In this document: positions 1 through 64,000 of the stretch, piece after piece | How the letters are laid out: each line of letters opens with the position of its first letter | Numbering within the stretch: position 1 is the first letter of the stretch | Origin: Candidatus Magasanikiibacteriota bacterium | Lineage (GTDB): Bacteria > Patescibacteriota > Patescibacteriia > Magasanikbacterales > UBA922 | Assembly: GCA_021648085.1 (NCBI GenBank) | Contig: JAKITS010000001.1 | Coordinates: 132,948-196,947, forward strand | Length of the DNA: 64,000 bases | Reading direction: 5' to 3' | Notes under the pieces: generated by a model | Told to the model about the DNA's origin: nothing | The model's input: the letters and a program-made list of their open reading frames with translations, nothing else | The model's database searches: none | Position numbers and translations under genes: made by a program

Positions 1-293
1 TTGGCAATGCTTATCAAGAAGCTGTAGGAATTTTAAAAATATATGTTTGGTCGGGTGTAGGACTGTTTGTTTTGTGGGGGATACAGCAACACCTTCTAAT
101 TGGAAATAGGTTGAGTACAATTTTTTATATATATTTAGTTTTGATGATTTTGAATATAAGTCTTAATTTTATATTTATTCCGTATTTTGGTTTATTGGGG
201 GCTGCGTGGGCTACCTTTATTTCTTATTCATTGGGTCCTTTTATAGCATTAATTCTATTTAAAAATAATCTTAAAAAATTTACAAGTTTTTAA
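1..293 (+). CDS. C-terminal part of a polysaccharide flippase (Wzx/MOP family). The ORF is open to the window edge.
   Basis: The frame is open from nt 3 to the stop at 293. The hydrophobic tail 'GLLGAAWATFISYSLGPFIALILF' is typical of Wzx C-termini, and the gene sits at the head of a glycan cluster. Confidence 0.45.
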   Translation, partial: GNAYQEAVGILKIYVWSGVGLFVLWGIQQHLLIGNRLSTIFYIYLVLMILNISLNFIFIPYFGLLGAAWATFISYSLGPFIALILFKNNLKKFTSF

Positions 294-311
294 GTTAAAT
301 AAAAAAATTTT

Positions 312-938
312 ATGGACACAAAATATTGGGAAAATATATACAAAAATGGAAGTATAATTAAAAAGCCTTCTTTGTTTGCTAAGTTTGTATTAAATAAGCA
401 TATAAAGGATAACGCATCTTTAATAGAATTAGGTTGTGGTAATGGAAGAGATGCTATTTTTTTTGCTTCTAATAATATAAATGTGCTTGCTGTTGATCAG
501 TGTAAAAATAAAATTTCAGAATTAAATAGTAATAAGTATAAAAATTTAATTTTTAAAGCCGGTGATTTTACCAAATTAAATAAATTTGGAACATTTGATA
601 ATATTTATTCTCGTTTTACATTACATTCAATTACAGAAAAAGAAGAAAATAACTTATTTTTATTTGTAAATTCGTGTTTAAATAAAGATGGAAAAATATT
701 TATTGAAGTGAGGGGGGAGAAAAATGGATTGTTTAAAGTTGGTAAACCTGTTATTGGCGAGATAAATGCATTTATTTATAATGGTCATTTTAGAAGGTTT
801 CTTAATATTAATAATATTTGTAAAAAGTTGGAAAGTATAAAATTAAGAATTATATCAGCAGAAGAAAAGACTGGATTTGCTCCTTTAGAGAATGAAGATT
901 TCTTTTTTATAAGAATTGTTGCTCAAAAGAATAGCTAA
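312..938 (+). CDS. Class I SAM-dependent methyltransferase
   Basis: SAM-binding motif I 'LIELGCGNGRDA'. Confidence 0.7.
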   Translation: MDTKYWENIYKNGSIIKKPSLFAKFVLNKHIKDNASLIELGCGNGRDAIFFASNNINVLAVDQCKNKISELNSNKYKNLIFKAGDFTKLNKFGTFDNIYSRFTLHSITEKEENNLFLFVNSCLNKDGKIFIEVRGEKNGLFKVGKPVIGEINAFIYNGHFRRFLNINNICKKLESIKLRIISAEEKTGFAPLENEDFFFIRIVAQKNS

Positions 939-944
939 AATATT

Positions 945-1748
945 ATGATTAACGAAGAAATAAAAAAACAAACTAGAAAGATTCAATTACGTTTATTAAA
1001 TGAATTTCAAAAAATATGCGAAAAAAATAAATTTAAGTTTTGGCTTGATTTTGGAACTTTGTTAGGTGCAGTTCGTCATAATGGATTCATTCCTTGGGAT
1101 GATGACATAGATGTCTCTATGCCAATAGAAGATTATAAAAAATTTTTAGAAATAGCTGAAAAGGAGTTACCAAAAGATATTTTTTTGCAAACTCCCAAAA
1201 CTGATAAATCATATAAACAGTATTTTACAAAGTTAAGAGACACTGGTTCTACTTTTTTAGAACACCATGAAAATAAAGAACATCAGCAAAAATATCCATA
1301 TCATAAGGGGATATTTATAGACATATTTCCTTCTGTAGCCTATCCAAAAATGCCTAAGTTATTTAGAAAAATAATGTTTCGGACAACTGTTCGGTCTAGA
1401 TATAATGCTGTTGTGCTATCAAAAAATAGGTGGCTTAATTATCCAATATATTTTTTTTGTAAAAGTGTTTGGTTTTTAGCCTCTTTTTTTAAAAAGACAG
1501 CACTTGGGAGAACACCGGAAGATAATGGATATATGTGTACAACACATATATCTTATATTTTTCCTTTAAAAAAAGTAGAATTTGAAGGTAAGTTCTATTT
1601 TGCGCCTAACAATCCAAATAAACACTTATCTCAAATGTATCGTAATCACACAACACCTACACCAATAGAAAAACGTATTCCGCACGCTAATATTATTTTA
1701 CCAGACACGCCATGTAATCATCCTAAAGCATTCAAAAGAATTGTATGA
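945..1748 (+). CDS. licD: LicD-family phosphotransferase (phosphocholine/phospho-alcohol transferase)
   Basis: 'GTLLGAVRHNGFIPWDDDIDVSMP' is the LicD nucleotidyltransferase-fold DxD signature. Length 267 aa. Confidence 0.7.
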   Translation: MINEEIKKQTRKIQLRLLNEFQKICEKNKFKFWLDFGTLLGAVRHNGFIPWDDDIDVSMPIEDYKKFLEIAEKELPKDIFLQTPKTDKSYKQYFTKLRDTGSTFLEHHENKEHQQKYPYHKGIFIDIFPSVAYPKMPKLFRKIMFRTTVRSRYNAVVLSKNRWLNYPIYFFCKSVWFLASFFKKTALGRTPEDNGYMCTTHISYIFPLKKVEFEGKFYFAPNNPNKHLSQMYRNHTTPTPIEKRIPHANIILPDTPCNHPKAFKRIV

Positions 1749-2713
1749 ACAATAAAGAGTATAATAAAATAGCACCTGTAGCACTTTTTGTATATAATAG
1801 GCTTAAAAATACAAAGGAGGTATTAGAGGCTTTACAGAAAAATTATTTAGCAAAAAAAACAGATCTTTTTATTTTTTCTGATTTTTATAAAACTGAAAGC
1901 CACAAAAAAGATGTTTTAAATGTAAGAAAATATATAAAAAATATAAGAGGTTTTAAAACTGTAAATATTATTGAAAGAAGAGAAAATTATTATATTGAGA
2001 AAAATATAATAGAGGGTGTAACTGAAATTGTAAATAGGTTTGGAAAAATTATTGTTTTAGAGGATGATGGTGTTACAGCTAGGAATTTTCTAACATTTAT
2101 GAATGGTGCACTTGATTTTTATGAAAAAGAAGATCAAATTATGCATGTCGCTACATTTACATTTATAAAAATGCCAAATGAATATAAAAAAACTTTTTTT
2201 TGGCGTTATACAGAAAATACTGGTGGAGGTTGGGGAACATGGAAAAATAGCTGGGATAAGTTTGAACAGTTTTTCTCAGAAGAAAAAGCTCTGTCTGCAC
2301 TGTCTCTAAATCAAAAAAATAGAATACAACTAAATGGTTCTTTTAAATGTCTTACCACTTTAAAATTAAACCCAATACCTTGGGATATTTGTTGGTATAT
2401 TGCACTTATCAGAAACAATGGTTTATCTGTAAATTCCCCACACGCACTTATTAAAAATAACGGATTATTTAACGGGACTCATTTTACTATAATTAATCGA
2501 CTACTTGGAAAAAGTCCTTTTGAAGTTGAATTAGATAAAAATGAAGAAATTATTTTTGATGATCATATTGTAGAAAATAAGAATGCTATAAAATTATTGA
2601 AAGTATTTTATGAGAAAATGGAAAAAAGAAAAAGAGCTATTATTTTGAATAAGTTTATTCGTATTTTGGTTGTGTTAAAGATCACAAAATTATTAAAGAA
2701 ATTTTTTAAATAA
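1745..2713 (+). CDS. Putative GT-A fold glycosyltransferase, paralog of 11017..11949
   Basis: Shares 'PVALFVYNR', 'LEDD' (DxD-like) and 'GGGWGTWKNSWDKF' blocks with the 11017 ORF ('PILLVIFNR', 'FEDD', 'GWATWRRSWDKY'). ATGA start/stop overlap with the upstream gene. Confidence 0.4.
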   Translation: MNNKEYNKIAPVALFVYNRLKNTKEVLEALQKNYLAKKTDLFIFSDFYKTESHKKDVLNVRKYIKNIRGFKTVNIIERRENYYIEKNIIEGVTEIVNRFGKIIVLEDDGVTARNFLTFMNGALDFYEKEDQIMHVATFTFIKMPNEYKKTFFWRYTENTGGGWGTWKNSWDKFEQFFSEEKALSALSLNQKNRIQLNGSFKCLTTLKLNPIPWDICWYIALIRNNGLSVNSPHALIKNNGLFNGTHFTIINRLLGKSPFEVELDKNEEIIFDDHIVENKNAIKLLKVFYEKMEKRKRAIILNKFIRILVVLKITKLLKKFFK

Positions 2714-2719
2714 GTGTAT

Positions 2720-3406
2720 ATGTTAAAAAAGCTGTTTAATATTTATCGTTTTTTATTTCCAAAGTCAAAAGTTATATTTAATGACTTACAAAGAATATAT
2801 CCAATAAGTACCATGTTTGGTTTTGATCGCGGAACACCTATTGATAGATATTATATTGAGAATTTTTTATCAGCTAATTCCAAATTTATTACAGGTAAAG
2901 TGTTGGAAATTGGTGATAATATATATACTTTAAAGTACGGTAATAAAAATGTGAAAAGTGAGGTGTTGGGATTTGATAAAACATCTCCAAATGTAACTAT
3001 AATTGGTGATCTAACAAAAATGGAAACACTGCCTAATAAAGAAATTGATTGTTTTATCTGTACTCAGACTTACAATTTTATTTATGATGTAAAAAAAGCT
3101 ATAAAAGGTAGTTATTATATCTTAAAAGAAAAAGGTACTTTGTTAGGTACGGTGTCTGGTATTTCTCAGATTTCACGATATGATATGGATAAATGGGGTG
3201 ATTATTGGCGTTTTACAGATAAATCTATTCGAATTCTTTTGGAAGAAGCAGGTTTTAAAAATATTAATGTATATCCAATGGGAAATGTATTAGCGTCCAT
3301 AGCTTTTTTACAAGGTGTTGTGATAGAGGATATGCCTAAAAAACAATTATTAAATAAACATGATAAAGATTATCAGTTAACAATATGTTTTACCGCAATA
3401 AAATAG
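2720..3406 (+). CDS. SAM-dependent methyltransferase (sugar O-methyltransferase-like)
   Basis: 'GFDRGTPIDRYYIENFL...GKVLEIGDN' block is typical of a methyltransferase family found in polysaccharide clusters. The track ORF starts at GTG 2714; the ATG at 2720 is preferred. Confidence 0.5.
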   Translation: MLKKLFNIYRFLFPKSKVIFNDLQRIYPISTMFGFDRGTPIDRYYIENFLSANSKFITGKVLEIGDNIYTLKYGNKNVKSEVLGFDKTSPNVTIIGDLTKMETLPNKEIDCFICTQTYNFIYDVKKAIKGSYYILKEKGTLLGTVSGISQISRYDMDKWGDYWRFTDKSIRILLEEAGFKNINVYPMGNVLASIAFLQGVVIEDMPKKQLLNKHDKDYQLTICFTAIK

Positions 3407-4389
3407 AGCAAGTTTTTAAAAATATTTTAACATCTGGTATTTCTCAAAAAATATTTAGTTTTTCAGATGGAAGTATAGCAACAATTTTAATGTTGCATAG
3501 AGTAGATAATATTGACACTTGCCGTTTTTTGTGTAATGAGCACTTAAAAATTTCTGAAGTTTTTTTAGAAAATTTAATTTTAGACTTTAAGAAAAAAGGT
3601 TTTATTTTTGTAAGTATTGATGAATTATTTAATAATTTAAATAAAAATGCAAATAATAAAAAGATGGTTGTTATTACTTTGGACGATGGTTATAAAGATA
3701 ATATTACAAAAGGTTTGCCGGTATTTAAAAAACATAACGTGCCATTTGTTGTGTATGTGACTACTGGAATGGTCGAACATGAGTTTATCTATTGGTGGTA
3801 TCTACTTGAAGATTTAATTTCTCAAAATAATAGTATTATTTTGAGCGATGGTAGTGTTTATAATTGCAAAAGTAAAAAAGATAAAGAAGCTACTTTTATG
3901 AGGATACGTCAAAAAATTATGTCTATAAATCCTAAAAATTTTTCAGAAATTTTTACTAAATTATTTTCGAATTATAAAATTGACCTTTACAAGTATAATG
4001 ATATTTTACCAATGTCTTGGGAAGACGTGAGATTATTGGTGGATGAGCCACTTGCAACAGTAGGCTCACATACACATTCACATATAAATTTTAAATTTTT
4101 TAATGAACTCGAGATAGTTAGTGATATAAAAAAGGCTAATATTTTATTTAAACAAAAAGTAAATTTTAAACCTAATCATTTTTGTTATCCTTATGGAGAC
4201 AATTTGAGTCCTAGAGATGAAAGAATTGTTAAATCTTTGGGTTTTAAAACTGCAGTCACAGCAAGTGTTGGTAATATTTATTCAAATTATAAAGATAAGT
4301 TGTTTTCATTACCTCGCATATTTGTTGCAGAAAATGCAAATCCTAATATTTTTAAACATATGACTTGGTTGAAATATAAAAATAAATAA
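3385..4389 (+). CDS. Polysaccharide deacetylase (NodB-homology domain)
   Basis: 'VVITLDDGYKDN' Asp-Asp metal motif and 'VGSHTHSH' His motif. Confidence 0.7.
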   Translation: MFYRNKIEQVFKNILTSGISQKIFSFSDGSIATILMLHRVDNIDTCRFLCNEHLKISEVFLENLILDFKKKGFIFVSIDELFNNLNKNANNKKMVVITLDDGYKDNITKGLPVFKKHNVPFVVYVTTGMVEHEFIYWWYLLEDLISQNNSIILSDGSVYNCKSKKDKEATFMRIRQKIMSINPKNFSEIFTKLFSNYKIDLYKYNDILPMSWEDVRLLVDEPLATVGSHTHSHINFKFFNELEIVSDIKKANILFKQKVNFKPNHFCYPYGDNLSPRDERIVKSLGFKTAVTASVGNIYSNYKDKLFSLPRIFVAENANPNIFKHMTWLKYKNK

Positions 4390-4414
4390 TTTTAGTATTT
4401 ATATTCTTAATATT

Positions 4415-5647
4415 ATGTATAAAAAACTATCTATAATAATGCCGTGTTATAATTGTGAGTCTACGATTGAAGAAGCCGTAAACTCTATTTATAAGCAAGA
4501 TTTACAAATACCGTTTGAGGTGGTTATGGTAAATGATGGGTCAACTGATAATACAGAAAAAATTATAAATAATTTAGTTATTAGGTTTAGTGAAATAAAA
4601 CGTATTATCCATAAGCAAAATAGAGGTGGTGGAGCAACAAGAAATACAGCTGTAAAAAATTCAGACGGAGACTTAATTTTTTGTTTAGATAGTGACGATA
4701 TTTTACCAAAAAATATGCTCTATAAAATGGTGGAATGTATAAGTAAAAAAAAAGTTGATGGAGTTGTTTTTCACGAAGCCAGATTTTTTAAAGGTTTAAA
4801 TAAAAATAAAACTAGTAGTAGTTTTAACAATATAAATAATAGAAATTTTGAAGTAAAAGACTTGTTTAATGAGAATAACGGATCTTTGACATTGGTTAAT
4901 TTTTTATATACTAAAAAAGCTTTTGATATTGCTGGTGGTTATCCGGAAAATCATAATATGGACACCCAAGCTTTTGGATTTCGCTTTATTACTAAGGGTT
5001 TAAAAGCTTGTGTTTGTCCGGATACTTATTATTTTCATAGACAAGCTAATAAAAAATCATATTTTGAAAGAATGTATGAGTCAGGTGAATTCTCATTAAA
5101 CTTTTATTATATATATGAAGAAATATTATATCTTTTTTCCAGAGAAGATGTAAAAAATATTATTAAGTATAATGTTTTTAAAAATTCTAAATTAGGAGAA
5201 AAAAATTTAAAAGTTGAATTGGATCTGAAATATTTGAAAAAAAAAGATAGTTTGTTTATATCTAATTACAAAAATTATGTTATTAAAGATGGTTTTGATA
5301 AATATATAAAAGAAACGCCAGAATGTGAGGAATTTTATAATAAATTTATTAGGGCTGTTTATTTTTATAAAAAACATGAGTTTAATAAGGCATTAGATTT
5401 ATTTATAGAATCGTTAAATTTTGACACTTTCAATAAATTAGTGTACTTTAACATAATACGTTGCGTCGTCGCCCTGTCTGGTGTAAATAGAAATTTAATT
5501 GAAAAAGAGTCTGTAAAAATAACTGAATTACTAGCTTTAAAAAAACAAAAGATAAATTTAAATCCAAATTTTATTAAAAAAATATTAATTTTTTTATGGA
5601 AATTTGTTAAAAAATATAAAAAAGTTTTTAATAATAGGATAAAATAA
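4415..5647 (+). CDS. Family 2 glycosyltransferase with extended C-terminal domain
   Basis: 'LSIIMPCYNCESTIEEAVNSIYKQ...VMVNDGSTDNT...FCLDSDD' GT2 motifs. Confidence 0.75.
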   Translation: MYKKLSIIMPCYNCESTIEEAVNSIYKQDLQIPFEVVMVNDGSTDNTEKIINNLVIRFSEIKRIIHKQNRGGGATRNTAVKNSDGDLIFCLDSDDILPKNMLYKMVECISKKKVDGVVFHEARFFKGLNKNKTSSSFNNINNRNFEVKDLFNENNGSLTLVNFLYTKKAFDIAGGYPENHNMDTQAFGFRFITKGLKACVCPDTYYFHRQANKKSYFERMYESGEFSLNFYYIYEEILYLFSREDVKNIIKYNVFKNSKLGEKNLKVELDLKYLKKKDSLFISNYKNYVIKDGFDKYIKETPECEEFYNKFIRAVYFYKKHEFNKALDLFIESLNFDTFNKLVYFNIIRCVVALSGVNRNLIEKESVKITELLALKKQKINLNPNFIKKILIFLWKFVKKYKKVFNNRIK

Positions 5648-5651
5648 AAAT

Positions 5652-6593
5652 ATGATAAAGGCGATTTTGTTTGATTTGGATGGGGTTTTGGTAAATATGC
5701 CTGATGGGCATTATGAAGCTCTAAATAAGACTTTAAATCTTTTTGGTACGCAGATTGAAAGAGAAGAGCATGTGTTAAACTTCAACGGATTACCAACAAG
5801 AAAGAAGGTTGAAAAATTACAAGAGCAGGGGCGCTTACCTAATGGTTTAGTAGAATTAATAAATAGTGTTAAGCAAATACACACAAAAAAAATTATTCCA
5901 AAATATTGTGTACCAGATTATTCAAAAATTATTTTGTTAAAACAGTTAAAGAAAAAAGGATATAAATTGGCTTGTTGTTCAAACTCTGTAAAAGAAACTT
6001 TACATTTAATGCTTAAATCTGCACAGTTATTTGATTATTTTGATTTTATTATAGGCAATGATGAGGTTGTTAATTCAAAGCCAGATCCAGAAATATATCT
6101 CAAAACATTTGAAAAAATGGGTTTAAAGCCAAATGAATGTATTATTGTGGAAGATGCTCCACCTGGTGTTGAGGCAGCAAAGAGAAGTGGTGGTATTGTA
6201 TACCAAGTAAAAGGTGTTGAGGATGTTAACTTATCTTTGTTTAAAGATTTATTATTGAACAAAATACAAAAAACTTTAAAATTAAGTGATTTTACAAAAG
6301 GTTGGATTATTGGTGATTTTGATTTGAGTATTTTAAAAACTAAGGATTTTGAGGTCGCCATAAAATATTATAAAAAAGGAGATTTAGAACCTGAACATGT
6401 TCACAAAATAGCAAGAGAAATTACAGTTTTCATTTCTGGAATTTTTAAAATGAATGGTAAAGAATTTAGAAAAGGTGAAATCATGGTTTTGGATCCTAGT
6501 GAAAGTAGCAGTTTCGAGTGTTTAGAAGATGGATTTATTATAGTAATTAAAACACCATCAGTTGTGGGGGATAAATATATAATTAATAAGTAA
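5652..6593 (+). CDS. HAD-superfamily hydrolase (beta-phosphoglucomutase-like) fused to a C-terminal cupin domain
   Basis: N-terminal 'ILFDLDGVLV' HAD motif I, 'SNS' motif II and 'GNDEVVNSKPDPE' region. C-terminal ~100 aa 'GWIIGDFDL...EPEHVHK' is cupin-like. Confidence 0.6.
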   Translation: MIKAILFDLDGVLVNMPDGHYEALNKTLNLFGTQIEREEHVLNFNGLPTRKKVEKLQEQGRLPNGLVELINSVKQIHTKKIIPKYCVPDYSKIILLKQLKKKGYKLACCSNSVKETLHLMLKSAQLFDYFDFIIGNDEVVNSKPDPEIYLKTFEKMGLKPNECIIVEDAPPGVEAAKRSGGIVYQVKGVEDVNLSLFKDLLLNKIQKTLKLSDFTKGWIIGDFDLSILKTKDFEVAIKYYKKGDLEPEHVHKIAREITVFISGIFKMNGKEFRKGEIMVLDPSESSSFECLEDGFIIVIKTPSVVGDKYIINK

Positions 6594-6597
6594 TATT

Positions 6598-7353
6598 ATG
6601 TCAAAAACACTAAATATAATAATTCCAATGGCAGGAAAAGGATCTCGTTTTAGAGATGTTGGTTATACATTTCCAAAACCTATTATAGATATAAAAGGAA
6701 AAACAATGATTGAGGTTGTAATAAACAATCTTAAGCCAGATTGTGACCATAAGTTTATTTTTATTTGTCAGAGAGAGCATTATGAAAAATATGATCTTTA
6801 TAATATTTTAAAAAACGCTACAGACAATAAGTTTGAAATTGTACAAATAGATGGTATTACAGAAGGTGCTGTTTGTACAGTTCTTTGTGCTCTACAATAT
6901 ATAAACAATGAAAATGATATTGTGATAGCAAATTCAGATCAGTTTATTAGTATGGGATTGAATGATTTTATTAATGACGCTAGATGTGGGGATAAGGACG
7001 GGTTGATTATGACTTTTAAAGCAAGTCACCCTAAGTGGAGTTATGCTAGAGTAGGTGAGGACGGTAATGTTGTGGAAGTGGCAGAAAAACGAGTAATTTC
7101 AGATAAGGCAACTGTGGGAATTTACTATTTTAAATCAGGTAAAGAATTTATAAGATCTGCACAGTCTATGATAGAAAAGGATATGCGACATAATAATGAA
7201 TTTTATGTTTGTCCTGTGTATAATGAAATGATTTTGGAAGATAAAAATATAGGTATAAAAAACATAGAAGTGGAAGAGATGCACGGTTTAGGAACGCCAG
7301 AGGATTTAAATGAGTTTTTGAAAAAATTAGATGGTGGAAGTGTAAAAATTTAA
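6598..7353 (+). CDS. Sugar-phosphate / phospho-alcohol nucleotidyltransferase (LicC/RmlA-like)
   Basis: N-terminal 'IIIPMAGKGSRF' nucleotidyltransferase P-loop-like signature. Confidence 0.65.
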   Translation: MSKTLNIIIPMAGKGSRFRDVGYTFPKPIIDIKGKTMIEVVINNLKPDCDHKFIFICQREHYEKYDLYNILKNATDNKFEIVQIDGITEGAVCTVLCALQYINNENDIVIANSDQFISMGLNDFINDARCGDKDGLIMTFKASHPKWSYARVGEDGNVVEVAEKRVISDKATVGIYYFKSGKEFIRSAQSMIEKDMRHNNEFYVCPVYNEMILEDKNIGIKNIEVEEMHGLGTPEDLNEFLKKLDGGSVKI

Positions 7354-7359
7354 ATTTTT

Positions 7360-8223
7360 ATGATTATCACGCTTACTCATAGAGGTCTTGAGCCTAAAAA
7401 AAAAGATTTTTTTACTGAAAGCTCTTTTGAGGCTTTTGAGGATCAAGCAAAAAGAGGGTTTGGGCTTGAGTTTGATGTAAATTTTTCCAAAGATAATAAG
7501 GTTGTTATTTTTCATGATCAAGGATTGGAAAGGATAACAAATGGAAAAGACAATAGACTGTTTTCTGGTATGACATTGGATGAAATTAAAAGAGTTAAGT
7601 TTAAAAAAGGAAGGGTGTGTAGTTTGAATGAAGTGTTGTTAATTATAAAGTATGGTAGCAGTAAAATGAATGCACTCCATCTGAAGGGAAAATATCAGGA
7701 TGAAAAATATCTGGAAATTTTGTTGAAATATTTTAAAAAATTTCAACAAATAATGAATAAAATAATTATTTTTGATGTTAAGGTTGAAACTGCTAAATAT
7801 TTACTAGAAAGAATGCCAGATTTAATTCTAGCACCATCAGTATCTCACAAATATGACATAAAGAGATATAATACTTGTGTAAATAATACCTTGCTCACTA
7901 TTGAAGAGGTAATAAGTAATAAAAAGTTATTTCAATGGGTTTGGCTTGATGAGTGGGATAGGCATGACGAGGGTGGACAAAAGAAAACATTTTATAATGA
8001 ACGGGTTTTTTCTTTGCTAAAAAAAGAAGGTTTTAATATTGCCTTGGTTACTCCAGAACTACACGGAACTTCACCTGGATTATTAGGTGGTGAGACTCAT
8101 CAAGATGCAAAAAATTTAAATACAATCAGAAAAAGAATTGAAAAAATTTTGAAATTAAATCCCAATATGGTGTGTACAGATTATCCAGAGTTAATTTTGG
8201 AATGTTTATTACTTGTAAAATGA
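7360..8223 (+). CDS. Glycerophosphodiester phosphodiesterase family protein (GDPD)
   Basis: 'LTHRGL' (HR motif) and 'LEFDVNFSKDNKVVIFHD' (E-x-D ... HD) are GDPD signatures. Confidence 0.6.
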   Translation: MIITLTHRGLEPKKKDFFTESSFEAFEDQAKRGFGLEFDVNFSKDNKVVIFHDQGLERITNGKDNRLFSGMTLDEIKRVKFKKGRVCSLNEVLLIIKYGSSKMNALHLKGKYQDEKYLEILLKYFKKFQQIMNKIIIFDVKVETAKYLLERMPDLILAPSVSHKYDIKRYNTCVNNTLLTIEEVISNKKLFQWVWLDEWDRHDEGGQKKTFYNERVFSLLKKEGFNIALVTPELHGTSPGLLGGETHQDAKNLNTIRKRIEKILKLNPNMVCTDYPELILECLLLVK

Positions 8224-9227
8224 CAAAGATAAAAATAGAAAAATTTAAAAGTTGTAAAAATAGAATTGTTTTACGGTTGAAACATTTTTTTTGTGGTTAT
8301 ATAACTTTTCATATTCGTCCTAAAAATTCTTCAGATATTAATATTTGGCATGATTCTTTGGTTAATTATTCTAAGGTTGCAATAATAATTCAAGGTCCTT
8401 TGTTAAAAAAAAATAATTTTACTTTGGAAACAGTAAGACTTTATAAAAAAATATTTAATAAATATGCAATTATTTTATCCACATGGGAAGATGAGGATGT
8501 TGACTATATAAATGAAATTAAAAAAGAGGGGATAGTAGTTTTGTTAAATAAAAAACCTGATTATTCTGGAATTTCTCATATTAATTATCAAATTGTTTCA
8601 ACTAGTAACGCTATTGCAAAAGCACAAGAAATTGGTGTAGAATACATTCTGAAAACAAGAACTGATTTAAGAATATATAATCCAAATTCAATTGAATTTC
8701 TTGTTAATTTTATAAGTTTATTTCCCGTAGATCCGCTTTATAAACAAAAAAAGAGAATTGCAGGTATTAGTTTGAACACTTTTAAATATCGTCCTTATAG
8801 TATTTCTGATATGGTTTTGTTTGGTTGTGTTGATGATATGGTGGATTATTGGGGGTGTGGTTTGGATATGAGAAAAGATTTTGCAAATCATGAAAAAATA
8901 GGAGATTGGTCGAGAGCTAGGTTGTGCGAGGTGTATCTGTCTGCAAATTATTTAGAAACTAAAGGTAGAAAACTTAAATGGACAATAGAAGACAGTTGGT
9001 CTATGTTTGCAAACTATTTTTGTATATTTGATCAGCAAAGCTTGGATATTTATTGGCATAAATACGCAAGAAATTTAGAATATAGAAGATTAGAATACAA
9101 AAATCTTAAAAATAGTCAGGAGCTAACTTTTTCTGAGTGGTTAAATATGTTTTACAATTTAAACAATAAAAAAAATATTCCAGAATATATTTTAAGTCAG
9201 AAATTTAAAGAAAAAATAAAGCAATAA
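8220..9227 (+). CDS. Hypothetical protein in the glycan cluster
   Basis: Long ORF. The track start 8172 overlaps the upstream gene. The ATG at 8220 (ATGA overlap with the upstream stop) is preferred. No recognisable motif. Confidence 0.35.
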   Translation: MTKIKIEKFKSCKNRIVLRLKHFFCGYITFHIRPKNSSDINIWHDSLVNYSKVAIIIQGPLLKKNNFTLETVRLYKKIFNKYAIILSTWEDEDVDYINEIKKEGIVVLLNKKPDYSGISHINYQIVSTSNAIAKAQEIGVEYILKTRTDLRIYNPNSIEFLVNFISLFPVDPLYKQKKRIAGISLNTFKYRPYSISDMVLFGCVDDMVDYWGCGLDMRKDFANHEKIGDWSRARLCEVYLSANYLETKGRKLKWTIEDSWSMFANYFCIFDQQSLDIYWHKYARNLEYRRLEYKNLKNSQELTFSEWLNMFYNLNNKKNIPEYILSQKFKEKIKQ

Positions 9228-9287
9228 CTTTTTTATTCATATGTTTTAATTTAAATTTCAATAATTAATTTTAAAAATAAATATAAT

Positions 9288-10349
9288 ATGACAGACGACA
9301 CAATAAATGTTCAGGTAAACAGTTTTGATATAGAGAATACGAAAAAAGAAAGTTCATTTACTTCAACAGGAGATAAATTGTTATATCACGAAAAAGCCAT
9401 TGAAGACCTTAGGTGGAAAAAAAATCATCCTATAGTTTTACATATAATGCCTACAGAAATTTGTAATTTGCGGTGTGTATTTTGTTCTGTAGCTCAAAGA
9501 GGTGAAGAGGGGAAATTATTACCAGACCTGACTATGGACCAGATTAAAAGTGTGGTAACAGAATTTAAAAAGATGGGTCTAAAAGCTGTTATTTTAAGTG
9601 GGGGAGGTGAGCCGTCTGTATATCGACATATCAATGAGTTATTAGAGTATCTACATTCAGAAGGTTTGGAAATTGGGATGATATCTAATGGGGTAGTATT
9701 ATCAAATAAGGTTGATGAGGACAAGTTGAAGTATTTAACTTGGTTAAGGATCTCAATAAATGCTCTTGATTATGTTCCAGATATTAAAATACCTAAGTTA
9801 GATTCAGAAAAAACAACATTAGGGTTTAGTTACATTTGGAATCCGCTATCATCAGAAGAGGTTATAAATAAAATAAAAAACAAAGTACAAGAAATTTCAA
9901 CTACAAACAAAGTTGAATACATTAGATTATTACCCGATTGCAATCTTGAAACAGGTGAATTGGAGGCTGCACATGAAAAATTAAGAAAAATTACAAAAAG
10001 ACTTGGTGCACCTTTCTTCCATCAATATAAAACACATATAACACCAAAAGAATGTCATCTCGGAAGAGTTCATCCGGTACTTTATGTGGATGGATATGTG
10101 TATCCATGTGATTCTCTGGTTTTAAATTCCCCAGCTGATGACAAGAAATTTCATAGAGAATTTGCTTTATGTAAATGGGATGAGGTTGAAGAGTTTTATT
10201 CACAAAAAATAAACGGCACATTAATAAATACTGAAAAATGCCACAATTGTGTATTTAGTCGTCAAAATGAACTTTTGTCTAAAATTATTAACACAAAAGA
10301 TGAACTACCTAAACCAAACAAAGACTTAAAACATAAAAATTTTATTTAA
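9288..10349 (+). CDS. Radical SAM enzyme
   Basis: 'TEICNLRCVFCS' CxxxCxxC cluster followed by the glycine-rich 'VILSGGGEPS' SAM-binding motif. Confidence 0.75.
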   Translation: MTDDTINVQVNSFDIENTKKESSFTSTGDKLLYHEKAIEDLRWKKNHPIVLHIMPTEICNLRCVFCSVAQRGEEGKLLPDLTMDQIKSVVTEFKKMGLKAVILSGGGEPSVYRHINELLEYLHSEGLEIGMISNGVVLSNKVDEDKLKYLTWLRISINALDYVPDIKIPKLDSEKTTLGFSYIWNPLSSEEVINKIKNKVQEISTTNKVEYIRLLPDCNLETGELEAAHEKLRKITKRLGAPFFHQYKTHITPKECHLGRVHPVLYVDGYVYPCDSLVLNSPADDKKFHREFALCKWDEVEEFYSQKINGTLINTEKCHNCVFSRQNELLSKIINTKDELPKPNKDLKHKNFI

Positions 10350-10355
10350 TTTTTT

Positions 10356-10997
10356 ATGAAAAATGATTTTGATAGAGAATACTATGAAGACGGGCTTGTA
10401 ACTGGTAAGTCTGGCTATGTTAATTATAGGTGGATGCCAGAGTTAACAATAAAAATGGCGTATAATATTATAAAACATCTTAATCTTAAGGATGGTGAAT
10501 CTGTATTAGATTTTGGATGTGCAAAAGGTTTTGTTGTTAAATCTTTGAAGATATTAGACATAAACGCTTATGGTTGTGATATTTCATCTTATGCAATAGA
10601 TAATCTTGAAACAGAAGTTAGAAATTGTTGTAAATTGATTAATTCTGAATCAAAAAGTGTTATTCCTTTTGAAAAAAAGTTTGATTGGATTATGAGTAAG
10701 GATGTGTTAGAGCACATAAGTGAAGAGGGTCTGGATATATTTTTGGAGGAATCATTTGGTAAAACTGATAAAATGTTTCACATAATTCCTTTGGCTGATA
10801 AAAAAGGGAGTTATATAGTGCCTGATTATGAATTTGACAAAACACATATTTTGAGAAAAGATTTAAATTGGTGGATTCAAAAATTTAAATCAAAAGGGTG
10901 GAATAATGTTTCATTTGAATACAAAATAAAAGGAATAAAGGAGAATTGGACAAATAAATATGCTTTTGGGAATGCTTTTTTTATAGTTAAAAAATAA
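10356..10997 (+). CDS. Class I SAM-dependent methyltransferase
   Basis: 'VLDFGCAKGFV' motif I. Confidence 0.6.
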   Translation: MKNDFDREYYEDGLVTGKSGYVNYRWMPELTIKMAYNIIKHLNLKDGESVLDFGCAKGFVVKSLKILDINAYGCDISSYAIDNLETEVRNCCKLINSESKSVIPFEKKFDWIMSKDVLEHISEEGLDIFLEESFGKTDKMFHIIPLADKKGSYIVPDYEFDKTHILRKDLNWWIQKFKSKGWNNVSFEYKIKGIKENWTNKYAFGNAFFIVKK

Positions 10998-11016
10998 TTC
11001 CGTTAAAATAAAATTT

Positions 11017-11949
11017 ATGTTGAGTTTCAGTGAAAATAATGGGTTATTTCCAACGCCAATTTTATTGGTTATTTTTAATAGACCGGAAAAATTGAAAAAC
11101 TTAATGAAGATTTTGTCTCAAGTTAAACCAGAAAAATTATATATTTCTGCTGACGGCCCTAGAAAAAATAACTTAAAAGACGTGGAGTTTTGTAAAAGAG
11201 CAAGAAATATAGCAACAAATATAAACTGGCCTTGTGAAATTTACACTAATTTTGCTACAGAAAATTTAGGACTTTCTGGAAATAGAGGTTTGGAAACTGC
11301 ATTTAACTGGTTTTTTTCTATTGAACCAGAAGGTATAATTTTTGAGGATGATCATCTACCATCATTGGATTATTTTAATTATGCACAAACTCTTTTGTCT
11401 AAATATCGTGATGAGGAAAAAGTTATGATGATATGTGGAACAAATTTTCAAGGTGAGATTGAGGGTGATGGTGCAAGTTACTATTTCTCTATATATCCAA
11501 CTTGGGGGTGGGCTACTTGGAGAAGGTCGTGGGATAAATATGACCGTGAAATGAAAGGTTTAGATAGTTTTTTGAATTTAAAAAAAATTGACGAAATACT
11601 ATACAATTTAAAACAGAAAAAATATTGGATTAATTTTTTTAAAAAAATTAAAAATGGTAAGTTTCATTTTATGGATTCTAAATTAATGTTTGCAATGTGG
11701 AACTCCAATAGTGTATGTATAATACCGAATAGTAATTTAATAGAAAATATTGGTTTTGGAGAGGGTGCTACAAATACATTTGACGAGTATGGTTTGTCTA
11801 TGGTTAGAAGAGGGTTGAAAGAAATTAATCACCCAAAAACAATAACAGTAAACAGAACTGCAGATGATTTTTTTTATAACAAAGTTTGCAAAAGAAGTTT
11901 ATTCCAAAAAATTAAATACAAAATAAAATTTTTATTTAGGGAATTATAA
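11017..11949 (+). CDS. Putative GT-A fold glycosyltransferase, paralog of 1745..2713
   Basis: See the 1745 feature for the shared blocks. Confidence 0.4.
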   Translation: MLSFSENNGLFPTPILLVIFNRPEKLKNLMKILSQVKPEKLYISADGPRKNNLKDVEFCKRARNIATNINWPCEIYTNFATENLGLSGNRGLETAFNWFFSIEPEGIIFEDDHLPSLDYFNYAQTLLSKYRDEEKVMMICGTNFQGEIEGDGASYYFSIYPTWGWATWRRSWDKYDREMKGLDSFLNLKKIDEILYNLKQKKYWINFFKKIKNGKFHFMDSKLMFAMWNSNSVCIIPNSNLIENIGFGEGATNTFDEYGLSMVRRGLKEINHPKTITVNRTADDFFYNKVCKRSLFQKIKYKIKFLFREL

Positions 11950-11957
11950 ATATAAAA

Positions 11958-12734
11958 ATGAAAAAAAGAATATTACACTTTATTAAATTTTTTTTACGTA
12001 AGTTTGGAGTTATAATTATTAAGCCAAAAGATGTAAATATAATAAGTAGGCTTAAAAAAAAATTTATACATAATGAAAGAAGTTTCGTGTCAGGACTAAC
12101 TAAGAGGCTGGCCGATTCTTTATATTGCCATGCTTCCCCAGGCGTTATCGAATTAATTATTGTTTATTTATCTAAATATTTAAAAAATAACAAAGAAAAT
12201 AATAAATTACTTAATCTGGGTGGAGGAACTGGACAAGTATCTGATATTTTTCGTGAGATTGGTTTCAATGTTTATAATGTGGATCTTGAAGAAAAAAATG
12301 AAAGTGAAAAAAAAATAAGGTTTGATTTAAATAGCAGTAAAGAGCTTCCGTTTTCTTCTTCTTTTTTTAATGTTGTTGTATGTTCGGAAATAATAGAACA
12401 TATTGAGAATCCATGGAAACTCTTCAGGGATGCAAAAAGGGTTTTAAAAAAAGATGGGATTTTAATAGTGACAACTCCAAATGTACAATCGTTGTATAGT
12501 AGGATTAAATTTTTGTTTAAAGGATACTTACATTGGTTTACTCTCGAATGTTTTTCTTATCATATAAATCCGGTATTTAAATGGGAAATAGACTTGATTG
12601 CAAAAAAAAATAATTTCGATGTTTTAAAAATAATGGGTAGTGGAGATTACTTTTTGTCTAGAGATAATAGAAATTATAAAAAAATTATAAGAAATAATGA
12701 AAGTTTGATTATTTTTTTAAAAAATAATGCATGA
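11958..12734 (+). CDS. Class I SAM-dependent methyltransferase
   Basis: 'LLNLGGGTGQVS' motif I and 'VVCSEIIEHIENP' post-II region. Confidence 0.65.
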   Translation: MKKRILHFIKFFLRKFGVIIIKPKDVNIISRLKKKFIHNERSFVSGLTKRLADSLYCHASPGVIELIIVYLSKYLKNNKENNKLLNLGGGTGQVSDIFREIGFNVYNVDLEEKNESEKKIRFDLNSSKELPFSSSFFNVVVCSEIIEHIENPWKLFRDAKRVLKKDGILIVTTPNVQSLYSRIKFLFKGYLHWFTLECFSYHINPVFKWEIDLIAKKNNFDVLKIMGSGDYFLSRDNRNYKKIIRNNESLIIFLKNNA

Positions 12735-13582
12735 TAGTAATTAAACTAAAAGGTGGCTTAGGAAATCAATTATTCCAATATGCATTTGGGAGCCTTCTTG
12801 CTTCTAAAAGAAAAGAGGAACTGTTTTTGGATAAAGATATTTTAGGTGCTAAAAAAGATAGTTATCGTCAGTGTGGTTTAAAACATTTTAACATTGGTAA
12901 TAGTATCGTTACTTTTAATGAAGTGCAGAAAATTAAATATCCTTTTGGTATTATTTCAAAAATTTGGCGTGGATTTAAAGGTAAAATACTGAAAATACAT
13001 AATGTTGGCTGGAATCCACGAATTTTGAATTCTAAAAAGAGTTATTTTGATGGGTATTGGCAGAGTTATAAATATCCAAAAATAATAAGGGAGAAATTAT
13101 TAAAAGAGCTTACTCTTAAAAACCCTATTAAAGATAAATATTATAATATTTTGGAAAAAATTAATAACTCAAATTCAATTTCTTTACATGTCAGAAGGGG
13201 GGATTATGTGAATAATCAAAAAACTGCCAAGGTTCATAATATTTGTAATTTAGAATATTATGAAAAGGCAATAGAAAAAATTTCTAAAAAAATAGACAGT
13301 CCAATATTTTTCATTTTTTCTGACGATATTGGGTGGGTAAAAAATAATTTGAAAATTAAAAATTCTACATTTTTTGTTTCTGACACAAATATTGAAGATT
13401 ATGAGGAGTTAATAATAATGAGTAAATGTAAACATAATATTATTGCGAATAGTACATTTAGTTGGTGGGGTGCTTGGTTAAATCAAAATAAAACTAAAAT
13501 AGTCATCGCACCTGCTAAATGGAATAATAAATATCAAAAAAAATATAAAGACTTAATTCCACCAAGTTGGATAAAAATATAA
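12731..13582 (+). CDS. Alpha-1,2-fucosyltransferase (GT11)
   Basis: N-terminal 'KLKGGLGNQLFQYAFG' is the diagnostic GT11 motif. 'HVRRGDY' is a second GT11 block. Confidence 0.8.
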   Translation: MIVIKLKGGLGNQLFQYAFGSLLASKRKEELFLDKDILGAKKDSYRQCGLKHFNIGNSIVTFNEVQKIKYPFGIISKIWRGFKGKILKIHNVGWNPRILNSKKSYFDGYWQSYKYPKIIREKLLKELTLKNPIKDKYYNILEKINNSNSISLHVRRGDYVNNQKTAKVHNICNLEYYEKAIEKISKKIDSPIFFIFSDDIGWVKNNLKIKNSTFFVSDTNIEDYEELIIMSKCKHNIIANSTFSWWGAWLNQNKTKIVIAPAKWNNKYQKKYKDLIPPSWIKI

Positions 13583-13583
13583 T

Positions 13584-14363
13584 ATGAACTTGTTTAAAAT
13601 CAGTATAATAATGATAAATTATAATCGTACTGAGTATATAAAAGAAGCTATACAGAGCGTTTTAGACCAATCACTCAAAGATTGGGAACTTGTAATTGTT
13701 GACGATGGCTCTACTGATTCTAGTGAAAATATTATAAAATCATTCAGTGAAAAAGATGATAGAATTGTTTATTTTAAAAATGAAGAGAATTTAGGAATAG
13801 TATATTCTAGGAATAAGACATTAAAAAATTCAAAAGCTGATTTAGTTGCAGTGTTAGATAGTGATGATATTTGGGTGGATAATTTTAAATTAGAGAAGCA
13901 AGTTGGTAAATTTAAAGAAAATAAAAATCTTGTTTTGGTTGGCGGTGGTGTTATTGAGATAGATAAAAACGGAAAAGAGAAAAAAAGATATTTAAATCCT
14001 AATAGCGATGAAAAAATACGAAAAAATATTTTATTTAAAAATCCTTTTGCGCATTCTAGTGTAATGTTTAAGAAAAGTATTGTGGAAGGTGTTGGAGGTT
14101 ATAATAATCTAGAGATAGGTGAAGATTATGATCTGTGGTTGCGTTTGGGAAAAGAGGGTAAATTTTTAAATTTAGATGACTATCTTGTAAAATATAGAGT
14201 GCATAGCAAAAATACCTGCAACACAAAAATTATTCAGGCCTTAAAAAATAATATAATTTTAGTGTTGAAATATAGAAAATTTTATGGTAGATTTTATATT
14301 GCTATAACAAGACGATTATTTCGTTATATTGTTGGTTTGGTTTTATTTAAAACAAAAAGATGA
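13584..14363 (+). CDS. Family 2 glycosyltransferase
   Basis: 'ISIIMINYNRTEYIKEAIQSVLDQ...VIVDDGSTD...LDSDD'. Confidence 0.8.
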   Translation: MNLFKISIIMINYNRTEYIKEAIQSVLDQSLKDWELVIVDDGSTDSSENIIKSFSEKDDRIVYFKNEENLGIVYSRNKTLKNSKADLVAVLDSDDIWVDNFKLEKQVGKFKENKNLVLVGGGVIEIDKNGKEKKRYLNPNSDEKIRKNILFKNPFAHSSVMFKKSIVEGVGGYNNLEIGEDYDLWLRLGKEGKFLNLDDYLVKYRVHSKNTCNTKIIQALKNNIILVLKYRKFYGRFYIAITRRLFRYIVGLVLFKTKR

Positions 14364-15472
14364 AAATTCTTTATTTAATTACAAAATCAGAACAGGGTGG
14401 GGCGCAAACACATGTGGCTCAGCTTATGAAACACTTCAAAGAAAAGGATTGGGATATAACTTTGATGTCATCTTCGCAAGACGGCTGGCTTGGAAAAAAG
14501 GCGGCTGATTTTGGTGTTGATTTTATACCGAGTAAATACTTAACCAATACTATAAATCCACTAAAAGTTTGGAAGAGCTTTTTGGAAATTCGCAAGGTTG
14601 TAAATAAGACTAATCCGGACATTGTTCATTGTCATAGTTTTTTTGCTGGTTTCCTCGGGAGGCTTGCTGTAAAAGGTAAATATCCTACAATTTTTACACC
14701 ACACGGTTGGGGTTTCAATGTTGGGGTTTCTTTTTTTCGCAAACATTTTGCAATTCAAGTCGAAAGATTTTCTAGTCGTTTTACAAACAAAATACTTTGT
14801 GTTTCAGAATATGGAAAGAAACTAGCTATTCAATATAAAATAGATAAACCAGAAAAATTTATTGTAATTTATAATGGAATTGAAGATGTTTTACCAACTA
14901 TCGAATGCGCTAAAACACTAAGTGAAAAAGTGAATTTTGTCTTTGTTGGAAGATTGACAGAACCAAAAAAGCCTTCATTTCTATTAAAAGCAATTACTCT
15001 TTTACCAGAAGATATAAAACAAAAAGTTAATGTGACAATAATAGGAAAAGGTGAGAAAGAAAAAGAAATAAAAGAATTTATAATTAAAAACAATTTAGAA
15101 AAAACAGTAATTCTAAAAGGTCTTTTGTCTAGAGAGGATGTTTTTGATCAGCTTTGCAATAAGACTGATGTTTTTACCTTATTTTCAAAGTGGGAAGGTC
15201 TGCCAATTACTATTCTAGAGGCTATGAGCGCCAGCTTGCCGGTAGTAGCATCGAAAGTTGGAGGAATACCCGAGCTTGTCTCAAAAACTAATGGTTTCTT
15301 AATTGAGCGAGATGATATAAATTCTTTGGTAAACGCTATAACAACTCTTGTAAAAGAAAGTGATTTAAGAATAGAAATGGGTAAAAATTCAAGAAAAAAA
15401 ATACAGGAAAATTTCACCCTATCTATAATGTTTAGTAAAGTGGAAGAAGAGTATAATAATTTGTTAAAATAA
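14360..15472 (+). CDS. Family 4 (GT-B) glycosyltransferase
   Basis: 'FSKWEGLPITILEAMSASLPVVASKVGGIPE' GT4 C-terminal signature. Confidence 0.8.
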   Translation: MKILYLITKSEQGGAQTHVAQLMKHFKEKDWDITLMSSSQDGWLGKKAADFGVDFIPSKYLTNTINPLKVWKSFLEIRKVVNKTNPDIVHCHSFFAGFLGRLAVKGKYPTIFTPHGWGFNVGVSFFRKHFAIQVERFSSRFTNKILCVSEYGKKLAIQYKIDKPEKFIVIYNGIEDVLPTIECAKTLSEKVNFVFVGRLTEPKKPSFLLKAITLLPEDIKQKVNVTIIGKGEKEKEIKEFIIKNNLEKTVILKGLLSREDVFDQLCNKTDVFTLFSKWEGLPITILEAMSASLPVVASKVGGIPELVSKTNGFLIERDDINSLVNAITTLVKESDLRIEMGKNSRKKIQENFTLSIMFSKVEEEYNNLLK

Positions 15473-15476
15473 TTTT

Positions 15477-16157
15477 ATGAAGATTGTTTTGATTGGATAT
15501 GGTGAAATAGGAAGTTCATTGTACGAGGTTTTTTCTAATTATGCACAAATAGAAATTTGTGATATTGATAAAAAAGTAGAAGGGAAGTTTGATATGATGT
15601 TTGTGGCAATTCCATATACAGAAAATTTTGTGGAGATTGTAAAAAATTACCAACTAAAACACAAGCCAAAAAGTACTATAATCTTCTCAACAGTTGCAAT
15701 TGGTACTTCAAGTCAGCTGGGTGCTGTACATTCTCCGGTTGAGGGAATGCACCCCACACTTGCAGATAGTATTCGTAGGGCTATAAGATGGGTTGGTGGT
15801 GAATCTACTGATTTTATCGGTCTTTTGGAAAAAGCTGGGATCAAGTTTAAGCAAGTCAAAAAACCAGAACATACAGAATTTTTAAAATTAAGATCCACTT
15901 CTCTTTATGGTGTGAATATTGAGTATGCTAGATATTGTAAAAAAGTAGCAGATGAAATAGAAATGGATTTTGAATATGTAAAAGATTTCGATTTGGATTA
16001 TAATAAACTATATAGAGATTTGGGAAAAGTTAATTATCAACGATATATATTAAATCCACCAGAAGGTAAAATAGGTGGACATTGTGTAGTGCCAAATGCA
16101 AAGATGCTTGATAGTCAATTCCCAGATGATTTTTTAAAAAAAATATTTAAAGATTAA
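15477..16157 (+). CDS. NAD(P)-binding Rossmann-fold protein of unknown function
   Basis: 'MKIVLIGYGEIGSSL' dinucleotide-binding motif. Confidence 0.35.
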   Translation: MKIVLIGYGEIGSSLYEVFSNYAQIEICDIDKKVEGKFDMMFVAIPYTENFVEIVKNYQLKHKPKSTIIFSTVAIGTSSQLGAVHSPVEGMHPTLADSIRRAIRWVGGESTDFIGLLEKAGIKFKQVKKPEHTEFLKLRSTSLYGVNIEYARYCKKVADEIEMDFEYVKDFDLDYNKLYRDLGKVNYQRYILNPPEGKIGGHCVVPNAKMLDSQFPDDFLKKIFKD

Positions 16158-16161
16158 ACAT

Positions 16162-17064
16162 ATGTCAAAATGTATTGTAACAGGTGGAGCGGGTTTTATA
16201 GGGTCTCATATCACAGATAAATTAATTGAACTCGGAAACGAGGTTTTAGTAATAGATAATTTAAGCTTGGGTAAAAAAGAATTTGTTAATTCAAAAGCTG
16301 AATTCCACCAAGTGGATATAAGAAATTTTGAGGAAATTAAAAATTTATTTGAAGGTGTTGGGGTTGTTTTTCATTTGGCAGCCGAGCCAAGACTTCCAAT
16401 TTCTATCGAAAAACCAATTGAAACTAACGATATAAATGTAAGTGGAACTTTGAATATACTTGAAGCTTCTAGGTTAGCGGGTGTAAAAAAAGTAGTTTTC
16501 TCTTCTTCTTGTGCTGTTTATGGAGATTGTGCGGTTATGCCAATTACTGAGAATTATCATAAAAATCCAAAAAGCCCCTATGGACTTCATAAATTGATAG
16601 GTGAGCAATACATGAAACTATACTCAGAACTGTTTGATTTGCCGACAGTTTGCTTAAGATATTTCAATGTCTACGGTCCTAGAAAATTGGCAGATGGGGG
16701 ATATCCAATGGTTATACCTGTATTTTTAAAGCAAATTGCAGAAGGTAAAAAAATGACAGTAATTGGAACAGGAGAAAATACAAGAGATTATGTCCATGTA
16801 AATGATGTTGCAGATGCAAATGTAAAAGCATGGGAATCAGAAGTTGTAAACGGAGAGTCTATAAATATAGGATTTGGAGAACAGACTAGTGTAAATAAAA
16901 TTGCAGAACATATTGGAGGTGAGAAAGAGTATCTTGAGCCTCGTATTGGAGAAATGTGTCGTGCCCAAGCTAATATTGAAAAAGCAAAAGAACTTCTAAA
17001 TTGGGAACCAGCTGTAAAATTTGAAGAGGGTATTGCTGGGTTAAAAAAAGAAATGGGGCTTTAA
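16162..17064 (+). CDS. NAD-dependent epimerase/dehydratase (UDP-hexose 4-epimerase-like)
   Basis: 'IVTGGAGFIGSH' and catalytic 'SPYGLHK' YxxxK. Confidence 0.8.
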   Translation: MSKCIVTGGAGFIGSHITDKLIELGNEVLVIDNLSLGKKEFVNSKAEFHQVDIRNFEEIKNLFEGVGVVFHLAAEPRLPISIEKPIETNDINVSGTLNILEASRLAGVKKVVFSSSCAVYGDCAVMPITENYHKNPKSPYGLHKLIGEQYMKLYSELFDLPTVCLRYFNVYGPRKLADGGYPMVIPVFLKQIAEGKKMTVIGTGENTRDYVHVNDVADANVKAWESEVVNGESINIGFGEQTSVNKIAEHIGGEKEYLEPRIGEMCRAQANIEKAKELLNWEPAVKFEEGIAGLKKEMGL

Positions 17065-17077
17065 GAATAAATTATAA

Positions 17078-17112
17078 AAAAAACACCGAGGCAAGTCTCG
17101 GTGTTTTTTTAT
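17078..17112. terminator. Bidirectional intrinsic terminator between convergent genes
   Basis: An A-run, then hairpin 'CACCGAG-GCAAGT-CTCGGTG', then a T8 run. Confidence 0.7.
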
Positions 17113-17126
17113 ATGTAAGTTTTTTT

Positions 17127-17215
17127 GTCATTCCTCTTAATTACAAAGCAGTCTTAGTATTTAATTCTTAGTTCTATTTTACAAACCCTGGATACCTAAT
17201 CGAGTTGAGGATGAC
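17127..17215. repeat. Family B MITE-like palindromic element (~89 nt)
   Basis: Starts 'GTCATTCCTC' and ends 'CTAATCGAGTTGAGGATGAC'. Same termini as the elements at 38730, 43473 and 56380. Confidence 0.7.
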
Positions 17216-17237
17216 AGTAAGAAAAGTTATTTTGAAT

Positions 17238-17279
17238 CGAGATCCATTCGACTCCGCTTTGCTTCGCTCAGGATGACGT
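17238..17279. repeat. Family A repeat unit (inverse orientation)
   Basis: 'CGAGATCCATTCGACTCCGCTTTGCTTCGCTCAGGATGACGT'. Confidence 0.75.
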
Positions 17280-17389
17280 GTGGAAACAAATTTACAAATT
17301 TTGGATCCCAATCAAATTAAAAATGTCAATGTTAGGTTTTTTGTTTTGTATTATGTTCTGTGTCTTTCCTTATTTAGTCTACTGTTTTC

Positions 17390-18778
17390 TTATTGCCCCA
17401 TAAATCTAATCACCAAATTCACAGTTTTTAATAAAATAGACACGTCCAAAAATATAGATCGGTTTTTTATATAAAACAAATCGTATTGAAGTTTTTGTAA
17501 TGAGCTTTCCATTGTGTCGGTATAGTTTTGGTTTATTACAGCCCAGCCAGTTAATCCGGGTTTTACGACATGTCGCAGTGAATAATATGGCATTTGTTCT
17601 TCTAGTTTTTTTGTTATTTCAGGTCTTTCTGGACGTGGTCCCACTAGTCCAATTTCTCCTTTTAGCATGTTTATTGCTTGTGGCAATTCGTCCAATCTGG
17701 TTTTTCTTAGGAATTTACCAAAACTTGTGATTCGTTTATCACCCTTTTTTGCAAAAGTAGCACCATCTATTTCGGCACTTCCATCTTTTGACAGAGCAAA
17801 CATAGATCTAAATTTGTAGATCATAAAGTGTTTTCCGAAGCGACCAATTCGTTTTTGTTTGAAAAAAACAGGCCCTTTTGATGTTGCTTTAATACCTATT
17901 GCAATAAAAGGAAGTGCTAGAGCAAATATAATAAAAATAAGTACAGCTCCAAAAAAGTCTAAAACAGTTTTAAATTTTTCATACACTGTGTTTTCATGAT
18001 GTCGGAGGTGTTGCAAAAACCAACCTTCAGAAAAAGTAAATGGAGGAATTCTACCCGTCGCAACTTCATAAAAAGATGATAAATCATTGATTTGTACTTT
18101 CCAAAAAAGCAATTCATAAAATTCGCGCATTGCATGATGATCGTCTTTTAAATTTGGAGATATTACTACTAAATGTGCATTATGATTTGTAATTGCCGGT
18201 CTTATTGTATTTAAATTGTAATAAACATCAAAAGAAAATTCAGATGATTTTATGATCTTGTTTGGCTCTATTAATCCTACAATTTTATAGCCTCTTTCTG
18301 GATTTTTTTCGAAAATATCTATTAATTCTTTTGCGTCTTTAGTATAACCAACTAAAAGAACATTTGTTTGTAGTTTTCTTATTCCAGAAAATTTTCTAAA
18401 TAAAAGTCTCCATAAAAAACTTAAACTATATCCAGTAAACACATTTAAAAGTAGTAGTGTTTTTGGAGCTATTTTTGAATTATTTATTAGGTAGAAAAAG
18501 AACACTCCAACAACTAGTGACAGTATGGCAGTCTCCACAAAACGACGATAAAAGGTTTCTTTTTTTGATATTTTAATAAGATCGTATAGACCGTTTATAT
18601 AATTGTTCAAAATCCAAATTATAAAAATAACACTAAATAGGGGTAAGTGTGATTCTATTTTTTCTAATGTGGGTAAGTGAAAGTTTCGTATTAAAAAACT
18701 TAACCAAAATCCGACCAAAAGACTTAGAATATCTCCAGAAAGTAAAATTATTTGTTTGAATCTATAAATAAAACGCAT
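17390..18778 (-). CDS. Polyprenyl-phosphate hexose-1-phosphate transferase (WbaP/WcaJ-like initiating sugar transferase)
   Basis: N-terminal TM segments. The C-terminal bacterial sugar-transferase domain matches 'KFRSMF...GLTGWAVINQ' and 'LVGPRPERPE'. Confidence 0.8.
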   Translation of the reverse strand: MRFIYRFKQIILLSGDILSLLVGFWLSFLIRNFHLPTLEKIESHLPLFSVIFIIWILNNYINGLYDLIKISKKETFYRRFVETAILSLVVGVFFFYLINNSKIAPKTLLLLNVFTGYSLSFLWRLLFRKFSGIRKLQTNVLLVGYTKDAKELIDIFEKNPERGYKIVGLIEPNKIIKSSEFSFDVYYNLNTIRPAITNHNAHLVVISPNLKDDHHAMREFYELLFWKVQINDLSSFYEVATGRIPPFTFSEGWFLQHLRHHENTVYEKFKTVLDFFGAVLIFIIFALALPFIAIGIKATSKGPVFFKQKRIGRFGKHFMIYKFRSMFALSKDGSAEIDGATFAKKGDKRITSFGKFLRKTRLDELPQAINMLKGEIGLVGPRPERPEITKKLEEQMPYYSLRHVVKPGLTGWAVINQNYTDTMESSLQKLQYDLFYIKNRSIFLDVSILLKTVNLVIRFMGQ

Positions 18779-18855
18779 GATGTTTGTTTGCTCTCAATGG
18801 TAAAATGGTATATTATATAAGTAAAGTTACTATTAGTTTATATTGAATTTATAGC

Positions 18856-20883
18856 ATGTTTATGGAAAAAAGACAAGGTTTATTCTGTTTATTTTTTACT
18901 ACTTTAGTCATTATTTTGTTGCCAAATGTTTTGTTTGCACAAGTTTCAAATGATCCAAATGTGAAACAGTGGAGTTATAATGATTTGGGACTCTATAAAG
19001 CTTGGGCTAGTGAAACAGGATCAAAAGATGTTGTAGTTGCGATAATTGATAACGGTTTTGATACTTTTCACCCAGATCTTTATGATAATGTTTGGAAAAA
19101 TTCAGGTGAAATAGCTGGAAACAACATAGATGACGATAAAAACGGATATATAGACGATATTTGGGGTTGGAATTTTTCTTATAAAGATTTAGATGGGAGT
19201 GGTGGTATTTCGGCAGAAGAATCTTTTGGTAATAACGACCCAAGACCAAGTGCTTTTGATATTCCAGCTGTAGAAGATTTTATACATCACGGTACGTTAG
19301 TTGCTGGAATTATTGGATCTGTTGGAAATAATCTAACAGATGGTGTGGGTGTAAATTGGAATGTAAGTCTAATGAATTTGAAGGTAGTTGAAAGTAATGG
19401 AGATGGCTCTGCTAGTGCCTTGGTAAATGCAATTAGATATGCAGTAGATAACAATGCAGATGTGATAAACATAAGTATGGTGACTGGTCTTTTCGACGAA
19501 AAAATAAATGACGCTATAAAATATGCTTATGAAAACAATGTTGCCGTTGTCGCTGCAGCAGGAAATAACTCAAGATCATTAAATGTATCACCTCTTTATC
19601 CTGTTTGTACAGATGAAAAAACAGGGAAAAGAATGGTTTTGGGAGTGAGTGCTATGAATGAAGACCATAGAAAAGCTTTTTTCTCTAACTTTGGATCAAA
19701 CTGTATAGACATCACAGCTCCTGGTACAAATATAGCCAGTACAATGCGTTATGCTCCTCGTTATGGTCTTACAGAACAGTACGGTGGAGGGTGGAGTGGA
19801 ACTTCTTTTGCAACTCCTTTTGTGAGTGGAGCTCTTGCGCTTGTAAAATCTATTCAACCAAGCTGGGGTGTGGATAAACTTTTTGATGCTGTACTTTCTA
19901 CTGTTCACAGAACACCTCCAAAAGATCCAGAGTCTTATGCTCATTTGTTTGGAGCTGGTCTTTTGCAAATAGATAAGGCTGTAAAATTTGCAATGGAAAG
20001 TTTACCAGAAGTTCCAAAAGGAAATACTGTGGTTGCAGTAGACTTGAAAACGGGTTTAATTGAGTACAACGATTTAAAAAAAGAAGAGATTAGTCTGTTT
20101 ACAAAAAAAACAATTGCAGGTATAAATTCAATTACTTCATTTGTTGATAATGGACAGACAAAATTTGCAACTATAAAAAGAGAAAATGGTAAGGTAAAAA
20201 TAAGTATTTTAAATAGTGATTTTAAGGTTGAAAGCTCATTCAATGTGCCATTGTTTAGTAGTGATTTGGGTATAAAAGTCGGAAATGTTTTGGGTAGTGC
20301 AGAGTATGAAATAATATTATTTCCAAAATACAGCTCATTTACAACTTTTATTATTTATAGTAAAACTGGAGAATATCTAGACTCTAAAGAGGTAAAAATA
20401 AAACACACTGGAGTTTCACTAGATTTGGTAAACGGGGTTGAAAAAACAGAAATTGTGCTTGTTTATAAAAATGCTGACGGAAAATTTTCATTGAAGCATT
20501 TTGATACCAATTTAGCAGAAAAAAAGGAGATTCCACTATCTTTCTTCAAGGTTTTGCCAAATTTTAATGTTGGAGATCTAGATGGAGATAAAAAAGAAGA
20601 ATTTGTTGTTTCGTCTCGCAAAAACCAAGAGCCATTTGTGTCAATTTATGAACAAAACGGGGATTGGAGTAGAACATTTTATGCAAATTCGCCATCTTAT
20701 ACTGGTGGTTTTTCTTCCACAATTATAGATTATGACAATGATGGGAAAGATGATATTGTATTAAATTTATTATCAGGAGAAAAAAAGATTTCTGTTTGGA
20801 ATTATAGGTCAAAAAAGATAGGTAAGTGGGTTCCATTTAACGGAAAAAATGTGTCAAATGCTCATCTATTTGCTATTAAATAA
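18856..20883 (+). CDS. Secreted subtilisin-like serine peptidase (S8) with C-terminal FG-GAP/VCBS-like repeats
   Basis: Signal peptide. Catalytic triad blocks 'VAIIDNGFD', 'HGTLVAGIIG', 'GTSFATPFVSGALAL'. The C-terminal 'DLDGDKKEEFVV' and 'DYDNDGKDDIVL' are FG-GAP-like. Confidence 0.8.
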   Translation: MFMEKRQGLFCLFFTTLVIILLPNVLFAQVSNDPNVKQWSYNDLGLYKAWASETGSKDVVVAIIDNGFDTFHPDLYDNVWKNSGEIAGNNIDDDKNGYIDDIWGWNFSYKDLDGSGGISAEESFGNNDPRPSAFDIPAVEDFIHHGTLVAGIIGSVGNNLTDGVGVNWNVSLMNLKVVESNGDGSASALVNAIRYAVDNNADVINISMVTGLFDEKINDAIKYAYENNVAVVAAAGNNSRSLNVSPLYPVCTDEKTGKRMVLGVSAMNEDHRKAFFSNFGSNCIDITAPGTNIASTMRYAPRYGLTEQYGGGWSGTSFATPFVSGALALVKSIQPSWGVDKLFDAVLSTVHRTPPKDPESYAHLFGAGLLQIDKAVKFAMESLPEVPKGNTVVAVDLKTGLIEYNDLKKEEISLFTKKTIAGINSITSFVDNGQTKFATIKRENGKVKISILNSDFKVESSFNVPLFSSDLGIKVGNVLGSAEYEIILFPKYSSFTTFIIYSKTGEYLDSKEVKIKHTGVSLDLVNGVEKTEIVLVYKNADGKFSLKHFDTNLAEKKEIPLSFFKVLPNFNVGDLDGDKKEEFVVSSRKNQEPFVSIYEQNGDWSRTFYANSPSYTGGFSSTIIDYDNDGKDDIVLNLLSGEKKISVWNYRSKKIGKWVPFNGKNVSNAHLFAIK

Positions 20884-20907
20884 ATACTTTAAAGTAATTT
20901 TATTTTT

Positions 20908-21927
20908 ATGAATAATAAAGAAAACCCAATTTTTGAAAAAAAGAATGTTTTAGTGACGGGCGGCGCGGGTTTTATTGGTTCACATTTGTGTGAACGACTC
21001 CTTAGAGAAGCTAAAGTTATTTGTGTTGATGATTTATCAAATTCCTCAATACAAAACATAGATCATTTGCTTCAATACCCAGATTTTGAATTTATTCGTT
21101 ATGATGTAAACAATCCAATCGATTTGGAACAGTTCGACGAACTGGATAAGTTTAAAGTTAAATTTCAAGGAATTCAAGAGATTTATCATTTGGCTTGCCC
21201 TACAAATGTAAAAGATTTTGAAAAATTGAAACTTCAAACTTTGTGGGCAAATTCTAGGGCAATGATTTCTACTCTAGATTTGGCTGTAAAACACAAAGCA
21301 AAATATGTTTTTGCTTCTAGCTCTGTAGTTTACGGTCCTGCCACAGACGAGAGGATTGTGTTCAAAGAAGATGAGGAGGGAATTGTAGATCATCTTTCCC
21401 CAAGAGCTTGTTATGACGAGGGAAAGCGTTTTGCAGAGACTTGTGTGGAAACTTATAGACAAGTACACGGTTTAGATGGTAAGATAGCTAGAATATTTAG
21501 AACATACGGACCTAGAATAAGGTTGCGAAGTGGGCTATTTATTTCAGATTTTATTTTGGATGCGTTGGAAGGAAGAGATTTGGAAATTTACGGTGGAGAG
21601 GAGAAGGCACAGACTCTTTGTTATGTTTCAGATGTTGTAGATGGGCTTGTTAGGCTTATGAAAAGCCCACAAGATTTGAGTGTTGTAAATTTAGGATCAG
21701 ACGCAATGTATAGGCTTGCAGATGTTGCAAATAAAATAATTGATCTTACAGAGTCAACTTCAAAAGTTGTATTTGAAGATGCTATGAAATTTATAAGTAG
21801 ACCTGGGGTTCCAGACCTGTCTTTGGCTCGTGAAAAATTGGGCTGGATTCCACTTGTTCGCGTTGAGGATGGTTTACAGAAAACAGTCGACTACACAATA
21901 GCAAATAAGGCTAGATTATCTCTATAG
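20908..21927 (+). CDS. UDP-glucuronate decarboxylase-like NAD-dependent epimerase/dehydratase (UXS family)
   Basis: 'VLVTGGAGFIGSHLCERL' and catalytic 'CYDEGKRFAE'. Confidence 0.75.
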   Translation: MNNKENPIFEKKNVLVTGGAGFIGSHLCERLLREAKVICVDDLSNSSIQNIDHLLQYPDFEFIRYDVNNPIDLEQFDELDKFKVKFQGIQEIYHLACPTNVKDFEKLKLQTLWANSRAMISTLDLAVKHKAKYVFASSSVVYGPATDERIVFKEDEEGIVDHLSPRACYDEGKRFAETCVETYRQVHGLDGKIARIFRTYGPRIRLRSGLFISDFILDALEGRDLEIYGGEEKAQTLCYVSDVVDGLVRLMKSPQDLSVVNLGSDAMYRLADVANKIIDLTESTSKVVFEDAMKFISRPGVPDLSLAREKLGWIPLVRVEDGLQKTVDYTIANKARLSL

Positions 21928-21954
21928 GTTGTGAGTTTTCTTTAATTTGTTGAT

Positions 21955-22617
21955 ATGATAATAGCGATAGTACCAGCTTACAATGAAGAAAAAAATATAG
22001 GTTCCGTAGTTCAGGACCTTTTTGGAGTTGTGGATAAGGTTGTTGTAGTAGACGATGGATCTAAAGATAATACAACAGAAACAGCGCAAAAGGCAGGAGC
22101 AACTGTATTGAGTCATTTTATAAATCGTGGACAGGGTGCAGCACTTCAGACAGGTCATGATTTTGCAAAAAAGATTGGGGCAGAATTTGTAGTTCATTTT
22201 GATGGTGATGCACAGTTTGCGGCAGGGGACATTTTGACAGCACTAGAAAAAATAAAAAAATATAATGCAGATATTTTGTTTGGCTCTAGATTTTTAGAGA
22301 AAAAATCTAAAATTCCATTTGCAAAAAAGTATGTGGTTTTACCGTTGGCAAGAGTCGTTAGTATTTTTTTTGGAAGTGTAAAATTGTCGGATGCTCATAA
22401 TGGTTTTAGAATATTAAATAGAAACGCATTGGATAAAATTGTAATAACACAAGATAGAATGGCACACGCAACACAAATTCCAGCTTTGGTAAAAAAACAC
22501 AAATTAACCTTTGTGGAATATCCTGTAAATGTAATTTATAGAGAATATGGACAAAACTTTTTTTCAGGATTTAAAATAGTAGAAGATTTGTTTTTTGGTA
22601 AATTTTTAAATAAATAA
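21955..22617 (+). CDS. GT2 glycosyltransferase (dolichyl/polyprenyl-phosphate sugar synthase-like)
   Basis: 'IIAIVPAYNEEKNIGSVV...VVVVDDGSKDNT'. Short 220-aa DPM1-like architecture. Confidence 0.75.
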   Translation: MIIAIVPAYNEEKNIGSVVQDLFGVVDKVVVVDDGSKDNTTETAQKAGATVLSHFINRGQGAALQTGHDFAKKIGAEFVVHFDGDAQFAAGDILTALEKIKKYNADILFGSRFLEKKSKIPFAKKYVVLPLARVVSIFFGSVKLSDAHNGFRILNRNALDKIVITQDRMAHATQIPALVKKHKLTFVEYPVNVIYREYGQNFFSGFKIVEDLFFGKFLNK

Positions 22618-22632
22618 TATGATAATTATTTT

Positions 22633-22700
22633 GTCATTCCTTGCTTAATTAGGAATTTATGAGTCTTTAGTCATAAAATAGGAAGTGGATCCACAGTCAG
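22633..22700. repeat. Partial or divergent family B-like element
   Basis: Begins 'GTCATTCCTTGCTTAATTAGGAATTTATGAG' (family B left terminus). The right terminus is not recognisable. Confidence 0.35.
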
Positions 22701-22754
22701 GCTAAAAATGGCAAATTAGAAAGTTCTAAACTTAATTCTTATATCTTTTCCATC

Positions 22755-22920
22755 ACGTCATCCTGAGCGAAGCCGAAGGATCTCGATTTAAGATCATTAA
22801 AACACAAAATATTCATAGTTCTAATGAAATTAAATCGAGATATTTCGACTCCACTGCGTTCCGCTCAATATGACGTGAGCTTTGATTTTCAACTCCGTTT
22901 CACCCCGCTCAATATGACGT
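22755..22920. repeat. Cluster of three family A repeat units between GT2 and the DUF2304-like gene
   Basis: 22755-22785 'ACGTCATCCTGAGCGAAGCCGAAGGATCTCG'. 22836-22876 'CGAGATATTTCGACTCCACTGCGTTCCGCTCAATATGACGT'. 22893-22920 'CTCCGTTTCACCCCGCTCAATATGACGT'. Confidence 0.75.
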
Positions 22921-22947
22921 ATAATCCATACTTAATACTTTCGTAAT

Positions 22948-23286
22948 ATGATAATTTTATTTCAAATTTTATTTGTACTTTTTTCTATGTTTGCTGTTTT
23001 TGCTGTGTGGAAAAAGAAGGAAAAAGGACTTTTAGGACCAAAAGGAGTGTTTTTTTGGACATCTTTTTGGTTGCTCGCTGTGGTGGCAGTAGTTTGGCCT
23101 GAAAGCACCAGTATTTTAGCCTCAAAATTTGGAATAGGAAGGGGTGTTGATTTAGTTTTTTATTTTGCTTTTGTAATACTTTTTTATATTATTTTTCGTT
23201 TGCATATAAAAATTGAGTCTGTTGGCAGGGATATTACAAAGATTGTTCGCAAAAATGCAATTAATAGTAAACATAGTTCAAAATAA
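22948..23286 (+). CDS. Small membrane protein, DUF2304-like (commonly partnered with DPM1-like GT2)
   Basis: 112 aa with two to three TM helices and a basic tail. The gene order GT2, small TM protein, GT4 is typical of DUF2304 loci. The family assignment is from memory. Confidence 0.45.
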   Translation: MIILFQILFVLFSMFAVFAVWKKKEKGLLGPKGVFFWTSFWLLAVVAVVWPESTSILASKFGIGRGVDLVFYFAFVILFYIIFRLHIKIESVGRDITKIVRKNAINSKHSSK

Positions 23287-23290
23287 TTTT

Positions 23291-24415
23291 ATGAAGATTG
23301 CTCAAATTATTTGTACTTATCCCCCTTATCGTGGTGGAATGGGTAATTCTGTTTTTGAGGCTTCAAAATATCTAAGAAAGTTGGGGAATGAAGTGGAGGT
23401 TTTTACACCATTTTACACTGAAAATGAAATTAAACTTCCAAATGTAAATTATGAAAAACCGATATTTTCTTTTGGAAAAGCTGCAAGAATAAAAAAGTTT
23501 TTAGATGGGTTAACTAATTTTGATATTGTACATTTACATTATCCATTTTTTGGTACAGCTAGTTTGGTCGCAAAATGGAAAAAAGAAAATCCAAAAATTC
23601 CACTCGTGATTACTTATCATATGGACGCCACAGCAAGTGGGTGGAAAGGTTTAATTTTCAAACTTTACTCAAAAATTTTAATGCCAAAAATTTTAAATTC
23701 CGCAGATGCTTTAATTGCATCTACTTTTGATTTTGTTGAAAATAGTCAAGCAAAAAATATACACAAAAAAACAAAAGAAAAATGGCATGAAGTCCCTTTT
23801 GGTGTGGATATCGAAAGGTTTAAAATAAGAGAAAAAGACGAAAAACTTTTTGAAAAATATAATTTGGATAAAAACAAAAAAACTATTTTGTTTGTTGGTG
23901 GAATGGACAAAGGTCATCATTTCAAAGGGGTTCCAGTTTTGCTAGAAGCACTCAAAAAACTTCAAACGAATAATTGGCAGTGTATTTTAGTAGGAGAAGG
24001 TGATTTAAGAGAGGGGTTTATAAAATTAACAAATAAATTAGGTTTAAACGAAAAAGTAAAATTTGTAGGAAATGTATCTGAAGAATTGTTACCAAAATAT
24101 TACAATTTGGCTGATTTGTTTGTGTTACCTTCAGTAAGTAGTGCTGAGGCTTTTGGTATTGTTTTGCTAGAAGCTATGGCAAGTAGTGTTCCTGTGGTTG
24201 CCACAAATTTACCAGGAGTTAGAAAAATAGCCCGAAAAGGTGGGGAAGTGGCAGAAATAAATAATTCAGAAGATTTAATTATTAAAATAGAAAGTGTTTT
24301 AGAAAGATATGAGCATAAAAATTTAAAAATAAAACTTCAAGAAATAATTAAAAAAGAATATTCTTGGGAAATCTCAGTTTGTAAGTTGTTAAAAATATAC
24401 AAAAAACTAATCTAA
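23291..24415 (+). CDS. Family 4 (GT-B) glycosyltransferase
   Basis: 'MKIAQIICTYPPYRGGMGNSV' N-terminus and 'EAFGIVLLEAMASSVPVVATNLPGV' C-terminal GT4 motif. The track ORF starts at 23213, but the internal ATG at 23291 gives the canonical GT4 N-terminus. Confidence 0.8.
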   Translation: MKIAQIICTYPPYRGGMGNSVFEASKYLRKLGNEVEVFTPFYTENEIKLPNVNYEKPIFSFGKAARIKKFLDGLTNFDIVHLHYPFFGTASLVAKWKKENPKIPLVITYHMDATASGWKGLIFKLYSKILMPKILNSADALIASTFDFVENSQAKNIHKKTKEKWHEVPFGVDIERFKIREKDEKLFEKYNLDKNKKTILFVGGMDKGHHFKGVPVLLEALKKLQTNNWQCILVGEGDLREGFIKLTNKLGLNEKVKFVGNVSEELLPKYYNLADLFVLPSVSSAEAFGIVLLEAMASSVPVVATNLPGVRKIARKGGEVAEINNSEDLIIKIESVLERYEHKNLKIKLQEIIKKEYSWEISVCKLLKIYKKLI

Positions 24416-24476
24416 AACATTGGGGTGAAAAGTCAAATTGTGGTATAATCTATATATAATTTTTTACAATAAAAAT

Positions 24477-24806
24477 ATGGGTAGATTTAAAAAAGGTTTA
24501 TTTTTGGGTGCTTTGTTTGGTGCTGGAATGTCGCTGTTAAACACAACTAAAAAAGGTAATAAGATAAAAAAGAATATAAAAGAAACATCCGAAGAGATTT
24601 TTGTGCAAGTTAAAAAAGAGATAAAAGATAGTGGACTTGCAGGAAAAATTACAGATAGTAAGTACGCAAAAATCGCAGAAAAAAAAGTAAAAGCATATAC
24701 AAAGAAAAATCCTTGGGCAAAAACAATGTCGAATTCAATTGTAAAAACATTAAAAGCAAAACACGCAAAATGTAAAAAGAATTGCTGTAAAACATCTAAA
24801 AAATAG
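24477..24806 (+). CDS. YtxH-like small protein (DUF948)
   Basis: 'MGRFKKGLFLGALFGAGMSLL' followed by a lysine-rich coiled region. Confidence 0.4.
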   Translation: MGRFKKGLFLGALFGAGMSLLNTTKKGNKIKKNIKETSEEIFVQVKKEIKDSGLAGKITDSKYAKIAEKKVKAYTKKNPWAKTMSNSIVKTLKAKHAKCKKNCCKTSKK

Positions 24807-24812
24807 TTTGTT

Positions 24813-25847
24813 ATGAAGAGCTTGAGTTCATATTTTCAAACGGTTCTCAAAAAAAATGCATCAGACCTTCATCTTATTGCTGGCAAAAAACCAAGTATGC
24901 GTTTGGAGGGTAAATTGATTCATTTAAGTGAGAAAAAACTTCATCCAAAAGTTTTGAAAAAAGCTATCTTTTCTATTTTATCACCATCTCAAATAAAAAA
25001 GTTCAAAAGAACTTATGATTTGGATTTTAGCTATTCTATTAAAAACGGTAGATTTCGTATAAACTTGCACAAAAGTTTGAGCGGTTTGGGTTTGAGCGCT
25101 AGATATATTCCAAATTCTATTCCAAGTATAAAAGAGTTAAGGTTTGAGCCTTATTTAAAAGAAGCAACAAAATTGCTAGATGGTTTGGTGTTGGTGACAG
25201 GACCTACTGGTTCTGGAAAATCTACTACAATTTCTGCAATGATAGAACAAATAAACAAAACAAGAAAAGCACATATTATTACAATTGAAGATCCTATAGA
25301 ATTTGTTTTTAAAGATGATAAAAGTATAATAGAACAAAGAGAGGTTGGAGCAGATACGCCTTCTTTTGCGTCTGCTTTGAAACATGTTTTAAGACAAGAT
25401 CCAAATATTATAGTAGTTGGGGAGATGAGAGATCCAGAGACCATTGCAACAGTTTTGACAGCTGCAGAAACAGGACATCTTGTTTTTTCCACACTACATA
25501 CCCCAAGTGCCGCTGAGGCTGTAGAGCGTATTGTAGATGTGTTTGAGGGTGCAAAACAAAAGCAGATTTTGATTCAGTTTAGCTCTGTTTTGAGAGGTGT
25601 GATTTCTCAACAGCTAATTCCAGGGAAGAGTGGTAAGCGTGTAGCAGCAAGAGAAATTTTAGTAAATACACCAGCAGTTTCTAATTTAATTAGAGAAAAT
25701 AATATCTCACAACTTTATAGTTCTATTCAAACAGGTGGACGACACAAGATGATAAGTATGCGCAATTCTGTAAAGAAACTTTTAAAAGAAAAATTAATAA
25801 CAAAAGATATCGCTGAAAGGAGGGTTGGTAGATCTCGTAAGGTGTAA
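24813..25847 (+). CDS. pilT: Type IV pilus retraction ATPase PilT
   Basis: Walker A 'GPTGSGKSTT', 'AHIITIEDPIEF', 'VVGEMRD'. Length 344 aa. Confidence 0.8.
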   Translation: MKSLSSYFQTVLKKNASDLHLIAGKKPSMRLEGKLIHLSEKKLHPKVLKKAIFSILSPSQIKKFKRTYDLDFSYSIKNGRFRINLHKSLSGLGLSARYIPNSIPSIKELRFEPYLKEATKLLDGLVLVTGPTGSGKSTTISAMIEQINKTRKAHIITIEDPIEFVFKDDKSIIEQREVGADTPSFASALKHVLRQDPNIIVVGEMRDPETIATVLTAAETGHLVFSTLHTPSAAEAVERIVDVFEGAKQKQILIQFSSVLRGVISQQLIPGKSGKRVAAREILVNTPAVSNLIRENNISQLYSSIQTGGRHKMISMRNSVKKLLKEKLITKDIAERRVGRSRKV

Positions 25848-25852
25848 TAAGT

Positions 25853-27628
25853 GTGAATTTGTATTATTCCAAAAATAGTTTAAATAAAAAAAAGGGGGAT
25901 CGTAGTGATCCTCGTGTTCATATCGCAGCTTCAATGATTATTGTTGTTGCTTTTTTGATTATAACAAAATTATTTATTTTGATGGTTTGGCAAGGTCAGT
26001 TTTACAAAGCTATGGCCGCAGGCTCTCACGAAGTATTTGCACAATTATTTCCAAAAAGAGGGATTGTTTTTATACAAGACACAAGAACAAGTGAAAAATA
26101 TCCACTAGCTTTAAATCGTGACTTTTTTCTTTTGTTTGCAGACACAAGACTTATTGAAAATCAGGATGATATTGAAAATATAATAGAAAAACTTTCTGAT
26201 ATTTTTGAATATGAAGATGAAAAAAAAGATGAAATAAGACTACAACTAAGTAAAAAAGATGACCCATACGAACCAATAGAGAAAAAGGTAGATGAGAAAA
26301 CAAAAGAAATAATAGATGCTTTAGAACTACCAGGAATTGCTTTTATTCGAAGCTCACACAGATTTTATCCAGAAGAAAATCTCGGTGCACATATTATTGG
26401 TTTTTTGGGTAAAGATAGTGGTGGAAATAGTGTTGGGAGGTATGGCGTGGAAGGGTATTGGGATAAGGAATTGTCTGGAAGCGGTGGTTTTTATGAGGGT
26501 TTGAAAAGTGCCGTTGGAAATAGGATAGCTTTTGGAGATGTAAAATTTGAGCCAGCTCGAGATGGTGCGAACATTACACTCACAATAGACAGAACAATCC
26601 AGTTTCAAACCTGCAAGATACTGCAAGAAGCTATGGAAGAGTACGAAGCACAGTCTGCAACAGCAATAGTAATGGATCCAAACACAGGAGCAATTAGAGC
26701 AATGTGTAGTTTGCCAGATTTTAATCCAAATAATTATGGAAGTGTAAAGTCCGTAAGTGTCTTCAATAATTCTGCAATTTTTACTCCATACGAGCCAGGC
26801 TCTATTTTTAAACCAATTGTGATGGCGGCAGCAATAAACGAAAGTGTTTTAACGCCACAAACATATTTTTATGATACTGGTGTAAAAGAGGGTGTTTGTG
26901 ATACACCAATAAAAAATGCAGAAGGGAGAATTTACGAGGATCAAAATATGATTGGAGTTTTGGAAAATTCTATAAATACGGGTATGGTTTTTGTGGTAGA
27001 AAGATTGGGAAAAGAAAACCTACGAACATATATAGAAAATTTTGGTTTTGGTGCAAAAAATGGTCTTAAATTAGATACAGAAGTTGGTGGTACTTTAGAA
27101 TCACTAAGTAGAAATAAATCGAATAAGGTAGGTTGTTATACTGCCACAGCGTCTTTTGGGCAGGGTATAACAGCTACACCACTTCAAATGACAAGTGCTT
27201 TTGGTTCTTTGGCAAATGGCGGTCTTTTTTTAAGACCTTATGTGGTTGAAGAAATTGATTATTCAAATGGCAAAATAGAAAAAACAAAAACTAAAGAAAT
27301 TAGAAGGGTTATCTCTGGTAGCTCTTCATCTTTAATTTCTGGAATGCTTGTAAATGTGGTGGATAATGGTCAGGCTGGCGGAGCAAAAGTATCTGGATTT
27401 TATGTGGCTGGCAAAACAGGTACAGCTCAAATTTCAGGCATAGGTGGTTATACAGATGAGACAAACCATTCTTTTGTTGGGTATGCTCCAATAGACGATC
27501 CACAGTTTGTGTTATTTATAAAATTTGAAAAACCACAGCGTTCATATTCTTCTATGACGGCAGCACCAACTTTTGGTAAAATAGCAAAATTTATTTTAGA
27601 ATATTATGGAGTGCCTCCATCGAGATAA
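25853..27628 (+). CDS. Penicillin-binding protein 2 / FtsI-type transpeptidase
   Basis: N-terminal TM segment. 'GSIFKP' (SxxK), 'SIN' (SxN) and 'AGKTGTAQ' (KTG). GTG start as called in the track. Confidence 0.8.
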   Translation: MNLYYSKNSLNKKKGDRSDPRVHIAASMIIVVAFLIITKLFILMVWQGQFYKAMAAGSHEVFAQLFPKRGIVFIQDTRTSEKYPLALNRDFFLLFADTRLIENQDDIENIIEKLSDIFEYEDEKKDEIRLQLSKKDDPYEPIEKKVDEKTKEIIDALELPGIAFIRSSHRFYPEENLGAHIIGFLGKDSGGNSVGRYGVEGYWDKELSGSGGFYEGLKSAVGNRIAFGDVKFEPARDGANITLTIDRTIQFQTCKILQEAMEEYEAQSATAIVMDPNTGAIRAMCSLPDFNPNNYGSVKSVSVFNNSAIFTPYEPGSIFKPIVMAAAINESVLTPQTYFYDTGVKEGVCDTPIKNAEGRIYEDQNMIGVLENSINTGMVFVVERLGKENLRTYIENFGFGAKNGLKLDTEVGGTLESLSRNKSNKVGCYTATASFGQGITATPLQMTSAFGSLANGGLFLRPYVVEEIDYSNGKIEKTKTKEIRRVISGSSSSLISGMLVNVVDNGQAGGAKVSGFYVAGKTGTAQISGIGGYTDETNHSFVGYAPIDDPQFVLFIKFEKPQRSYSSMTAAPTFGKIAKFILEYYGVPPSR

Positions 27629-27633
27629 TAATA

Positions 27634-27662
27634 TTGACATTTTATTGGTTTTCTTATATAAT
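27634..27662 (+). promoter_or_regulatory. Consensus sigma-70 promoter for the tRNA pair
   Basis: TTGACA (27634-39), 17-nt spacer, TATAAT (27657-62). Confidence 0.6.
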
Positions 27663-27694
27663 GGGACTATTGTTAGATATAATTTATACAATTT

Positions 27695-27766
27695 GGCCTA
27701 TTCGTCTAGTGGTTAGGACGCCGGGTTCTCATCCCGGTAAGAGGGGTTCGATTCCCCTATAGGCTA
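27695..27766 (+). tRNA. tRNA-Glu (anticodon CUC)
   Basis: Cloverleaf with acceptor GGCCTAT/ATAGGCT, anticodon arm 'CCGGG TTCTCAT CCCGG' and T-arm 'AGGGG TTCGATT CCCCT'. No encoded CCA. Confidence 0.75.
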
Positions 27767-27796
27767 CATATAGATCTATTTAAAAATAAATCTAAT

Positions 27797-27870
27797 GGCT
27801 GGGTAGCTCAGTTGGTAAGAGCGCAGGATTCATAACCCTGAGGTCGGGAGTTCGACTCTCCCCCCAGTCA
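27797..27870 (+). tRNA. tRNA with CAU anticodon (elongator Met or Ile2-lysidine type)
   Basis: 'GGCTGGGTAGCTCAGTTGGTAAGAGC' D-arm, anticodon loop 'TTCATAA', T-arm 'GGGAG TTCGACT CTCCC', G1 pairs with C72 so it is not an initiator. Confidence 0.75.
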
Positions 27871-27878
27871 CAGAGGAA

Positions 27879-27914
27879 AGCAAATTAGGCAGAATAAGCA
27901 GATTAAGTAAGTAC
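27879..27914. repeat. Motif C (~32-35 nt), copy 1 of 3
   Basis: 'AGCAAATTAGGCAGAATAAGCAGATTAAGTAAGTAC'. Matches the reverse complements of 47661-47692 (28/31) and 38862-38893. Confidence 0.55.
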
Positions 27915-27950
27915 AAAAACAAAAAAACTCCATTTGGAGTTTTTTTTGTT
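27915..27950 (+). terminator. Intrinsic terminator after the tRNAs
   Basis: 'AAAAAACTCCATTTGGAGTTTTTTTT'. Confidence 0.65.
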
Positions 27951-28103
27951 TTAAGTTTTTACTTAACTACGTAGTAGTCTTAGTTCTTAACCTCGGAGAG
28001 GTCTTGTATAGTGGGTTGCATTATAGCAATAAATCAGAATACATTATATAATATATAGTATTGATAAAATGCAATCTTATGAAAAATAATGTTGTACAAA
28101 AAT

Positions 28104-28136
28104 TTGGGAGTTGAGATTGTAGATTTAATAAAATAA
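28104..28136. repeat. 33-bp direct repeat (left) flanking the rhuM cassette
   Basis: 'TTGGGAGTTGAGATTGTAGATTTAATAAAATAA', 30/33 identical to 29241-29273. Encodes the '...LGVEIVDLIK*' end of a 15-codon remnant ORF. Confidence 0.7.
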
Positions 28137-28138
28137 AT

Positions 28139-29161
28139 ATGATAAAAGACAAACCAAACAATAAAATAATTATATATACGGCTGACGGCGGTAATCCAAC
28201 AATTAATGTTCGTATCGAAGGAAAAACTGTATGGCTTTCACAAATTCAATTGGCTGAACTTTTTGGAACATCAAAAGCAAATATTAGCTTACATATTAAA
28301 AATATCTTTGAAGAAGGTGAATTAAGTAAAGAACCAACTGTTAAGGAATACTTAACAGTTCAAAAAGAAGGAGATAGAGATGTTTCTCGTCATATAGAAT
28401 ATTATAATCTAGACCTCATAATATCTCTTGGTTATCGGGTAAAGTCGCAAATCGCAACTCACTTTCGAAAATGGACAACAGAACGTCTTAGTGAGTATCT
28501 CGTAAAAGGTTTTACCATGGACGACGAACGACTCAAAGGTATGGGTGGAGGAAGCTTTTGGAAAGAATTACTAGATCGTATTCGTGATATCCGAAGCAGT
28601 GAAAAGGTGCTGTACCGCCAAGTGTTGGATTTGTATGCGACTAGTGTTGATTATGACCCAAATAGCTCTGAATCAATCAAGTTTTTCAAAATAGTACAAA
28701 ACAAACTTCATTATGCCACAAACAAAAATACTGCAGCTGAAACTATTTTTACACGCGCGGATGCCGAAAAAGATTTTATGGGTTTGAAAACATTTGCAGG
28801 TATATTACCAATATTGTCAGAAGTTGGGGTTGCCAAAAACTATCTTACCGAAGACGAGTTGTTTATATTAAACCGTATGGTTTCGGCTTTCTTTGATTTG
28901 GCAGAAATAAAAGCAAAAGAACAGAAAAAAATGTATATGGCAGACTGGGTGGCAGAGTTGGATAAATTTGCTGAAAATTATGGAAAGGGTGTTTTGAAAG
29001 ATGCAGGAAAAATAAGCCATAAACAAGCAGTAAAAAAAGCTCAAAAAGAATACAGACAATTTCAAGCTAAAACATTATCACCAGTTGAGGAGGCGTATTT
29101 GAAAAATATCAAAAACATACAAAAAGAGGTTGAACAAAAAACCAAGTCTTCTAAAAAATAA
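28139..29161 (+). CDS. rhuM: RhuM-family virulence/Fic-DOC-related protein
   Basis: N-terminal 'IIIYTADGGNPTINVRIEGKTVWLSQIQLAELFGTSKANISLHIKNIFEEGEL' is the hallmark RhuM block. Length 340 aa. Confidence 0.7.
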   Translation: MIKDKPNNKIIIYTADGGNPTINVRIEGKTVWLSQIQLAELFGTSKANISLHIKNIFEEGELSKEPTVKEYLTVQKEGDRDVSRHIEYYNLDLIISLGYRVKSQIATHFRKWTTERLSEYLVKGFTMDDERLKGMGGGSFWKELLDRIRDIRSSEKVLYRQVLDLYATSVDYDPNSSESIKFFKIVQNKLHYATNKNTAAETIFTRADAEKDFMGLKTFAGILPILSEVGVAKNYLTEDELFILNRMVSAFFDLAEIKAKEQKKMYMADWVAELDKFAENYGKGVLKDAGKISHKQAVKKAQKEYRQFQAKTLSPVEEAYLKNIKNIQKEVEQKTKSSKK

Positions 29162-29162
29162 T

Positions 29163-29273
29163 ATGGAAAAATTAAAAGTAAATTTAGAATCAGGGAAACA
29201 AAATCCAACATTTGAAATAATTGCGAAAATTGTTGAAGAGTTGGGGGTTGAGATTGGAGATTTAATGAAATAA
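29163..29273 (+). pseudogene. C-terminal half of an XRE-type HTH protein (36 codons), probably a gene remnant
   Basis: 'NLESGKQNPTFEIIAKIVEELGVEIGDLMK' matches helix 3 to the C-terminus of HTH_XRE ('ERGKRNPSLETLLKIAKALGVSLDEL'). The N-terminal helices are missing. It starts 1 nt after the rhuM stop and ends with the right 33-bp direct repeat. Confidence 0.45.
29241..29273. repeat. 33-bp direct repeat (right) flanking the rhuM cassette
   Basis: 'TTGGGGGTTGAGATTGGAGATTTAATGAAATAA'. Confidence 0.7.
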
Positions 29274-29319
29274 TTATTATGATAAATTCAAAATAGGCAA
29301 AATCAAGAATAAAAATAAA

Positions 29320-29358
29320 TAAACTCCTTGAAGAGTCAGGTTGGAGTTTTTTTGTTTT
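29320..29358 (+). terminator. Intrinsic terminator
   Basis: 'AACTCCTTGAAGAGTCAGGTTGGAGTTTTTTTGTTTT'. Confidence 0.5.
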
Positions 29359-29439
29359 CTAAGATATTTTGTATTTTTGTAGTTTTTTGCTACCATAATA
29401 ATATATTGTTGAAATAATAAGAAATGTTTAGAATATGGT

Positions 29440-30087
29440 ATGAGAATTAAAAATAAATTAAAAATTGAGCGTCCTAGGGAGAAAATGAAAAAATACGGCC
29501 CTGAAAAACTAAAAGATGAAGAGCTTTTGGCAATTTTATTACGCACTGGTACGAAAAAAATGGATGTAATTAAATTAGCTCAAAAGATATTACGTGATTT
29601 TAAAGATGAGAAAATTCTTGATGTAACTATTGTTGATTTGCAGAAAATTCATGGTTTAGGTTTAGCAAAAGCATGTGAAATCGTGGCATGTTTTGAGCTT
29701 GGACGTAGAAAATTACAAGGAAAGAAAACAAATATTTTACTTACACCAAAAGATGTCTGGGAAGCAATGGTAGATATTCGTAATAGTAAAAAAGAACATT
29801 TTGTTGTTTTTTATCTTAATAGCAGAAGTCAAGAAATCAAACGAGAGATTGTTTCGATAGGTACAATAAATGCGAGTCTTGTCCATCCACGGGAAGTTTT
29901 TGAGAGTGCAATTAAAAACAATGCTTCATCAATAATTCTTGCTCATAATCACCCATCTGGAGATCTTGAACCGTCACAAGATGATATAGAAATTACAAAA
30001 AAACTTGTTTATGCAGGAAAAATTTTGGATATTCAAGTGGTTGATCATGTAATAGTATCTAATAAAGAATTTAAGAGTTTTATATAA
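29440..30087 (+). CDS. radC: RadC-like JAB/JAMM-domain protein
   Basis: 'ILAHNHPSGDLEPSQDD' JAMM motif. N-terminal 'EELLAILLRTG' helix-hairpin-helix region. Confidence 0.85.
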   Translation: MRIKNKLKIERPREKMKKYGPEKLKDEELLAILLRTGTKKMDVIKLAQKILRDFKDEKILDVTIVDLQKIHGLGLAKACEIVACFELGRRKLQGKKTNILLTPKDVWEAMVDIRNSKKEHFVVFYLNSRSQEIKREIVSIGTINASLVHPREVFESAIKNNASSIILAHNHPSGDLEPSQDDIEITKKLVYAGKILDIQVVDHVIVSNKEFKSFI

Positions 30088-30088
30088 A

Positions 30089-31291
30089 ATGCCAAAAAAT
30101 AATATTATAATTAATGATGGGGGATATTATGCTATAAAAGGTTTTGCTTATCAAATAGATAAAGCAATTTTAGAAATCTTAAATACTGATGACGAGAGTA
30201 AAAGTATAAATATTGAGCAAATTCAAGACATAGATTTAGCTGATTCAGTTATACAAGTTAAATATAAAGAAACTACTAAGCTAGTTCCCTCTCAAGTAAA
30301 CAAGCCAATATCACAACTCATTGAAGAATTTAAAGTAGATAACACAAAAAAATATATTTTGTATACTTATTTTGATGACTTAAATGGATATGAGGAAAAA
30401 GTAGATCAAGATAAAAAAATTTCAAAGGATACTTTGGATGAATTTTTAGGGAACCTAAAAAATGATTTTACAGAACAGGAAAGAATAGACTTTGTTAATA
30501 ATTTTTATTTAGATTTTTCTCCAGAGTTTCAATCTCAATTTAATTCTGTAATTTTAAAATTAAAAGAACAGAGTTTTATTGGAAATACTGACGAAGAGGC
30601 AATGTTTTATTATGCAAATATTTCAGACTTTTTGTATAAATTAGTCACAAATAATCCAACCATAAAAATTAAAAACAGGACGTGTACTCAAAAAGAAATA
30701 TTTGATTATTTAAAAAACGGTAAGTGTCTAATCTTTAATTCTAGTTTTAGAGAATATCAAGGTGATCAAAAATATTTTACTTTTATTAAAAAACAACATT
30801 TTTCTAATAGAAATATAGATTATTTTGAAAGATTCATTATTGTAGAATTAAGTAGAAATGAAAGCATTGCAGATATAAAAGAAGTTGTTTTTAAAATTAA
30901 AGATGCATTTTATAACAAATCAGGAACATGGAGAGGTAAAGTAATAAAATCTCCTGCCCCGTATATTTATATGATTAATATTTCAGATGATAGTTTAATT
31001 CAGTTAAAAACTGAATTATTAAAAGAAAGTACAATTTTCAAAGATGGTTTTGATTTTGCTGGTGCTAATTTTTCTTTAGATTCAATAAAACAAAATTCTA
31101 CAATCCACAACAATCTTTGTTTAAAATTAGTTAATAATGAAGATATTTTAAAGCGATTAATAAGTGAAGATTTTCAACATCCAAAAGAAATTTATCAATT
31201 TTACACAAATGAAAGTATTATAATTAAACCTAATATGAAAAATATTGAAATACAAATAAAAAACATATCAGATATTATTTTTATTCTTTAA
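30089..31291 (+). CDS. DUF4297 (Cap4-type nuclease domain)-like protein, putative partner of the HerA-like ATPase
   Basis: The N-terminus 'GGYYAIKGFAYQIDKAIL' resembles the DUF4297/Cap4-nuclease N-terminal signature as recalled. It lies 11 nt upstream of a HerA-type ATPase, matching the gene order of the DUF4297-HerA defence pair. No SIR2 motif. Confidence 0.5.
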   Translation: MPKNNIIINDGGYYAIKGFAYQIDKAILEILNTDDESKSINIEQIQDIDLADSVIQVKYKETTKLVPSQVNKPISQLIEEFKVDNTKKYILYTYFDDLNGYEEKVDQDKKISKDTLDEFLGNLKNDFTEQERIDFVNNFYLDFSPEFQSQFNSVILKLKEQSFIGNTDEEAMFYYANISDFLYKLVTNNPTIKIKNRTCTQKEIFDYLKNGKCLIFNSSFREYQGDQKYFTFIKKQHFSNRNIDYFERFIIVELSRNESIADIKEVVFKIKDAFYNKSGTWRGKVIKSPAPYIYMINISDDSLIQLKTELLKESTIFKDGFDFAGANFSLDSIKQNSTIHNNLCLKLVNNEDILKRLISEDFQHPKEIYQFYTNESIIIKPNMKNIEIQIKNISDIIFIL

Positions 31292-31302
31292 CTTAAAATA
31301 TC

Positions 31303-33012
31303 ATGACAAATTCAACTGATCAAAAACTTGCTTTCGTAACTTCCGTTTATCCAAATAAAGTAAAAATTGAAGTAGAAAATCTAACTGCTTTTAAAGATAA
31401 TATAGATGACGCACTTGGTGATTTAAAAATTGGCTCTTATCTTGAAATTTCTGATAATGAAGGTTGTAAACTTATTGCTATTATTGAAAGCTATCAAATA
31501 GAATTAAAAGAAAGAATTATAGAAAATGAACAAGGTGAAAAAAATAAAGAAACTTACAACGCTTACGTATTAGAAGCTAGTCCTCTCGGTACAATAAAAG
31601 GTAAAGAATTTACTAGAGGTGGCGATGCTTTGACTATTCCACCAACAGAGGTAGGACCTGCAAGTGAAGAAAATATAAAATTAATTTATGAAAATGGATT
31701 TGAGCCACAAGAAAAGTTTTTATTTGCAAAATTAGCACAAGATGAAAATATTGAAGTTCCTGTAAATGGGAATAAATTTTTCAATAAACATTTCGCAATT
31801 GTTGGGTCTAGTGGTTCAGGGAAATCGCATACGATAGCAAAAATTATACAAAAAGCTGTTGCAGAGAAAAATGGTGAATTCGAATTAAACAATTCTCACA
31901 TTATAATATTTGATATTCACAACGAATATAAAACAGCTTTCCCAGATGCCAACTTTTTGGATATTAGCAACTTAGTTTTGCCTTATTGGTTACTCAATAG
32001 TGAAGAATTAGAAGAACTATTTATTGATACGGAAGCTAATGACCACAATCAAAAAAATGTTTTCAAAGAATCAATTGTAACGAATAAAAAGGACAGTTTA
32101 ATTAAAGAAGATGGTGAAAGTCATGAAGATTTTAACAATAGAAAAGAAAAGATTCATTATGATTCTCCTGTTTTGTTTGATATTCAAAAAGTTTTGGAAT
32201 TTGCTCAAAACAAAAATCAAGAAATGGTTCCAGGTGCAAATAATAAAGAAAAACAGGGTTCATTATTTGGAAAATTAACCAATTTTGTCAGTAGATTAGA
32301 GAATAAATTGAATGATAAAAGATTTGAATTTTTATTAGGAGATAATTCAAAAGAAATTTCTTTTGAAGATACTTTGAGACAATTTATTGGATATAAAGAT
32401 GACAATAAATCAAATGTAACAATTATTGATTTAAGTGGTGTTCCTTTTGACGTTCTTAGTGTCACAGTAGCTTTAATTTCAAGAATATTATTTGATTATG
32501 GATATTTTTATAAAAAATATTTAAACGAAGGTGTTGATTTGGAAACTCCATTATTGCTTATATATGAAGAAGCACATAAATATGTACCAAAAAATGATTT
32601 TGCAAAATTTAGAGCATCGAGGAATGCTATTGAAAGAATTGCAAAAGAAGGAAGAAAATATGGTGTAACTTTAGGTATTATAAGCCAAAGGCCATCTGAA
32701 ATATCTGAAACCATCTTCTCTCAATGCAATAACTTTATTGCTATGAGATTAACAAATCCAACTGATCAGAATTATGTAAAAAGATTGTTACCAGATACAT
32801 TGGGGAATCTAATTGATAATTTACCATCATTACAATCTGGAGAAGGACTTTTGCTTGGAGAATCAATAATTATGCCATCTTTAGTTAAAATAGAAAAATG
32901 TGATAACGATAAACAGCCATCTTCAAATGATGTGAAATATTTGGAAACATGGAAAGAGGAATGGAAAGATGTTGATTTTAATAACATAATTAAAAAATGG
33001 AAATATGAATAA
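31303..33012 (+). CDS. HerA/FtsK-superfamily ATPase (DUF87-like)
   Basis: Walker A 'VGSSGSGKSHT', Walker B 'LLLIYEEAHKYVP', the 'AKEGRKYGVTLGIISQRPSEIS' arginine-finger block typical of HerA/VirB4-type ATPases, and an N-terminal beta-barrel-like region. Confidence 0.75.
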   Translation: MTNSTDQKLAFVTSVYPNKVKIEVENLTAFKDNIDDALGDLKIGSYLEISDNEGCKLIAIIESYQIELKERIIENEQGEKNKETYNAYVLEASPLGTIKGKEFTRGGDALTIPPTEVGPASEENIKLIYENGFEPQEKFLFAKLAQDENIEVPVNGNKFFNKHFAIVGSSGSGKSHTIAKIIQKAVAEKNGEFELNNSHIIIFDIHNEYKTAFPDANFLDISNLVLPYWLLNSEELEELFIDTEANDHNQKNVFKESIVTNKKDSLIKEDGESHEDFNNRKEKIHYDSPVLFDIQKVLEFAQNKNQEMVPGANNKEKQGSLFGKLTNFVSRLENKLNDKRFEFLLGDNSKEISFEDTLRQFIGYKDDNKSNVTIIDLSGVPFDVLSVTVALISRILFDYGYFYKKYLNEGVDLETPLLLIYEEAHKYVPKNDFAKFRASRNAIERIAKEGRKYGVTLGIISQRPSEISETIFSQCNNFIAMRLTNPTDQNYVKRLLPDTLGNLIDNLPSLQSGEGLLLGESIIMPSLVKIEKCDNDKQPSSNDVKYLETWKEEWKDVDFNNIIKKWKYE

Positions 33013-34402
33013 AATATACACAACAAAAAATGATGTATTAAAAGAAGCTAAGAAAATTCTTAATCAATCTTTGCGTGATATAATGATTGATAATAATATT
33101 GATATTGAAAAATTGGAACAAAAACTTTTTCAATATAATAAAAGACGAAAAGGACTTTTGGGTGAGTTGGTTGAGGAATTCGTTTTTGGGCTTAATGTAA
33201 ATAATAATGCTGAGGCAGATTTTGTTATTGCTGGTATAGAATTAAAAACCAATCCACTTAAAAAATCTAATAAAAAAGATTTTGTTTCTAAGGAACGTTT
33301 GGTTTTTTCAATGATTAATTATAATAAAATAGTAAATGAAACATGGGAAAATAGTTCATTTCTTAAAAAAAATAAAGTTCTTTTGCTGATGTTTTATCTG
33401 TGGCTTAAAGATCAGAGTATTTTGGATTATGAGTTTAAATTTGTACATTTACTTGACTTACTAAATGGTCTATCTGGTGAAGATATATATCAAATACAAA
33501 AGGATTGGGAATATATTGTCGCAAAAATTAAACGGGGAGAAGCTCATTTGTTGTCTGAAGGGGATACGTATTATTTAGGTGCTTGTACAAAAGCTGCAAA
33601 TAGTAGGGTTGTACGTGACCAACCAAAATCACGTATATTAGCAAAACCAAGAGCTTTTTCTTTTAAACAACAATATTTAAACTTTTTAATTCAAAAAGAA
33701 TTACTCGGTAAGTCTGTAGATACAGAATCAATTTTTAAGAAAAAACGACGATTAGCTACGGTAGAAGATATTGTAAAAGAAAAGTTTTCTAAATTTATAG
33801 GAAAAACAGATCTTGAGATTAAGAATATTGTGGGTTGGGAAATTGAGAAAAAACCAAAAAGTTGGAAACGTCTTTTGGCAAATAGAATGCTCGGTGTTAA
33901 ATCAAATAAAATTGAGGAATTAGAAAAAGGAAATATAAAAATGAAAGTAATTACATTGGAATATACAGGTACTCTTAGGGAATCACTTTCTTTTCCAGCA
34001 TTTAATTATAAAGATTTAATAACACAGGTTTGGTATGATGACGAAAATCAGAAAATGAGTGATTTATATGAGTTATTAGAAACGAAAAAATTTTTATTTG
34101 TTGTATTTCAAAAACAAAAAGATAGTAAAGAGATTATTTTTAGAAAAATAAAATTTTGGAATTTTCCAATGAAAGATTTGTTGGAAGTTAGAAATGTATG
34201 GGATAAAACAATTGATTGTATTAATAATGGAGAATATAAAAATTTACCAAAAATGAGTGAGAATGGTGTTGCTCATGTGCGACCGCATGGAAAAAATTCA
34301 AAAGATACAATAGAAACTCCACAAAAAACACAAGAAACAAAAAGGTCATTTTGGTTAAATGCAAAGTATATTCAAAAAGTACTCGAAAATGATATTGATT
34401 AA
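33005..34402 (+). CDS. MutH/Sau3AI-family type II restriction endonuclease (GATC-family candidate)
   Basis: 'EADFVIAGIELKTNP' aligns with the E. coli MutH catalytic block 'EQDFAALGVELKTIP' (D, E-x-K). Further blocks 'SKERLVFSMINY' and 'QKDWEYI...GEAHLLSEGDTYYLGACTKAANS...AKPRAFSFKQ' resemble Sau3AI as recalled. The start overlaps the HerA stop (ATGAATAA). Confidence 0.65.
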   Translation: MNKIYTTKNDVLKEAKKILNQSLRDIMIDNNIDIEKLEQKLFQYNKRRKGLLGELVEEFVFGLNVNNNAEADFVIAGIELKTNPLKKSNKKDFVSKERLVFSMINYNKIVNETWENSSFLKKNKVLLLMFYLWLKDQSILDYEFKFVHLLDLLNGLSGEDIYQIQKDWEYIVAKIKRGEAHLLSEGDTYYLGACTKAANSRVVRDQPKSRILAKPRAFSFKQQYLNFLIQKELLGKSVDTESIFKKKRRLATVEDIVKEKFSKFIGKTDLEIKNIVGWEIEKKPKSWKRLLANRMLGVKSNKIEELEKGNIKMKVITLEYTGTLRESLSFPAFNYKDLITQVWYDDENQKMSDLYELLETKKFLFVVFQKQKDSKEIIFRKIKFWNFPMKDLLEVRNVWDKTIDCINNGEYKNLPKMSENGVAHVRPHGKNSKDTIETPQKTQETKRSFWLNAKYIQKVLENDID

Positions 34403-34456
34403 AATTTGATCAATATCATTATTTTTGTTAAAATATAATTAATAAATTTTTTTAAT

Positions 34457-35704
34457 ATGAAAATAATAAGAGTGGTTGAATTATTTGCTGGAGTCGGAGG
34501 GTTTCGAATCGGGCTTAAACAAGCAGATAATGAAAAAGTGAAATATAAAACTATTTGGAATAGTCAGTGGGAACCAAGTACAAAAACACAACATGCTTCA
34601 GAAATATACAAAAAACATTTTGGTGAAAAAGGACATTCTTGTGAGGATATTAGAAATGTTGTTGATAATAAATTTCACACAATTCCTGAACATGATTTAT
34701 TAGTTGGTGGTTTTCCTTGTCAAGATTATTCTGTAGCACGTACAGCAAATCAAGCAAATGGTTTAATTGGTAAAAAAGGTGTTTTGTGGTGGTCTATTTT
34801 TGATATTTTAAAAAAAAGTGGAGAAAAAGCTCCCAGTTTTTTATTGTTAGAAAATGTTGATAGACTTCTTAAATCACCAACTAAACAAAGGGGGCGTGAT
34901 TTTGCTGTAATGCTCTCCTCTTTGGCTTCACTTAATTATATAGTGGAATGGAGGATTATTAATGCAGCAGAATATGGTTTTCCACAACGACGAAGACGTG
35001 TTTTTATTTTAGCTTATAAAAAAGGAACAAAACTTAATAAAAAAGCACGGAATATAAATTTAGAAGATTGGATAAATAAAAAGAGTGTAATGGCAAAAGG
35101 TTTTCCTATTTATAAAAATAATAATTTGTTAACCTCGTTTCAGATTAACACTAATCCGGCTAAAGTTTCTGAAGAATTTTCAAAAAATTCTCCAAAAATA
35201 AGTCCTTTTTATAATAGTGGTATAATGATTGATAATAAAATATATACAAAAAAAGTTCATCCAAAATATAATGGTAAAAAAGTAATTCTAAAAGACGTTT
35301 TAATTGATGAGAAACATGTACCGGAAGAATTTTTTATTGATGAGAAAACATTTGAAAGGTGGAAATATTTAAAAAATAGTAAAACAGAAAAGAGATGTAC
35401 TAAAGATGGTTTTGAATATAGTTATTCAGAAGGTGGTATGATTTTTCCAGATAATTTAGAGAATGCATCTAGGACAATTGTGACAGGTGAAGGAGGCTCA
35501 TCACCTTCAAGGTTTAAACACGTTATTAAAACAAAAACAGGACGTTTACGCAGATTAACACCAATAGAATTAGAACGACTTAATATGTTTCCAGATAATC
35601 ATACAGAAGGTGTATCAAATACAAAACGAGCTTTTATAATGGGTAATGCTCTTGTTATCGGTGTTATCAAAAAATTAGGTCAAACACTTTCAGACTTTAT
35701 ATAA
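34457..35704 (+). CDS. DNA (cytosine-5)-methyltransferase
   Basis: Motif I 'ELFAGVGGFRIG', motif IV 'GGFPCQDYS', motif VI 'ENV', and a target-recognition domain between. Confidence 0.9.
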   Translation: MKIIRVVELFAGVGGFRIGLKQADNEKVKYKTIWNSQWEPSTKTQHASEIYKKHFGEKGHSCEDIRNVVDNKFHTIPEHDLLVGGFPCQDYSVARTANQANGLIGKKGVLWWSIFDILKKSGEKAPSFLLLENVDRLLKSPTKQRGRDFAVMLSSLASLNYIVEWRIINAAEYGFPQRRRRVFILAYKKGTKLNKKARNINLEDWINKKSVMAKGFPIYKNNNLLTSFQINTNPAKVSEEFSKNSPKISPFYNSGIMIDNKIYTKKVHPKYNGKKVILKDVLIDEKHVPEEFFIDEKTFERWKYLKNSKTEKRCTKDGFEYSYSEGGMIFPDNLENASRTIVTGEGGSSPSRFKHVIKTKTGRLRRLTPIELERLNMFPDNHTEGVSNTKRAFIMGNALVIGVIKKLGQTLSDFI

Positions 35705-35711
35705 ATTCATA

Positions 35712-35750
35712 AAAAACAAAAAAAACTCCTCTCGGAGTTTTTTTTGTTTT
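35712..35750. terminator. Bidirectional intrinsic terminator (island end / hup end)
   Basis: 'AAAAAACTCCTCTCGGAGTTTTTTTT' flanked by an A-run and a T-run. Confidence 0.7.
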
Positions 35751-35758
35751 GAGTTTTT

Positions 35759-36043
35759 TTATCTTCTTCCTTTCAAAGTATCTTTCAGTGTTTTTCCTGC
35801 TTTGAATTTTGGTACAATTACTGGTGGAATTTCTATTTTGATGCTTGGATTTCTTGGGTTTACGCCAATTCTTCCAGCACGTGTTTTTGCACTAAACGCT
35901 CCAAAACCTGCAATGTTTACAAATCCGCCAGTGTTTAATGTATTTGTGACTATTTCCACAAACGCAGAAACCATTTGCACAGCTTCTTTTTTAGATACAC
36001 CAACTTTTTCAGCTATTTGGTTTGATAGTTCTACTTTGTTCAT
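35759..36043 (-). CDS. hup: DNA-binding protein HU
   Basis: 94 aa, 'MNKVELSNQIAEKVGVSKKEA...GFGAFSAKTRAGRIGVNPRN'. Confidence 0.85.
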   Translation of the reverse strand: MNKVELSNQIAEKVGVSKKEAVQMVSAFVEIVTNTLNTGGFVNIAGFGAFSAKTRAGRIGVNPRNPSIKIEIPPVIVPKFKAGKTLKDTLKGRR

Positions 36044-36101
36044 ATTTTTTATTGAAAGTATAATAGGTTTATTATAGGAGAATTAGCTTAGAATGTCAAA
36101 A

Positions 36102-37631
36102 TTATTTTGCGTATTCTATCACACGCGTCTCTCTTATTACACTTACTTTGATTTCTCCTGGGTATTGAAGTTCACTTTCTACTTTTCTAGCAATATCTTT
36201 TGCAAGGTTGTAAGCTTGGTAATCATCAATTTCGCTAGGCTTTACAAAGATTCTCACTTCGCGTCCAGCTTGAATAGCATAAACTTTTTCAATTCCTGGG
36301 AAGTCCTTTGCAGTTTGCTCCAACTCTTCCAAACGAGCTACATATTTTTCATAAGTATCACGCCGTGCACCAACTCGTGAAGAAGATATTGCATCTGCGG
36401 CTTTTACTATTTGTGTAATTAGTTTTTCTGGTTTGTCTTCGTGATGGTTTGCCGCAGCATCTTGTGAATCTTCATCTAATCCAAATTTCTTTAGAATTGT
36501 AAAACCAATTTCTGGGTGTGTTCCTTGTGTTTCTTGGTCTACTGCTTTTCCAATATCATGAAAGAAACCTGCTTTTTTTGCTTTTATAGGATCAACTCCA
36601 CCAATTTCTTCTGCCATCAAAGCAGAAAGATAAGCAACTTCAATTGAATGGTTCAATACGTTTTGACCATAACTTGTTCTATATTTTAAACGCCCCACAA
36701 TTGAAACTAACTTTGGTACAATACCAGTAAAACCAAGCTTATAAAGTGCTTCCTCACCAGTTTTTTTGATATCAATAGCCAACTCTTTTTTTGAGTCTTC
36801 TATTGCTTGCTCAATTTTTCCAGGATGAATTACACCTTCTTGGATAAGTCTTTCTAGTGCAAGAAAGCATACTCTACGACGAATTGGCGAGAAGCCAGAG
36901 ATTAAGATTACTCCTGGAGTTTCGTCTATTACAAGTTCACAGCCTGTTAATTTTTCAATTGTTTTTATGTTTCTACCATCTTTTCCAATGATTCGACCTT
37001 TCATATCATCGCTTGGCAAATTTACAACAGTAGATGTTGTCTCACTTGCGTGGTTTGAAGAACATCTTTGTATGGCTCCAAGTATAATTTCTCTTGCTTT
37101 TTCTGCATAAATTTCTGCATTTTCTTTTTCAATTTTCATCAATCTGCCAGACAGGTCGTGTGCTGAGTCTTTTTTTATAGCCACCATTAATTCTTCTTTT
37201 GCTTGTTCTTTTGAGTAGTTGGATATTTTTTGCAATTTTTCTACTGCATCTTTGTGGGTGTTATCTATTTTTTGTTTTACAGATTCTATCTCATCTCTTT
37301 TTTGTTGTAATTTACTTTTTTGATTTTCAAAATCCAACAACTTATTGTCGAACATTGATTCTCTTTGGGACATTCTATTTTGAAGATTGCGAATATCTTT
37401 TCGCATATTATTCTCTTCTCTTTTTACTTCATCTAGAATTTTAATTGATTTTTCTTTTGCATCAATTAAAATAGTTTTTTCCTTATTCTTCACTTCTGAA
37501 AGAATTTTTTCTGCTTTTGCCTCTGCTGTATTTATCTTGGATTGTGCTATAAGTTTGCGTACTGCATAACCAATAGCAACACCAATAAAAATACTAATAA
37601 TAGAGGATAAAAATAGTGTTATCTGCGACAT
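36102..37631 (-). CDS. rny: Ribonuclease Y
   Basis: N-terminal TM, coiled coil, KH domain 'GKDGRNIKTIE', HD domain 'FFHDIGKAVD'. Confidence 0.85.
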   Translation of the reverse strand: MSQITLFLSSIISIFIGVAIGYAVRKLIAQSKINTAEAKAEKILSEVKNKEKTILIDAKEKSIKILDEVKREENNMRKDIRNLQNRMSQRESMFDNKLLDFENQKSKLQQKRDEIESVKQKIDNTHKDAVEKLQKISNYSKEQAKEELMVAIKKDSAHDLSGRLMKIEKENAEIYAEKAREIILGAIQRCSSNHASETTSTVVNLPSDDMKGRIIGKDGRNIKTIEKLTGCELVIDETPGVILISGFSPIRRRVCFLALERLIQEGVIHPGKIEQAIEDSKKELAIDIKKTGEEALYKLGFTGIVPKLVSIVGRLKYRTSYGQNVLNHSIEVAYLSALMAEEIGGVDPIKAKKAGFFHDIGKAVDQETQGTHPEIGFTILKKFGLDEDSQDAAANHHEDKPEKLITQIVKAADAISSSRVGARRDTYEKYVARLEELEQTAKDFPGIEKVYAIQAGREVRIFVKPSEIDDYQAYNLAKDIARKVESELQYPGEIKVSVIRETRVIEYAK

Positions 37632-37945
37632 ATTTTTTGTTTCTCACTGGGTTTTTGAGAATACTATATTTTATTGTAGAAGTACACAAAAATAAGCATT
37701 TTTTTTGCTTATATTTTATAGCTCAAGAAGTTTATTTTCGCTAATTTAAGCGTTAAATTTGTTATTTTGCATTTAACATTATTTTCCATATCAGTCGTCT
37801 TCTTTTCTTTCTTACAACAGACCTATTTTTGAACAGGTCTTAATCTATCGTATCCTTTCAAACCCTAATTAATAATTGGGTATAACTGCATTATATCTTT
37901 TTTTACTTTTTGTGTCAATAAAAAACTAGATAATTCACCTAATTT

Positions 37946-38638
37946 TTAAGAAATCTGAAATAATTTTTTAAACCAGTTTTTTCTTTTTAAACTTTTTATT
38001 TTTTTTGCTTTTTTAACTTTATATTTTCCAATTGCTAATCTTCTTAATTCTTCGCAATAAGCTCCTGTCTTCAATTTTTTTCCAATATCAAACGCAAGTG
38101 TTCGTATATATGTTCCGGTTGTTGTGTTTACTTCAATAGTCAAAAATGGATATTTATATTTTTTTAAGGCTATATTTTTTATTGTAATTTTATGTGGCGT
38201 TCTTTTTATCTCAATTCCTTCTCTAGCAAGTTCATACAATTTTTTACCTTGTACTTTTTTGGCAGAATACATTGGTGGGAGTTGATTTTGTTCACCTAGA
38301 AATTCTTTTAATACTTTTTCAACTTCTTTTTTTGTTGGTTTCATTTCTACCTTTATTTTTTTTGTAATTTTCCCAGTTTTATCATAAGTATCAGTTTCTG
38401 CGCCGAGTTTTATTTTTGTAATGTATGTTTTATCCAAGTTTTTGAATTCATCTATTCTTTTTGTAGCTTCTCTTTTTACCGCAACTATCAAAAGTCCCGT
38501 TGCAAAAGGATCTAATGTTCCAGCGTGCCCTATCTTTTTTATTTTTGTGACACCACGAAGATAGCCGACCACATCATGGCTAGTCCAATTGGTTGGCTTA
38601 TCCACCAAAAGAAATCCTGAATATTCTTTTTCTTCCAT
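37946..38638 (-). CDS. truB: tRNA pseudouridine(55) synthase TruB
   Basis: 'GHAGTLDPFATGLL' catalytic Asp motif. Confidence 0.85.
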   Translation of the reverse strand: MEEKEYSGFLLVDKPTNWTSHDVVGYLRGVTKIKKIGHAGTLDPFATGLLIVAVKREATKRIDEFKNLDKTYITKIKLGAETDTYDKTGKITKKIKVEMKPTKKEVEKVLKEFLGEQNQLPPMYSAKKVQGKKLYELAREGIEIKRTPHKITIKNIALKKYKYPFLTIEVNTTTGTYIRTLAFDIGKKLKTGAYCEELRRLAIGKYKVKKAKKIKSLKRKNWFKKLFQIS

Positions 38639-38729
38639 ATTATTAATATAAATTAATAACTAACAATTAGCAATTAACAAAAGTAACTTCACGAGTTTTT
38701 TATTATTTAAAAAGACTCGCGTGTTTTAT

Positions 38730-38825
38730 GTCATATTTTTATTTTTAACTCGATTGGTGATCGAGAGTTTGTATCATTGTTCTGGTTTGTAGATTCCTGG
38801 ATTCCTAGTCAAGTTGAGAATGACA
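38730..38825. repeat. Family B MITE-like palindromic element
   Basis: Ends 'GGATTCCTAGTCAAGTTGAGAATGAC', with an internal 'CTCGATTGGTGATCGAGAG' partner. Confidence 0.6.
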
Positions 38826-38861
38826 AAATAGAAGTTTTTACTTTCTTGTCTTATACATTTT

Positions 38862-38893
38862 CCTTACTTAGTCTGCTTAATCGTTAGTTTGCT
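38862..38893. repeat. Motif C copy (reverse orientation)
   Basis: The reverse complement 'AGCAAACTAACGATTAAGCAGACTAAGTAAGG' is about 26/32 identical to 27879-27914. Confidence 0.45.
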
Positions 38894-38921
38894 ATTATCA
38901 CTTATGATACAATGATTATGT

Positions 38922-39809
38922 ATGAAAAACAATACAAAAATATCAGGTTGGGGAGTAATAACAGAGAGTGGTTCAGAAATATGGCATTCTGAGCCTGTTT
39001 TCCCAAACTCCAAAATAACTTTAAAAGAAAAAGCTAAACTTTTGTTTTATCCAAAGAGGTTTTTTTTGTACAATTTTTTGAAAAAGAATTTAGCAGGTAA
39101 AAAATATAAGGTAAATATTTTGGATGTTGGATGCGCCACAGGTTCTAGTATTATAGATTTCAATAGTATGTTTGGTGATAGTGCAAATCTTTTTGGGGTG
39201 GATGTTGTAAAAATGCAGACAGATATAGCAAAACAAAATTTAAAAAATAAAAAGATAAGCGCAGATATTAAACTGTATAATGGTTCAAAACTTCCATTTG
39301 AAGATAGAATAATAGACGGAATTTACACATCAGATGTTTTGGGGCATGTAGAAAATGTAGATAAATGGTTGGCAGATTTAAATAGGATTTTGGTAAGTGG
39401 GGGAGTTTTGGCAATGTTTAGCGAATCCAAATTGGGAAAGCATGCTTTTGTACGAAATCGTCTTATGAAAAAAGGAGTAAACATAGATCCACACTCAAAA
39501 TTTCATATTTCTCTGTATTCCAAGGACGAGCTAAAACAAAAGATAGAAAAAGCAGGTTTCGAGATTTTGGAAGTTCGTTCTTCGTCTGCATTACATTTTT
39601 TTATAAATCCAAATGAATTTTATAATGCACTAAAAAATAAAAAAGGATTTTTCTTTTTGAAACAAATAAGCAGACTTTTAACTAGTGTAAAAATAAAAAC
39701 CCACCCATATTCCACAGCATTTTTAGAGTTTTATAGTTTTTTGGAAATGCTAATCATTGGAAAAAAAGTAGAAGCTCAGGGCTATATAATACTTGCTAAG
39801 AAAAAATAA
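38922..39809 (+). CDS. Class I SAM-dependent methyltransferase
   Basis: 'ILDVGCATGSS' motif I. Confidence 0.6.
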   Translation: MKNNTKISGWGVITESGSEIWHSEPVFPNSKITLKEKAKLLFYPKRFFLYNFLKKNLAGKKYKVNILDVGCATGSSIIDFNSMFGDSANLFGVDVVKMQTDIAKQNLKNKKISADIKLYNGSKLPFEDRIIDGIYTSDVLGHVENVDKWLADLNRILVSGGVLAMFSESKLGKHAFVRNRLMKKGVNIDPHSKFHISLYSKDELKQKIEKAGFEILEVRSSSALHFFINPNEFYNALKNKKGFFFLKQISRLLTSVKIKTHPYSTAFLEFYSFLEMLIIGKKVEAQGYIILAKKK

Positions 39810-39861
39810 AAATAAGTCTGTAAAGTTATAAAGTCCATAAAGTCGAAAGTTTAGAAAAATG

Positions 39862-39913
39862 GCGTTATCCTGAGTGAAATGGAGTAAAGTAGAGTGAAGT
39901 CGAATGGATCTCG
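39862..39913. repeat. Degenerate family A repeat
   Basis: 'GCGTTATCCTGAGTGAAATGGAGTAAAGTAGAGTGAAGTCGAATGGATCTCG'. Confidence 0.45.
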
Positions 39914-40101
39914 ATACTCCTTGTTCTAATATTTTTCTGTCGATTTCAATTCCTCCTTTTTTTGGGTTGTGAGTTAGCATTCCTTAATAGTAAGGTTGAT
40001 ATAACATACCACAAAAAACACTTTTGTCAAGCTAAAAACTTGCTTTTTTTAGCTAAATTAGGTATTATGGGGCTATTATCAAATATCTTTAATTAAAACC
40101 T

Positions 40102-40644
40102 ATGAATCTTTGGCACGATCTATCACTTGGAGAAAATGCTCCAGAAGAATTTAGAGTTATTGTAGAAATTCCAAAAGGATCTAAAAATAAATATGAAGTA
40201 GATAAGGAAACAGGTCTTATCAAACTAGATCGTGCAATGAAAACTGCACAAGATTATCCATTTGATTATGGTTTCGCGCCACAGACTTTGTGGGAAGATG
40301 GGGATGCACTAGATGTTGTAATTTTGACAACATACCCACTTCACCCAGGAATTATGGTAAATGTTCGTCCTATTGCAGTGATGCGTATGATAGACGGCGG
40401 AGAAGGTGATGATAAAGTAATCGCAGTCCCTGTTAATGATTTACGCTGGAATGAAGTAAAAGATTTAGAAGATATAAATAAACACACAGTAAAAGAAATT
40501 CAACATTTCTTTGAAACATACAAACTAATTGAAGACAAATCTGTAGAAATTTCTGGTTGGGAAGGAAGAGAATCAGCAATGGAAGCAGTGAAGAAATCAG
40601 TTGAATTGTATAAAGAAAAATATACTAAATCTATTACTAAATAA
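40102..40644 (+). CDS. ppa: Inorganic pyrophosphatase (family I)
   Basis: 180 aa, 'EIPKGSKNKYEVDKETG', 'DGDALDVVIL', 'DDKVIAVP'. Confidence 0.85.
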   Translation: MNLWHDLSLGENAPEEFRVIVEIPKGSKNKYEVDKETGLIKLDRAMKTAQDYPFDYGFAPQTLWEDGDALDVVILTTYPLHPGIMVNVRPIAVMRMIDGGEGDDKVIAVPVNDLRWNEVKDLEDINKHTVKEIQHFFETYKLIEDKSVEISGWEGRESAMEAVKKSVELYKEKYTKSITK

Positions 40645-40801
40645 GATTTCGATGAAAATTTTTAGATTTTGAGCGAAACGTAGATAAAAATTATGAGGTA
40701 TTGCGATAGTACTTATGAATAATTTTTATCAAGTTGTAGTCGAAATATATAAATTTTGGCGGAATAATTATTTAGGAATAGATTTATAAACAATAAAATA
40801 C

Positions 40802-42829
40802 ATGAATGTTACAGAGTTAGCTAGAAGATTAAGAGTACGCCCACAACAACTTTTGGAAATTTTGCCAGAGTATGGTTTTGATGTTGGTAGAAAAGCTGTA
40901 AAAGTAGATGACAAAGTTGCTTTTCAGGTAATGCGTAGTTGGAAAAATATCAAAAGAGATATAGATGATAAGCGTAGAAAAGAAGCTGAAGAAAAGATCA
41001 GGCTTGAAAAAGCACTTCGTAAAGAAAGTGGGCTTTCTGCTGTTTTACCAGAAGTGATGACTGTAAAAAGTTTTTCTGAAAGTTTGAATATGCCTGTGAC
41101 ACAGGTTATTGTGGAATTGATGAAAAATGGAATCTTGGCTAACCAAAATCAAAATATTGATTATGATACTGCCGCAATTATGGCAGAAGAGCTTGGTTTT
41201 AGTGTTCAAAAAGAAGAAAGTGGAAAGGGTGTGCAAGAAAAAGAAGAAGAGAAAACTAAAATTTTGGAGGAAGCTTTAGAAAATGCAAAAAATAAAGAAT
41301 CTAGACCTCCAGTCGTTGTTGTAATGGGGCATGTTGACCATGGAAAAACAAAATTATTAGACACAATTCGTAAAGCAAATATAATTTCTGGAGAAAGTGG
41401 TGGAATCACTCAGCATATTGGTGCTTACCAAACTATTTGGAAAGATCCAAAAACAAAAGAAGAACGACCTCTTACTTTTATTGATACTCCTGGACATGAG
41501 GCTTTTACAATTATGAGAAGTCGTGGTGCGCAAGTTGCAGATATGGCTATTTTGGTTGTGGCAGCAGACGATGGTGTAAAACCTCAAACAAAAGAAGCTA
41601 TTCAAATTATAAAAGCTGCAAACCTTCCATATATTGTGGCATTGAACAAAATTGACAAAGATACAGTAGATATAGATAGGGTAAAAACAGAATTATCAAA
41701 AAATGATGTAATTCCAGAAGATTGGGGTGGAGATGTGCCAATAGTTCCAATTTCAGCTTTGGCAAATACAAACATAGACAAACTTTTGGATATTTTACTT
41801 TTAACAGCAGATGTAAATGAAGACAAGATTCAGGCAGATCCAAATGTTGCAGCTGTTGGTACTGTTATTGAGTCTCATTTAGACAAAAATATTGGGGCAG
41901 TGGCTACAATATTAATTCAGGCAGGAACTTTGAAAAAGGGTGAACCTTTGGTAATTGGTGGGGAAATTTATGGAAAAGTTCGAGCGATGAAAGATTATGA
42001 TGGGAATGATTTAAAAGAAGCTAGTCCATCTACTCCTGTTCAGATTATTGGCTTTAAGGTTGCTCCAGTTGTGGGAGATGTTTTGAATAATACAAATGCA
42101 AGCTCTGCAAAAAAGATAGATGTAAAACGCAAAAAGTTAGAGCAGACGGGTGCACAGCAAACATCAATTTCTAGTGATTCAGGCAATGAAGACGATGATA
42201 ATAAAAAGAAATATTTGAACTTGGTGATAAAAGCCGATGTACTTGGTTCTTTGGAGGCTATCATTGCATCTTTAGAAAAAATAGAACACAAAGAAGTTGG
42301 GGTGAAAATTGTAGGAAAAGGACTTGGAAATATCAATGAAAGTGATATTGTGAAGATAGAATCTAGCGGTGGAACTGTGATTGGTTTCAATGTAAACGCT
42401 ACATCAAGCTCGGAAGAGTTGATGCGTGATAAAGATATAGAATTTCTTCGTTTTGAAATTATCTATGGTTTAATAGACTGGGTAAAAGAACAATTACAAT
42501 TCTTGCTTGAAAAAGAAAAAGTTGTAACAGAAATTGGAAAATTGGATGTAAAAGCTATTTTCCGTGAAGAGAAAAATAACAGCACAATTGGTGGTTTGGT
42601 AATAGATGGAAAAATGAGAAAAGATGCTCGTGTTAGAATTACAAGAGGAAATGAAATTAAAGGATATGGAGAATTGATTGGTCTACAAAGTGGAAAGCAA
42701 GATGTAAAAATGGTTCCTGCTGGTTCTGAGTGTGGACTTCGTATTCAAACAAAAGTAAAAATTGAAAAAGAGGATATCTTGGAAGTTTTCGTAGAAGATA
42801 CAAAAGACAGAGAATTGAAATTAAATTAA
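40802..42829 (+). CDS. infB: Translation initiation factor IF-2
   Basis: '[16 protein letters not shown]', 'DTPGHEAF', 'NKIDK'. Short (675 aa) form. Confidence 0.9.
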
Positions 42830-42838
42830 ATTAAATTT

Positions 42839-43162
42839 ATGAGTGAACAAATATTTACAGATGCAAATTTTGAAGAGGAGGTAGTTAATTCAGAAGTACC
42901 AGTTTTGGTAGATTTTTTTGCACCTTGGTGTGGGCCTTGCAAGATGATGGGTCCAATTGTAGAAGAGGTTGCAAATGAAAATGTAGACAAAGCTGTAAAA
43001 ATAGGAAAGTTAAATGTAGATGAAAATAATATTTCAGCTGGAAAATATGGCGTTATGAGCATTCCAACATTTTTAGTTTTCAAAAATGGTGAGGTTGTAG
43101 ATCAAGCTATGGGTGGAATTGGAAAAGAAAAATTGCAAGAACTAATTGATAAAAATATCTAA
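42839..43162 (+). CDS. trxA: Thioredoxin
   Basis: 'WCGPCK' active site, 107 aa. Confidence 0.85.
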   Translation: MSEQIFTDANFEEEVVNSEVPVLVDFFAPWCGPCKMMGPIVEEVANENVDKAVKIGKLNVDENNISAGKYGVMSIPTFLVFKNGEVVDQAMGGIGKEKLQELIDKNI

Positions 43163-43240
43163 CTTGCAATAAGTCGAAAATTGAACTAACATAAATACAC
43201 ACTAGTATATACTAGTGTGTATTTAATTATGTTTTATTAT

Positions 43241-43418
43241 GTCATATTGAGCGAAGTCGAAATATCCCCGTGCAGTATCACTAAAATACAAATAATTAAA
43301 TTTTTGTGATTCTATTTCGAGATCCGTTCGACTTCATTCCGCAATGCTCCATTTCGCTCAGGATGACGTATTTTTTCACATCATATTGAGCGGAACGAAG
43401 TGAAGTCGAAATATCCCC
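43241..43418. repeat. Cluster of three family A repeat units
   Basis: 43241-43275 'GTCATATTGAGCGAAGTCGAAATATCCCCGTGC'. 43318-43369 'CGAGATCCGTTCGACTTCATTCCGCAATGCTCCATTTCGCTCAGGATGACGT'. 43377-43418 'CACATCATATTGAGCGGAACGAAGTGAAGTCGAAATATCCCC'. Confidence 0.75.
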
Positions 43419-43472
43419 TTGCAATTTCACAAAAACATAAATAATTAAAAATAAACATTAGTTCCTTTTTCT

Positions 43473-43559
43473 GTCATCCTCAACTCGATTGGGGATCCAG
43501 AGTCTGAATCACTGTTTAATTATTAAAGTTTCTGGATTCCCGATCAAGTCGGGAATGAC
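43473..43559. repeat. Family B MITE-like element (87 nt), clearest copy
   Basis: 'GTCATCCTCAACTCGATTGGGGATCCAGAGTCTGAATCACTG...TTTCTGGATTCCCGATCAAGTCGGGAATGAC'. The ends form ~26-nt terminal inverted repeats. Confidence 0.75.
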
Positions 43560-43615
43560 AATACTTAAAATGACAAAATTTTTAATTTATATTACTTATT
43601 TAACAGATAAAAACT

Positions 43616-44848
43616 ATGAATAACCCATTCAACTCAGCAATGAAACAGTTAACAAGAGCGTCGGACGCAATGAATTTAGACAAAGATATTTTGGCAGAAT
43701 TATCTTCACCAAAACGCGTGCTTACAATTTCTATTCCAGTAAAAATGGATAATGGCACTACAAAAGTTTTTGAAGGCTACAGAAGTCAATATAACAATGC
43801 TCGCGGACCTTTTAAAGGCGGAATTCGCTATCACTGGGATGTAAATATAAGTGAGGTAAAAGCACTTTCTTTTTGGATGACTCTAAAATGTGCAGTCGTT
43901 GGAATTCCTTTGGGTGGTGGAAAAGGTGGAATTATCGTAGATCCAAAAGAATTGTCCGAGCGAGAACTCGAAGAGCTTTCTCGTGGATATATTCGTGGAA
44001 TTTATAAATACCTAGGCCCAACTCAAGATGTACCAGCGCCAGATGTGTATACAAATGGAAAAATAATGTCTTGGATGCTAGACGAATATGAAAAATTGAC
44101 AGGAACTCATGCACCGGGAATGATAACAGGAAAACCACTTTCGCTTGGTGGTTCCAAAGGGCGTGACAGAGCAACTGCAAGAGGTGGATTTTTTGTACTA
44201 CAAAAAGTTTTGGCAAAAATGAATAAAAGTTTAAGCGATACTACAGTAGCAATTCAAGGTTTTGGGAATGCTGGGCAAGTAATGGCAGATTTTCTTGCAG
44301 AGCAAAATGCAAAAATTGTGGCAGTAAGCGATTCAAAAGGTGGAATTGTAAATACAGAAGGCTTGGATATTTCAGCTGTAAAAGCTCATAAAGCTAGCAC
44401 AGGAAGTGTGGTTGGTTTTGCTGGAGCAGAAGATATTTCAAACGAGGATATTTTGGAATTGAGTGTAAATGTGTTGGTGCCCGCAGCTTTGGAAGGAGTA
44501 GTTACTGCAGAAAACGCAGAGCGTATTCGCGCAAATGTAATTGTAGAATTGGCAAACGGTCCTGTGACTCCAGACGCAGATGAGATTTTACACAAAAATG
44601 GAGTTTTGTTTGTACCAGATATTTTGGCAAACGCCGGTGGTGTGACAGTGAGTTATTTTGAACAAGTTCAAAATGCAACAAATTATTATTGGGAAGAGGA
44701 AGAGGTAAACAAAAAATTGAAAAAAATAATGGACGAAGCTTTTGAATCAGTTTGGAAAGCAAAAGAAAAATACGGAGTTGATATGAGAGTCGCAGCGTTT
44801 ATTGTGGGATTGGAAAGGATTTCTGAGGCGATGGGGGATAGGGGGTAA
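43616..44848 (+). CDS. gdhA: Glutamate dehydrogenase
   Basis: 'GGGKGG' lysine-region motif, 410 aa. Confidence 0.85.
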   Translation: MNNPFNSAMKQLTRASDAMNLDKDILAELSSPKRVLTISIPVKMDNGTTKVFEGYRSQYNNARGPFKGGIRYHWDVNISEVKALSFWMTLKCAVVGIPLGGGKGGIIVDPKELSERELEELSRGYIRGIYKYLGPTQDVPAPDVYTNGKIMSWMLDEYEKLTGTHAPGMITGKPLSLGGSKGRDRATARGGFFVLQKVLAKMNKSLSDTTVAIQGFGNAGQVMADFLAEQNAKIVAVSDSKGGIVNTEGLDISAVKAHKASTGSVVGFAGAEDISNEDILELSVNVLVPAALEGVVTAENAERIRANVIVELANGPVTPDADEILHKNGVLFVPDILANAGGVTVSYFEQVQNATNYYWEEEEVNKKLKKIMDEAFESVWKAKEKYGVDMRVAAFIVGLERISEAMGDRG

Positions 44849-44865
44849 TAAAAATTAAGTTTAAA

Positions 44866-44900
44866 CAAAAAATAACCTTTTTAGGTTATTTTTTGTTTTC
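44866..44900 (+). terminator. Intrinsic terminator
   Basis: 'AAAAAATAACCTTTTTAGGTTATTTTTTGTTTT'. Confidence 0.55.
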
Positions 44901-44954
44901 ATTTGCATTTCCCCTCAAAATTCGCTAAAATTCAAGGGAAAATGAAATAAAAAT

Positions 44955-47408
44955 ATGGAAAAATATAATTTTAGTAAAATAGAGAAAAAGTGGCAGGAAA
45001 AATGGGAGGAAAATAAGACTTTTGAGGTAAAACTAGATGAGAGTAAAGAGAAGTTTTATGTTCTTGTGGAGTTTCCATATCCAAGTGGAGCTGGGCTTCA
45101 TGTAGGGCATCCGCGTTCTTATACGGCAATGGATATAATTGCTCGCAAAAAGAGAATGGATGGAAAAAACGTGTTGTATCCAATTGGCTACGATGCTTTT
45201 GGTTTGCCAACAGAAAATTATGCTATAAAAACTGGGCGTGCGCCAAAAGAGGTGACAAAGGAAAATATAGCGAACTTTAGAAGACAGCTCAAATCTTTGG
45301 GTTTTAGTTTTGATTGGTCTCGTGAGATAGATACAACTGATCCAAAATATTACAAATGGACTCAGTGGATTTTCTTGCAATTGTTTAAAAACGGTTTGGC
45401 TTACAAAAAATCTATGCCAATAAACTGGTGCCCAAGTTGTAAAACTGGCTTGGCAAATGAAGAAGTTGTAAATGGGGCTTGTGAGCGTTGTGGTGGAGAG
45501 GTAGAAAAAAGAGATAAATCCCAGTGGATGCTAGCAATCACAAAATATGCGGATAAACTTCTGGATGGTTTGGAAAATGTGGATTATGTAGAGCGCGCAA
45601 AAACTCAACAAAGAAATTGGATTGGCAAAAGTGAGGGTGCATTAGTTAAGTTTGGTATTAAACAAAAGGGGGATTTTTCGGCTAGCGCTCAAGATGACAT
45701 GCTGGAAGTTTTTACAACTCGCCCAGATACTTTGTTTGGTGCAACTTATTGTGTAGTTTCGCCAGAGCATAGTTTGGTAGAGGAATTAAAAGGTAAAATA
45801 GAGAATTTTGATGAGGTTTTAGAATATATAAAGCAGGCTGGATTGAAATCTGATTTGGAGAGGGTAGAATTACAAAAAGAAAAAACAGGAGTGGAGCTAA
45901 AAGGAATAAAAGCAGTGAACCCAGCAAATAATGAAGAGATTCCAGTTTGGGTCGCGGATTATGTTTTGGCGACTTATGGAACTGGTGCAATTATGTCTGT
46001 ACCTGCTCACGATCAGAGAGATTGGGAATTTGCTGGGAAGTATGGTTTGGATATGGTAGAAGTCATTTCTGGTGGAGATATTTTGGAAGGTGCATTTTTG
46101 GGAGAAGGTGGGGTTGTAAATTCAGACTTTTTAAACGAACTGTCTTCAAAAGAATCAAAAGAAAAAATGATTGCGTGGTTAGAGGAAAAAGGATTAGGAG
46201 AAAGAAAAACAAACTTCAAACTTCGCGATTGGGTATTTTCTCGTCAGCGTTATTGGGGAGAGCCAATTCCTTTGGTTTATTGTGAAAGTTGTGCCGAGAA
46301 AGGTGATTTTCAAAATGAGGGTGAAAAGCAAAATCCAGGTTGGATTATGGATGAGAATTTACCGCTTGAATTGCCAGAAGTAGAAAAATATGAGCCAACA
46401 GACAGTGGTGAATCACCGCTTGCTAGTGTGGAAGAGTGGCTAAAAACAACTTGTCCGCGTTGTGGAGGAGAGGCTCACCGAGAAACAGACACAATGCCAA
46501 ATTGGGCAGGTTCTAGCTGGTATTCTCTAAGGTATGTGGATAATAACAATGATACAGCTTTGGCATCACCAGAAGCTTTGAAATATTGGATGCCAGTGGA
46601 TTGGTACAATGGGGGAATGGAGCACACAACTTTGCATTTGCTTTACTCTAGGTTTTGGAATATATTTTTGTATGATATTGGTGTGGTGCCACAAAGCGAA
46701 CCTTATCAAAAAAGAACAAGTCATGGAATGATTTTGGCAGAAAATGGAGAGAAAATGAGTAAAAGCCGTGGAAACGTAGTGAATCCAGATGAAATTGTAG
46801 AAAAGTTTGGTGCAGACGCACTGCGACTTTATATTATGTTTATGGGTCCATTTGACCAAGCTGTGGTTTGGGATACAAATGGTTTGAAAGGTGTAAAAAG
46901 GTTTTTGGATAAGGTTGTAAATTTACAAGAATTTGTAAAAAAAGATGTGAAACAAAATAAAACTTTACACAAAACAATTAAAAAAGTTGGTGAAGATATA
47001 GAAGAAATGAGTTTCAATACTTCTGTTGCAAAAATGATGGAATTTGTAAATGAAATTACAAAAGTACAAGAAATATCAAAAGAAGATATGGAAAATTTTC
47101 TAAAAATCCTTTCACCATTTGCACCACATTTGGCAGAAGAACTTTGGGAAAAACTTGGGAACACAGAAAGTATCGCATACGAGCTGTGGCCAAGTTATGA
47201 TGAGAATATGATAAAAGATGAAACTGTAAAAGTTGGAATTCAGATAAACGGAAAAGTTCGTGATGATATAGAAGTGCCAGCAGAAATTTCAGAAGAAGAA
47301 ATAAAAGAATTGGTATTGCAAAGAGAAAAAGTACAAAAATGGCTGGAAGGCAATGAACCAAAAAAAGTAATTTATGTAAAAGGGAGATTGGTAAGTATTG
47401 TGGTTTAA
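44955..47408 (+). CDS. leuS: Leucyl-tRNA synthetase
   Basis: 'HVGHPRSY' (HIGH) and 'KMSKS'. Length 817 aa. Confidence 0.9.
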
Positions 47409-47476
47409 AATAACTAATAATTAGTAGCTAACAAAGAACAAGAAGATTACGTTTATTTTAATTATTTATATTTTGT

Positions 47477-47636
47477 GAAATTGTAAGGGGATATTTCGAC
47501 TCCGTTTCACTTCGCTCAACATGACGTGAATATTTGTGTCATCCTTAGCGAAGTCGAAGGATCCCCCAAATTAATTCACAAAATTTTAAATATTAACAAT
47601 TCTGATGATTCTATTTCGAGAACTCTCTCTATCGCT
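47477..47636. repeat. Cluster of three family A repeat units
   Basis: 47477-47517 'GGGGATATTTCGACTCCGTTTCACTTCGCTCAACATGACGT'. 47528-47555 'GTCATCCTTAGCGAAGTCGAAGGATCCC'. 47606-47636 is a degenerate copy. Confidence 0.7.
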
Positions 47637-47660
47637 TGGGATGACATATTTAACTTCGGT

Positions 47661-47692
47661 ACTTGATCTGCATAATCTGCCTAATTTGCTGC
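47661..47692. repeat. Motif C copy (reverse orientation)
   Basis: The reverse complement 'CAGCAAATTAGGCAGATTATGCAGATCAAGTA' is 28/31 identical to 27879-27914. Confidence 0.55.
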
Positions 47693-47699
47693 CTCCGAT

Positions 47700-49190
47700 A
47701 TGCTTCAAAAAATAATAAATTCCAAAAGCAAAACGTTTCTCGCGTTTTGTTTTTGTTTTTTATTTGGGACTGCTTTTGTTTCAATTTTAGATTTTTCATT
47801 TGATTTTGTTTTCATTTATTTTGGAATTTTTGTAGTTGTTGGGTTTTTAATTATTTTTTGGAAATACAAATTTTTTAGACTTACATCACTTTGTGTTTTG
47901 GCAATTTTACTTGCATTTGGCAGGTATATTTTATTTTTTCCCAGCGAAACCAATATTTCAAATTATGCAGAAGAGAATGTTCGATTTTCTGCTATTGTAA
48001 TCCAAGAGCCAGACATTCGTGTGGATAGTGTTCGCTATGTTGTAAATGTCGAAAAAGTAGATAAAAAAGTTGGAGAAGGTAGAGTTTATTTTAAATCAGA
48101 ACTTTATCCTCGCTATGAATATGGAGATAAATTAGAAATATATTGTAAAATAAAAAAACCAACAAAAATAGAAGATTTTAATTTTGATAAATATCTTGCA
48201 CTTAAAAAAGTTTTTGCATATTGCGGTGTTCCGCAAATTCGCAAAATAGGTGAGGATGAAGGAAATATTTTAATGAGTTCTGTGCTATCGGTAAAAAATA
48301 CTTTTGCGCAAAAAATAAATCGTCTGTGGCACGAGCCAAACGCAAGTTTTGTGGCAGGATTACTTTATGGTTATCGTGGGGGTTTGGGGGAGTTGCAAGA
48401 AGATTTCAACACAACTGGCGTTACGCATATTGTCGCGATCTCTGGCTATAATATTGCAATTATTGGTGCAATTTTTATTGTAATTTTGAGCTTTCTGCGA
48501 ATCCCTCGCAAAAAAGCATTTTGGATTATTATTTCTGGGATTGGTGTTTTCGTACTTTTTGCTGGAGCTAGTGCTTCCGTAGTGCGTGCAGGAATTATGG
48601 GACTTCTGGTTTTACTCGCAAAACAGCTTGGTAGAATGTCGCATCCTATAAATTTATTGCTTTTCACTGCCGTAGCAATGGTATTACACAATCCTTATGT
48701 TCTAATTTGGGATGCAGGTTTCCAACTATCTTTTGTGGCAACCGCTGGGCTTATCTACCTCACTCCAAAATTAGAAATTTTCACAGAAAAAATTCCAGAA
48801 CTTTTTGGACTAAAAAAGATTTTTCTGGAAACTTCAGCTGCAATTATCGCAACACTTCCACTAGTTCTATTTCATTTTGGTAGATTTTCTATTGTCGCAC
48901 TTCCTACAAATATTCTCATCCTGTGGATAATTCCATTTATAATGTTGGGTGGATTTTTGGCTGTAATTTCATCTTTTATCTTTTTTCCACTTGCCCAAAT
49001 TATTTCGTGGATTACATGGATTGCACTGGAATATGTTATTCTAATTGTTAGATGGTTTGCAGATTTTTCTTTTGCATCTATAAATTTAAGTATGCCTGCA
49101 ATTGTCGTAGTTTTGTTTTATATTTGTTTAATTTTCTATAAACAAATTTATGATTATTTGGAAATTAGATGGCTTAAATTTAGAATATGA
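47700..49190 (+). CDS. comEC: ComEC/Rec2-like competence channel protein, N-terminal part (DUF4131 plus competence domain)
   Basis: Polytopic membrane protein. 'TGVTHIVAISGYNIAIIG' is the competence-domain signature. Confidence 0.7.
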   Translation: MLQKIINSKSKTFLAFCFCFLFGTAFVSILDFSFDFVFIYFGIFVVVGFLIIFWKYKFFRLTSLCVLAILLAFGRYILFFPSETNISNYAEENVRFSAIVIQEPDIRVDSVRYVVNVEKVDKKVGEGRVYFKSELYPRYEYGDKLEIYCKIKKPTKIEDFNFDKYLALKKVFAYCGVPQIRKIGEDEGNILMSSVLSVKNTFAQKINRLWHEPNASFVAGLLYGYRGGLGELQEDFNTTGVTHIVAISGYNIAIIGAIFIVILSFLRIPRKKAFWIIISGIGVFVLFAGASASVVRAGIMGLLVLLAKQLGRMSHPINLLLFTAVAMVLHNPYVLIWDAGFQLSFVATAGLIYLTPKLEIFTEKIPELFGLKKIFLETSAAIIATLPLVLFHFGRFSIVALPTNILILWIIPFIMLGGFLAVISSFIFFPLAQIISWITWIALEYVILIVRWFADFSFASINLSMPAIVVVLFYICLIFYKQIYDYLEIRWLKFRI

Positions 49191-50065
49191 AAAAGGTAAT
49201 TATAATTTTAGTTTTAATTTTGGTAGTTATTTTTGCCGCATTATTTTTTTTGAAAAAAAGAGATAACTTTTCAGAATATGTACAAGCCGAGAATTTACCA
49301 GAAGTCACAGAATTGTATTTTCTTGATGTTGGACAAGGCGATGCAACTTTTATAGAATTCAAAAATGGAACTCAAGCTTTGGTAGATTGTGGAAAGTCTG
49401 CAAAAGTTTTGGAGGAGTTGGGTAGAGTTATGGATTTTCGTGACAAAAGTATAGATTACCTAATAATCACTCACCCAGACAACGATCATTATGGTGGTTG
49501 TATAGATGTGTTGGAGAGGTTTGATGTTGCAAATGTGGTTTACAATGGTCAGCATAAAAATAACGATGAGTTTTGGAATGAATTTTGGCGACGAGTAAAA
49601 AAAGAGGGTTCAAATTATCATGTCGTAAAAAGTGAGGAAAAGTGGTTTGTAGGAGATGATGTTTTGCATTTTCTTTTTCCAGACGGTAGTTTGATTCAAA
49701 ATCTGTCAGATAACAACAATTCTATAGTTTTTATATTGGAAAGTGCTGGTAAAAAAGTTTTATTTACTGGTGATATGGAGCAAGAGTTAGAGATTTATCT
49801 AATAGAAAAATTTGGTGAAAAGCTAGGTGTGGATATTTTGAAAGTTGGTCATCATGGAAGTGGATCTTCTTCAATAGATAAATTTGTAGATATGGTTTTA
49901 CCATATTATTCTATAATTCCTGTTGGAAAAAATAAATATGGACACCCATCTTTGCGAGTAATGCGAAGACTTGAGCGGTCTGGAAGTAGGATTTTCCGCA
50001 CAGACTTACTGCATGGTGTAAAAATTTTATTGGACGAGGAATTGAGCATGGATCAGATTAAATAA
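49187..50065 (+). CDS. ComEC metallo-beta-lactamase domain, as a separate ORF
   Basis: N-terminal TM segment, 'HPDNDHYGG' (HxHxDH) and 'VGHHGS'. ATGA overlap with the upstream ORF. Confidence 0.7.
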   Translation: MKKVIIILVLILVVIFAALFFLKKRDNFSEYVQAENLPEVTELYFLDVGQGDATFIEFKNGTQALVDCGKSAKVLEELGRVMDFRDKSIDYLIITHPDNDHYGGCIDVLERFDVANVVYNGQHKNNDEFWNEFWRRVKKEGSNYHVVKSEEKWFVGDDVLHFLFPDGSLIQNLSDNNNSIVFILESAGKKVLFTGDMEQELEIYLIEKFGEKLGVDILKVGHHGSGSSSIDKFVDMVLPYYSIIPVGKNKYGHPSLRVMRRLERSGSRIFRTDLLHGVKILLDEELSMDQIK

Positions 50066-50114
50066 ACCTGTACAAATGTATCCTTTTTTGGTATATTAAA
50101 TCCTAATATCATTC

Positions 50115-50224
50115 ACGTCATATTGAGCGGAACGAAGTGGAGTCGAAATATCTCGTGTTTAGTTCATTAATTTTAGTTTTTATGATATTTTCTCGAGATC
50201 CTTCGACTTCGCTCAGGATGACGT
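50115..50224. repeat. Inverted pair of family A units separated by 38 nt
   Basis: 50115-50155 'ACGTCATATTGAGCGGAACGAAGTGGAGTCGAAATATCTCG'. 50194-50224 'CGAGATCCTTCGACTTCGCTCAGGATGACGT'. Confidence 0.8.
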
Positions 50225-50238
50225 AAATTATAATTTTT

Positions 50239-50784
50239 ATGGATATATATAATACAGCAGTAACAGTATTATCGGTCGGAACTATTTTGGCGCAAGTTTT
50301 CATTGTGTTGGTTTTGATTTTTATTTTTGTACCACCACTTCACAAGCAGAAACAAGTAAAAAAGTTCTTGAAGTTTTTAAAAGAACGATCATTTTTACTA
50401 GCTTTTGGTGTGGCACTTTCTTCTATTGTGGGAAGTTTATTTTTTTCAGATGTAGCCTCACTTTTACCTTGTGAGCTTTGCTGGAAGCAGAGAATTTTGA
50501 TGTTTCCACAATCATTATTGTTTGGTCTTGCTGTATGGAAAAAGGAGAAAGTAATTGCAGATTATAGTACTTTACTTTCTGCGATAGGAATTTTATATTC
50601 TATTTATCACTATACTTTACAGATGTTGCCTCGTGATATTACCACTTGCGATACATCTAGCTTTCTATCTAGTTGCTCAGAAAAATTAATATTTGAATTT
50701 GGGTATATTACAATTCCAATGATGACTGCTACGGCTTTCGCATTGCTATTGCTATTTATGTTGATTCATAAAAAATTAAAATAA
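50239..50784 (+). CDS. DsbB/BdbC-like disulfide-formation membrane protein
   Basis: Four predicted TM helices with 'LPCELCWKQR' and a second Cys pair 'TTCDTSSFLSSC'. Confidence 0.5.
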   Translation: MDIYNTAVTVLSVGTILAQVFIVLVLIFIFVPPLHKQKQVKKFLKFLKERSFLLAFGVALSSIVGSLFFSDVASLLPCELCWKQRILMFPQSLLFGLAVWKKEKVIADYSTLLSAIGILYSIYHYTLQMLPRDITTCDTSSFLSSCSEKLIFEFGYITIPMMTATAFALLLLFMLIHKKLK

Positions 50785-50790
50785 TTAATT

Positions 50791-50812
50791 AGAGACTTAG
50801 GTCTCTTTTTTA
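50791..50812 (+). terminator. Intrinsic terminator
   Basis: 'AGAGACTTAGGTCTCTTTTTT'. Confidence 0.5.
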
Positions 50813-50817
50813 AAACT

Positions 50818-51516
50818 ATGAAAAAAAATAAAGAAAAAATTATAGTATTATCACTTGGGGGTTCACTTATAATTCCACCAGAAGGGTTCAATAGAAAATT
50901 TCTAAAAGGTTTCAAAAAAATGATCTTGAGTCATATTGAAAAGAATTACAGATTTATAATTGTATGTGGCGGGGGAGCAACAAGTAGAAAATATCAAGAT
51001 GCGGTGAGCGATGTCACAAAACTTATTTCAGAGGATATAGATTGGATTGGAATTCATGCAACTAGATTGAATGCACATTTTGTACGAACAATTTTTCGTA
51101 AATGGGCAAATCCAAAAGTAATAAAAAATCCAACCAAAAAGATTGAATGGAAAGAAGACATTTTGATAGCTTCTGGCTGGAAACCAGGTTGGTCTACAGA
51201 TTATGATGCTGTAAAATTGGCAGAATTGTACGGAGCAGAAAAAGTTATAAACTTATCCAATATAACTTATATTTATAGCGAGGATCCAAAGAAAAATAAA
51301 GATGCTAAAAAGATAAAAGATATCACTTGGAAAAAATTTAGAAAAATTGTAGGAGACGAGTGGATTCCTGGCTCAAACCTACCTTTTGACCCAATCGCTA
51401 GCCGAGAAGCAGACAAGCTAAAATTGTCTGTAATAGTAATGAATGGAACGAAACTAAAACAAGTAGAAAAAGCAATCAAAGGCAAAAAGTTCAAAGGCTC
51501 TTTGATTCATCCATAA
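50818..51516 (+). CDS. Amino-acid-kinase family protein, archaeal-type UMP kinase-like
   Basis: 'KIIVLSLGGSLI' and 'FIIVCGGGATSRKY' resemble archaeal PyrH blocks. Confidence 0.45.
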   Translation: MKKNKEKIIVLSLGGSLIIPPEGFNRKFLKGFKKMILSHIEKNYRFIIVCGGGATSRKYQDAVSDVTKLISEDIDWIGIHATRLNAHFVRTIFRKWANPKVIKNPTKKIEWKEDILIASGWKPGWSTDYDAVKLAELYGAEKVINLSNITYIYSEDPKKNKDAKKIKDITWKKFRKIVGDEWIPGSNLPFDPIASREADKLKLSVIVMNGTKLKQVEKAIKGKKFKGSLIHP

Positions 51517-51532
51517 ATATAAATTAGTTAAA

Positions 51533-51568
51533 ACAAAAAAGAAGCAATTTAGCTTCTTTTTTGTTTTA
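51533..51568. terminator. Bidirectional intrinsic terminator
   Basis: 'AAAAAAGAAGCAATTTAGCTTCTTTTTTGTTTT'. Confidence 0.7.
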
Positions 51569-51569
51569 T

Positions 51570-52010
51570 TTATTCCTCACCCCTTATCACAATCTTCCTT
51601 CTATTTTCTTCAGCTTGTATCAAATCTATTTCAATTATATCTTTGTCGGCAATTAATTCTTGTACTTTCTCTGGCCATTCTATCAAAGTCAAAGTATCCT
51701 TTTTTCCAATATAATCTTCTGCGCCAATTTCTATCAATGCTTCCTCATCTTTCAATCTGTAAGTATCTATGTGGATAAGTTTTTTTATTCCATTTTTTTC
51801 TTTGTCCAAAGTATACACATTCATCAAAGTAAAAGTAGGACTATTTATAGTTCTTTTTATTTTTAAACCCTGCGCAATTCCTTTTACAAAAGTACTTTTC
51901 CCGGCACCCAATTCACCATTTAGCAAGATAATATCTCCGCCTTTTAATTCTTTTACTAAATTTTTTCCAACTTCTTCTGTTTCTGTTGGTGAATTGGTTA
52001 TAAATTCCAT
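51570..52010 (-). CDS. tsaE: tRNA threonylcarbamoyladenosine biosynthesis ATPase TsaE
   Basis: 'ILLNGELGAGKSTFVKGIAQGL' P-loop, 146 aa. Confidence 0.8.
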   Translation of the reverse strand: MEFITNSPTETEEVGKNLVKELKGGDIILLNGELGAGKSTFVKGIAQGLKIKRTINSPTFTLMNVYTLDKEKNGIKKLIHIDTYRLKDEEALIEIGAEDYIGKKDTLTLIEWPEKVQELIADKDIIEIDLIQAEENRRKIVIRGEE

Positions 52011-52011
52011 A

Positions 52012-53262
52012 TTATTTTTTTAATTCTGGATAGAGTGGAAAATGACTTGTCATTTCCTTCACATCATTTTTTATATTTTCTAGTATAGCATCATCTGTGT
52101 GATTTTCCACAGCTTTATTTATCCACACTGCTATCTGCTCCATCTCTATTTCTTTCATACCGCGTGTGGTTATTGCTGGTGTACCTAGGCGAATTCCACT
52201 TGGATCAAATGGGCTTCTTGTGTCGTCTGGAATCATATTTTTGTTCACTGTAATTCCTGCTTTGTCTAGTGCCTCTTCTGCTTCTTTTCCTGTCACATTT
52301 TTTGGCGACACATCTATGAGAAGTAGGTGATTATCTGTTCCACCAAACATAAGTTTAAAACCAAACTCAGATAATTTTTGTTCCAAAACTTTTGCATTCT
52401 TTTTTATTTGAATTGCATATTCTTTGAAGTCTGGTTGCAAAGCTTCTTTGAAAGCTACAGCTTTTCCGGCGATATTATTTTCGTGTGGACCACCTTGAAG
52501 TCCTGGAAAAACTGCCTTATTCACTCTTTTTGCAAATTCTTTTTTACACATTATCATACCACCTCTTGGTCCACGCAAAGTTTTGTGAGTTGTGGTTGTC
52601 ACAACATCAAAAATAGGCACAGGATTATTCATTTGTCCACCTGCAATTAGCCCAGCAATATGTGCAATATCTGCCATTGTATAAGCTCCAACTTCGTCTG
52701 CAATCTTTTTTACCCCCTTATAATCTATTTCTCGAGAGTAAGCACTATAACCAACCAAAATTAATTTTGGTTTATGCTCCAACGCCATTTGTCTCAAATT
52801 TTCCAAATCAAGCAAACCCTCCTCATTTGTTTTGTATCTTATAAAATTGTACATTTTTGCCATTGCTGTCACAGGATGCCCGTGAGTCAGATGTCCACCA
52901 TGAGACAAATCCATTCCAAGTACAGTATCTCCCATTTCTAGTAATGCAACATAAGCTGCCATATTTGCTGGTGCTCCAGAAAGTGGTTGTACATTTACAT
53001 GTTCAGCTTCAAAAATTTCTTTTGCTCGGTCTATTGCGAGTTGTTCAATTACATCTATATTTTCACAACCACCATAATATCTTCGTCCAGGATAGCCCTC
53101 GGCATATTTGTTTGTAAGTACGGAACCCAAAGTTTCTAAAACTGCCATTGATACAAAATTCTCAGATGGAATCATCTCCAAACCATTTTCCTGTCTCCTA
53201 GTTTCTTTTTTTATAGATTCGTTTACTTGTGGATCAAATTTTTCTAGAGATAGTTTATTCAT
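52012..53262 (-). CDS. glyA: Serine hydroxymethyltransferase
   Basis: '[17 protein letters not shown]' PLP-lysine block, 416 aa. Confidence 0.9.
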
Positions 53263-53389
53263 AAATATTCTTAAAACATTAGTATTTAAAGTTTAACAAA
53301 TTTAAGCAAATTAGTACAAGTCTTGTTTTTTTATTGTAAAAATGATAATTTTAAGCTAGTTCTTTAACATTTTTTAAAAGGAGCGAGTA

Positions 53390-53575
53390 GTGTTTTTCTA
53401 TGTTTTGTTAGTCTGTATTACAATTTTTATAATTTGGTTTTACTTTGCAATTTTGAGAGTTCAAAAAGAGGAAAGGAGGCAAGGTATGATATTGTCTAAA
53501 AAAGAGTTCAATAAAGCAATTTTAAAAGAAATTTTTCTATCTTTCACACTCAAAAAAGGAGGAGGAGATGAGTAA
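53390..53575 (+). CDS. Small membrane protein (61 aa), overlapping the ARH start
   Basis: One TM helix plus a basic tail. The stop overlaps the ATG of the downstream ADP-ribosylglycohydrolase gene (GATGAGTAA). Confidence 0.3.
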   Translation: MFFYVLLVCITIFIIWFYFAILRVQKEERRQGMILSKKEFNKAILKEIFLSFTLKKGGGDE

Positions 53576-54653
53576 AAAAATCCTAAGTAATATTCAAGGT
53601 TGTTTGATGGGAATTATGATTGGTGACGCAATGGGTGCGCCATGTGAAGTAATGACTTTTCAAGAAATTGCAAAAGCTACAAACGGTGGAATAAAAGATT
53701 TTGAAGATCTCTCTGTTTTTGAAAGAAGATTGGACAAGGGTTTACGTTTTAAAGTTGGTGATACCACAGACGATTGGGCTTTTACAAAAGCACTTACAGA
53801 ATCTTTAATTGTAAAAGGCGGCTATAGTCATATGGACTGTGCTCGCAGATTTGTAGAAGTTTACAAAAGTGGCGTGGTTGGAATGGGTCGTACAACCAGA
53901 GAAAGTTTGTATACTGTAAAAAAATTTTTAGATGTTCTTTCTGGTGAGGAAAAGCAGAAATATAGTAATATGGATAGAGTGGATTTGTATGGAACTTTTA
54001 GAAGGTTAATTAACAGGCAAAATTATGGAAATGGGGCTGGTGTGGCTATGAGGATTGCACCTTTAGCAATTCTTAGTTCTGTTTCTGGAGAAAATCTTGA
54101 CTTATTATATGAACAACTTCGTTTAAATAGTTCTATTACCCATTTAAACAAGCAGGCATCTGATTCTGCATGTTTGGTGGGTTGTATAATACACGATATT
54201 TTTTCTGAAAGCCTTGGTGATATTTATTCTAACTATAGTTATTTAAAGTCTATTATTAGTGAAGTTGGTAATGAAATTGAAGGTTTATTGTTAAATTGGA
54301 ATAAAAATAAAAGAACACTGCTTAGTGAAATGTTGTTTGTAGAAGAGAAATATAATGATTTGTTGGCTTTAAAACTTAAGTTTTGTATGGGTAGATCTGC
54401 TTTTTCTGCTTTAAGTTCGGTTGCATTTTCTGTTTCTATATTTGTTCGTAATATGAATAAATTTCGAGCAGGAATTTTGGAAGCGGTAAATGCTGGTGGA
54501 GATACAGATACCACAGCTTCTATGGTTGGCGCTATGCTTGGTGCCCAGTGCGGTTTGGAAGGAATTCCTAAAGAGTGGAGAGACTTTAATCCAGAATTCA
54601 AAGAGGCCGAAGAATTAGGTGAAAAATTGTACAACTTAGCTTTTAACAAATAA
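53568..54653 (+). CDS. ADP-ribosylglycohydrolase family protein
   Basis: 'GCLMGIMIGDAMGAPCE' N-terminal block and 'GGDTDTTASMVGAMLGA' C-terminal block are the two ARH signatures. Confidence 0.8.
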   Translation: MSKKILSNIQGCLMGIMIGDAMGAPCEVMTFQEIAKATNGGIKDFEDLSVFERRLDKGLRFKVGDTTDDWAFTKALTESLIVKGGYSHMDCARRFVEVYKSGVVGMGRTTRESLYTVKKFLDVLSGEEKQKYSNMDRVDLYGTFRRLINRQNYGNGAGVAMRIAPLAILSSVSGENLDLLYEQLRLNSSITHLNKQASDSACLVGCIIHDIFSESLGDIYSNYSYLKSIISEVGNEIEGLLLNWNKNKRTLLSEMLFVEEKYNDLLALKLKFCMGRSAFSALSSVAFSVSIFVRNMNKFRAGILEAVNAGGDTDTTASMVGAMLGAQCGLEGIPKEWRDFNPEFKEAEELGEKLYNLAFNK

Positions 54654-54654
54654 A

Positions 54655-54688
54655 AGCAAAACCATCTCAATTGAGATGGTTTTTTTAT
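54655..54688. terminator. Bidirectional intrinsic terminator
   Basis: 'AAAACCATCTCAATTGAGATGGTTTTTTTATTT'. Confidence 0.7.
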
Positions 54689-56329
54689 TTAAATTTTCCT
54701 CACCATATAAGTACCAACTTTTCGATACCCTAATTTTCTATAATATCCTCTTACTCCAACTCCAGAAATTACAGCCATTTTTTTGTAGCCTTCTTTTTTT
54801 GCAATTTTTTCTGCTTCAACCATTAATTTTTTACCAGTTCCTTTGTGTTGTGCTGCATTTTTCTTGTATTTACCAATTCCCACAAGTTGTCCGTAAGTAT
54901 GAAGCTCTCGTACAAAAGCACAATTTTTTATTTCTGGGAGTAATTTATAAACTCCTATTTTTTTCGGAGTTTTTTCTGGAATTCTAAGTCTCAAAAATCC
55001 AAACAAAGCTTCGCGGTTTTTGGTTTCATAACTTATAAAGTATTCTTTCCCACCAACTGTTTCATACATTTCCACAAATAGGTGGGGAGGTTCATTTGCA
55101 AGTTCTTTGTGTCTGCCAATTTCGCGACAACGCAAACATACACATTTTTCACCTTTTTCTGCCATTTTTTCTTTTAGCATTTCTCGTAGATTTGTAGTGG
55201 AGTTTCCTGCTGTGATTTCTGTACTTGGAATATCGCGAATCAATCTAGAAATTCTACAATAAAGCGGAGTGGCAATTTTCATTTTTATCAAAGACTCAAA
55301 CAAATCTTTTGGATTCTGTGGTTTATATTTTTTATTTTTGTACCATTTATAAAGCTCTGTATTTTTCAAAACTGCGCAAGGATAAATCTTTACCATATCT
55401 GGTCGCAGTGCCTCGTCTACAAACAAACTCTTGTACATCTCTACATCGTGCTGCGGGCTAGATCCAGGCAAGTCTGGCATAAAGTGTAGATCTACTTTAA
55501 AACCAGCTTGTCTTAGTAAAAACATGGCTTTTTTGAATTGCTCTACTGTGTGTCCGCGCTTTGTAAGCTCCAAAATTTTATCGTCTGGTGCTTGAAGTCC
55601 AAGCTCAATTCTAGTGCAACCTTGCCTACGCATATGGAAAATTGTTTTTGGTGTAATTGTGTCTGGGCGTGTTTCCAAAGTTAACCCAATTATTCTAAAT
55701 TTTGCTTTTTCATTTTTCCTTTGTTCTTTTTCTAGTGCTTCTTGAAGTTCTTCTAAGGTTGAATCTAAACTAACCTTCTCCTTCTTAGGTTTTCCATATT
55801 CATTACACGCGCGAAAAGATTCCAAAATAAACCAATATTGATATTTTATTTGGTAAGCATTCCAAGTTCCGCCTTTAATTATAAATTCAATTTTATCTGC
55901 AATATGTCCACTTTCTGTTAAAGCTTCAATTCTTCTACGCATTTGCTCGTAAGGACTAAAGTCCAAAAGTAGAGCTCTTGCTGCTGCAGGTTCAGATGCA
56001 AGATAACTTTTTGGCATTCGCTTTTCTGTTGGGCAATATATGCATTTTCCTGGACAACTATATGGTTTTACAAGTGAGGTCACAACGGCAATTCCAGACA
56101 AACTGCGAATATCTGCTTTTCGCATAAAAAGTTCTAAATTCTTATCTTTTTTTATTTTCTTTTTTTCAACCAATTCTCTATAAACAGCAAAAAGCAACCT
56201 ATTTGAAGGTTGTTTTAGTTTCATTTTTCCTGCAATTATTCTTTTGGCATCATCTACTCCAAATTTGTGTTGCGGTTTTTTTGAAATTATAAATCTTAAT
56301 ATTTTTTCCAATTCTTTCTTTGTGTGCAT
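54689..56329 (-). CDS. elp3: Elp3-like radical SAM / GNAT acetyltransferase (tRNA U34 carboxymethyl modification homolog)
   Basis: 'CPGKCIYCP' (Cx4Cx2C radical SAM cluster) and C-terminal GNAT 'HKGTGKKLMVEAEKIAKKEGYKKMAV'. Confidence 0.8.
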   Translation of the reverse strand: MHTKKELEKILRFIISKKPQHKFGVDDAKRIIAGKMKLKQPSNRLLFAVYRELVEKKKIKKDKNLELFMRKADIRSLSGIAVVTSLVKPYSCPGKCIYCPTEKRMPKSYLASEPAAARALLLDFSPYEQMRRRIEALTESGHIADKIEFIIKGGTWNAYQIKYQYWFILESFRACNEYGKPKKEKVSLDSTLEELQEALEKEQRKNEKAKFRIIGLTLETRPDTITPKTIFHMRRQGCTRIELGLQAPDDKILELTKRGHTVEQFKKAMFLLRQAGFKVDLHFMPDLPGSSPQHDVEMYKSLFVDEALRPDMVKIYPCAVLKNTELYKWYKNKKYKPQNPKDLFESLIKMKIATPLYCRISRLIRDIPSTEITAGNSTTNLREMLKEKMAEKGEKCVCLRCREIGRHKELANEPPHLFVEMYETVGGKEYFISYETKNREALFGFLRLRIPEKTPKKIGVYKLLPEIKNCAFVRELHTYGQLVGIGKYKKNAAQHKGTGKKLMVEAEKIAKKEGYKKMAVISGVGVRGYYRKLGYRKVGTYMVRKI

Positions 56330-56379
56330 ATTTGAGAAGTTCTAATTGTTATATCGTTTCGCTTGTTTTTTGCCTTGTT

Positions 56380-56466
56380 GTCATTCTCAGCTTGACTGGG
56401 AATCCAGAGTCTGCAAACCAGAATGTTGAATCAAATCCTGGACCCCCAATCAAGTTGAGGATGACG
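56380..56466. repeat. Family B MITE-like element (87 nt)
   Basis: 'GTCATTCTCAGCTTGACTGGGAATCCAGAGTCTGCAAACCAG...GGACCCCCAATCAAGTTGAGGATGACG'. Confidence 0.75.
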
Positions 56467-56511
56467 AATAAAATATCCTTTTTTGCTTAGTCTACCTAGT
56501 TTGTTTTCTCA

Positions 56512-57390
56512 TCATTTTCCAGTAATCAAACAAACAATTGCCCCATTCCAACTCCAGCCAGATTCGCGAGCTTTGATAAGTCCAGCCACAGAAAGTGCGC
56601 TGTTTGGTGAAATCTCTATTTCTGTGTCTTCTACTGTTATATTTATTGCGCTTTTTATTTCATTATTTGTGACTATCCAGCCACTTCCTTTTGAGTTTTT
56701 TACAATTTCTGTAACTATATCTTTTCTGTGCGCTACATTATCCACAATTGCTCCAGCTATTGAATCCTCTACATCTATTTTATCCCATTTCATAAATTCA
56801 CTAGCAATTGGATTGCAACTTTCTGTCTGTACTATATGAATTTGTGGATTTTGTTTTAAACTCTCAAAGTGCTTTCCCAAAGCTTCTGCTGTAGTTCCAG
56901 AAGAAGTTGGTACAAAAATAGCCTCCAAATTCTCTATTTCATCTAATTCTTCTGCTAAACTCTTATATCCTTCCAAAGCAGTTTCATCTGTAGATTGTCT
57001 TAAATAAGCGATATTTTCTTTTTTTCCCTCCAAAAAAGCCTGTTGTTTTGGTCTTTCTACTTGTTTTATCTCTATATTTTCGTCTGTAAGCTTATTTAAA
57101 GGTTTTAATTTGCCTTCACTTATCTTTTTACCCACAAAAACCGCTAATTTTACAGCTTTTTGAGCTGTTTTGTTGTGTTTTTTTACAAATAGCATAGCAG
57201 TTAGTCCTGCATTTCCAGAGGAGGATACTACAAATTCAGTAATGCCTGTCTTTATATAGCTTTCAATCATTTTTGGAATAGACCTACCTTTGTGAGATTT
57301 GTACTCATGCATGTCTTCTCTTTTCAAATAAAGCATTGGTACGCCGATACTACTTGCCAAATTTGGGTATGATTTTTGTGGTGTTTGCAT
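56512..57390 (-). CDS. Fold-type II PLP-dependent enzyme (TrpB/threonine-synthase-like), specificity unknown
   Basis: 'EYKSHKGRS' lysine block and the glycine-rich 'VSSSGNAGLT' PLP-phosphate loop. Confidence 0.4.
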   Translation of the reverse strand: MQTPQKSYPNLASSIGVPMLYLKREDMHEYKSHKGRSIPKMIESYIKTGITEFVVSSSGNAGLTAMLFVKKHNKTAQKAVKLAVFVGKKISEGKLKPLNKLTDENIEIKQVERPKQQAFLEGKKENIAYLRQSTDETALEGYKSLAEELDEIENLEAIFVPTSSGTTAEALGKHFESLKQNPQIHIVQTESCNPIASEFMKWDKIDVEDSIAGAIVDNVAHRKDIVTEIVKNSKGSGWIVTNNEIKSAINITVEDTEIEISPNSALSVAGLIKARESGWSWNGAIVCLITGK

Positions 57391-57482
57391 AAATTTAAAA
57401 TAAAATTCTATATTTTAACATGTTAAATATATCAGTTTTTGGCTAAAGTATCAAGTTTTTTCGTGATTTCGTCTTAAAAGAC

Positions 57483-57516
57483 TTGACAAAACATTAAAAA
57501 TGTGCTATTATATTTA
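57483..57516 (+). promoter_or_regulatory. Near-consensus sigma-70 promoter driving the GC-rich RNA
   Basis: TTGACA (57483-88), 17-nt spacer, TGcTATTAT extended -10 (57503-11). Confidence 0.6.
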
Positions 57517-57519
57517 AAT

Positions 57520-57855
57520 AATATGAAAGTATTATTAAAGTTCTTTGTACAGCGGTGTGTAGTCGCAGATCCATTTGCATTAACGCAATTGGTTGGGTAC
57601 GAAGAATGTGTCCTATTTATATTATATAGTGACACCGAAGAATCGGGAAGTGAATCCTCTTGGGTTCCAAGAGTTTCTGAGTATCGTTTGATGGTACTTA
57701 GGAAAATCCCGAACAACCCTGTAGAAGGGTTAGAGAACGGGTCTGATCAGCCCTCTCACTGCACAATCGACTTTTGGTTAGTGGGGTTTCCACATCGTTT
57801 TTCCAAAGCGAGCCAATTGTCACCACCCCCAGACTTTGTCTGGGGGTTTTTTTAT
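57520..57855 (+). ncRNA. Unclassified structured RNA (~330 nt), promoter to intrinsic terminator
   Basis: GC content is about 45% against a ~30% background. The 5' end is set by the consensus promoter and the 3' end by hairpin 'CCCCCAGACTTTGTCTGGGGG' plus T7. The 118-aa ORF here has no RBS and starts inside the promoter. The downstream gene has its own promoter, so this is probably a stand-alone RNA rather than a leader. Confidence 0.5.
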
Positions 57856-57890
57856 TGACAAAAATCATTTTTTTGTGTAAAGTCTAATAA
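57855..57890 (+). promoter_or_regulatory. Promoter of the small membrane protein gene
   Basis: TTGACA, 17-nt spacer, TGTGTAAAGT (extended -10), then RBS GGAGG 8 nt before the ATG at 57903. Confidence 0.45.
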
Positions 57891-57902
57891 GAACCTTTCA
57901 TT

Positions 57903-58211
57903 TTGTTGGAGGTAAAAATGAAAAAGGTAGGAGTTTTCAAAAGTTTAAGTTCTTTATTAAAAGTAAAAAGTTTTCTGAATTTTTTTGCGATTTATGTTCA
58001 TTTTGCAAAAAGTATAAAAGACTCTGGTAAAAAGAAGGTATTTTTGATTGTTTATTTTGGATTGGCTATTCCAACTATTGGATATTATTACGCTTTCGCA
58101 AAAATTTTTAGTTTAACAGTTTTTATTTTTGTGTGGTTTTTTCTTTTCCCGCTTTTCTATTATTGGCTTGGGCAGGGGAATGTGCCAAAGAAGGTAAAAA
58201 CCAAAAAATAG
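57903..58211 (+). CDS. Small membrane protein (102 aa)
   Basis: Strong RBS 'TTGGAGGTAAAAATG', two to three TM helices, own terminator at 58217-58246. Confidence 0.5.
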   Translation: MLEVKMKKVGVFKSLSSLLKVKSFLNFFAIYVHFAKSIKDSGKKKVFLIVYFGLAIPTIGYYYAFAKIFSLTVFIFVWFFLFPLFYYWLGQGNVPKKVKTKK

Positions 58212-58216
58212 TTCAC

Positions 58217-58246
58217 AAGACCGATTCATTTCGGTCTTTTTGTTTG
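58217..58246 (+). terminator. Intrinsic terminator
   Basis: 'AAGACCGATTCATTTCGGTCTTTTTGTTT'. Confidence 0.6.
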
Positions 58247-58604
58247 AAAATTACCGTTAACAATGTTAAACTTTTAATAGTAATGTAAAGTTTTTCTCTG
58301 TCATTTCGAACTAAAGTCAGAAATCCCTTAAACGTGATATATAAGTAAAACTTTTTTTTAAATTCAAAACCCAATCCTTCTCACTTTACCTTTTGAGACC
58401 AAAAGGTAACCAAAAGTGCCGAACGGTTGATAATTTTAGGCTTAATTTATTTTTAAAACTTATTTAATTAACCGCATTCGCTATTTTAATTATCCTTTTG
58501 TATTCTCAAAAGGACCATAAGTTTTAAAAAGAAATTAGTTCAAAAATTTCAAATGTTCGGGAGGTTGGAATTTAGGACGAAAAATAATTTATTAATAAAA
58601 AAAT

Positions 58605-58769
58605 ATGCATTTAGTTTGCCCAGAATGTAAAAATGATGTGGATTTGGAAGCTCATCCAAAAGTGAAAGTTGGACAAGTTGTAGAATGTGATAAATGTGGA
58701 ATTACTCTTTCTGTTCTAGGAATAGACGGAGACGAGATAAACGCAGAAGTTGTGGATGAAGGAAAATAA
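58605..58769 (+). CDS. LysW/ArgW-like zinc-ribbon small protein (54 aa), not in the ORF track
   Basis: 'MHLVCPECKNDVDLEAHPKVKVGQVVECDKCGITLSVLGIDGDEINAEVVDEGK' fits the LysW pattern (CPEC...ECxxCGxxLxV..xD, acidic C-terminus). The terminal EDWGE is replaced by DEGK. Confidence 0.35.
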   Translation: MHLVCPECKNDVDLEAHPKVKVGQVVECDKCGITLSVLGIDGDEINAEVVDEGK

Positions 58770-58822
58770 TTGCGATAATAGACTAAGTAAAAAAGTTGTT
58801 TTATTTAATTAAAATAAAAAAT

Positions 58823-59398
58823 ATGAAATTTAAAGTAGTATTAATAGGTGTGGTATTAGTAGGTGTTCTTGTAATTTCTGGTTGTAGTTTGTTTGAGGAA
58901 AGGGATACAAAATTGGAAAACTCGTTAAACAATCAAGCAAATTTAGAAATAAATAACGTGCAGTTTGCAAATGTACCTGAGGTAGGCAAAGACATAGAGG
59001 ATGAAAGAGGTTTGCATTCTCAGGTTATTCGCGACATAGATGGAATAAAGTATTCCAATAATATCTATCGTTTTTCTTTTATTGTGCCTAATAAATGGGG
59101 TAATGTAAAAGATGTGGTTTCAGAAGGTATGACTGGAACAAAGTTTGTGGAAAGTATTAGGATAATTGATGTGAATAATACTGAAAAGTTTATTGATATA
59201 TATGTTGTAAAAACTGAAGATAAAAACCATGCTACTATCACAGATGCGCCAATTACGTATTTAGCAGGCGACTCAACTTACAGTTTTTATTGGTCAGGAA
59301 GTGCCGATGGTGCAGGAATGCCTGGGCTTGAGGATCAAAAGTATATGGATATATTAGTAGAATTAAATAAAGTAAAAAATACTTTTAAACTTTGGTAA
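58823..59398 (+). CDS. Lipoprotein (signal peptide plus lipobox)
   Basis: 'MKFKVVLIGVVLVGVLVISGCSLF' with lipobox ISGC. The track uses an upstream TTG start at 58796. Confidence 0.55.
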   Translation: MKFKVVLIGVVLVGVLVISGCSLFEERDTKLENSLNNQANLEINNVQFANVPEVGKDIEDERGLHSQVIRDIDGIKYSNNIYRFSFIVPNKWGNVKDVVSEGMTGTKFVESIRIIDVNNTEKFIDIYVVKTEDKNHATITDAPITYLAGDSTYSFYWSGSADGAGMPGLEDQKYMDILVELNKVKNTFKLW

Positions 59399-59410
59399 AA
59401 GAATAAAAAT

Positions 59411-59446
59411 AAAAAAGACGCTGAAATGAATTAGCGTCTTTTTTAA
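59411..59446. terminator. Bidirectional intrinsic terminator
   Basis: 'AAAAAAGACGCTGAAATGAATTAGCGTCTTTTTT'. Confidence 0.7.
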
Positions 59447-59469
59447 TCTTTAAATTTGTGAATTGTTCA

Positions 59470-59511
59470 CGAGATCCATTCGACTCCACTTCATTCCACT
59501 CAGGACGATGT
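59470..59511. repeat. Family A repeat unit overlapping the 3' end of the Mur-ligase gene
   Basis: 'CGAGATCCATTCGACTCCACTTCATTCCACTCAGGACGATGT'. Its terminal 'TCAGGACGATGT' is the reverse complement of the gene's last codons ACA TCG TCC TGA (T S S stop). Confidence 0.7.
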
Positions 59512-61566
59512 AAGTTTGTCTACCAAATTTTTAATCATTCCGCGGAAGCCGTGGGAACCTAGGAAAACTATAACATTTCCAGCTTCACTATTTTTTTCTA
59601 AATATTCTAGAAGTTCAGCGTCTTGCTCTAAATATAAAACATTGTTGTGAGTTTTCTTTATAATTTCTGCCAATTCTTTTCCGTCTGCAGGTTTACTTTC
59701 TTCGCTGGCAGATTTTACTTTTGTAAGTCTTGGGATGATTACAGTATCCGCATTTTCAAAAGCATTGTCATAAAAAGGAAAAGACTGACTTTTTCTATTT
59801 CCTGTATTTGGTTCGTAAATTGCAATAACTTTTTCAGAATAAAGCTTTTTGAGTGTGGATAATACAGAAATTGCTTTTGTAGGTGAGTGGGAGATATCGT
59901 CGTAAATATCTATTTCTCCACTAAATCTTTTTTCTAATCTTCTTTTTATTCCACGGAAACTTCCCAGTGCGTTTATTATTTTTTCTGGTTCAATTCCAGT
60001 TTGGTGCGCCATAGCAAAACATCCGCAGATATTTTCTGCCATATATTCTCCAATAATTGGCAGTATTATTTTGTAAATTTCTCTATTGTGGATAATATCA
60101 AAACTTAAACCTTCTTTTGTTTGAACTATGTTTTTATAGCTATAATCGTTTTCTACAGATTCACCATATTTTATCAATTTTCCACTGTATTCTTCTAAAA
60201 CTTCGGCAATATTTTTTCCATCTGTACAAGCCACAAGAAGCCCATTTTCTGGAATCATTTTTACTAAATTTTTGAAAGCATTTTTGTAATCTTTTTCTGT
60301 TGGGTAAATATCTGCATGATCCCAAGCTGAGGCTGTCAAAAGTACATGAGTGGGGGAATAAAGACTAAATTTTGGCTTTATATCCCAGCGAGCAGTTTTA
60401 TATTCATCACCTTCCAAAATACTCCATTTTCCGTCTGTAATTTCTGCACTTTCCTTCATATTTGCAGAAAGCCCACCAAACATATAGCTTGGGTTCATTT
60501 CTGAATTTTTGAAAATCCAAGTCAAAAGTGTTGTGTTTGAAGTTTTTCCATAAGTTCCTGCGCAAACAAGTGAATTTTCTTTCAAAAAATATTTTGCAAT
60601 TACTTCTGGATAAGACATATATGGAATTTTATTTTCCAAAACAAACTTCCATTCTGCATTTGTAGAACTTGCTACATTTCCCACAACTACCAAATCTGGA
60701 TTTCCATTTGCTGCCATTTTTTCTGGATGCCAGCCTGGGTAAAATGTCACCTGCTTTTCTTTTAAGTGTGTAGAAATTGGTGGAAAAAATCCAGCATCAC
60801 TTCCTGTGACAGCCCAACCTTTTTTCTTGAATGCAATTGCCAGAGCGCTCATGGCAACTCCACAAATTCCTATGAAATGTATGTGTTTTGGTTTTTTTAC
60901 TAATATCTCTTTCAATTTTTCTAAATCATCACTCCAATTTTCTCCATCAAACCATTCCAAACCTTTAAATTGTAATTTGTAAATATCGGTTGGTCTTTGT
61001 GCTGAGCCCAAATAAATATATTTTGCACCAATAGTTTTGGCGTATTCAATAGCTTTTAGCATCATCCCCATTCCTGTATTTTTGTTGTCTGTATTCAAAT
61101 TGTAAAAAGGATAAGAATAGTGAAATATTTCTGAATTTTCATAAGCTATACAATATCCAACAGGTTCGTTGTTTGTGGTGTATTTAAAAACTTTATTGAA
61201 ATTGCTTTTTTCTGGATTTGTAAAAATTTCTTTGATTTTGTTTGCGCTAAAAACCCCTTCACCAAACTTAGTTTCGTAAAAATCTTTACCCATTTTGTGA
61301 ATATTCCAATGATAATTTTCAAGTGGTAAATTTTTAAGCTCAAGATGTATTTCTTCTGTTTTTCTGAGTATTCTACGATTTTCGCTAGACAATTCAAATT
61401 TACTTAAATCAATACGAACACTACGAGTTTTGTTCATCAATCCTTTTTCTACGCGTGTAAAAACATAACCTTGGTTGTACAAAGAGTTTATGTTTTCTTC
61501 GCTAAAATCATTTATATTTTTTTCGTCCCAAGACAGGTATTTCATAATTAAAACAGCGCTATCCAA
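59500..61566 (-). CDS. Mur ligase (MurC/Mpl-type UDP-N-acetylmuramate:amino acid/peptide ligase) with a ~230-aa N-terminal extension
   Basis: The C-terminal 460 aa have 'HIHFIGICGVAMSALAIAFKKKGWAVTGSD' (MurC/Mpl N-domain), 'VCAGTYGKTSNTT' P-loop and 'GSHGFRG'. The N-terminal 230 aa ('NSLYNQGYVFTRVEKG...SSENRRILRK...MGMMLKAIEYAKTIGAKYIYLG') form a separate domain. Confidence 0.7.
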   Translation of the reverse strand: MDSAVLIMKYLSWDEKNINDFSEENINSLYNQGYVFTRVEKGLMNKTRSVRIDLSKFELSSENRRILRKTEEIHLELKNLPLENYHWNIHKMGKDFYETKFGEGVFSANKIKEIFTNPEKSNFNKVFKYTTNNEPVGYCIAYENSEIFHYSYPFYNLNTDNKNTGMGMMLKAIEYAKTIGAKYIYLGSAQRPTDIYKLQFKGLEWFDGENWSDDLEKLKEILVKKPKHIHFIGICGVAMSALAIAFKKKGWAVTGSDAGFFPPISTHLKEKQVTFYPGWHPEKMAANGNPDLVVVGNVASSTNAEWKFVLENKIPYMSYPEVIAKYFLKENSLVCAGTYGKTSNTTLLTWIFKNSEMNPSYMFGGLSANMKESAEITDGKWSILEGDEYKTARWDIKPKFSLYSPTHVLLTASAWDHADIYPTEKDYKNAFKNLVKMIPENGLLVACTDGKNIAEVLEEYSGKLIKYGESVENDYSYKNIVQTKEGLSFDIIHNREIYKIILPIIGEYMAENICGCFAMAHQTGIEPEKIINALGSFRGIKRRLEKRFSGEIDIYDDISHSPTKAISVLSTLKKLYSEKVIAIYEPNTGNRKSQSFPFYDNAFENADTVIIPRLTKVKSASEESKPADGKELAEIIKKTHNNVLYLEQDAELLEYLEKNSEAGNVIVFLGSHGFRGMIKNLVDKLTSS

Positions 61567-62678
61567 ATACTAAGCATTACAAAAGCTAAGTGAATCATCC
61601 AAAAACGCATTACGGTTTTTTCTTCCTTCCAACCACGAAGTTCAAAGTGGTGGTGAATCGGTGCCATTTTGAAAATTCTTCTGCCAAGTGTATAACGACC
61701 TCCAACTTGTATGATTACACTCAATAATTCTATATAAAAAATAAATGCCAAAAATGGTAAAAGTAACATTTTGTTTATAACGATTGCGTTGATAGCCAGC
61801 AGTGCTCCAAGCCCAAGAGAGCCAACATCTCCCATTTGAAATCTAGCTGGTTTGATGTTGAAATAAGTATAAGTAATCAATGCGCCAACGGTCGTAGCGT
61901 TTAAAATTGTAATTTCTTCGTATCCAATAATCCAACTCAAAACTGTGAGTGCCATGAAAGTTGTGATAAGAGAGCCACCAGCCAAACCATCCATACCGTC
62001 TGCTACATTTACTGCGTTTGCTGTGAACATTACAAAAAGGATAATAAGAGGGATTATCCACCAGCCAATATTCAAAAATCCATCGAACGGGATGTAAATT
62101 TCTCGCCAATGCTCGCCAAGTTTAAAGTAAATCCAATATGCTGTAATTGCACCAGCTATAAATTGTAAGATTAATTTTTCGTGAACATGTACACCTTTTC
62201 CTGGGTGAGAACCAAGCCAAAGTGTAGCTCTTTTGAAAACTGTCCATGGAAAAGTGATTGCAAACCAAATTCTATGACTTATTTTTTTGTGAACACGAAT
62301 TAGTTTTAAAATATGTTTTACGGTTCTGTGTTTTCTTTTTTGTCCAAAAATATTCATGATGTCGTCTAGTGCTCCCAAAGTCGCAGCCAAAAGCATGACA
62401 CCAATTGGAACCCAAGTAAACTCACGCTCCCAATTGAACAGCATTGTGATTATTGCGACTGTGATAATTACGAGTAATCCACCCATCACTGGAACACCAA
62501 CTTTACTTTTTCTAGCTCCCATCGCAAGTGTTGCATCGTATTCAGCTCTTCTGGTTATTTTGTATTTGTACAAAAATTTTGTAAGAAGTGGTGCCCACAA
62601 AAAAGCAATAAAGCACGAAACAAGACCGAATCCAACGGCCGTTTTAAGTAAGTCTAATGATTCTGGTGCTATAGTCAT
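61548..62678 (-). CDS. mraY: Phospho-N-acetylmuramoyl-pentapeptide transferase MraY
   Basis: 'NAVNVADGMDGLAGG' and 'FKMAPIHHHFELRGW' signatures. Confidence 0.85.
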   Translation of the reverse strand: MTIAPESLDLLKTAVGFGLVSCFIAFLWAPLLTKFLYKYKITRRAEYDATLAMGARKSKVGVPVMGGLLVIITVAIITMLFNWEREFTWVPIGVMLLAATLGALDDIMNIFGQKRKHRTVKHILKLIRVHKKISHRIWFAITFPWTVFKRATLWLGSHPGKGVHVHEKLILQFIAGAITAYWIYFKLGEHWREIYIPFDGFLNIGWWIIPLIILFVMFTANAVNVADGMDGLAGGSLITTFMALTVLSWIIGYEEITILNATTVGALITYTYFNIKPARFQMGDVGSLGLGALLAINAIVINKMLLLPFLAFIFYIELLSVIIQVGGRYTLGRRIFKMAPIHHHFELRGWKEEKTVMRFWMIHLAFVMLSIWIALF

Positions 62679-62968
62679 AATTGGTAAATTTTAACGCTAA
62701 GAATTTATTTAATCTTTTTTTTAGGTCAGTTTTATTATATTTTGAGCGAAAACATTATAAAAAAGTGAAAAATAGCAGTACTATATTGAACTTTTTTAGA
62801 ATTTTTGTAGCAAAAATAGAGTAAAGAGGAGCTAAGAAAGAAATTTTAAATGCATTTTTACTATAGTGAAATAGTATCAAAAAGTAGTGTTTTTTACAAG
62901 TTGACCTTGATTTTTTTGTAAATATATGATAGATTGCATAGAACACTCTCAAACAAAAGGAGAAAATC

Positions 62969-63163
62969 ATGAAAAAAAGTAAAGACATGGATGTGAGTGG
63001 TCAGGAAAAAGGTGTAAAATGGATTTGTAGGTGTACTGTTCTTTGTCTAGTAGCACTCCTTGTTTATAAAATTATTATAGGAGATACTAACGATATTCAT
63101 TTTTTTTGGGAAAAGAAAAATATGTTGGAAGTATTTGCCAACCATATAAAAAACTTGCATTAA
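62969..63163 (+). CDS. Small membrane protein (64 aa)
   Basis: Strong RBS 'AAAGGAGAAAATCATG', one TM helix, downstream hairpin terminator 'CTTGCATTAATTTGCAAGTTTTATTTTT' (63144-63180). Confidence 0.4.
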   Translation: MKKSKDMDVSGQEKGVKWICRCTVLCLVALLVYKIIIGDTNDIHFFWEKKNMLEVFANHIKNLH

Positions 63164-63205
63164 TTTGCAAGTTTTATTTTTGTATAAAATTTGTTAATCA
63201 AAATA

Positions 63206-63287
63206 GGGGATCCTTCGACTGTCGCTTAGGATGACGTGGTAATATTACGTCATATTGAGCGAAGTGAAACGGAGTCGAAATATCCCC
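63206..63287. repeat. Back-to-back family A units (divergent inverted pair)
   Basis: 63206-63237 'GGGGATCCTTCGACTGTCGCTTAGGATGACGT'. 63247-63287 'ACGTCATATTGAGCGAAGTGAAACGGAGTCGAAATATCCCC', nearly identical to the reverse complement of 47477-47517. Confidence 0.8.
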
Positions 63288-63362
63288 ATGCAATATCACA
63301 AAATATAAATAATAAAATTAAACGTCAGTCCTTTATTTTTCTAACCTAAATAAGGTGATCTA

Positions 63363-63965
63363 TTATTTTTGAAAAGCTGTCAAGCGTCTTATCCCAAACC
63401 ATTTTGCATCTGTAAATCTTTGAAGGGTTTCGTTTTCTTTTCCTGTCTTTTTATTTTCAGTCCATTTTTGTTCCAAAATGGATTTTTTGGGATCAGATAT
63501 TTCTATTGTGCCTTCTTTTATTCCATGACTAGGGTTTGTATCGACAGACCATTTTAGTGAGTGAGTATAGTGAATAATTGTCGGTAGATCATTTTCATAG
63601 CCAACTTTGTGTGCAATCAAAACATGATCAAAACTATTTTTTTCTCCAGCGCCGGTAAGTGCAATTAAATCTCCTGGCTCTACTTGGCTTAGCATTACCT
63701 CAAAACTATTTTTGTTGTGTACTAGATTTTTTACATTTGTATTTTCTATTGGTCTAAATTGAGCCAAAATTTTGCGCAACGGATTTTTTATCAAAGGAAA
63801 TCTTAGGTGTCTTTTTAATCCACCAAGTTTGCGAGATTTTATCTCTGCGTCCAAAACATAAAAAACAAAACCAGAGCAGTCTATTCCAATATTGTTATCT
63901 ACAAAAAATTGATTTAATGTTTTTTTGTCCAACTTTTTCAAATCAACTTTTTTTCGTAATGCCAA
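63363..63965 (-). CDS. Putative NlpC/P60- or CHAP-like cysteine peptidase (cell-wall hydrolase candidate)
   Basis: 'IGIDCSGFVFYVL' (Cys nucleophile context) and a downstream 'HVLIAHKVG' (His). Adjacent to mraY and the Mur ligase. Confidence 0.35.
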   Translation of the reverse strand: MALRKKVDLKKLDKKTLNQFFVDNNIGIDCSGFVFYVLDAEIKSRKLGGLKRHLRFPLIKNPLRKILAQFRPIENTNVKNLVHNKNSFEVMLSQVEPGDLIALTGAGEKNSFDHVLIAHKVGYENDLPTIIHYTHSLKWSVDTNPSHGIKEGTIEISDPKKSILEQKWTENKKTGKENETLQRFTDAKWFGIRRLTAFQK

Positions 63966-64000
63966 TAGTTCAATCTCTTTTTTTATATCTTCCGGACTTC

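Follow-up and report, generated by a model that had tools for sequence, protein, structure and literature searches.

The 64,000-nucleotide stretch of Candidatus Magasanikiibacteriota DNA analysed here (the window) opens with a cluster of glycan genes in which a LicD-family phospho-alcohol transferase, a nucleotidyltransferase and a glycerophosphodiester phosphodiesterase-like (GDPD-like) protein share one operon, and the locus raises the question of whether these three proteins act in a single decorating pathway or belong to separate units. A preliminary description had taken them together as pointing to a phosphocholine- or phosphoglycerol-type decoration on a methylated, fucosylated surface glycan. 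The observation itself is confirmed by the present analysis, and that interpretation as a whole is partly supported.

Gene content and boundaries of the locus

Positions 312 to 17064 hold 19 tightly packed, co-directional ORFs, all on the plus strand (as are all features below unless stated), with junctions of -52 to +60 nt, several of which are 4-nt overlaps; the GC content of the cluster is 0.280, lower than the 0.323 of the remaining window. The run is preceded by the C-terminal part of a Wzx-like flippase of the MOP superfamily (3-290), a hydrophobic frame-3 translation of 96 residues with a stop at its end, whose gene starts to the left of the window and which matches MurJ weakly (E = 2e-4, under the Pfam cut-off). 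Downstream, a bidirectional intrinsic-terminator-like hairpin (17077-17110; 14-bp stem with A7 and T7 runs on either side) starts 13 nt past the stop codon of the last gene, and a convergent gene on the minus strand (17390-18778), encoding a polyprenyl-phosphate hexose-1-phosphate transferase of the WbaP/WcaJ type (Bac_transf, E = 8e-60; TIGR03025, 355 bits against a cut-off of 296), closes the locus. The region is a real surface-polysaccharide gene cluster of an ordinary kind. Essentially all of the gene content given in the preliminary description, including the flippase tail and the convergent initiating transferase, is recovered with Pfam, NCBIfam and motif evidence; two genes were missing from that list, a WavE-family gene (8220-9227) and a gene for a 226-aa protein (15477-16157) with a Rossmann-like N-terminus and a GGHC motif, for which Pfam, NCBIfam and the PDB give nothing significant and which is assigned to no family.

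The glycosyltransferases include two GnT-I/GT13-like GT-A proteins (1745-2713 and 11017-11949), which are weak paralogues, as described previously (25% identity, E = 2e-7). Their EDD motifs (position 106 in the former) align with POMGNT1, the profile of the latter matching POMGNT1 (5ggf) at E = 2.6e-4 across this motif; however, both fall below the Pfam GNT-I model, which is matched by 5 of 31 members of the 11017 family (9513 cluster representatives at E <= 1e-3), and 1745 has no Pfam match of its own. The remaining transferases are a GT2 extended by about 200 aa at its C-terminus (4415-5647; PF00535, E = 5e-34), a GT11 of the alpha-1,2-fucosyltransferase family (12731-13582; PF01531, E = 4e-42), a second GT2 (13584-14363; PF00535, E = 5e-36) and a GT4 (14360-15472; Glycos_transf_1, E = 1e-35, and Glyco_transf_4). 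The GT11 carries the HxRRGDY motif of FutC-type fucosyltransferases (H153VRRGDY), but genes of the GDP-fucose pathway, including GMD/GFS, are absent from the window. The NodB-type polysaccharide deacetylase (3385-4389; PF01522, Polysacc_deac_1, E = 5e-21) retains its D100D and H229THSH motifs, and the GalE-like NAD-dependent SDR epimerase (16162-17064; PF01370, E = 3e-65) has an intact Y140xxxK motif and scores 190 bits against the GalE model TIGR01179, under its cut-off of 262. The order radical SAM-methyltransferase, GT11-GT2-GT4 and GalE is shared with locus L010 of another metagenome-assembled genome (MAG), where the GT11 occupies the same position (43% identity) and the GT2 and GT4 are syntenic (42% each).

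Four of the five methyltransferases counted in the preliminary description belong to the cluster. Two of them are class I SAM enzymes at 312-938 (Methyltransf_31/25/23/11 above cut-offs) and 11958-12734 (Methyltransf_23, E = 6e-21), and the one at 10356 is described below; the fourth, at 2714-3406, is a probable, borderline member (Methyltransf_11, 21.1 bits against a cut-off of 21.2) with a relative in L028/L029 (27% identity) that is annotated as a methyltransferase. The fifth, at 38922, is separated from the cluster by more than 20 kb; it has a housekeeping context of TruB, pyrophosphatase and IF-2 genes and is rejected as a member of the locus.

A comparison with Wzx/Wzy O-antigen, capsule and exopolysaccharide clusters, such as those of the Salmonella O-antigen and E. 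coli colanic acid, reveals a similar low-GC operon, in which a full-length Bac_transf priming enzyme that exceeds the TIGR03025 cut-off is accompanied by a fragment of a MOP flippase, GT2, GT4 and GT11 enzymes, an SDR epimerase and decorating enzymes. The present locus differs in its CPR host and its convergent priming enzyme, and no Wzy polymerase, Wzz chain-length regulator or ligase is found in the window, so the route of assembly is deduced from the 96-residue flippase fragment. To our knowledge, an outer membrane is not expected in CPR bacteria, and the labels "O-antigen" and "capsule" may therefore not apply.

LicD and the cassette of the nucleotidyltransferase and phosphodiesterase

The LicD-family protein (945-1748) matches PF04991 along its full length (E = 6e-43, profile positions 1-227 of 227), and its intact D52DDID56 motif is matched by DYDVD in the alignment with FKRP (6kaj), which relates it to LicD of S. 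pneumoniae and H. influenzae and to FKRP/fukutin. In contrast to the LicABCD systems, LicD here has a class I methyltransferase as its conserved neighbour. No choline kinase (LicA) or choline permease (LicB) is found among the scanned window ORFs of at least 120 aa (all except 58796, 61548 and 63363), the window contains no LicC-like enzyme, and the nucleotidyltransferase belongs to another cassette. In L033, the closest LicD relative (68% identity) is directly preceded by an orthologue of the 312 methyltransferase (58% identity), a pairing based on one short contig, and this gene order suggests that the 312 methyltransferase probably acts together with LicD.

The nucleotidyltransferase and the GDPD-like protein are, by contrast with the earlier proposal, partners of a HAD(-cupin) protein and a WavE-family protein. 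In this window, the first gene of the cassette (5652-6593) encodes the HAD-cupin fusion recognised earlier. Its HAD-IA half is beta-phosphoglucomutase-like (HAD_2, E = 2e-35; TIGR02009, E = 6e-33; PDB beta-PGM, E = 1e-15) and shares 70-79% identity with free-standing CPR proteins. Residues 204-311, in which an HxH...E metal motif can be read from the sequence, share 40-48% identity with 106-aa cupins that occur as separate proteins in Ruegeria, Roseinatronobacter and Pseudomonas; one of these passes Pfam Cupin_2. The second gene (6598-7353; PF00483, E = 1e-15) encodes the NDP-sugar pyrophosphorylase-like nucleotidyltransferase, which is 54-74% identical to its counterparts in CPR cassettes and 46-52% identical to those on proteobacterial plasmids, and which in the PDB is most similar to an NDP-sugar pyrophosphorylase of V. 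cholerae (4evw; E = 3e-22 over the full length).

The third gene (7360-8223) encodes the GDPD-like phosphodiesterase, which matches PF03009 in its N-terminal half only (52 bits) and is 34-47% identical to the proteins of L024, L025, L027 and L028. As in GlpQ and UgpQ, the HRG motif, Glu, E-x-D and second catalytic His are present, with H7, R8, E20, E37, D39 and H52 aligned with the catalytic residues of solved GDPDs; however, His takes the place of the third metal-binding Glu (Asn in the 204-211-aa proteobacterial versions), the protein has its own conserved WLD, SPELHG and CTDxPE motifs, and it is located in a biosynthetic cassette. A loss of catalytic residues, which the preliminary description had named as grounds for rejecting its proposal, is thus seen neither here nor in LicD. 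No signal peptide is seen by eye, so this protein, which appears to be cytoplasmic like UgpQ, is not an obvious extracellular scavenger.

The fourth gene (8220-9227) encodes a 335-aa protein above the gathering score of the WavE family (PF07507, 46 bits against a cut-off of 27), to which WavE of the V. cholerae wav core-oligosaccharide cluster belongs. Its AF2 model (pLDDT 90.7) has a GT-A fold with weak Foldseek matches (TM 0.3-0.38) to nucleotidyltransferases as well as to GT-A transferases. Full-text searches of the literature found no assigned function for WavE/PF07507, and the name of 4evw is generic and was given by its depositor. The setting here differs from that of the V. cholerae proteins in that both genes lie within a cassette of 4-6 genes with HAD, cupin and GDPD-like components.

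The cassette is contiguous in 10 other distinct loci: in CPR bacteria, L024 (in the same order as here), L025, L026, L027, L028/29, L041 and L042/43, and, on plasmids, L030 (Ruegeria), L031 (P. alcaligenes pMRCP2) and L032 (Roseinatronobacter). The phosphodiesterase part of the cassette holds an inositol-monophosphatase-family gene and a 145-aa ORF in L026, and both the phosphodiesterase and an inositol-monophosphatase/FBPase-family gene in L041; an orthologue of the 4415 GT2 (47% identity) lies near the cassette in L024. Several related cassette loci have ABC transporters in place of a flippase. Of the 120 best HAD matches and the 120 best WavE matches, 13 agree in the length of their longest contig.

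The proposal that LicD, the nucleotidyltransferase and the GDPD-like protein form one pathway would have the phosphodiesterase act on scavenged glycerophosphodiesters to free head-group phosphate or glycerol-3-phosphate, the nucleotidyltransferase convert it to CDP-choline or CDP-glycerol, and LicD place the phosphocholine or phosphoglycerol on the glycan. The shared operon, the catalytic residues kept in both LicD and the GDPD-like enzyme, and the weak IspD-type (alditol-phosphate cytidylyltransferase) matches of the nucleotidyltransferase (E = 2e-3) and its paralogue NT2 (E = 7e-5) are consistent with this pathway. CPR bacteria depend on scavenging, and the methyltransferase beside LicD could conceivably N-methylate an ethanolamine-type head group. 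However, LicD is present in none of the 10 other cassette loci, in which WavE is the co-travelling transferase, and no nucleotidyltransferase or GDPD of the cassette type is present near LicD relatives (8 loci, most of them short contigs). The nucleotidyltransferase resembles sugar-1-phosphate nucleotidyltransferases (rmlA_long and archaeal GlmU, E = 1e-15) more closely than IspD, and in the PDB it gives no match to LicC at E <= 0.001; together with the lack of LicA and LicB noted above, this argues against the pathway. Additionally, the cassette occurs in free-living Proteobacteria, so host scavenging is not the logic there. A single LicD pathway is thus unlikely.

An equally doubtful alternative is that the HAD-cupin protein and the nucleotidyltransferase perform a non-canonical hexose activation, with the cupin as isomerase, the HAD as phosphomutase and the nucleotidyltransferase as pyrophosphorylase, and WavE as an ordinary hexosyltransferase; for example, fructose-6-P would be converted through mannose-6-P and mannose-1-P to GDP-mannose, feeding GMD/GFS-type enzymes and GT10/GT11 "fucosyltransferases". 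The beta-phosphoglucomutase-like HAD, the cupin metal motif and the very high conservation of the HAD and nucleotidyltransferase fit this scheme, as does the inositol-monophosphatase/FBPase-family gene of L026 and L041, and type II PMI-GMP enzymes combine a nucleotidyltransferase with a cupin. In L024, L026 and L041, a pair of GDP_Man_Dehyd-type SDR genes is found close to the cassette or directly on its upstream side, and GT10 or GT11 genes adjoin it in L041, L042 and this window. However, the cupin has no MannoseP_isomer match in Pfam even at E <= 5, the nucleotidyltransferase matches the mannose-1-P guanylyltransferase model only at E = 3e-3, and GMD/GFS are missing from this window. Moreover, beta-PGM-type mutases yield beta-anomers, whereas GDP-mannose requires alpha-Man-1-P, and the scheme leaves the conserved phosphodiesterase and the second nucleotidyltransferase unexplained.

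The radical SAM enzyme and its partner methyltransferase

The radical SAM enzyme (9288-10349) belongs to an uncharacterised family in which PF04055 is the sole domain found. The core cysteines C59, C63 and C66 (C59x3Cx2C66) are invariant in the family alignment, as are an N-terminal FTSTGxK motif and five further cysteines in the Cys-rich C-terminal half (C218, C256, C274, C318 and C321). The AF2 model (pLDDT 93.5) has DesII (E = 7e-12, TM 0.51), SuiB, BlsE, viperin, SpeY and BtrN as its nearest folds. DesII, BlsE, viperin, BtrN and SpeY, which act on sugars or nucleotides, share the CX3CX2C core; however, the sequence match is limited to this N-terminal core (12-17% identity), and these enzymes differ from the present one in the FTSTGxK motif, the five extra cysteines, the HxNF C-terminal end and the class I methyltransferase partner. 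That partner is a 213-aa protein (10356-10997; Methyltransf_11/25/23/31), and methyltransferases of this type (37-57% identity) adjoin the radical SAM gene in 17 of 18 assessable distinct loci.

Hosts of the pair include CPR bacteria, DPANN archaea and delta-proteobacterial, planctomycete and actinomycete MAGs, and its neighbours are mostly GT2, GT1/4, methyltransferase, SDR and Wzx genes, so that the setting is in every case one of glycan synthesis. B12-binding radical SAM enzymes are present in other glycan loci near such pairs.

It is very improbable that the radical SAM enzyme is itself a C-methyltransferase making C-methylated sugars, as the preliminary description implied and as the richness of the locus in methyltransferases and those B12-binding enzymes elsewhere might suggest. 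The profile search finds no cobalamin-binding domain, which excludes it from the class B methylases, its C-terminal half is Cys-rich, its nearest folds are not those of class B, Cfr or RlmN methylases, and a separate methyltransferase accompanies it. Of the methylated, fucosylated glycan envisaged earlier, the methyltransferase-rich operon and the GT11 motif are supported.

A probable mosaic of conserved modules

Three conserved units are shown: the 312 methyltransferase with LicD, the HAD-cupin/nucleotidyltransferase/GDPD-like/WavE cassette, and the radical SAM enzyme with the 10356 methyltransferase. On balance, the region probably covers the distal part of an operon for a surface polysaccharide or glycoconjugate of the Wzx type in a CPR (Patescibacteria) host, built as a mosaic of such independently conserved modules. 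As to the host, the radical SAM, HAD and WavE proteins match NCBI proteins of a Candidatus Magasanikbacteria MAG (984-kb contig) at 100% identity. The presence of a phosphodiesterase inside a biosynthetic cassette counts against this mosaic-operon reading and is unexplained. Also counting against it are the weak, mixed fold matches of WavE, the lack of Wzy, Wzz, ligase and GDP-fucose genes in the window, the ABC transporters of related loci and the single short contig behind the pairing of the 312 methyltransferase with LicD.

In the proposed mechanism, the WbaP/WcaJ-type enzyme would prime synthesis by transferring hexose-1-phosphate onto polyprenyl phosphate, and the repeat unit would be built by the GT4, the two GT2, the GT11 and the two GnT-I-like GT-A enzymes, with the GalE-type epimerase supplying precursors. 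The cassette may provide an NDP-activated sugar or polyol: a phosphorylated precursor would be made ready by the HAD-cupin protein and the phosphodiesterase and then activated by the nucleotidyltransferase, and WavE would be the dedicated GT-A transferase that attaches the product. LicD would add a phospho-alcohol from a CDP donor, and the 312 methyltransferase would then modify this substituent. The twitch-like radical SAM enzyme may perform a radical oxidation or elimination of the DesII/BtrN/viperin type on a sugar or sugar nucleotide, whose product would be methylated by the partner enzyme (10356). Additionally, the NodB-type protein would de-N/O-acetylate one residue, the remaining methyltransferases would O-methylate others, and the finished unit would be exported by Wzx.

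The locus is thus of a known kind, put together from several gene cassettes that are also present in numerous other microbes, and contains two conserved cassettes that are not yet characterised.

Organization of the polysaccharide gene cluster

Nineteen ORFs lie between 312 and 17064, all on the + strand, with junctions of -52 to +60 nt and frequent 4-nt overlaps, and the operon is closed by a hairpin at 17077-17110 with a 14-bp stem and A7 and T7 runs on either side. Upstream, bases 3-290 in frame 3 encode the end of a MOP-type flippase, a hydrophobic C-terminal segment that matches MurJ weakly. A convergent WbaP/WcaJ-type priming transferase (TIGR03025/Bac_transf) occupies 17390-18778 and is full-length, as its TIGR03025 match of 355.2 bits (cut-off 295.6) extends over residues 16-457. 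The GC content of the cluster is 0.280, compared with 0.323 in the remaining window. The products of 9288 (radical SAM), 5652 (HAD-cupin) and 8220 (WavE) match NCBI proteins of a Candidatus Magasanikbacteria MAG at 100% identity, on a contig of 984,181 bp. The whole locus is a polysaccharide gene cluster of a known kind, primed by a WbaP/WcaJ-type transferase, and its backbone block, which runs from the radical SAM enzyme (rSAM) and its methyltransferase (MT) through GT11-GT2-GT4 to GalE, is syntenic in a metagenome-assembled locus (L010) at 42-47% identity.

Nearly all of the genes listed in a preliminary description of the locus are upheld by Pfam and NCBIfam. The NodB deacetylase (PF01522, 75.5 bits) contains both D100D101 and H229THSH233, the GT11 enzyme (PF01531, 144.8 bits) carries its HxRRGDY-type motif as H153VRRGDY, and the YxxxK motif of the GalE-like SDR is intact. 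Among the five MTs proposed, those at 312, 10356 and 11958 each match several Methyltransf profiles above their cut-offs, whereas 2714 is only a probable MT because its profile score of 21.1 bits lies just below the cut-off of 21.2, and the MT at 38922 has TruB, pyrophosphatase and IF-2 genes as neighbours and does not belong to the locus. The label “GT-A-like” for 1745 and 11017, which are weak paralogues of each other, is right, because the profile of their family reaches POMGNT1 (E 2.6e-4) across an EDD motif present in both ORFs, and some members of the family match GNT-I (PF03071; 5 of 31, best E 9e-6), although neither ORF does so itself. This family is very large (9513 cluster representatives) and has no Pfam model of its own; the PDB sequence search with 11017 was empty.

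Two operon genes were missing from that list, namely a WavE-family gene (8220-9227) and a 226-aa ORF (15477-16157). The latter is tightly packed in the operon; its N-terminus is Rossmann-like and its GGHC motif recalls UDP-sugar 6-dehydrogenases, but it is half the length of those enzymes and has no match in Pfam, NCBIfam or the PDB sequence search.

The scan of the remaining window covered ORFs of at least 120 aa, except 58796, 61548 and 63363, and revealed an S8 protease with FG-GAP repeats, a second SDR/GT2/GT4 set, a PilT-type ATPase, PBP2 and two tRNAs; beyond these come a low-GC defence/restriction island and, after it, housekeeping genes. Neither choline nor GDP-fucose genes, nor any for Wzy or chain-length control, are present among the window ORFs scanned (58796, 61548 and 63363 excepted). 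The S8 subtilase lies just past the priming transferase in the segment 18856-24415, together with a UXS/RmlB-like SDR (20908), a 220-aa GT2 (21955) and a GT4 (23213), and these genes may extend the glycan locus or make up a second one. The island (28139-35704, GC 0.255-0.288) directly follows tRNA-Glu(CTC) and tRNA-Met at 27695-27871 and is probably a defence/restriction element that has integrated there. Its genes encode RhuM, RadC, a 400-aa protein without a family assignment, a HerA/DUF87 ATPase, a MutH/Sau3AI-like endonuclease and a C5 DNA methylase. Additionally, the - strand encodes an Elp3-like protein with Radical_SAM, Radical_SAM_C and GNAT domains in this CPR genome (54689-56329) and a 688-aa Mur ligase (59500-61566), whose N-terminal extension of approximately 220 aa weakly matches ATE_C (arginyl-tRNA-protein transferase C-terminus/Fem-like fold).

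The HAD-cupin, nucleotidyltransferase, GDPD-like and WavE cassette

Four consecutive operon genes, encoding a HAD-cupin protein (5652), a nucleotidyltransferase (NT, 6598), a GDPD-like phosphodiesterase (7360) and the WavE protein (8220), form a cassette that ranges from Patescibacteria to Pseudomonas megaplasmids. It is contiguous in the CPR loci L024, L025, L026, L027, L028/29, L041 and L042/43, and its gene order in L024 is identical to that of the window. In L026, the HAD is separate from a 120-aa ORF that is possibly the cupin, and the usual place of the GDPD is taken by a gene of the inositol-monophosphatase family together with a 145-aa ORF; L028/29 carries a second, paralogous NT (NT2). 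The cassette is also found on plasmids of cultured bacteria, in the order 209-211-aa mini-GDPD, HAD, NT2, cupin, NT1 and WavE in Ruegeria (six genes at 51.5-55.6 kb of NZ_CP065364.1 in Ruegeria sp. SCSIO 43209) and Roseinatronobacter, and in a different order, with WavE approximately 4 kb downstream, on pMRCP2 of Pseudomonas alcaligenes. Within the CPR, the HAD proteins share 70-79% and the NTs 54-74% identity, compared with 40-52% between CPR and Proteobacteria. Among the best 120 HAD and best 120 WavE matches, 13 have a longest-contig size in common.

Recurrent neighbours of the cassette include ABC2/ABC_tran exporters, pairs of GDP_Man_Dehyd-type SDRs, GT10 or GT11 enzymes and Wzy_C-TPR proteins. 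In L024, L026, L027, L041 and L042, a gene for an HTH_17 protein of 81-89 aa precedes the ABC2_membrane (and ABC_tran) exporter genes beside the cassette, directly in four of the five loci and with one SDR pair in between in L041. Near the cassette, L024, L026, L041 and L042, but not L027, also encode large Wzy_C-TPR fusions of 680-840 aa. pMRCP2 (L031) is a megaplasmid of a clinical P. alcaligenes with a complete cassette aboard, and both of its cassette NTs (within 8998-17449) are labelled “glycosyltransferase family 2 protein” by PGAP, which is probably misleading. A further NT match (51% identity, the NT alone being compared) lies on NZ_CP017294.1, a plasmid of a P. aeruginosa blood isolate.

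The proposed HAD-cupin fusion is borne out by the C-terminal 110 residues of 5652, which are 40-48% identical to stand-alone proteins of 106 aa, one of which passes Pfam Cupin_2; nothing was found for this domain in the PDB sequence search. The best solved relative of the NT is a V. cholerae enzyme (4evw). The GDPD-like protein matches PF03009 with 52.1 bits (cut-off 23.6), over positions 1-103 of the 244 of the profile only. Its residues H7, R8, E20, E37, D39 and H52 align with the catalytic residues of T. maritima 1o1z and of 7e0v, and the position of the third metal-binding Glu (IEIK motif) is occupied by His. The WavE protein reaches 46.3 bits with PF07507 (cut-off 27), and an identical protein is named WavE family by NCBI. 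Its AF2 model (pLDDT 90.7) suggests a GT-A-type fold, but the Foldseek matches are all remote (TM 0.3-0.38) and comprise SpsA, COLGALT1, GnT-I and MGS as well as KdsB and RmlA-type NTs; the T146RTD149 motif contains a single invariant Asp. Literature searches on WavE and PF07507 gave nothing relevant.

The cassette could make and transfer an NDP-activated residue not yet described. In the preliminary description, LicD, the NT and the GDPD were instead joined into a single route to phosphocholine or phosphoglycerol. The LicD protein (945) itself is well supported, with 147.9 bits against PF04991 (cut-off 22.6) over profile positions 1-227 of 227, and its DxD motif is kept as D52DDID56, aligned with the IPWDYDVD segment of FKRP (6kaj); it is predicted from its sequence to be a phospho-alcohol transferase that uses a CDP-activated donor. 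Co-occurrence counts against the joint route in both directions: the NT travels with WavE instead, and LicD is absent from all of the other cassette loci described here, while the lack of a cassette beside relatives of LicD is weak evidence, because the metagenome contigs scanned for them are mostly shorter than 5 kb. The closest LicD relative (68% identity, L033) has a 312-type MT (58% identity) immediately upstream, a pairing based on this one contig. Additionally, the choline kinase LicA, the permease LicB and a LicC-type cytidylyltransferase were not detected by Pfam among window ORFs of at least 120 aa (58796, 61548 and 63363 excepted), the NT has no PDB match to LicC at E ≤ 0.001, and the cassette also occurs in free-living Proteobacteria. 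Literature searches on LicD with GDPD yielded nothing relevant. Although LicD could yet use a product of the cassette in this operon, a Lic-type route is thus unlikely, and LicD, NT and GDPD genes that share an operon should not be annotated as a Lic-type pathway.

A further alternative is a non-canonical hexose route, in which a cupin isomerase, a HAD mutase and the NT would feed GMD/GFS and GT10/GT11 enzymes. Several genomic contexts agree with this proposal, but profile support is absent and both the phosphodiesterase and NT2 are left without explanation, and this route is likewise unlikely.

The radical SAM and methyltransferase pair

A second cassette consists of the rSAM (9288) and the 213-aa MT (10356), which are neighbours in 17 of the 18 distinct loci that could be assessed, with MT identities of 37-57%; L019 contains a distant rSAM homologue without the MT. 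The pair occurs in CPR, in Woese- and Pacearchaeota, and in MAGs labelled Gamma- or Deltaproteobacteria, Planctomycetota and Actinomycetes. The pair has no conserved third member; around it lie genes for GT2, GT1/4, MTs, SDRs, Wzx and other rSAMs.

The rSAM scores 64.7 bits with PF04055 (cut-off 29.5). C59, C63 and C66 of its CX3CX2C motif are invariant across 35 sequences. Five further cysteines (C218, C256, C274, C318 and C321) and an N-terminal FTSTGxK motif are also invariant in the family, and a C-terminal HxNF motif is present. These additional cysteines are candidate ligands of a C-terminal auxiliary [4Fe-4S] cluster as in twitch/SPASM enzymes, and their spacing may resemble that of BtrN. 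For the AF2 model (pLDDT 93.5), the nearest folds are those of DesII, SuiB, BlsE, viperin, SpeY and BtrN (12-17% identity), and the fold matches include the twitch/SPASM enzymes BtrN, SpeY and anSME; at the sequence level, only the N-terminal core matches solved structures and the C-terminal half has no match. A role as the C-methylase of the locus is very unlikely, and a class B methylase was rejected because the B12-binding domain is absent (PF02310 was not found, and both the rSAM and its homologues carry PF04055 only). Several B12-binding rSAMs of class B type do lie beside GTs and MTs in related CPR loci (L001, 26-1444; L025, 892-2340, 11621-14373 and 15882-16987), and glycans may thus often undergo radical methylation in such lineages, though not via the rSAM of the window.

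The pair could instead represent a cofactor-independent two-step route, in which radical oxidation or elimination of the BtrN/DesII/viperin type is followed by C- or O-methylation. Its product might be a branched C-methyl keto-sugar or a 4-deoxy-5-O-methyl-hexos-5-ulose as at the terminus of the Methanococcus maripaludis N-glycan. A terminal 5-O-methyl-hexos-5-ulose sugar is documented for this glycan in reviews, with MMP1085 (aglV) as its methyltransferase; synthesis of such a terminal sugar by the pair is a low-probability proposal. Literature searches on radical SAM and nucleotide sugars gave nothing relevant.

Proposed pathway and biological meaning

The gene families, their motifs, the operon and the conservation of the cassettes are observed, and a pathway may be proposed alongside them. 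The WbaP-type enzyme would place the priming sugar on polyprenyl phosphate, and the unit would be built by seven glycosyltransferases. The HAD-cupin/NT/GDPD-like/WavE cassette would provide an NDP-activated residue, with WavE as its putative transferase, and LicD would add a phospho-alcohol, a possible substrate of the 312 MT. By radical chemistry, the rSAM would oxidize a sugar or sugar nucleotide or catalyse an elimination on it, and the partner MT would then methylate the product. NodB and the other MTs would decorate the unit before its presumed export by Wzx.

No characterised counterpart of either cassette was found above any NCBIfam cut-off or in the searchable literature, and we tentatively consider it possible, though less likely than not, that at least one of the two encodes glycan chemistry so far undescribed. 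The HAD-cupin/NT/GDPD-like/WavE cassette is also carried on plasmids of cultured Ruegeria, Roseinatronobacter and Pseudomonas, so that what it does can be studied directly in organisms open to experiment.

CPR/Patescibacteria are episymbionts that need to attach to host cells, and their surface glycans are, to our knowledge, almost unstudied. As this locus shows, the glycan operons of the CPR are assembled from portable cassettes, two of which are widespread and without an assigned function. The rSAM-MT pair connects ultra-small bacterial and archaeal lineages, and it may bring a new reaction to the few known radical SAM enzymes that modify sugars.

Follow-up and report, generated by a model that had tools for sequence, protein, structure and literature searches.

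CGTC-tagged hairpin dimers in a Patescibacteria genome, probable gene-less relatives of the repeats flanking the GIY-YIG nuclease Ssn

The DNA considered here is a 64-kb stretch (the window) from Candidatus Magasanikiibacteriota, a member of the CPR/Patescibacteria. These bacteria, whose genomes are very small, are believed to rely on taking up DNA. Genes for ComEC, a PilB-like ATPase and RadC are present in the window. A dispersed repeat, family B, is represented there by two intact dimers, two half-decayed ones, one decayed dimer and one lone arm relic (Table 1), which makes five dimers, with spacers of ~30-41 nt, and about 11 arms counted in 64 kb. Every copy is intergenic. The 43473-43559 dimer precedes the glutamate dehydrogenase gene (43616-44848) by 57 nt, and the 56380-56466 dimer has as neighbours a PALP-enzyme gene (56512-57390, -) and an Elp3-like radical-SAM/GNAT gene (54689-56329, -). 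Just GTCATTCCTC remains of the left arm of the 17127-17215 dimer. The spacers of different dimers are weakly similar to each other, which weakens the case for the dimer as a whole being what is copied.

Table 1. Family-B copies and family-A units in the window
Feature	Position	Strand	Description
Intact dimer	43473-43559	.	two arms and an AT-rich spacer of ~35 nt
Left arm	43473-43498	+	tGTC-ATCCTCAA-CTCGA-TTGGGGAT-CCA
Right arm	43534-43559	-	tGTC-ATTCCCGA-CTTGA-TCGGGAAT-CCA
Intact dimer	56380-56466	.	two arms
Left arm	56380-56405	+	tGTC-ATTCTCAG-CTTGA-CTGGGAAT-CCA
Right arm	56440-56465	-	cGTC-ATCCTCAA-CTTGA-TTGGGGGT-CCA
Half-decayed dimer	38730-38825	.	divergent truB / methyltransferase promoter region
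Left arm	38747-38770	+	just AACTCGATTGGTGATCGAG left, degenerate GTCATATTTT tip before it; nhmmer E 0.05
Right arm	38799-38824	-	tGTC-ATTCTCAA-CTTGA-CTAGGAAT-CCA; 2 mismatches break the stem
Half-decayed dimer	17127-17215	.	between convergent genes, directly after an intrinsic terminator (17083-17110)
Right arm	17190-17215	-	tGTC-ATCCTCAA-CTCGA-TTAGGTAT-CCA; stem broken
Decayed dimer relic	22633-22712	.	two weak paired relic arms
Left relic arm	22633-22656	+	GTCATTCCTTGCTTAATTAGGAAT; nhmmer E 2.3, weak
Right relic arm	22686-22710	-	CATTTTTAGCCTGACTGTGGATCCA on the minus strand; nhmmer E 3.4, weak
Lone arm relic	17296-17328	-	GACATTTTTAATTTGATTGGGATCCAAAA; 17 nt past the family-A unit; nhmmer 17296-17318, E 0.94, weak
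Family-A unit	17238-17279	-	aCGTCATCCTGAGCGAAGC...GGATCTCG; abuts the 17.1-kb dimer
Further family-A units	about 22753-22920, 39854-39914, 43229-43434, 47449-47586, 50113-50224, 59470-59511, 63186-63325

The existence of a repeat family of about 87 nt, proposed in a first-pass annotation, is borne out by several searches. The 26-mer GTCATCCTCAACTCGATTGGGGATCC, with up to two mismatches, matches at 43473(+), 17215(-) and 56465(-) against 0.00 expected, and a degenerate 20-mer finds seven arms in the window for 0.04 expected. With a profile built from the arms, nhmmer retrieves six strong arms in the window (E 1e-10 to 5e-9) and weak relics at 38747(+), 17296-17318(-), 22633-22656(+) and 22686-22710(-). 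The four main copies give pairwise global alignment scores of 21.5-38.5, far above shuffled sequences (-3.7 +/- 3.9, maximum 8.5). They had all been described as full, which holds for 43473-43559 and 56380-56466, the copies at 17127-17215 and 38730-38825 being half-decayed. The possible partial copy noticed at 22633 is present too, as a whole decayed dimer, accepted solely for the correct orientation and spacing of its two weak arms. Family B is a dispersed, hairpin-forming, non-coding repeat family, and it is probably mobile now or was formerly.

Each arm is a small hairpin of its own: a (T/C)GTC tag, an 8-bp stem starting with AT, a 5-nt CTYGA loop and a CCA tail, the tags pointing outward and the tails inward in the dimer. 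The six good arms all show these elements in this order, with TGTC as the tag in five and CGTC in one (56465-), and the stem is followed by CCAG in all six. Both the GTC ahead of the palindrome and the C behind it are likewise kept in 6/6 arms, decayed ones included. In DNA folding, the 8-bp stem and 5-nt loop form in arms 43473+, 43559- and 56380+; just 6 bp pair in arm 56465-, and the stems of 17215- and 38824- are mutated and broken (-0.1 and -1.2 kcal/mol, the latter amounting to no fold). Only arm 43559- gives a strongly stable DNA hairpin (-7.6 kcal/mol). Since the other arms are weakened by a G-T pair or broken, some or all of the copies may be inert relics.

It had also been suggested that each copy can form a hairpin of about 85 nt. 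This is true of the two intact copies, with RNA z-scores of -5.6 to -6.9 and DNA z-scores of -2.3 and -4.7. The RNA form of 43473-43559 adopts a single long hairpin (-36.5 kcal/mol, z -5.6), and its DNA form a central stem together with the two arm hairpins (-13 kcal/mol). The long hairpin of 56380-56466 has an RNA z-score of -6.9 and reaches -19.7 kcal/mol as DNA (z -4.7). The long fold is partial at 38.7 kb, where z is -3.3 for one strand and +0.35 for its complement, and not significant at 17.1 kb (z about -1), because the left arms of these two copies have decayed.

The arm design extends far beyond this genome. An exact scan with the arm pattern found at least 120 loci in species genomes across many phyla, with Campylobacterota, Bacteroidota, Patescibacteria, Nitrospirota, Proteobacteria, Verrucomicrobiota and others among the matches listed. 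These loci provided 137 arms, in which base pairs were scored at the positions left free by the pattern. Among these listed matches, pair 6-22 is T-A in 68 arms, C-G in 68 and otherwise composed in one; pair 10-18 is G-C in 95, A-T in 41, G-T in 1 and never A-C; pair 11-17 is A-T in 89, G-C in 37, G-T in 11 and again never A-C. GTC is preceded by T in 83 of the same 137 arms and by C in 41, and 121 carry the CCA tail. Such near-perfect compensatory changes support the arm stem, and the arms are independent 8-bp-stem hairpins and not the simple 26-nt terminal inverted repeats of the first description. Read on the tag strand, the free stem pairs of the listed arms include G-T 12 times and A-C never, a bias that fits a hairpin read only on that strand. 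Identical 26-nt arms occur in unrelated phyla among the matches listed. Close relatives also differ in whether one and the same site holds a dimer: the genome L207, whose LeuRS is 88% identical, carries behind leuS a family-B dimer absent from the window, and it is devoid of the family-A dimer found in the window at 50113-50224.

What these arms accompany elsewhere was obtained by unbiased clustering of 569 ORFs located less than 600 bp from arms. Among the matches listed, a single family recurs, a GIY-YIG protein of ~95 aa with a single domain, whose gene lies 0-21 bp from an arm and, in other genomes, exactly between two inverted arms. Arms of the family-B pattern flank this gene in four cases (L039, L049, L097 and L104), and three CPR lineages are found among the hosts of genes so placed. 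The reverse test, in which loci were fetched by the protein alone, gave 3/3 CPR genes flanked on both sides. At 65 metagenomic loci, an upstream module was found at 47, a downstream one at 44, both at 38 and neither at 12, for ~0.04 modules per flank expected by chance. Seventeen of 110 flanking modules (L127-L206) have 5-nt loops, and all 17 read CYYGA, like family B. The protein is 60-80% identical across phyla. In a Harrisonbacteria genome, the hairpin-ssn-hairpin unit sits inside the rpsF-ssb-rpsR operon, beside gene-less dimers with the same arms. The 64-kb window itself contains no such gene or remnant (best hmmsearch E 1.5).

This ~95-aa GIY-YIG gene has already been published as Ssn (Chenal et al. 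2025, Nat Commun 16:2388; PMC11893778), with the arrangement NTS-ssnA-NTS in Neisseria. Ssn binds the hairpin solely as single-stranded DNA, on the tag strand only, and its ssDNA-only, strand-specific cleavage occurs a few nucleotides 5' of GTC; double-stranded DNA, RNA and the reverse strand are not cleaved (PMC11893778). Cleavage and binding by Nm SsnA both depend critically on the GTC preceding the palindrome and the C following it, and in Neisseria Ssn lowers the integration of transforming DNA bearing the motif (PMC11893778). For the arms compared here, G-T without A-C on the tag strand is at most an indirect hint of such cleavage. The published SRM search string, HGTCWYN(0-2)YYVSBRHN(0-5)WNVSBRGN(0-2)RNCYNB (PMC11893778), is a manual search aid and not a definition. 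It has 0 matches in the window, recognising none of the six arms, and it misses 45/110 modules flanking Ssn homologs, including 9/17 of those with 5-nt loops.

Family B is best explained, with good confidence, as inverted dimers of CGTC-tagged REPs of the CGTC-2 type, the class to which the Neisseria dRS3/NTS repeats and the Ssn-related motifs also belong. The window dimers would be gene-less kin of the hairpin-ssn-hairpin unit. They would be recognised, or would once have been recognised, by an Ssn nuclease encoded elsewhere in the genome, and several of them would be decaying under AT mutation pressure. Copies may spread by transposition, homing-like repair or recombination.

A bolder and more doubtful proposal is that the hairpin-ssn-hairpin unit is an active, horizontally travelling minimal mobile element, of which the gene-less CPR dimers would be the non-autonomous offspring. 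The ssDNA-specific GIY-YIG nuclease would then act as a transposase or homing enzyme. The 60-80% protein identity across phyla and the identical arms in unrelated phyla are compatible with this proposal, as are the Harrisonbacteria operon insertion and the same-site presence or absence of dimers. For Chenal et al., an IS-like architecture is merely a hypothesis and domestication is favoured (PMC11893778). If the proposal were true, the unit would be a GIY-YIG counterpart of REPIN-RAYT, and CGTC REPs would gain the "dedicated enzyme" said to be lacking.

Among the alternatives to the main explanation, the one that survives best, improbable as it is, holds that the copies now serve purely as structural elements of the host, at the RNA or DNA level (mRNA 3' stabilisers, terminators, recombination or integration hot spots), maintained or just tolerated with no dedicated nuclease here. 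REPs have documented roles of this kind, and dRS3/NIME have proposed ones. The long hairpins show high stability as RNA, all copies are intergenic, those at 17.1 and 56.4 kb directly follow genes, and no ssn gene lies in the window. However, visible decay in three of the five copies speaks against strong selection on structure, and the 17.1-kb copy stands behind a normal terminator. G-T without A-C on the tag strands of both arms does not readily follow from a single transcript, since the tag strands of a dimer's two arms are opposite; Ssn is moreover inactive on RNA (PMC11893778). A structural role is compatible with the main explanation and not exclusive of it.

The classical MITE reading, in which the copies are deletion derivatives of an IS with the same 26-nt ends, moved in trans by a DDE transposase, is largely refuted and has very little probability left. 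The size of ~87 nt, the inverted ends, the intergenic location, the several copies and the presence or absence of dimers at the same site in related genomes had all pointed to it. No target-site duplication is found at the copy borders, however, where the best direct repeats, of 0-3 nt, fall within the distribution of random controls, and the arms are themselves hairpins with compensatory changes, a feature unnecessary for terminal inverted repeats. No transposase family recurs near the arms among the matches listed (at least 120 loci), no transposase was found at 16-64 kb of the window, and none of the inverted arm pairs in the window has an ORF between its arms. An IS that could be the parent, having the same ends and a transposase, was found neither near the listed arms nor in the window. 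The only gene-bearing unit with such ends, among the matches listed, encodes the GIY-YIG nuclease, which is not established as a transposase. Equally improbable are REPINs as known in Pseudomonas and enterobacteria, REP doublets moved by a RAYT (an IS200/IS605-like tyrosine transposase). The two inverted tagged hairpins with a spacer, which can fold together into one long hairpin and likewise have no target-site duplications, do resemble them, but the tag is (C/T)GTC and not GTAG, no RAYT or other transposase gene is flanked by CGTC repeats according to Di Nocera et al. (PMC3733652), and the sole recurrent neighbour among the matches listed (at least 120 loci) is the GIY-YIG gene, not a Y1 transposase.

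It had been suggested that family A may form, with family B, two modules of one composite element, or may share a transposase recognition sequence with it. Both families do begin with GTCAT(C/T)C, as first noticed, and the signature common to them is of the recognition type, a (C/T)GTC tag followed by an AT-first stem. The family-A unit at 17238-17279 has the CGTC tag and an AT-starting stem like B, with a long GCGAAGY-containing loop, and family-A stems co-vary, as read from the sequences (ATCCT/AGGAT versus ATATT/AATAT). Family B clusters with A in intergenic arrays at 17.2, 22.7 and 43.3 kb. The co-localisation, in three of five intergenic regions, is weak: P=0.03 when the 47 intergenic regions are taken as equal, P=0.19 when they are weighted by length. 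The composite element is unsupported, because the B dimers at 38.7 and 56.4 kb have no A unit with them and length weighting removes the significance of the co-localisation.

With family B read as kin of the Ssn-associated repeats, the correct annotation for the window is CGTC-tagged REP dimers (Ssn-type motifs), and not a new MITE. The element type is already described and is found here in a new CPR host; both this class of repeats and Ssn genes that lie between them are now placed in the CPR/Patescibacteria. The link between repeat and GIY-YIG gene was recovered blindly and independently, which raises confidence in the published association. The widespread CTYGA-loop class escapes the SRM string, so that genome surveys relying on this string give counts that are too low.

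Compared with known systems, REPIN-RAYT is similar in its inverted doublets of tagged hairpins, in the enzyme gene lying between two hairpins, in the recognition of a single-stranded hairpin and in the lack of target-site duplications (Bertels & Rainey 2011, PMC3116915). It differs by its GTAG tag and its HUH/Y1 transposase, in contrast to the CGTC tag and GIY-YIG nuclease of the family-B class, transposition chemistry being established for HUH enzymes and not for Ssn. Neisseria dRS3 shares with family B an ATTCCC...GGGAAT core after GTC (gonococcal example upstream of pilE; Parkhill 2000; Bentley 2007, PMC1797815). The family-B arms are related to dRS3, not members of it: dRS3 is ATTCCC-N8-GGGAAT, whereas the best window arm, 43559-, reads ATTCCC-GACTTGATC-GGGAAT, with N9, and the others deviate further, with ATCCTC or ATTCTC in place of ATTCCC. 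The clustering of units with other repeat families in intergenic regions, as for B with A, is also seen in NIME arrays, which have been called Neisseria-specific (PMC1797815). With the NTS/Ssn motifs, family B has in common an oriented hairpin with GTC upstream and C downstream, of a class flanking ~95-aa GIY-YIG genes on both sides, as re-derived here; NTS has a 4-nt loop (GCGMAVGC core) and family B a CTYGA loop, and the Ssn system further differs in that its published string misses the window arms and an ssn gene is absent from the window. The anatomy agrees with that of the CGTC-tagged REPs, which include Neisseria dRS3/NTS (Di Nocera, De Gregorio & Rocco 2013, BMC Genomics 14:522; PMC3733652). 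These are defined by a CGTC/TGTC tag, an 8-9-bp stem with A,T first, a loop of 4-5 nt and a CCA tail, and they occur mostly as extragenic inverted dimers with 20-100 bp spacers, in families of tens to thousands of units per genome (PMC3733652). Family B differs from CGTC-2 by its host, one of the Magasanikbacteria within the CPR/Patescibacteria, with 31% GC, by a T-G wobble (ATCCTCAA/TTGGGGAT) in most arms where CGTC-2 has CCCC/GGGG, and by the decay of several copies. It has the same CGTC/TGTC tag, 8-bp A,T-first stem, 5-nt loop and CCA tail, and the same inverted, extragenic dimers with no associated transposase.

The repeats that the first-pass annotation had described as MITE-like elements with 26-nt terminal inverted repeats (family B) are real but misclassified, and they represent a known kind of element in a new host lineage. 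Family B very probably consists of dimers of CGTC-tagged REPs, each dimer being made of two inverted hairpin arms with their tags outward. Global alignment scores among the four copies first recognised range from 21.5 to 38.5, against -3.7 +/- 3.9 for shuffles (maximum 8.5), and the possibility that these copies would align no better than shuffled sequence is therefore set aside. With no more than two mismatches, the 26-mer is present at 43473(+), 17215(-) and 56465(-) (expected 0.00), a degenerate 20-mer recovers seven arms in the window (0.04 expected), and an nhmmer profile of the arms gives six strong matches (E 1e-10 to 5e-9), together with weak relics at 38747(+), at 17296-17318(-) and in both arms of a further copy. 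The latter had been taken for a possible partial copy starting at 22633; a repeat is indeed present, but as a whole decayed dimer. All copies are intergenic, in a window that has 31% G+C and a coding fraction of 90%, its 47 intergenic regions adding up to 6.4 kb. Rfam holds no family for the window repeats, two tRNAs being its sole matches there. Three of the five dimers are in decay, and the window copies may largely be relics.

Repeats and selected genes of the window
Feature	Position	Strand	Evidence or context
Intact family-B dimer	43473-43559		nhmmer arms and alignment
Intact family-B dimer	56380-56466		nhmmer arms and alignment
Half-decayed family-B dimer	17127-17215		
Half-decayed family-B dimer	38730-38825		
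Decayed family-B dimer	22633-22712		two weak nhmmer relic arms, 22633-22656(+) and 22686-22710(-)
Lone family-B arm relic	17296-17318	-	weak nhmmer match
Family-A repeat	22753-22920		
Family-A repeat	43229-43434		
Family-A repeat	47449-47586		
Family-A repeat	50113-50224		
Family-A repeat	63186-63325		
Further family-A repeat	17238-17279		
Further family-A repeat	39854-39914		
Further family-A repeat	59470-59511		
ComEC gene	47700-49190		
PilB-like T2SSE ATPase	24813-25847		
RadC	29440-30087		
RhuM-family protein	28139-29161		defence-type island
DUF4297-HerA pair	30089-33012		defence-type island
MutH/Sau3AI-like endonuclease	33005-34402		type II restriction-modification pair
C5 methyltransferase	34457-35704		type II restriction-modification pair

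Each supposed terminal repeat is an independent tagged hairpin with a covarying stem and fixed unpaired flanks, reading (T/C)GTC, ATYCYCRR, CTYGA, YYRGGRAT and CCA. With DNA parameters, an 8-bp stem and a 5-nt loop are obtained for the arms 43473+ (-4.0 kcal/mol), 43559- (-7.6 kcal/mol) and 56380+ (-3.9 kcal/mol); pairing is limited to 6 bp in 56465-, and the fold is lost in the arms of the half-decayed copies at 17.1 and 38.7 kb. A strongly stable DNA hairpin is found in one window arm only. As ssDNA, the 43.5-kb dimer favours a fold with both arm hairpins and a central stem, and the 56.4-kb dimer a single long hairpin. The ~85-nt hairpin initially attributed to every copy is significant in the two intact ones (z -5.6 to -6.9 as RNA, -2.3 and -4.7 as DNA), but not in the others. 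The spacers resemble one another only weakly between dimers, and their comparison favours neither a copy orientation nor the whole dimer as the copied unit.

When one genome per species was scanned for exact matches to the arm pattern GTCATYCYCRRCTYGAYYRGGNRTCC, at least 120 loci were obtained, the matches listed being spread over Campylobacterota, Bacteroidota, Patescibacteria, Nitrospirota, all proteobacterial classes, Verrucomicrobiota, Fibrobacterota, Zixibacteria and others. Many of the listed loci contain dimers with the layout GTCAT-hairpin-ATCCAG ... CTGGAT-hairpin2-ATGAC. The second hairpin frequently differs from the first in its stem or loop, which shows that each arm is a module of its own and not a mirror copy of the other. 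Covariation was scored in 137 arms from these loci, only at positions left free by the pattern, and is almost perfect at the free stem positions: T-A 68, C-G 68 and other 1 for pair 6-22; G-C 95, A-T 41, G-T 1 and A-C 0 for pair 10-18; A-T 89, G-C 37, G-T 11 and A-C 0 for pair 11-17. The arm hairpin is under structural constraint. Since G-T pairs are seen and A-C never, these sequences suggest that it is only on the tag strand that the hairpin matters, although a large part of the G-T cases belong to one sequence type and are not independent. The base 5' of GTC is T in 83 arms and C in 41, and a CCA tail is present in 121 of the 137. In an Azospirillaceae MAG (2589-3090 of locus L028), a dimer with its flank occurs as four head-to-tail copies with a 124-bp period, a tandem array and not dispersed copies.

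When the 569 ORFs situated no more than 600 bp from an arm were clustered across the 120 listed loci, the sole family recurring in at least three loci was a ~97-aa GIY-YIG protein, located 0-21 bp from the arm. In L039, L049, L097 and L104 its gene takes the position of the dimer spacer, with one arm immediately upstream and an inverted one downstream, and so does a pseudogene in the Peribacteria locus L019. The family comprises at least ~8000 clusters with PF01541 as only domain and 60-80% identity across phyla; the nearest solved structures are 1zg2 and 1ywl, two uncharacterised UPF0213 proteins. This protein corresponds to the ssDNA nuclease Ssn. A reverse test was made on loci picked by the GIY-YIG protein alone. 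All three CPR genes (Paceibacterota, a 'Patescibacteria group' MAG and Harrisonbacteria) have modules on both flanks. The Harrisonbacteria example (L125 8000-9400; GCA_002773435.1, PFBC01000024.1) is a hairpin-ssn-hairpin unit between ssb and rpsR, in the conserved rpsF-ssb-rpsR operon, with two gene-less dimers of identical arm type alongside. Of 65 metagenomic loci with sufficient flank, an upstream module is present in 47 and a downstream inverted one in 44; modules stand on both sides in 38 loci and on neither side in 12, for a chance expectation of ~0.04 module per flank (background density 0.48 modules per kb). Stems of the 110 Ssn-flanking modules are of 8 bp in 86 and 9 bp in 21, loops of 4 nt in 67 and 5 nt in 17, and tags TGTC in 91 and CGTC in 17; all 17 of the 5-nt loops read CYYGA, like family B. 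The family-B arm class is associated with Ssn genes in other genomes, CPR included. A generic 'GTCAT + hairpin' detector was uninformative in the AT-rich window (16 matches versus 15.4 in shuffles), the later one being stricter (a minimum of 7 uninterrupted bp, 3 or more of the pairs being G-C). In a Paceibacterota MAG (L015 4003-4529), a GIY-YIG gene that is less closely related (E 1e-13 against the Ssn profile) is flanked by two copies of a tRNA-like 5' sequence, GGAGAGGTCGCATAGTGG, and not by CGTC hairpins; it may represent another type of GIY-YIG insertion.

No GIY-YIG gene is found in the 64-kb window (hmmsearch best E 1.5; positive controls 1e-13 to 1e-50). An Ssn encoded elsewhere in the genome would recognise, or would once have recognised, the family-B arms, whose dimers may descend from a hairpin-ssn-hairpin unit. 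Whether such a partnership is currently functional in this genome is close to an even bet, leaning slightly to the negative. It looks rather unlikely that the hairpin-ssn-hairpin unit is active as a mobile element driven by its GIY-YIG protein and that these dimers are its non-autonomous copies. The REPIN/RAYT reading was dropped on the strength of the arm-neighbour clustering and of the CGTC-REP literature (PMC3733652), a GTAG tag and a RAYT being lacking and a GIY-YIG protein being the sole recurrent neighbour in the 120 listed loci. The MITE reading is largely rejected, with neither target-site duplications (border repeats of 0-3 nt, like random controls) nor a transposase-bearing parent IS: no transposase family recurs near the arms in the 120 listed loci, and between 16 and 64 kb of the window there is no transposase, and no recombinase apart from ordinary housekeeping and defence genes.

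Family A (aCGTCATCCTGAGCGAAGYCGAAGGATC...) occurs in inverted dimers and in small arrays. It shares with family B the CGTC tag and a stem that starts with AT. Its short stem co-varies (ATCCT/AGGAT versus ATATT/AATAT), and its long loop contains GCGAAGY, a sequence similar to the d(GCGAAGC) mini-hairpin, which is very stable. Families A and B are best regarded as two families within one superfamily, rather than as modules of a composite element as formerly suggested. The co-localisation of the two families stands as a count, three of the five family-B intergenic regions also holding family A (P=0.03 with equal regions), but loses significance when weighted by region length (P=0.19). Family-A dimers lie on both sides of the comEC/metallo-beta-lactamase-fold operon (47700-50065; window 47449-50224). 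With a DNA-uptake gene inside it, this motif-gene-motif layout may deserve attention, because Ssn motifs have a published role in modulating natural transformation.

The window LeuRS (44955-47408) is 100% identical to a Candidatus Magasanikbacteria MAG protein, the next matches being from other Magasanikbacteria and Patescibacteria. A relative with a syntenic contig (L207; LeuRS 88% identical) has a family-B dimer directly after leuS, TGTCATTTCCAGCTTGACAGGGAATCCAG...CTGGATCTCCAATCAAGTTGGGGATGACA, which is absent in the window; the family-A dimer at window 50113-50224 is missing from this contig, and the one at 47.5 kb is common to both. Dimers have thus been gained or lost on the time scale separating the two genomes, with junctions too diverged for exact borders. 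A defence-type island (28139-35704), of which RadC is a member, starts just downstream of tRNA-Glu and tRNA-Met (27695-27871). Directly downstream of the 56.4-kb dimer lies an Elp3-like protein (54689-56329, minus strand; radical SAM, Radical_SAM_C and GNAT acetyltransferase), uncommon in bacteria. AAAAAAC-stem-loop-GTTTTTTTT motifs after genes (27912-27960, 35710-35758, 44846-44899, 51514-51575; repeat families D6 and D10) have the appearance of ordinary bidirectional intrinsic terminators rather than of mobile repeats.

CGTC-tagged REPs were described by Di Nocera, De Gregorio and Rocco (2013) in five phyla, Neisseria dRS3 and Rickettsia RPE-4/-6 included, with a CGTC or TGTC tag, 8-9-bp stems starting with A,T, 4-5-nt loops, a CCA tail and no dedicated transposase, mostly as inverted dimers with 20-100-bp spacers (PMC3733652). 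Family B fits their 8-bp-stem, 5-nt-loop class CGTC-2, but differs from the strict Neisseria dRS3 (ATTCCC-N8-GGGAAT), the best window arm having N9. A gonococcal example, GTCATTCCCGCGAAAGCGGGAATCTAG ... CTGGATTCCCACTTTCGTGGGAATGAC, has an identical dimer architecture. The Neisseria NTS motif, CGTCATTCCCGCGMAVGCGGGAATCYRG, encompasses dRS3, and NTS and the related SRM hairpins flank the 94-aa single-domain GIY-YIG gene ssnA across bacteria (Chenal et al. 2025, PMC11893778). Since these authors already report the enzyme link, the repeat-GIY-YIG association found here is an independent re-discovery and not a novelty. Binding of the hairpin by purified Ssn proteins requires ssDNA and is confined to the tag strand; the proteins cut a few nt upstream and leave dsDNA and RNA untouched, and in N. 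meningitidis Ssn lowers the integration of motif-bearing transforming DNA (PMC11893778). In a lineage with ComEC, a PilB-like ATPase and RadC, the system could by analogy modulate uptake-driven recombination, as in Neisseria. The SRM search string HGTCWYN(0-2)YYVSBRHN(0-5)WNVSBRGN(0-2)RNCYNB matches none of the window arms; among modules directly flanking Ssn homologs (loci L127-L206 from other genomes) it matches 65 of 110 and misses 45, and for those with a CYYGA loop it matches 8 of 17 and misses 9. It is therefore treated as a search aid and not as a definition, and surveys built on it undercount. The determinants of N. meningitidis SsnA recognition, GTC 5' of the palindrome and C 3' of it, are both kept in 6/6 window arms.

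Follow-up and report, generated by a model that had tools for sequence, protein, structure and literature searches.

What are the short palindromic repeats that recur between the genes of a Candidatus Magasanikbacteria genome of about 1 Mb, and how might they have come to be there? We examined them in a 64-kb stretch of this genome (the window), where they had been predicted to form a family, here called family A, of at least 16 units in nine intergenic loci, in both orientations and in two variants, short and long. Using nhmmer with short- and long-module profiles we found 16 intergenic modules in the window (E ≤ 0.1), with E-values reaching 1e-14. They lie in eight loci rather than nine, and one further module lies within a gene, leuS. 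Both variants are present and strand use is about equal (7 plus, 10 minus). The 18-mer ACGTCATCCTGAGCGAAG has nine matches with three or fewer mismatches in the window versus 0.02 expected, a count attained by 0 of 100 shuffles, and a repeat search of the window retrieved the same copies (D1-D4, I1-I7). Shuffles, repeat search and nhmmer thus agree that the family is real and sits where it was predicted. With a G+C content of about 30%, the window might be expected to yield such matches by chance or through low complexity. However, the modules are richer in G+C than their flanks, and the same module occurs in high-G+C phyla. These copies, the expected counts and the E-values already refute a chance origin, to which we attach virtually no probability. 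Degenerate remnants predicted at 40660-40760 and 62730-62760 were not significant (nhmmer E 0.5-47).

Each module is 31-52 nt long. It has an unpaired head, (A)CGTC or TGTC, followed by a 5-bp stem (P1) of A-T, T-A and a triplet that is free to vary (CCT/AGG or ATT/AAT, for example), and a conserved purine-rich core, GAGCGAAG on the 5' side and (N)AGTCGA on the 3' side, in which tandem G.A mismatches can be drawn by hand. The inner hairpin (P2), which is optional, is a GCGAAGC-type mini-hairpin in the window and up to 50 nt long in other phyla; large P2 inserts fold with z of -2 to -6. Among 19 distinct 29-mers 96% of cells pair, double changes occur at all three variable pairs, and 0 of 500 shuffles match the observed covariation value. 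The 3' triplet is perfectly compensated in 31 of 45 non-CCT modules, and there are 10 stem types. Nearest-neighbor energies predict no stability for single modules (z about 0), so the within-module hairpin rests on covariation and the hand-drawn non-canonical G.A pairs.

Short and long modules are joined into inverted heterodimers, either tail-to-tail with heads outward and an AT-rich spacer of 38-50 nt or head-to-head across a gap of 8-9 nt, and modules chain into alternating BIME-like arrays. The original prediction had described inverted pairs with AT-rich spacers of 35-90 nt, which holds at 38-50 nt for one of these two arrangements, and had proposed that each locus can fold into a long hairpin. 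As single-stranded DNA the dimers do fold into long hairpins (z -4.5 to -7), with the exception of 47535-47641 (z=0.2), where the right arm is degenerate. Every good dimer in the window pairs a CCT-type arm with an ATT- or GTT-type arm, and therefore the triplets match within arms and not between them.

The first locus is a single long module at 17238-17279 (minus strand, where it reads ACGTCATCCTGAGCGAAGCAAAGCGGAGTCGAATGGATCTCG; nhmmer E 4e-12) between convergent epimerase and sugar transferase genes, adjoining a copy of a second repeat family, family B. A tail-to-tail heterodimer with outward heads lies at 22755-22876 (DNA fold -28.6 kcal/mol, z -7.0) and consists of a short CCT-type arm (22755-22785, plus), a 49-nt AT-rich spacer and a long ATT-type arm (22835-22876, minus). 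Directly after it comes one more long module, whose tail is degenerate (22887-22920, minus, E 3e-7), making a three-module array. The spacer between methyltransferase and pyrophosphatase genes contains one degenerate extra-long module, GCGTTATCCTGAGTGAAATGGAGTAAAGTAGAGTGAAGTCGAATGGATCTCG (39862-39913, plus, E 1e-4). The tail-to-tail heterodimer at 43239-43369 (z -4.5) joins a short ATT-type arm with a TGTC head (43239-43269, plus) to an extra-long CCT-type arm (43320-43369, minus) through a 50-nt spacer with complementary ends (ATCAC...GTGAT). Head-to-head with it, 8 nt from 43369, is a long ATT-type module with a conserved tail (43378-43434, plus, E 5e-14), and then come a family B dimer (43472-43561) and gdh.

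Downstream of leuS, a head-to-head heterodimer at 47449-47586 (z -5.5) comprises a tail and long GTT-type module (47449-47527, minus), an 8-nt gap, and a short CCT-type module (47536-47566, plus) with its tail. The segment at 47567-47641 (minus, E 0.35), a spacer and a degenerate right arm (47610-47641), is together with module 47536-47566 a decayed tail-to-tail dimer (z 0.2). The tail-to-tail heterodimer at 50115-50224 (z -6.2), formed by a long ATT-type arm (plus), a 38-nt spacer and a short CCT-type arm (minus), is 110 nt long and stops 14 nt short of the start codon of dsbB, with lactamase_B on its other side. A single long module with a variant head, ACATCGTCC, at 59470-59511 (minus, E 2e-11) donates the final codons and TGA stop of a Mur-ligase-like gene (59500-61566, minus). 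The last locus, a head-to-head heterodimer at 63186-63325 (z -5.1), has a tail and short CCT-type module (63206-63237, minus), a 9-nt gap, and a long ATT-type module (63247-63287, plus) with its tail. This dimer corresponds to 47449-47586 in reverse complement; the resemblance first noted between the copy at 63247 and the reverse complement of 47477 amounts to 92% over 79 nt (63247-63325 versus 47449-47527).

Each of the eight loci is downstream of the end of a gene; three are between convergent genes, five between tandem genes and none between divergent ones. Nor are the copies always immediately 3' of a stop codon. A terminator-like hairpin intervenes at four loci: at 17077-17110 before module 17238-17279, at 43192-43225 after trx and before 43239-43369, at 59410-59443, where a hairpin spotted by eye belongs to the gene convergent to the Mur-ligase-like gene, and at 63150-63175 upstream of 63186-63325.

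Placement past gene ends fits a mainly functional RNA structure acting at gene 3' ends or inside operons, which might shield mRNA from 3' exonucleases, be processed by RNase III or RNase Y, or attenuate transcription, the purine-rich internal loop being a protein- or RNA-binding motif. Such roles have been suggested for the REPs of E. coli and the Correia elements of Neisseria. Stem covariation with a conserved internal loop is typical of structured RNAs, an RNase Y gene lies nearby (36102-37631), and the dimer at 50115-50224 may be co-transcribed with both of its neighbors. However, modules are in mixed orientation while the upstream genes are all on the plus strand, so the purine-rich strand would be transcribed only about half the time, and at the four loci above the repeats lie past the terminator-like hairpin. 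In Rfam, where a search had been suggested with the original prediction, family A matches no family. We consider this explanation unlikely, also in light of the leuS copy and the comparison with relatives.

The leuS copy, overlooked by the original prediction, is a short module, ATGTCATCTTGAGCGCTAGCCGAAAAATCCCC, at 45669-45700 (minus, nhmmer E 1.5e-4). It is in frame and runs antisense to its coding sequence, which also counts against an RNA role. It encodes 11 residues at a beta-hairpin turn at the entry of the editing domain, where the LeuRS structure 1H3N has an 8-residue gap; the solved LeuRS is without the insert. The insert was found in P0002 and is missing from four other Magasanikbacteria/CPR LeuRS. 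The LeuRS of the window is 100% identical to a protein of a Candidatus Magasanikbacteria MAG, encoded on a contig of 984,181 bp. The relative L121, whose LeuRS is 88% identical to that of the window, carries a perfect long module at the same insertion site.

The syntenic lactamase_B-dsbB spacer of L121 lacks the 110-nt element 50115-50224, leaving a clean empty site, the only one in this comparison with relatives. Compared with it, the window has a 9-nt surplus, a candidate target duplication matching at 7 of 10 positions. L121 also lacks segment 47567-47641 and carries a family B copy that the window is without, and in another relative, L138, the array upstream of gdh differs from that in the window; array composition is thus unlike a relative's at two loci besides 50115-50224. 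A whole 110-nt dimer and array members have been gained or lost between close relatives, a variability that argues against a mainly RNA function. By contrast, the head-to-head dimer after leuS (47449-47586) has an orthologue in L121 although LeuRS differs by 12%. This favors an RNA role, and the retained position may also be compatible with a kept function.

Family A had been seen as a peculiarity of a small genome. It is present in a genome of about 1 Mb, but its core of about 29-30 nt is common to many phyla, near letter-for-letter alike; the exact 18-mer ACGTCATCCTGAGCGAAG with the same module layout occurs at at least 120 loci in more than 12 phyla. REP sequences usually vary between species, and a near-identical core of about 29 nt across phyla is unusual for REPs and counts against a REP reading. 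We found no transposase by Pfam among the window ORFs scanned. No recurrent gene family, and no transposase, lies beside 125 copies in other phyla, and a tblastn search with E. coli RayT was negative both for the window and for 1.85 Mb of loci carrying copies.

The closest parallel is the CGTC-tagged REPs (Di Nocera, De Gregorio & Rocco 2013, BMC Genomics 14:522; PMC3733652), which include Neisseria dRS3, Rickettsia RPE-4/RPE-6 and Wolbachia repeats, were found in five phyla, mostly in alpha-proteobacteria, and for which the survey likewise found no mobilizing enzyme. Judged by the text descriptions, family A shares with them an unpaired CGTC/TGTC head, a stem beginning with A-T and T-A, a short unpaired tail, inverted dimers that are often heterodimers, complementary spacer ends, and a chiefly intergenic location with an occasional in-frame intragenic copy and no linked transposase. 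By descriptions and not by consensus sequences, it is probably distinct from the four CGTC REP families, though it may yet match one of them. Its five Watson-Crick pairs lead into a purine-rich core, where theirs form a plain stem of 8-9 bp closed by a loop of 4-5 nt; the inner hairpin of its long form varies in length; its tail is CTC/CCC rather than CCA; tail-to-tail dimers are as common as head-to-head ones; and the host belongs to the CPR. Family B in the window fully matches the CGTC REP definition as described there. Its dimer at 43456-43574 aligns to the full RF02625 model (WsnRNA46) at 30 bits, where the gathering score is 65, and it is family B, not family A, that resembles Wolbachia sRNA 46 (GTCAT...GGGATCCAG...CTGGAT...ATGAC).

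Family A modules carry the GTCAT/ATGAC signature that is the hallmark of RPE-4/-6/-7 (PMC3767692), a likeness of motif and description rather than of aligned consensus. As with Rickettsia palindromic elements (Ogata et al. 2000/2002), these are small palindromic repeats in a genome of about 1 Mb, with an in-frame insert in a surface loop of a housekeeping gene (leuS) at a site that is constant in related genomes while the insert sequence changes. In contrast, phylum and lifestyle differ, and most family A copies are intergenic, with one intragenic copy in 64 kb. In REPIN-RAYT systems (Bertels & Rainey; Nunvar et al.), too, the unit that replicates seems to be the inverted dimer, and nearly identical dimers are found far apart; for family A, however, no RAYT gene was found, the head is not GTAG, and the core is not lineage-specific as REPIN sequences are.

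The layout also recalls E. coli BIMEs with their Y and Z REPs: two alternating module types, separate head and tail spacers, and arrays of varying unit number downstream of genes. The E. coli head, GTAG, differs from CGTC and the sequences are unrelated. BIMEs bind gyrase, IHF and Pol I. With gyrase- and IHF-binding BIMEs and Neisseria dRS3 as models, family A might be kept by the host for chromosome organization, its copies serving as sites that a nucleoid protein, gyrase or a recombinase binds or cuts, or as preferred landing pads for IS110-type elements or phages. The BIME-like layout, an HU-like gene in the window (35759-36043) and the clustering of family A and family B copies at three loci are in keeping with this, and roles of this kind are among those listed for REPs in the 2013 survey (PMC3733652). 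But the copies are patchy, being absent from 1-17 kb and from 23-39 kb; relatives carry different sets; no IS or prophage lies within any window copy; and the co-clustering is not above expectation (3 versus about 2.2, given roughly 18 long spacers). We regard such sites as improbable, more so than an RNA role.

The best reading is that family A is selfish REP-like hairpin DNA moved in trans. The head, stem, GTCAT/ATGAC motif, arrays, empty site and leuS copy uphold the REP/BIME/RPE-type character originally proposed. The label MITE in its strict sense is less well supported: there is no clear target-site duplication and no parent IS. Family A is probably non-autonomous REP/BIME-like palindromic DNA and, in structure, a variant within the CGTC-tagged REP superfamily, and CGTC-type REP-like hairpin repeats are newly seen in CPR. 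Such DNA may spread as single-stranded hairpins whose head and core a trans-acting enzyme would recognize; this enzyme would be an HUH/RAYT-type protein or belong to an as-yet-unknown class. If a copy that loses the core also loses its mobility, the constancy of the core across phyla would be accounted for. Copies would survive where harm is small, past terminators, between genes and in surface loops of proteins, and would only secondarily affect neighboring genes, for instance through RNA hairpins in operon transcripts or by donating a stop codon.

A search of the window with an 18-mer of the dispersed palindromic repeat family A, ACGTCATCCTGAGCGAAG, gave nine matches at up to three mismatches versus 0.02 expected, and a separate repeat search recovered these sites independently as direct and inverted repeats. 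Using nhmmer with profile HMMs for both forms of its module, short and long (E-values from 1e-14 to 0.1), we found 16 intergenic modules at eight loci. Three of these are arrays (22755-22920, 43239-43434 and 47449-47641) and the others lie at 17238-17279, 39862-39913, 50115-50224, 59470-59511 and 63186-63325. The 18-mer excess and nhmmer E-values reaching 1e-14 demonstrate that the repeat family is real. The original prediction of 16 or more units stands for the intergenic modules, but its nine loci are reduced to eight. The copy at 63247, described there as nearly identical to the reverse complement of 47477, has 92% identity to it across 79 nt. By contrast, the regions 40660-40760 and 62730-62760, previously read as degenerate remnants, had nhmmer E-values of 0.5-47 and are not significant. 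The same search revealed a seventeenth copy that had been overlooked, located inside leuS at 45669-45700. Family A makes up approximately 1.5% of the window and occupies 8 of its approximately 18 long intergenic spacers.

Each of the eight intergenic loci lies downstream of where a gene ends; the neighboring genes are tandem at five loci and convergent at three, and no locus separates a divergent pair. The flanking genes are ordinary housekeeping genes at every locus; the upstream and downstream neighbors are an epimerase and a sugar transferase, GT2 and DUF2304, a methyltransferase and a pyrophosphatase, thioredoxin and glutamate dehydrogenase, LeuRS and ComEC, a metallo-beta-lactamase and DsbB, an unknown gene and a Mur-ligase-like gene, and a small ORF and an NlpC-like gene. 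At four loci a terminator-like hairpin separates the stop codon from the repeats, three of them predicted (17077-17110, 43192-43225 and 63150-63175) and one read by eye (59410-59443). Other, two-way terminator-like hairpins of the type AAAACAAAAAAAACTCC...GGAGTTTTTTTTGTTTT occur at 27912-27960, 35697-35758, 44846-44899 and 51514-51575. Located at gene ends and 65-86% identical to the reference copy, they constitute a small, separate sequence family. The final codons and stop codon of the minus-strand gene 59500-61566 come from the module at 59470-59511. The product of this gene, a Mur-ligase-like protein of 688 aa, has an N-terminal extension; this comprises about 225 residues and has a weak match to ATE_C (E 2e-4).

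Two low-G+C blocks, at 1-17 kb and 28-36 kb, contained no family A copies detectable with nhmmer. The first (1-17064, G+C 0.26-0.29) is a densely packed, repeat-free plus-strand cluster of polysaccharide or teichoic-acid-like genes with a strongly positive GC skew. It encodes LicD, GT2, deacetylase, HAD, nucleotidyl transferase, GDPD, WavE and epimerase proteins, and contains two ORFs (1745-2713 and 2714-3406) with no Pfam match. The second (27695-35704, G+C 0.28) directly follows tRNA-Glu and tRNA-Met genes and contains neither family A nor copies of family B, the second CGTC-type repeat family of the window. Its products are RhuM, RadC, a 400-aa protein without a Pfam match, a HerA-like DUF87 ATPase, a MutH/Sau3AI-like nuclease and a C5 cytosine methylase; the block resembles an acquired island that carries a restriction-modification or defense system.

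Alignment of the 17 family A modules from head to tail showed an unpaired head, which is CGTC in ten modules, where it takes the form (A)CGTC, TGTC in four, CATC in two and CGTT in one. The head is followed by a stem, P1, in which one arm is AT plus a triplet and the other, close to the 3' end, is the complementary triplet plus AT, as in ATCCT/AGGAT and ATATT/AATAT, or ATCTT/AAGAT in L121, the contig of a relative that contains the leuS region. At least 14 of the 17 modules have the pattern GTC-AT...AT-C, which corresponds to a stem opening with A-T and T-A pairs, and the motif GTCAT is present in 14. Between the P1 arms is a constant, purine-rich core, and the tail is CTC(G) or CCC(C). The short form reads CGTC-ATCCT-GA-GC-GAA-GC-GA-AGGAT-CTC and can be drawn as a 5-bp P1, tandem G.A/A.G pairs, and a GCGAAGC mini-hairpin with two pairs and a GAA loop, in which the G.A pairs are putative. 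In the long form, the 5' GAGCGAA and the 3' (G)AGTCGA are kept as an internal loop and an inner hairpin, P2, is added inside it. The P2 is 7 nt long in the window, of the type G|CGAAGC|G or G|TGAAAC|G, and ranges from 7 to 50 nt overall.

The modules are arranged in inverted pairs of two kinds. Four pairs are tail-to-tail with their heads outward (22755-22876, 43239-43369, 47536-47641 and 50115-50224) and are separated by AT-rich spacers of 38-50 nt with complementary ends. Three are head-to-head with the modules 8-9 nt apart (43369/43378, 47527/47536 and 63237/63247), so head-to-head pairs do not predominate. In the arrays at several loci, a single module belongs to both kinds of pair at once. 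Every well-preserved pair combines a short and a long module and also a CCT-type P1 with an ATT- or GTT-type P1. Fold prediction of the dimers as single-stranded DNA gave long hairpins with z-scores of -4.5 to -7; single modules had z-scores of about 0 with standard energies. The arms of the tail-to-tail dimers form the terminal inverted repeats ACGTCAT...ATGACGT, as expected of a MITE. Family A is dispersed, its hairpin module is constrained, and the dimer is the repeated unit. The alternation of two module types in the arrays at 22755-22920, 43239-43434 and 47449-47641, with head-head linkers of 8-9 nt and tail-tail linkers of 38-50 nt, resembles that of E. coli BIMEs, which bind gyrase and IHF. 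However, BIMEs are built from GTAG-tagged Y and Z REPs that are unrelated in sequence to the CGTC-headed family A.

A closer parallel is provided by the CGTC-tagged REPs defined by Di Nocera, De Gregorio and Rocco in 2013 (PMC3733652), a group that takes in dRS3 from Neisseria and RPE-4 and RPE-6 from Rickettsia. Their module has an unpaired CGTC, TGTC or CCTC head, an 8-9-bp stem opening with A-T and T-A, a loop of 4-5 nt and a 3-nt unpaired CCA-like tail; their dimers are mostly head-to-head, often heterodimers, and have spacers with complementary ends; and they include intragenic copies and have no linked transposase (PMC3733652). Family A shares with them the head, the A-T-first stem, the inverted heterodimers, the absence of a transposase and the presence of an intragenic copy. 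It differs in having no plain 8-9-bp stem with a 4-5-nt loop and in having a CTC(G) or CCC(C) tail rather than a CCA-like one, and neither GAGCGAAG nor CGTCAT occurs in the text or supplements of that study (PMC3733652). Because loop size, stem form and tail do not fit, we kept family A out of the four described CGTC families. We regard it provisionally as a structural variant within the CGTC REP superfamily, separated from those families on their published descriptions. The motif ATGAC (GTCAT) is a hallmark of RPE-4, RPE-6, RPE-7 and Wolbachia elements (Matsutani et al. 2013, PMC3767692), and its frequency in family A (14 of 17 modules) is a further likeness. The original reading of the family as REP/BIME/RPE-type was essentially right, and the kind is one already known.

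Family B is located at 17127-17217, 38737-38826, 43472-43561 and 56379-56465, with a degenerate copy at 22630-22700. Its form is TGTC-AT-CCTCAA-CTCGA-TTGGGG-AT-CCAG, with a CCA(G) tail and an inverted partner. Family B fits the published CGTC-tagged REP definition exactly (PMC3733652). The region 43456-43574 gave a sub-threshold match to the Rfam family RF02625, Wolbachia sRNA 46 (30 bits, E 2.6e-4). Three of the five family B copies adjoin family A copies.

The gene containing the intragenic copy, leuS (44955-47408), encodes a LeuRS that matches, at 100% identity, a protein from a 984,181-bp contig of a Candidatus Magasanikbacteria MAG; Magasanikbacteria and other Patescibacteria supply the next matches. 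The source is therefore a CPR bacterium with a genome of about 1 Mb. The minus strand at 45669-45700 reads ATGTCATCTTGAGCGCTAGCCGAAAAATCCCC, and the coding strand gains 11 residues in frame. This insert is absent from the four other CPR LeuRS proteins that we compared, and from solved LeuRS sequences. The LeuRS of L121 has a longer insert at the same site, and its DNA is a perfect long module of 14 codons. Alignment with LeuRS from Thermus thermophilus (1H3N) placed the insert at an 8-residue gap following ILFPVEGK, a position that corresponds to a hairpin turn leading into the editing domain. The repeat is tolerated in a protein loop. [quoted passage not shown]

Comparison with relatives showed that copies are gained or lost. 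L121 (a JGI contig; LeuRS 88% identical) keeps the order leuS-comEC-lactamase_B-dsbB, but its lactamase_B-dsbB spacer is 55 nt long versus 173 nt in the window. Alignment showed that the 110-nt dimer at 50115-50224 is one clean block in the window that is absent from the L121 site. This empty site, the only one, shows a surplus of 9 nt, and TAATATCATT and AATTATAATT match at 7 of 10 positions; as a hint of target duplication the surplus is not convincing. No target-site duplication was evident at the other family A copies. The leuS-comEC spacer contains a head-to-head dimer in both sequences. The segment 47567-47641 is missing from L121, which instead has an extra family B dimer after leuS that is absent from the window. 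In L138, the corresponding gdh region of another relative (GDH 85% identical), the family B dimer upstream of gdh is kept and the adjoining family A set differs. Heads that resemble those of family A but have different stem triplets, for example CGTCATCCCGAGCG and TGTCATTGCGAGCG, occur on four metagenome contigs retrieved by GDH similarity at 56-60% identity (L148, 6004-9890; L158, 5987-9504; L178, 4551-4592; L193, 7846-7887), and in a relaxed head-pattern scan, taken without a tally, matches on these contigs looked far sparser than in the window.

This turnover bears on the main alternative, that family A repeats are primarily RNA hairpins. Such a role is weakened because the modules have mixed orientations (seven plus and ten minus) downstream of plus-strand genes, because the repeats are beyond the terminator-like hairpins at four loci, and because copies turn over between relatives. 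We favor the interpretation that family A is selfish, non-autonomous DNA that would be copied via a single-stranded hairpin intermediate and whose copies would survive at harmless sites. Copies in operons, such as 50115-50224, or overlapping gene ends might affect RNA fate as a by-product.

The same core is found in other phyla. An exact 18-mer scan of species-representative genomes (596 Gb) identified at least 120 stretches with at least 125 copies, versus approximately 17 expected by chance according to our own arithmetic. The hosts among the matches listed, as named in the record titles, include Acidobacteriota, Verrucomicrobiota, Planctomycetota, Gemmatimonadota, Chloroflexota, Nitrospirota, Nitrospinota, Omnitrophota, Poribacteria, Eisenbacteria, Bacteroidota, Clostridia, Gamma- and Alphaproteobacteria, Myxococcales, Oligoflexales, Fimbriimonadales, Falkowbacteria and Peribacteria. 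A few of the listed matches are coincidences within genes. Most extend as ...GAGCGAAG-[0-50 nt hairpin]-(N)AGTCGAAGGATC(T/C)C, followed by a spacer and an inverted partner, and many of the 8-kb loci that we fetched contain several inverted module pairs. Long P2 inserts are strongly self-complementary. The exact 18-mer is nearly absent from viruses, with 14 matches in 2.9 million viral contigs. A plasmid search found real family A copies on cyanobacterial, Hymenobacter and Granulicella replicons; a plasmid link to alpha-proteobacterial CGTC REP hosts was discarded, the Azospirillum match being a non-canonical module.

Among the matches listed, the P1 triplet and its partner were CCT/AGG in 109 modules, TCC/GGA in nine, ATT/AAT in six, CCC/GGG and GCT/AGC in four each, TCT/AGA in three, TTC/GAA in two, and GGT/ACC, GTC/GAC and CTT/AAG in one each; 31 of the 45 listed non-CCT modules had perfect compensation. 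In 19 distinct cross-phylum 29-mers, 96% of cells pair and all three variable pairs show double changes, with shuffles and slid controls nowhere near the observed value. The A-T-first stem is invariant in these 29-mers, yet its positions were fixed by the selecting pattern. The conservation of the core in a dozen or more phyla, combined with a stem that changes only by compensation, suggests that the elements are recognized by a common mechanism.

We looked for the enzyme or parent element that might act on these repeats. A Pfam scan of most of the long ORFs in the window turned up neither a transposase nor an integrase or HUH protein, and tblastn with a single E. coli RayT query was negative for both the window and the 1.85 Mb of loci that we fetched. 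Clustering the ORFs within 1.2 kb of the at least 125 copies elsewhere revealed no recurrent gene family; it yielded just ABC-transporter ATPases at four loci, which are there by chance. The ORFs between distant inverted modules elsewhere are housekeeping genes, so the parent IS with the same ends that a MITE would have was not found among them. In the ORFs and loci scanned, copies have no enzyme gene nearby and family A is, like the CGTC-tagged REPs, without an associated transposase (PMC3733652). At gathering score, only two tRNAs in the whole window matched Rfam and family A did not; in E-value mode on two loci, its only matches were weak ones to plant miRNA hairpin models. Three ideas about the module were dropped: a hammerhead-like core lacks G8 and A9, a canonical kink-turn would need a bulge of 3 nt rather than 1 nt, and the likeness to a tRNA T-arm is superficial. 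Full-text literature searches for the repeat nucleotide strings and encoded peptides, and a topic search for MITEs or REPs in Patescibacteria or CPR, returned nothing relevant.

In the interpretation that we favor, a trans-acting enzyme would read the head and core of family A, and only copies keeping the core would be copied again. The core would then stay constant while P1 drifts compensatorily because further copying needs an intact core, and in this genome, with its G+C content of 30%, P1 would move to triplets richer in A and T. We also raise, as a tentative idea that we think is more doubtful than probable, that the core (CGTC-AT-stem, GAGCGAAG / AGTCGA loop and variable inner hairpin) is a single structurally constrained element that has stayed almost unchanged in CPR, Acidobacteriota, Verrucomicrobiota, Planctomycetota, Bacteroidota, Clostridia and others because one widespread, as yet unrecognized trans-acting enzyme or a conserved host factor reads it. 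If true, this ~1-Mb genome with its dense copy load would be a minimal system for finding the partner, and the question left in 2013 of what moves CGTC-type REPs would be answered.

The repeats are also an annotation hazard because they yield spurious small ORFs and can extend or terminate real genes, as with the stop codon of 59500-61566, and they should be masked when annotating CPR MAGs. A public 67-aa gene call in L121 (2635-2838) lies mostly on family B and family A repeats and is probably a spurious ORF made by them.

In bacterial genomes, REP-type repeats rank with the most abundant non-coding features. New here are CPR as a host group, the module architecture, the in-frame LeuRS copy and the breadth over which the core recurs. 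Family A elements thrive in a reduced CPR genome of about 1 Mb, where one copy is built into LeuRS, and a genome of about a thousand genes considerably narrows the search for the recognition mechanism.
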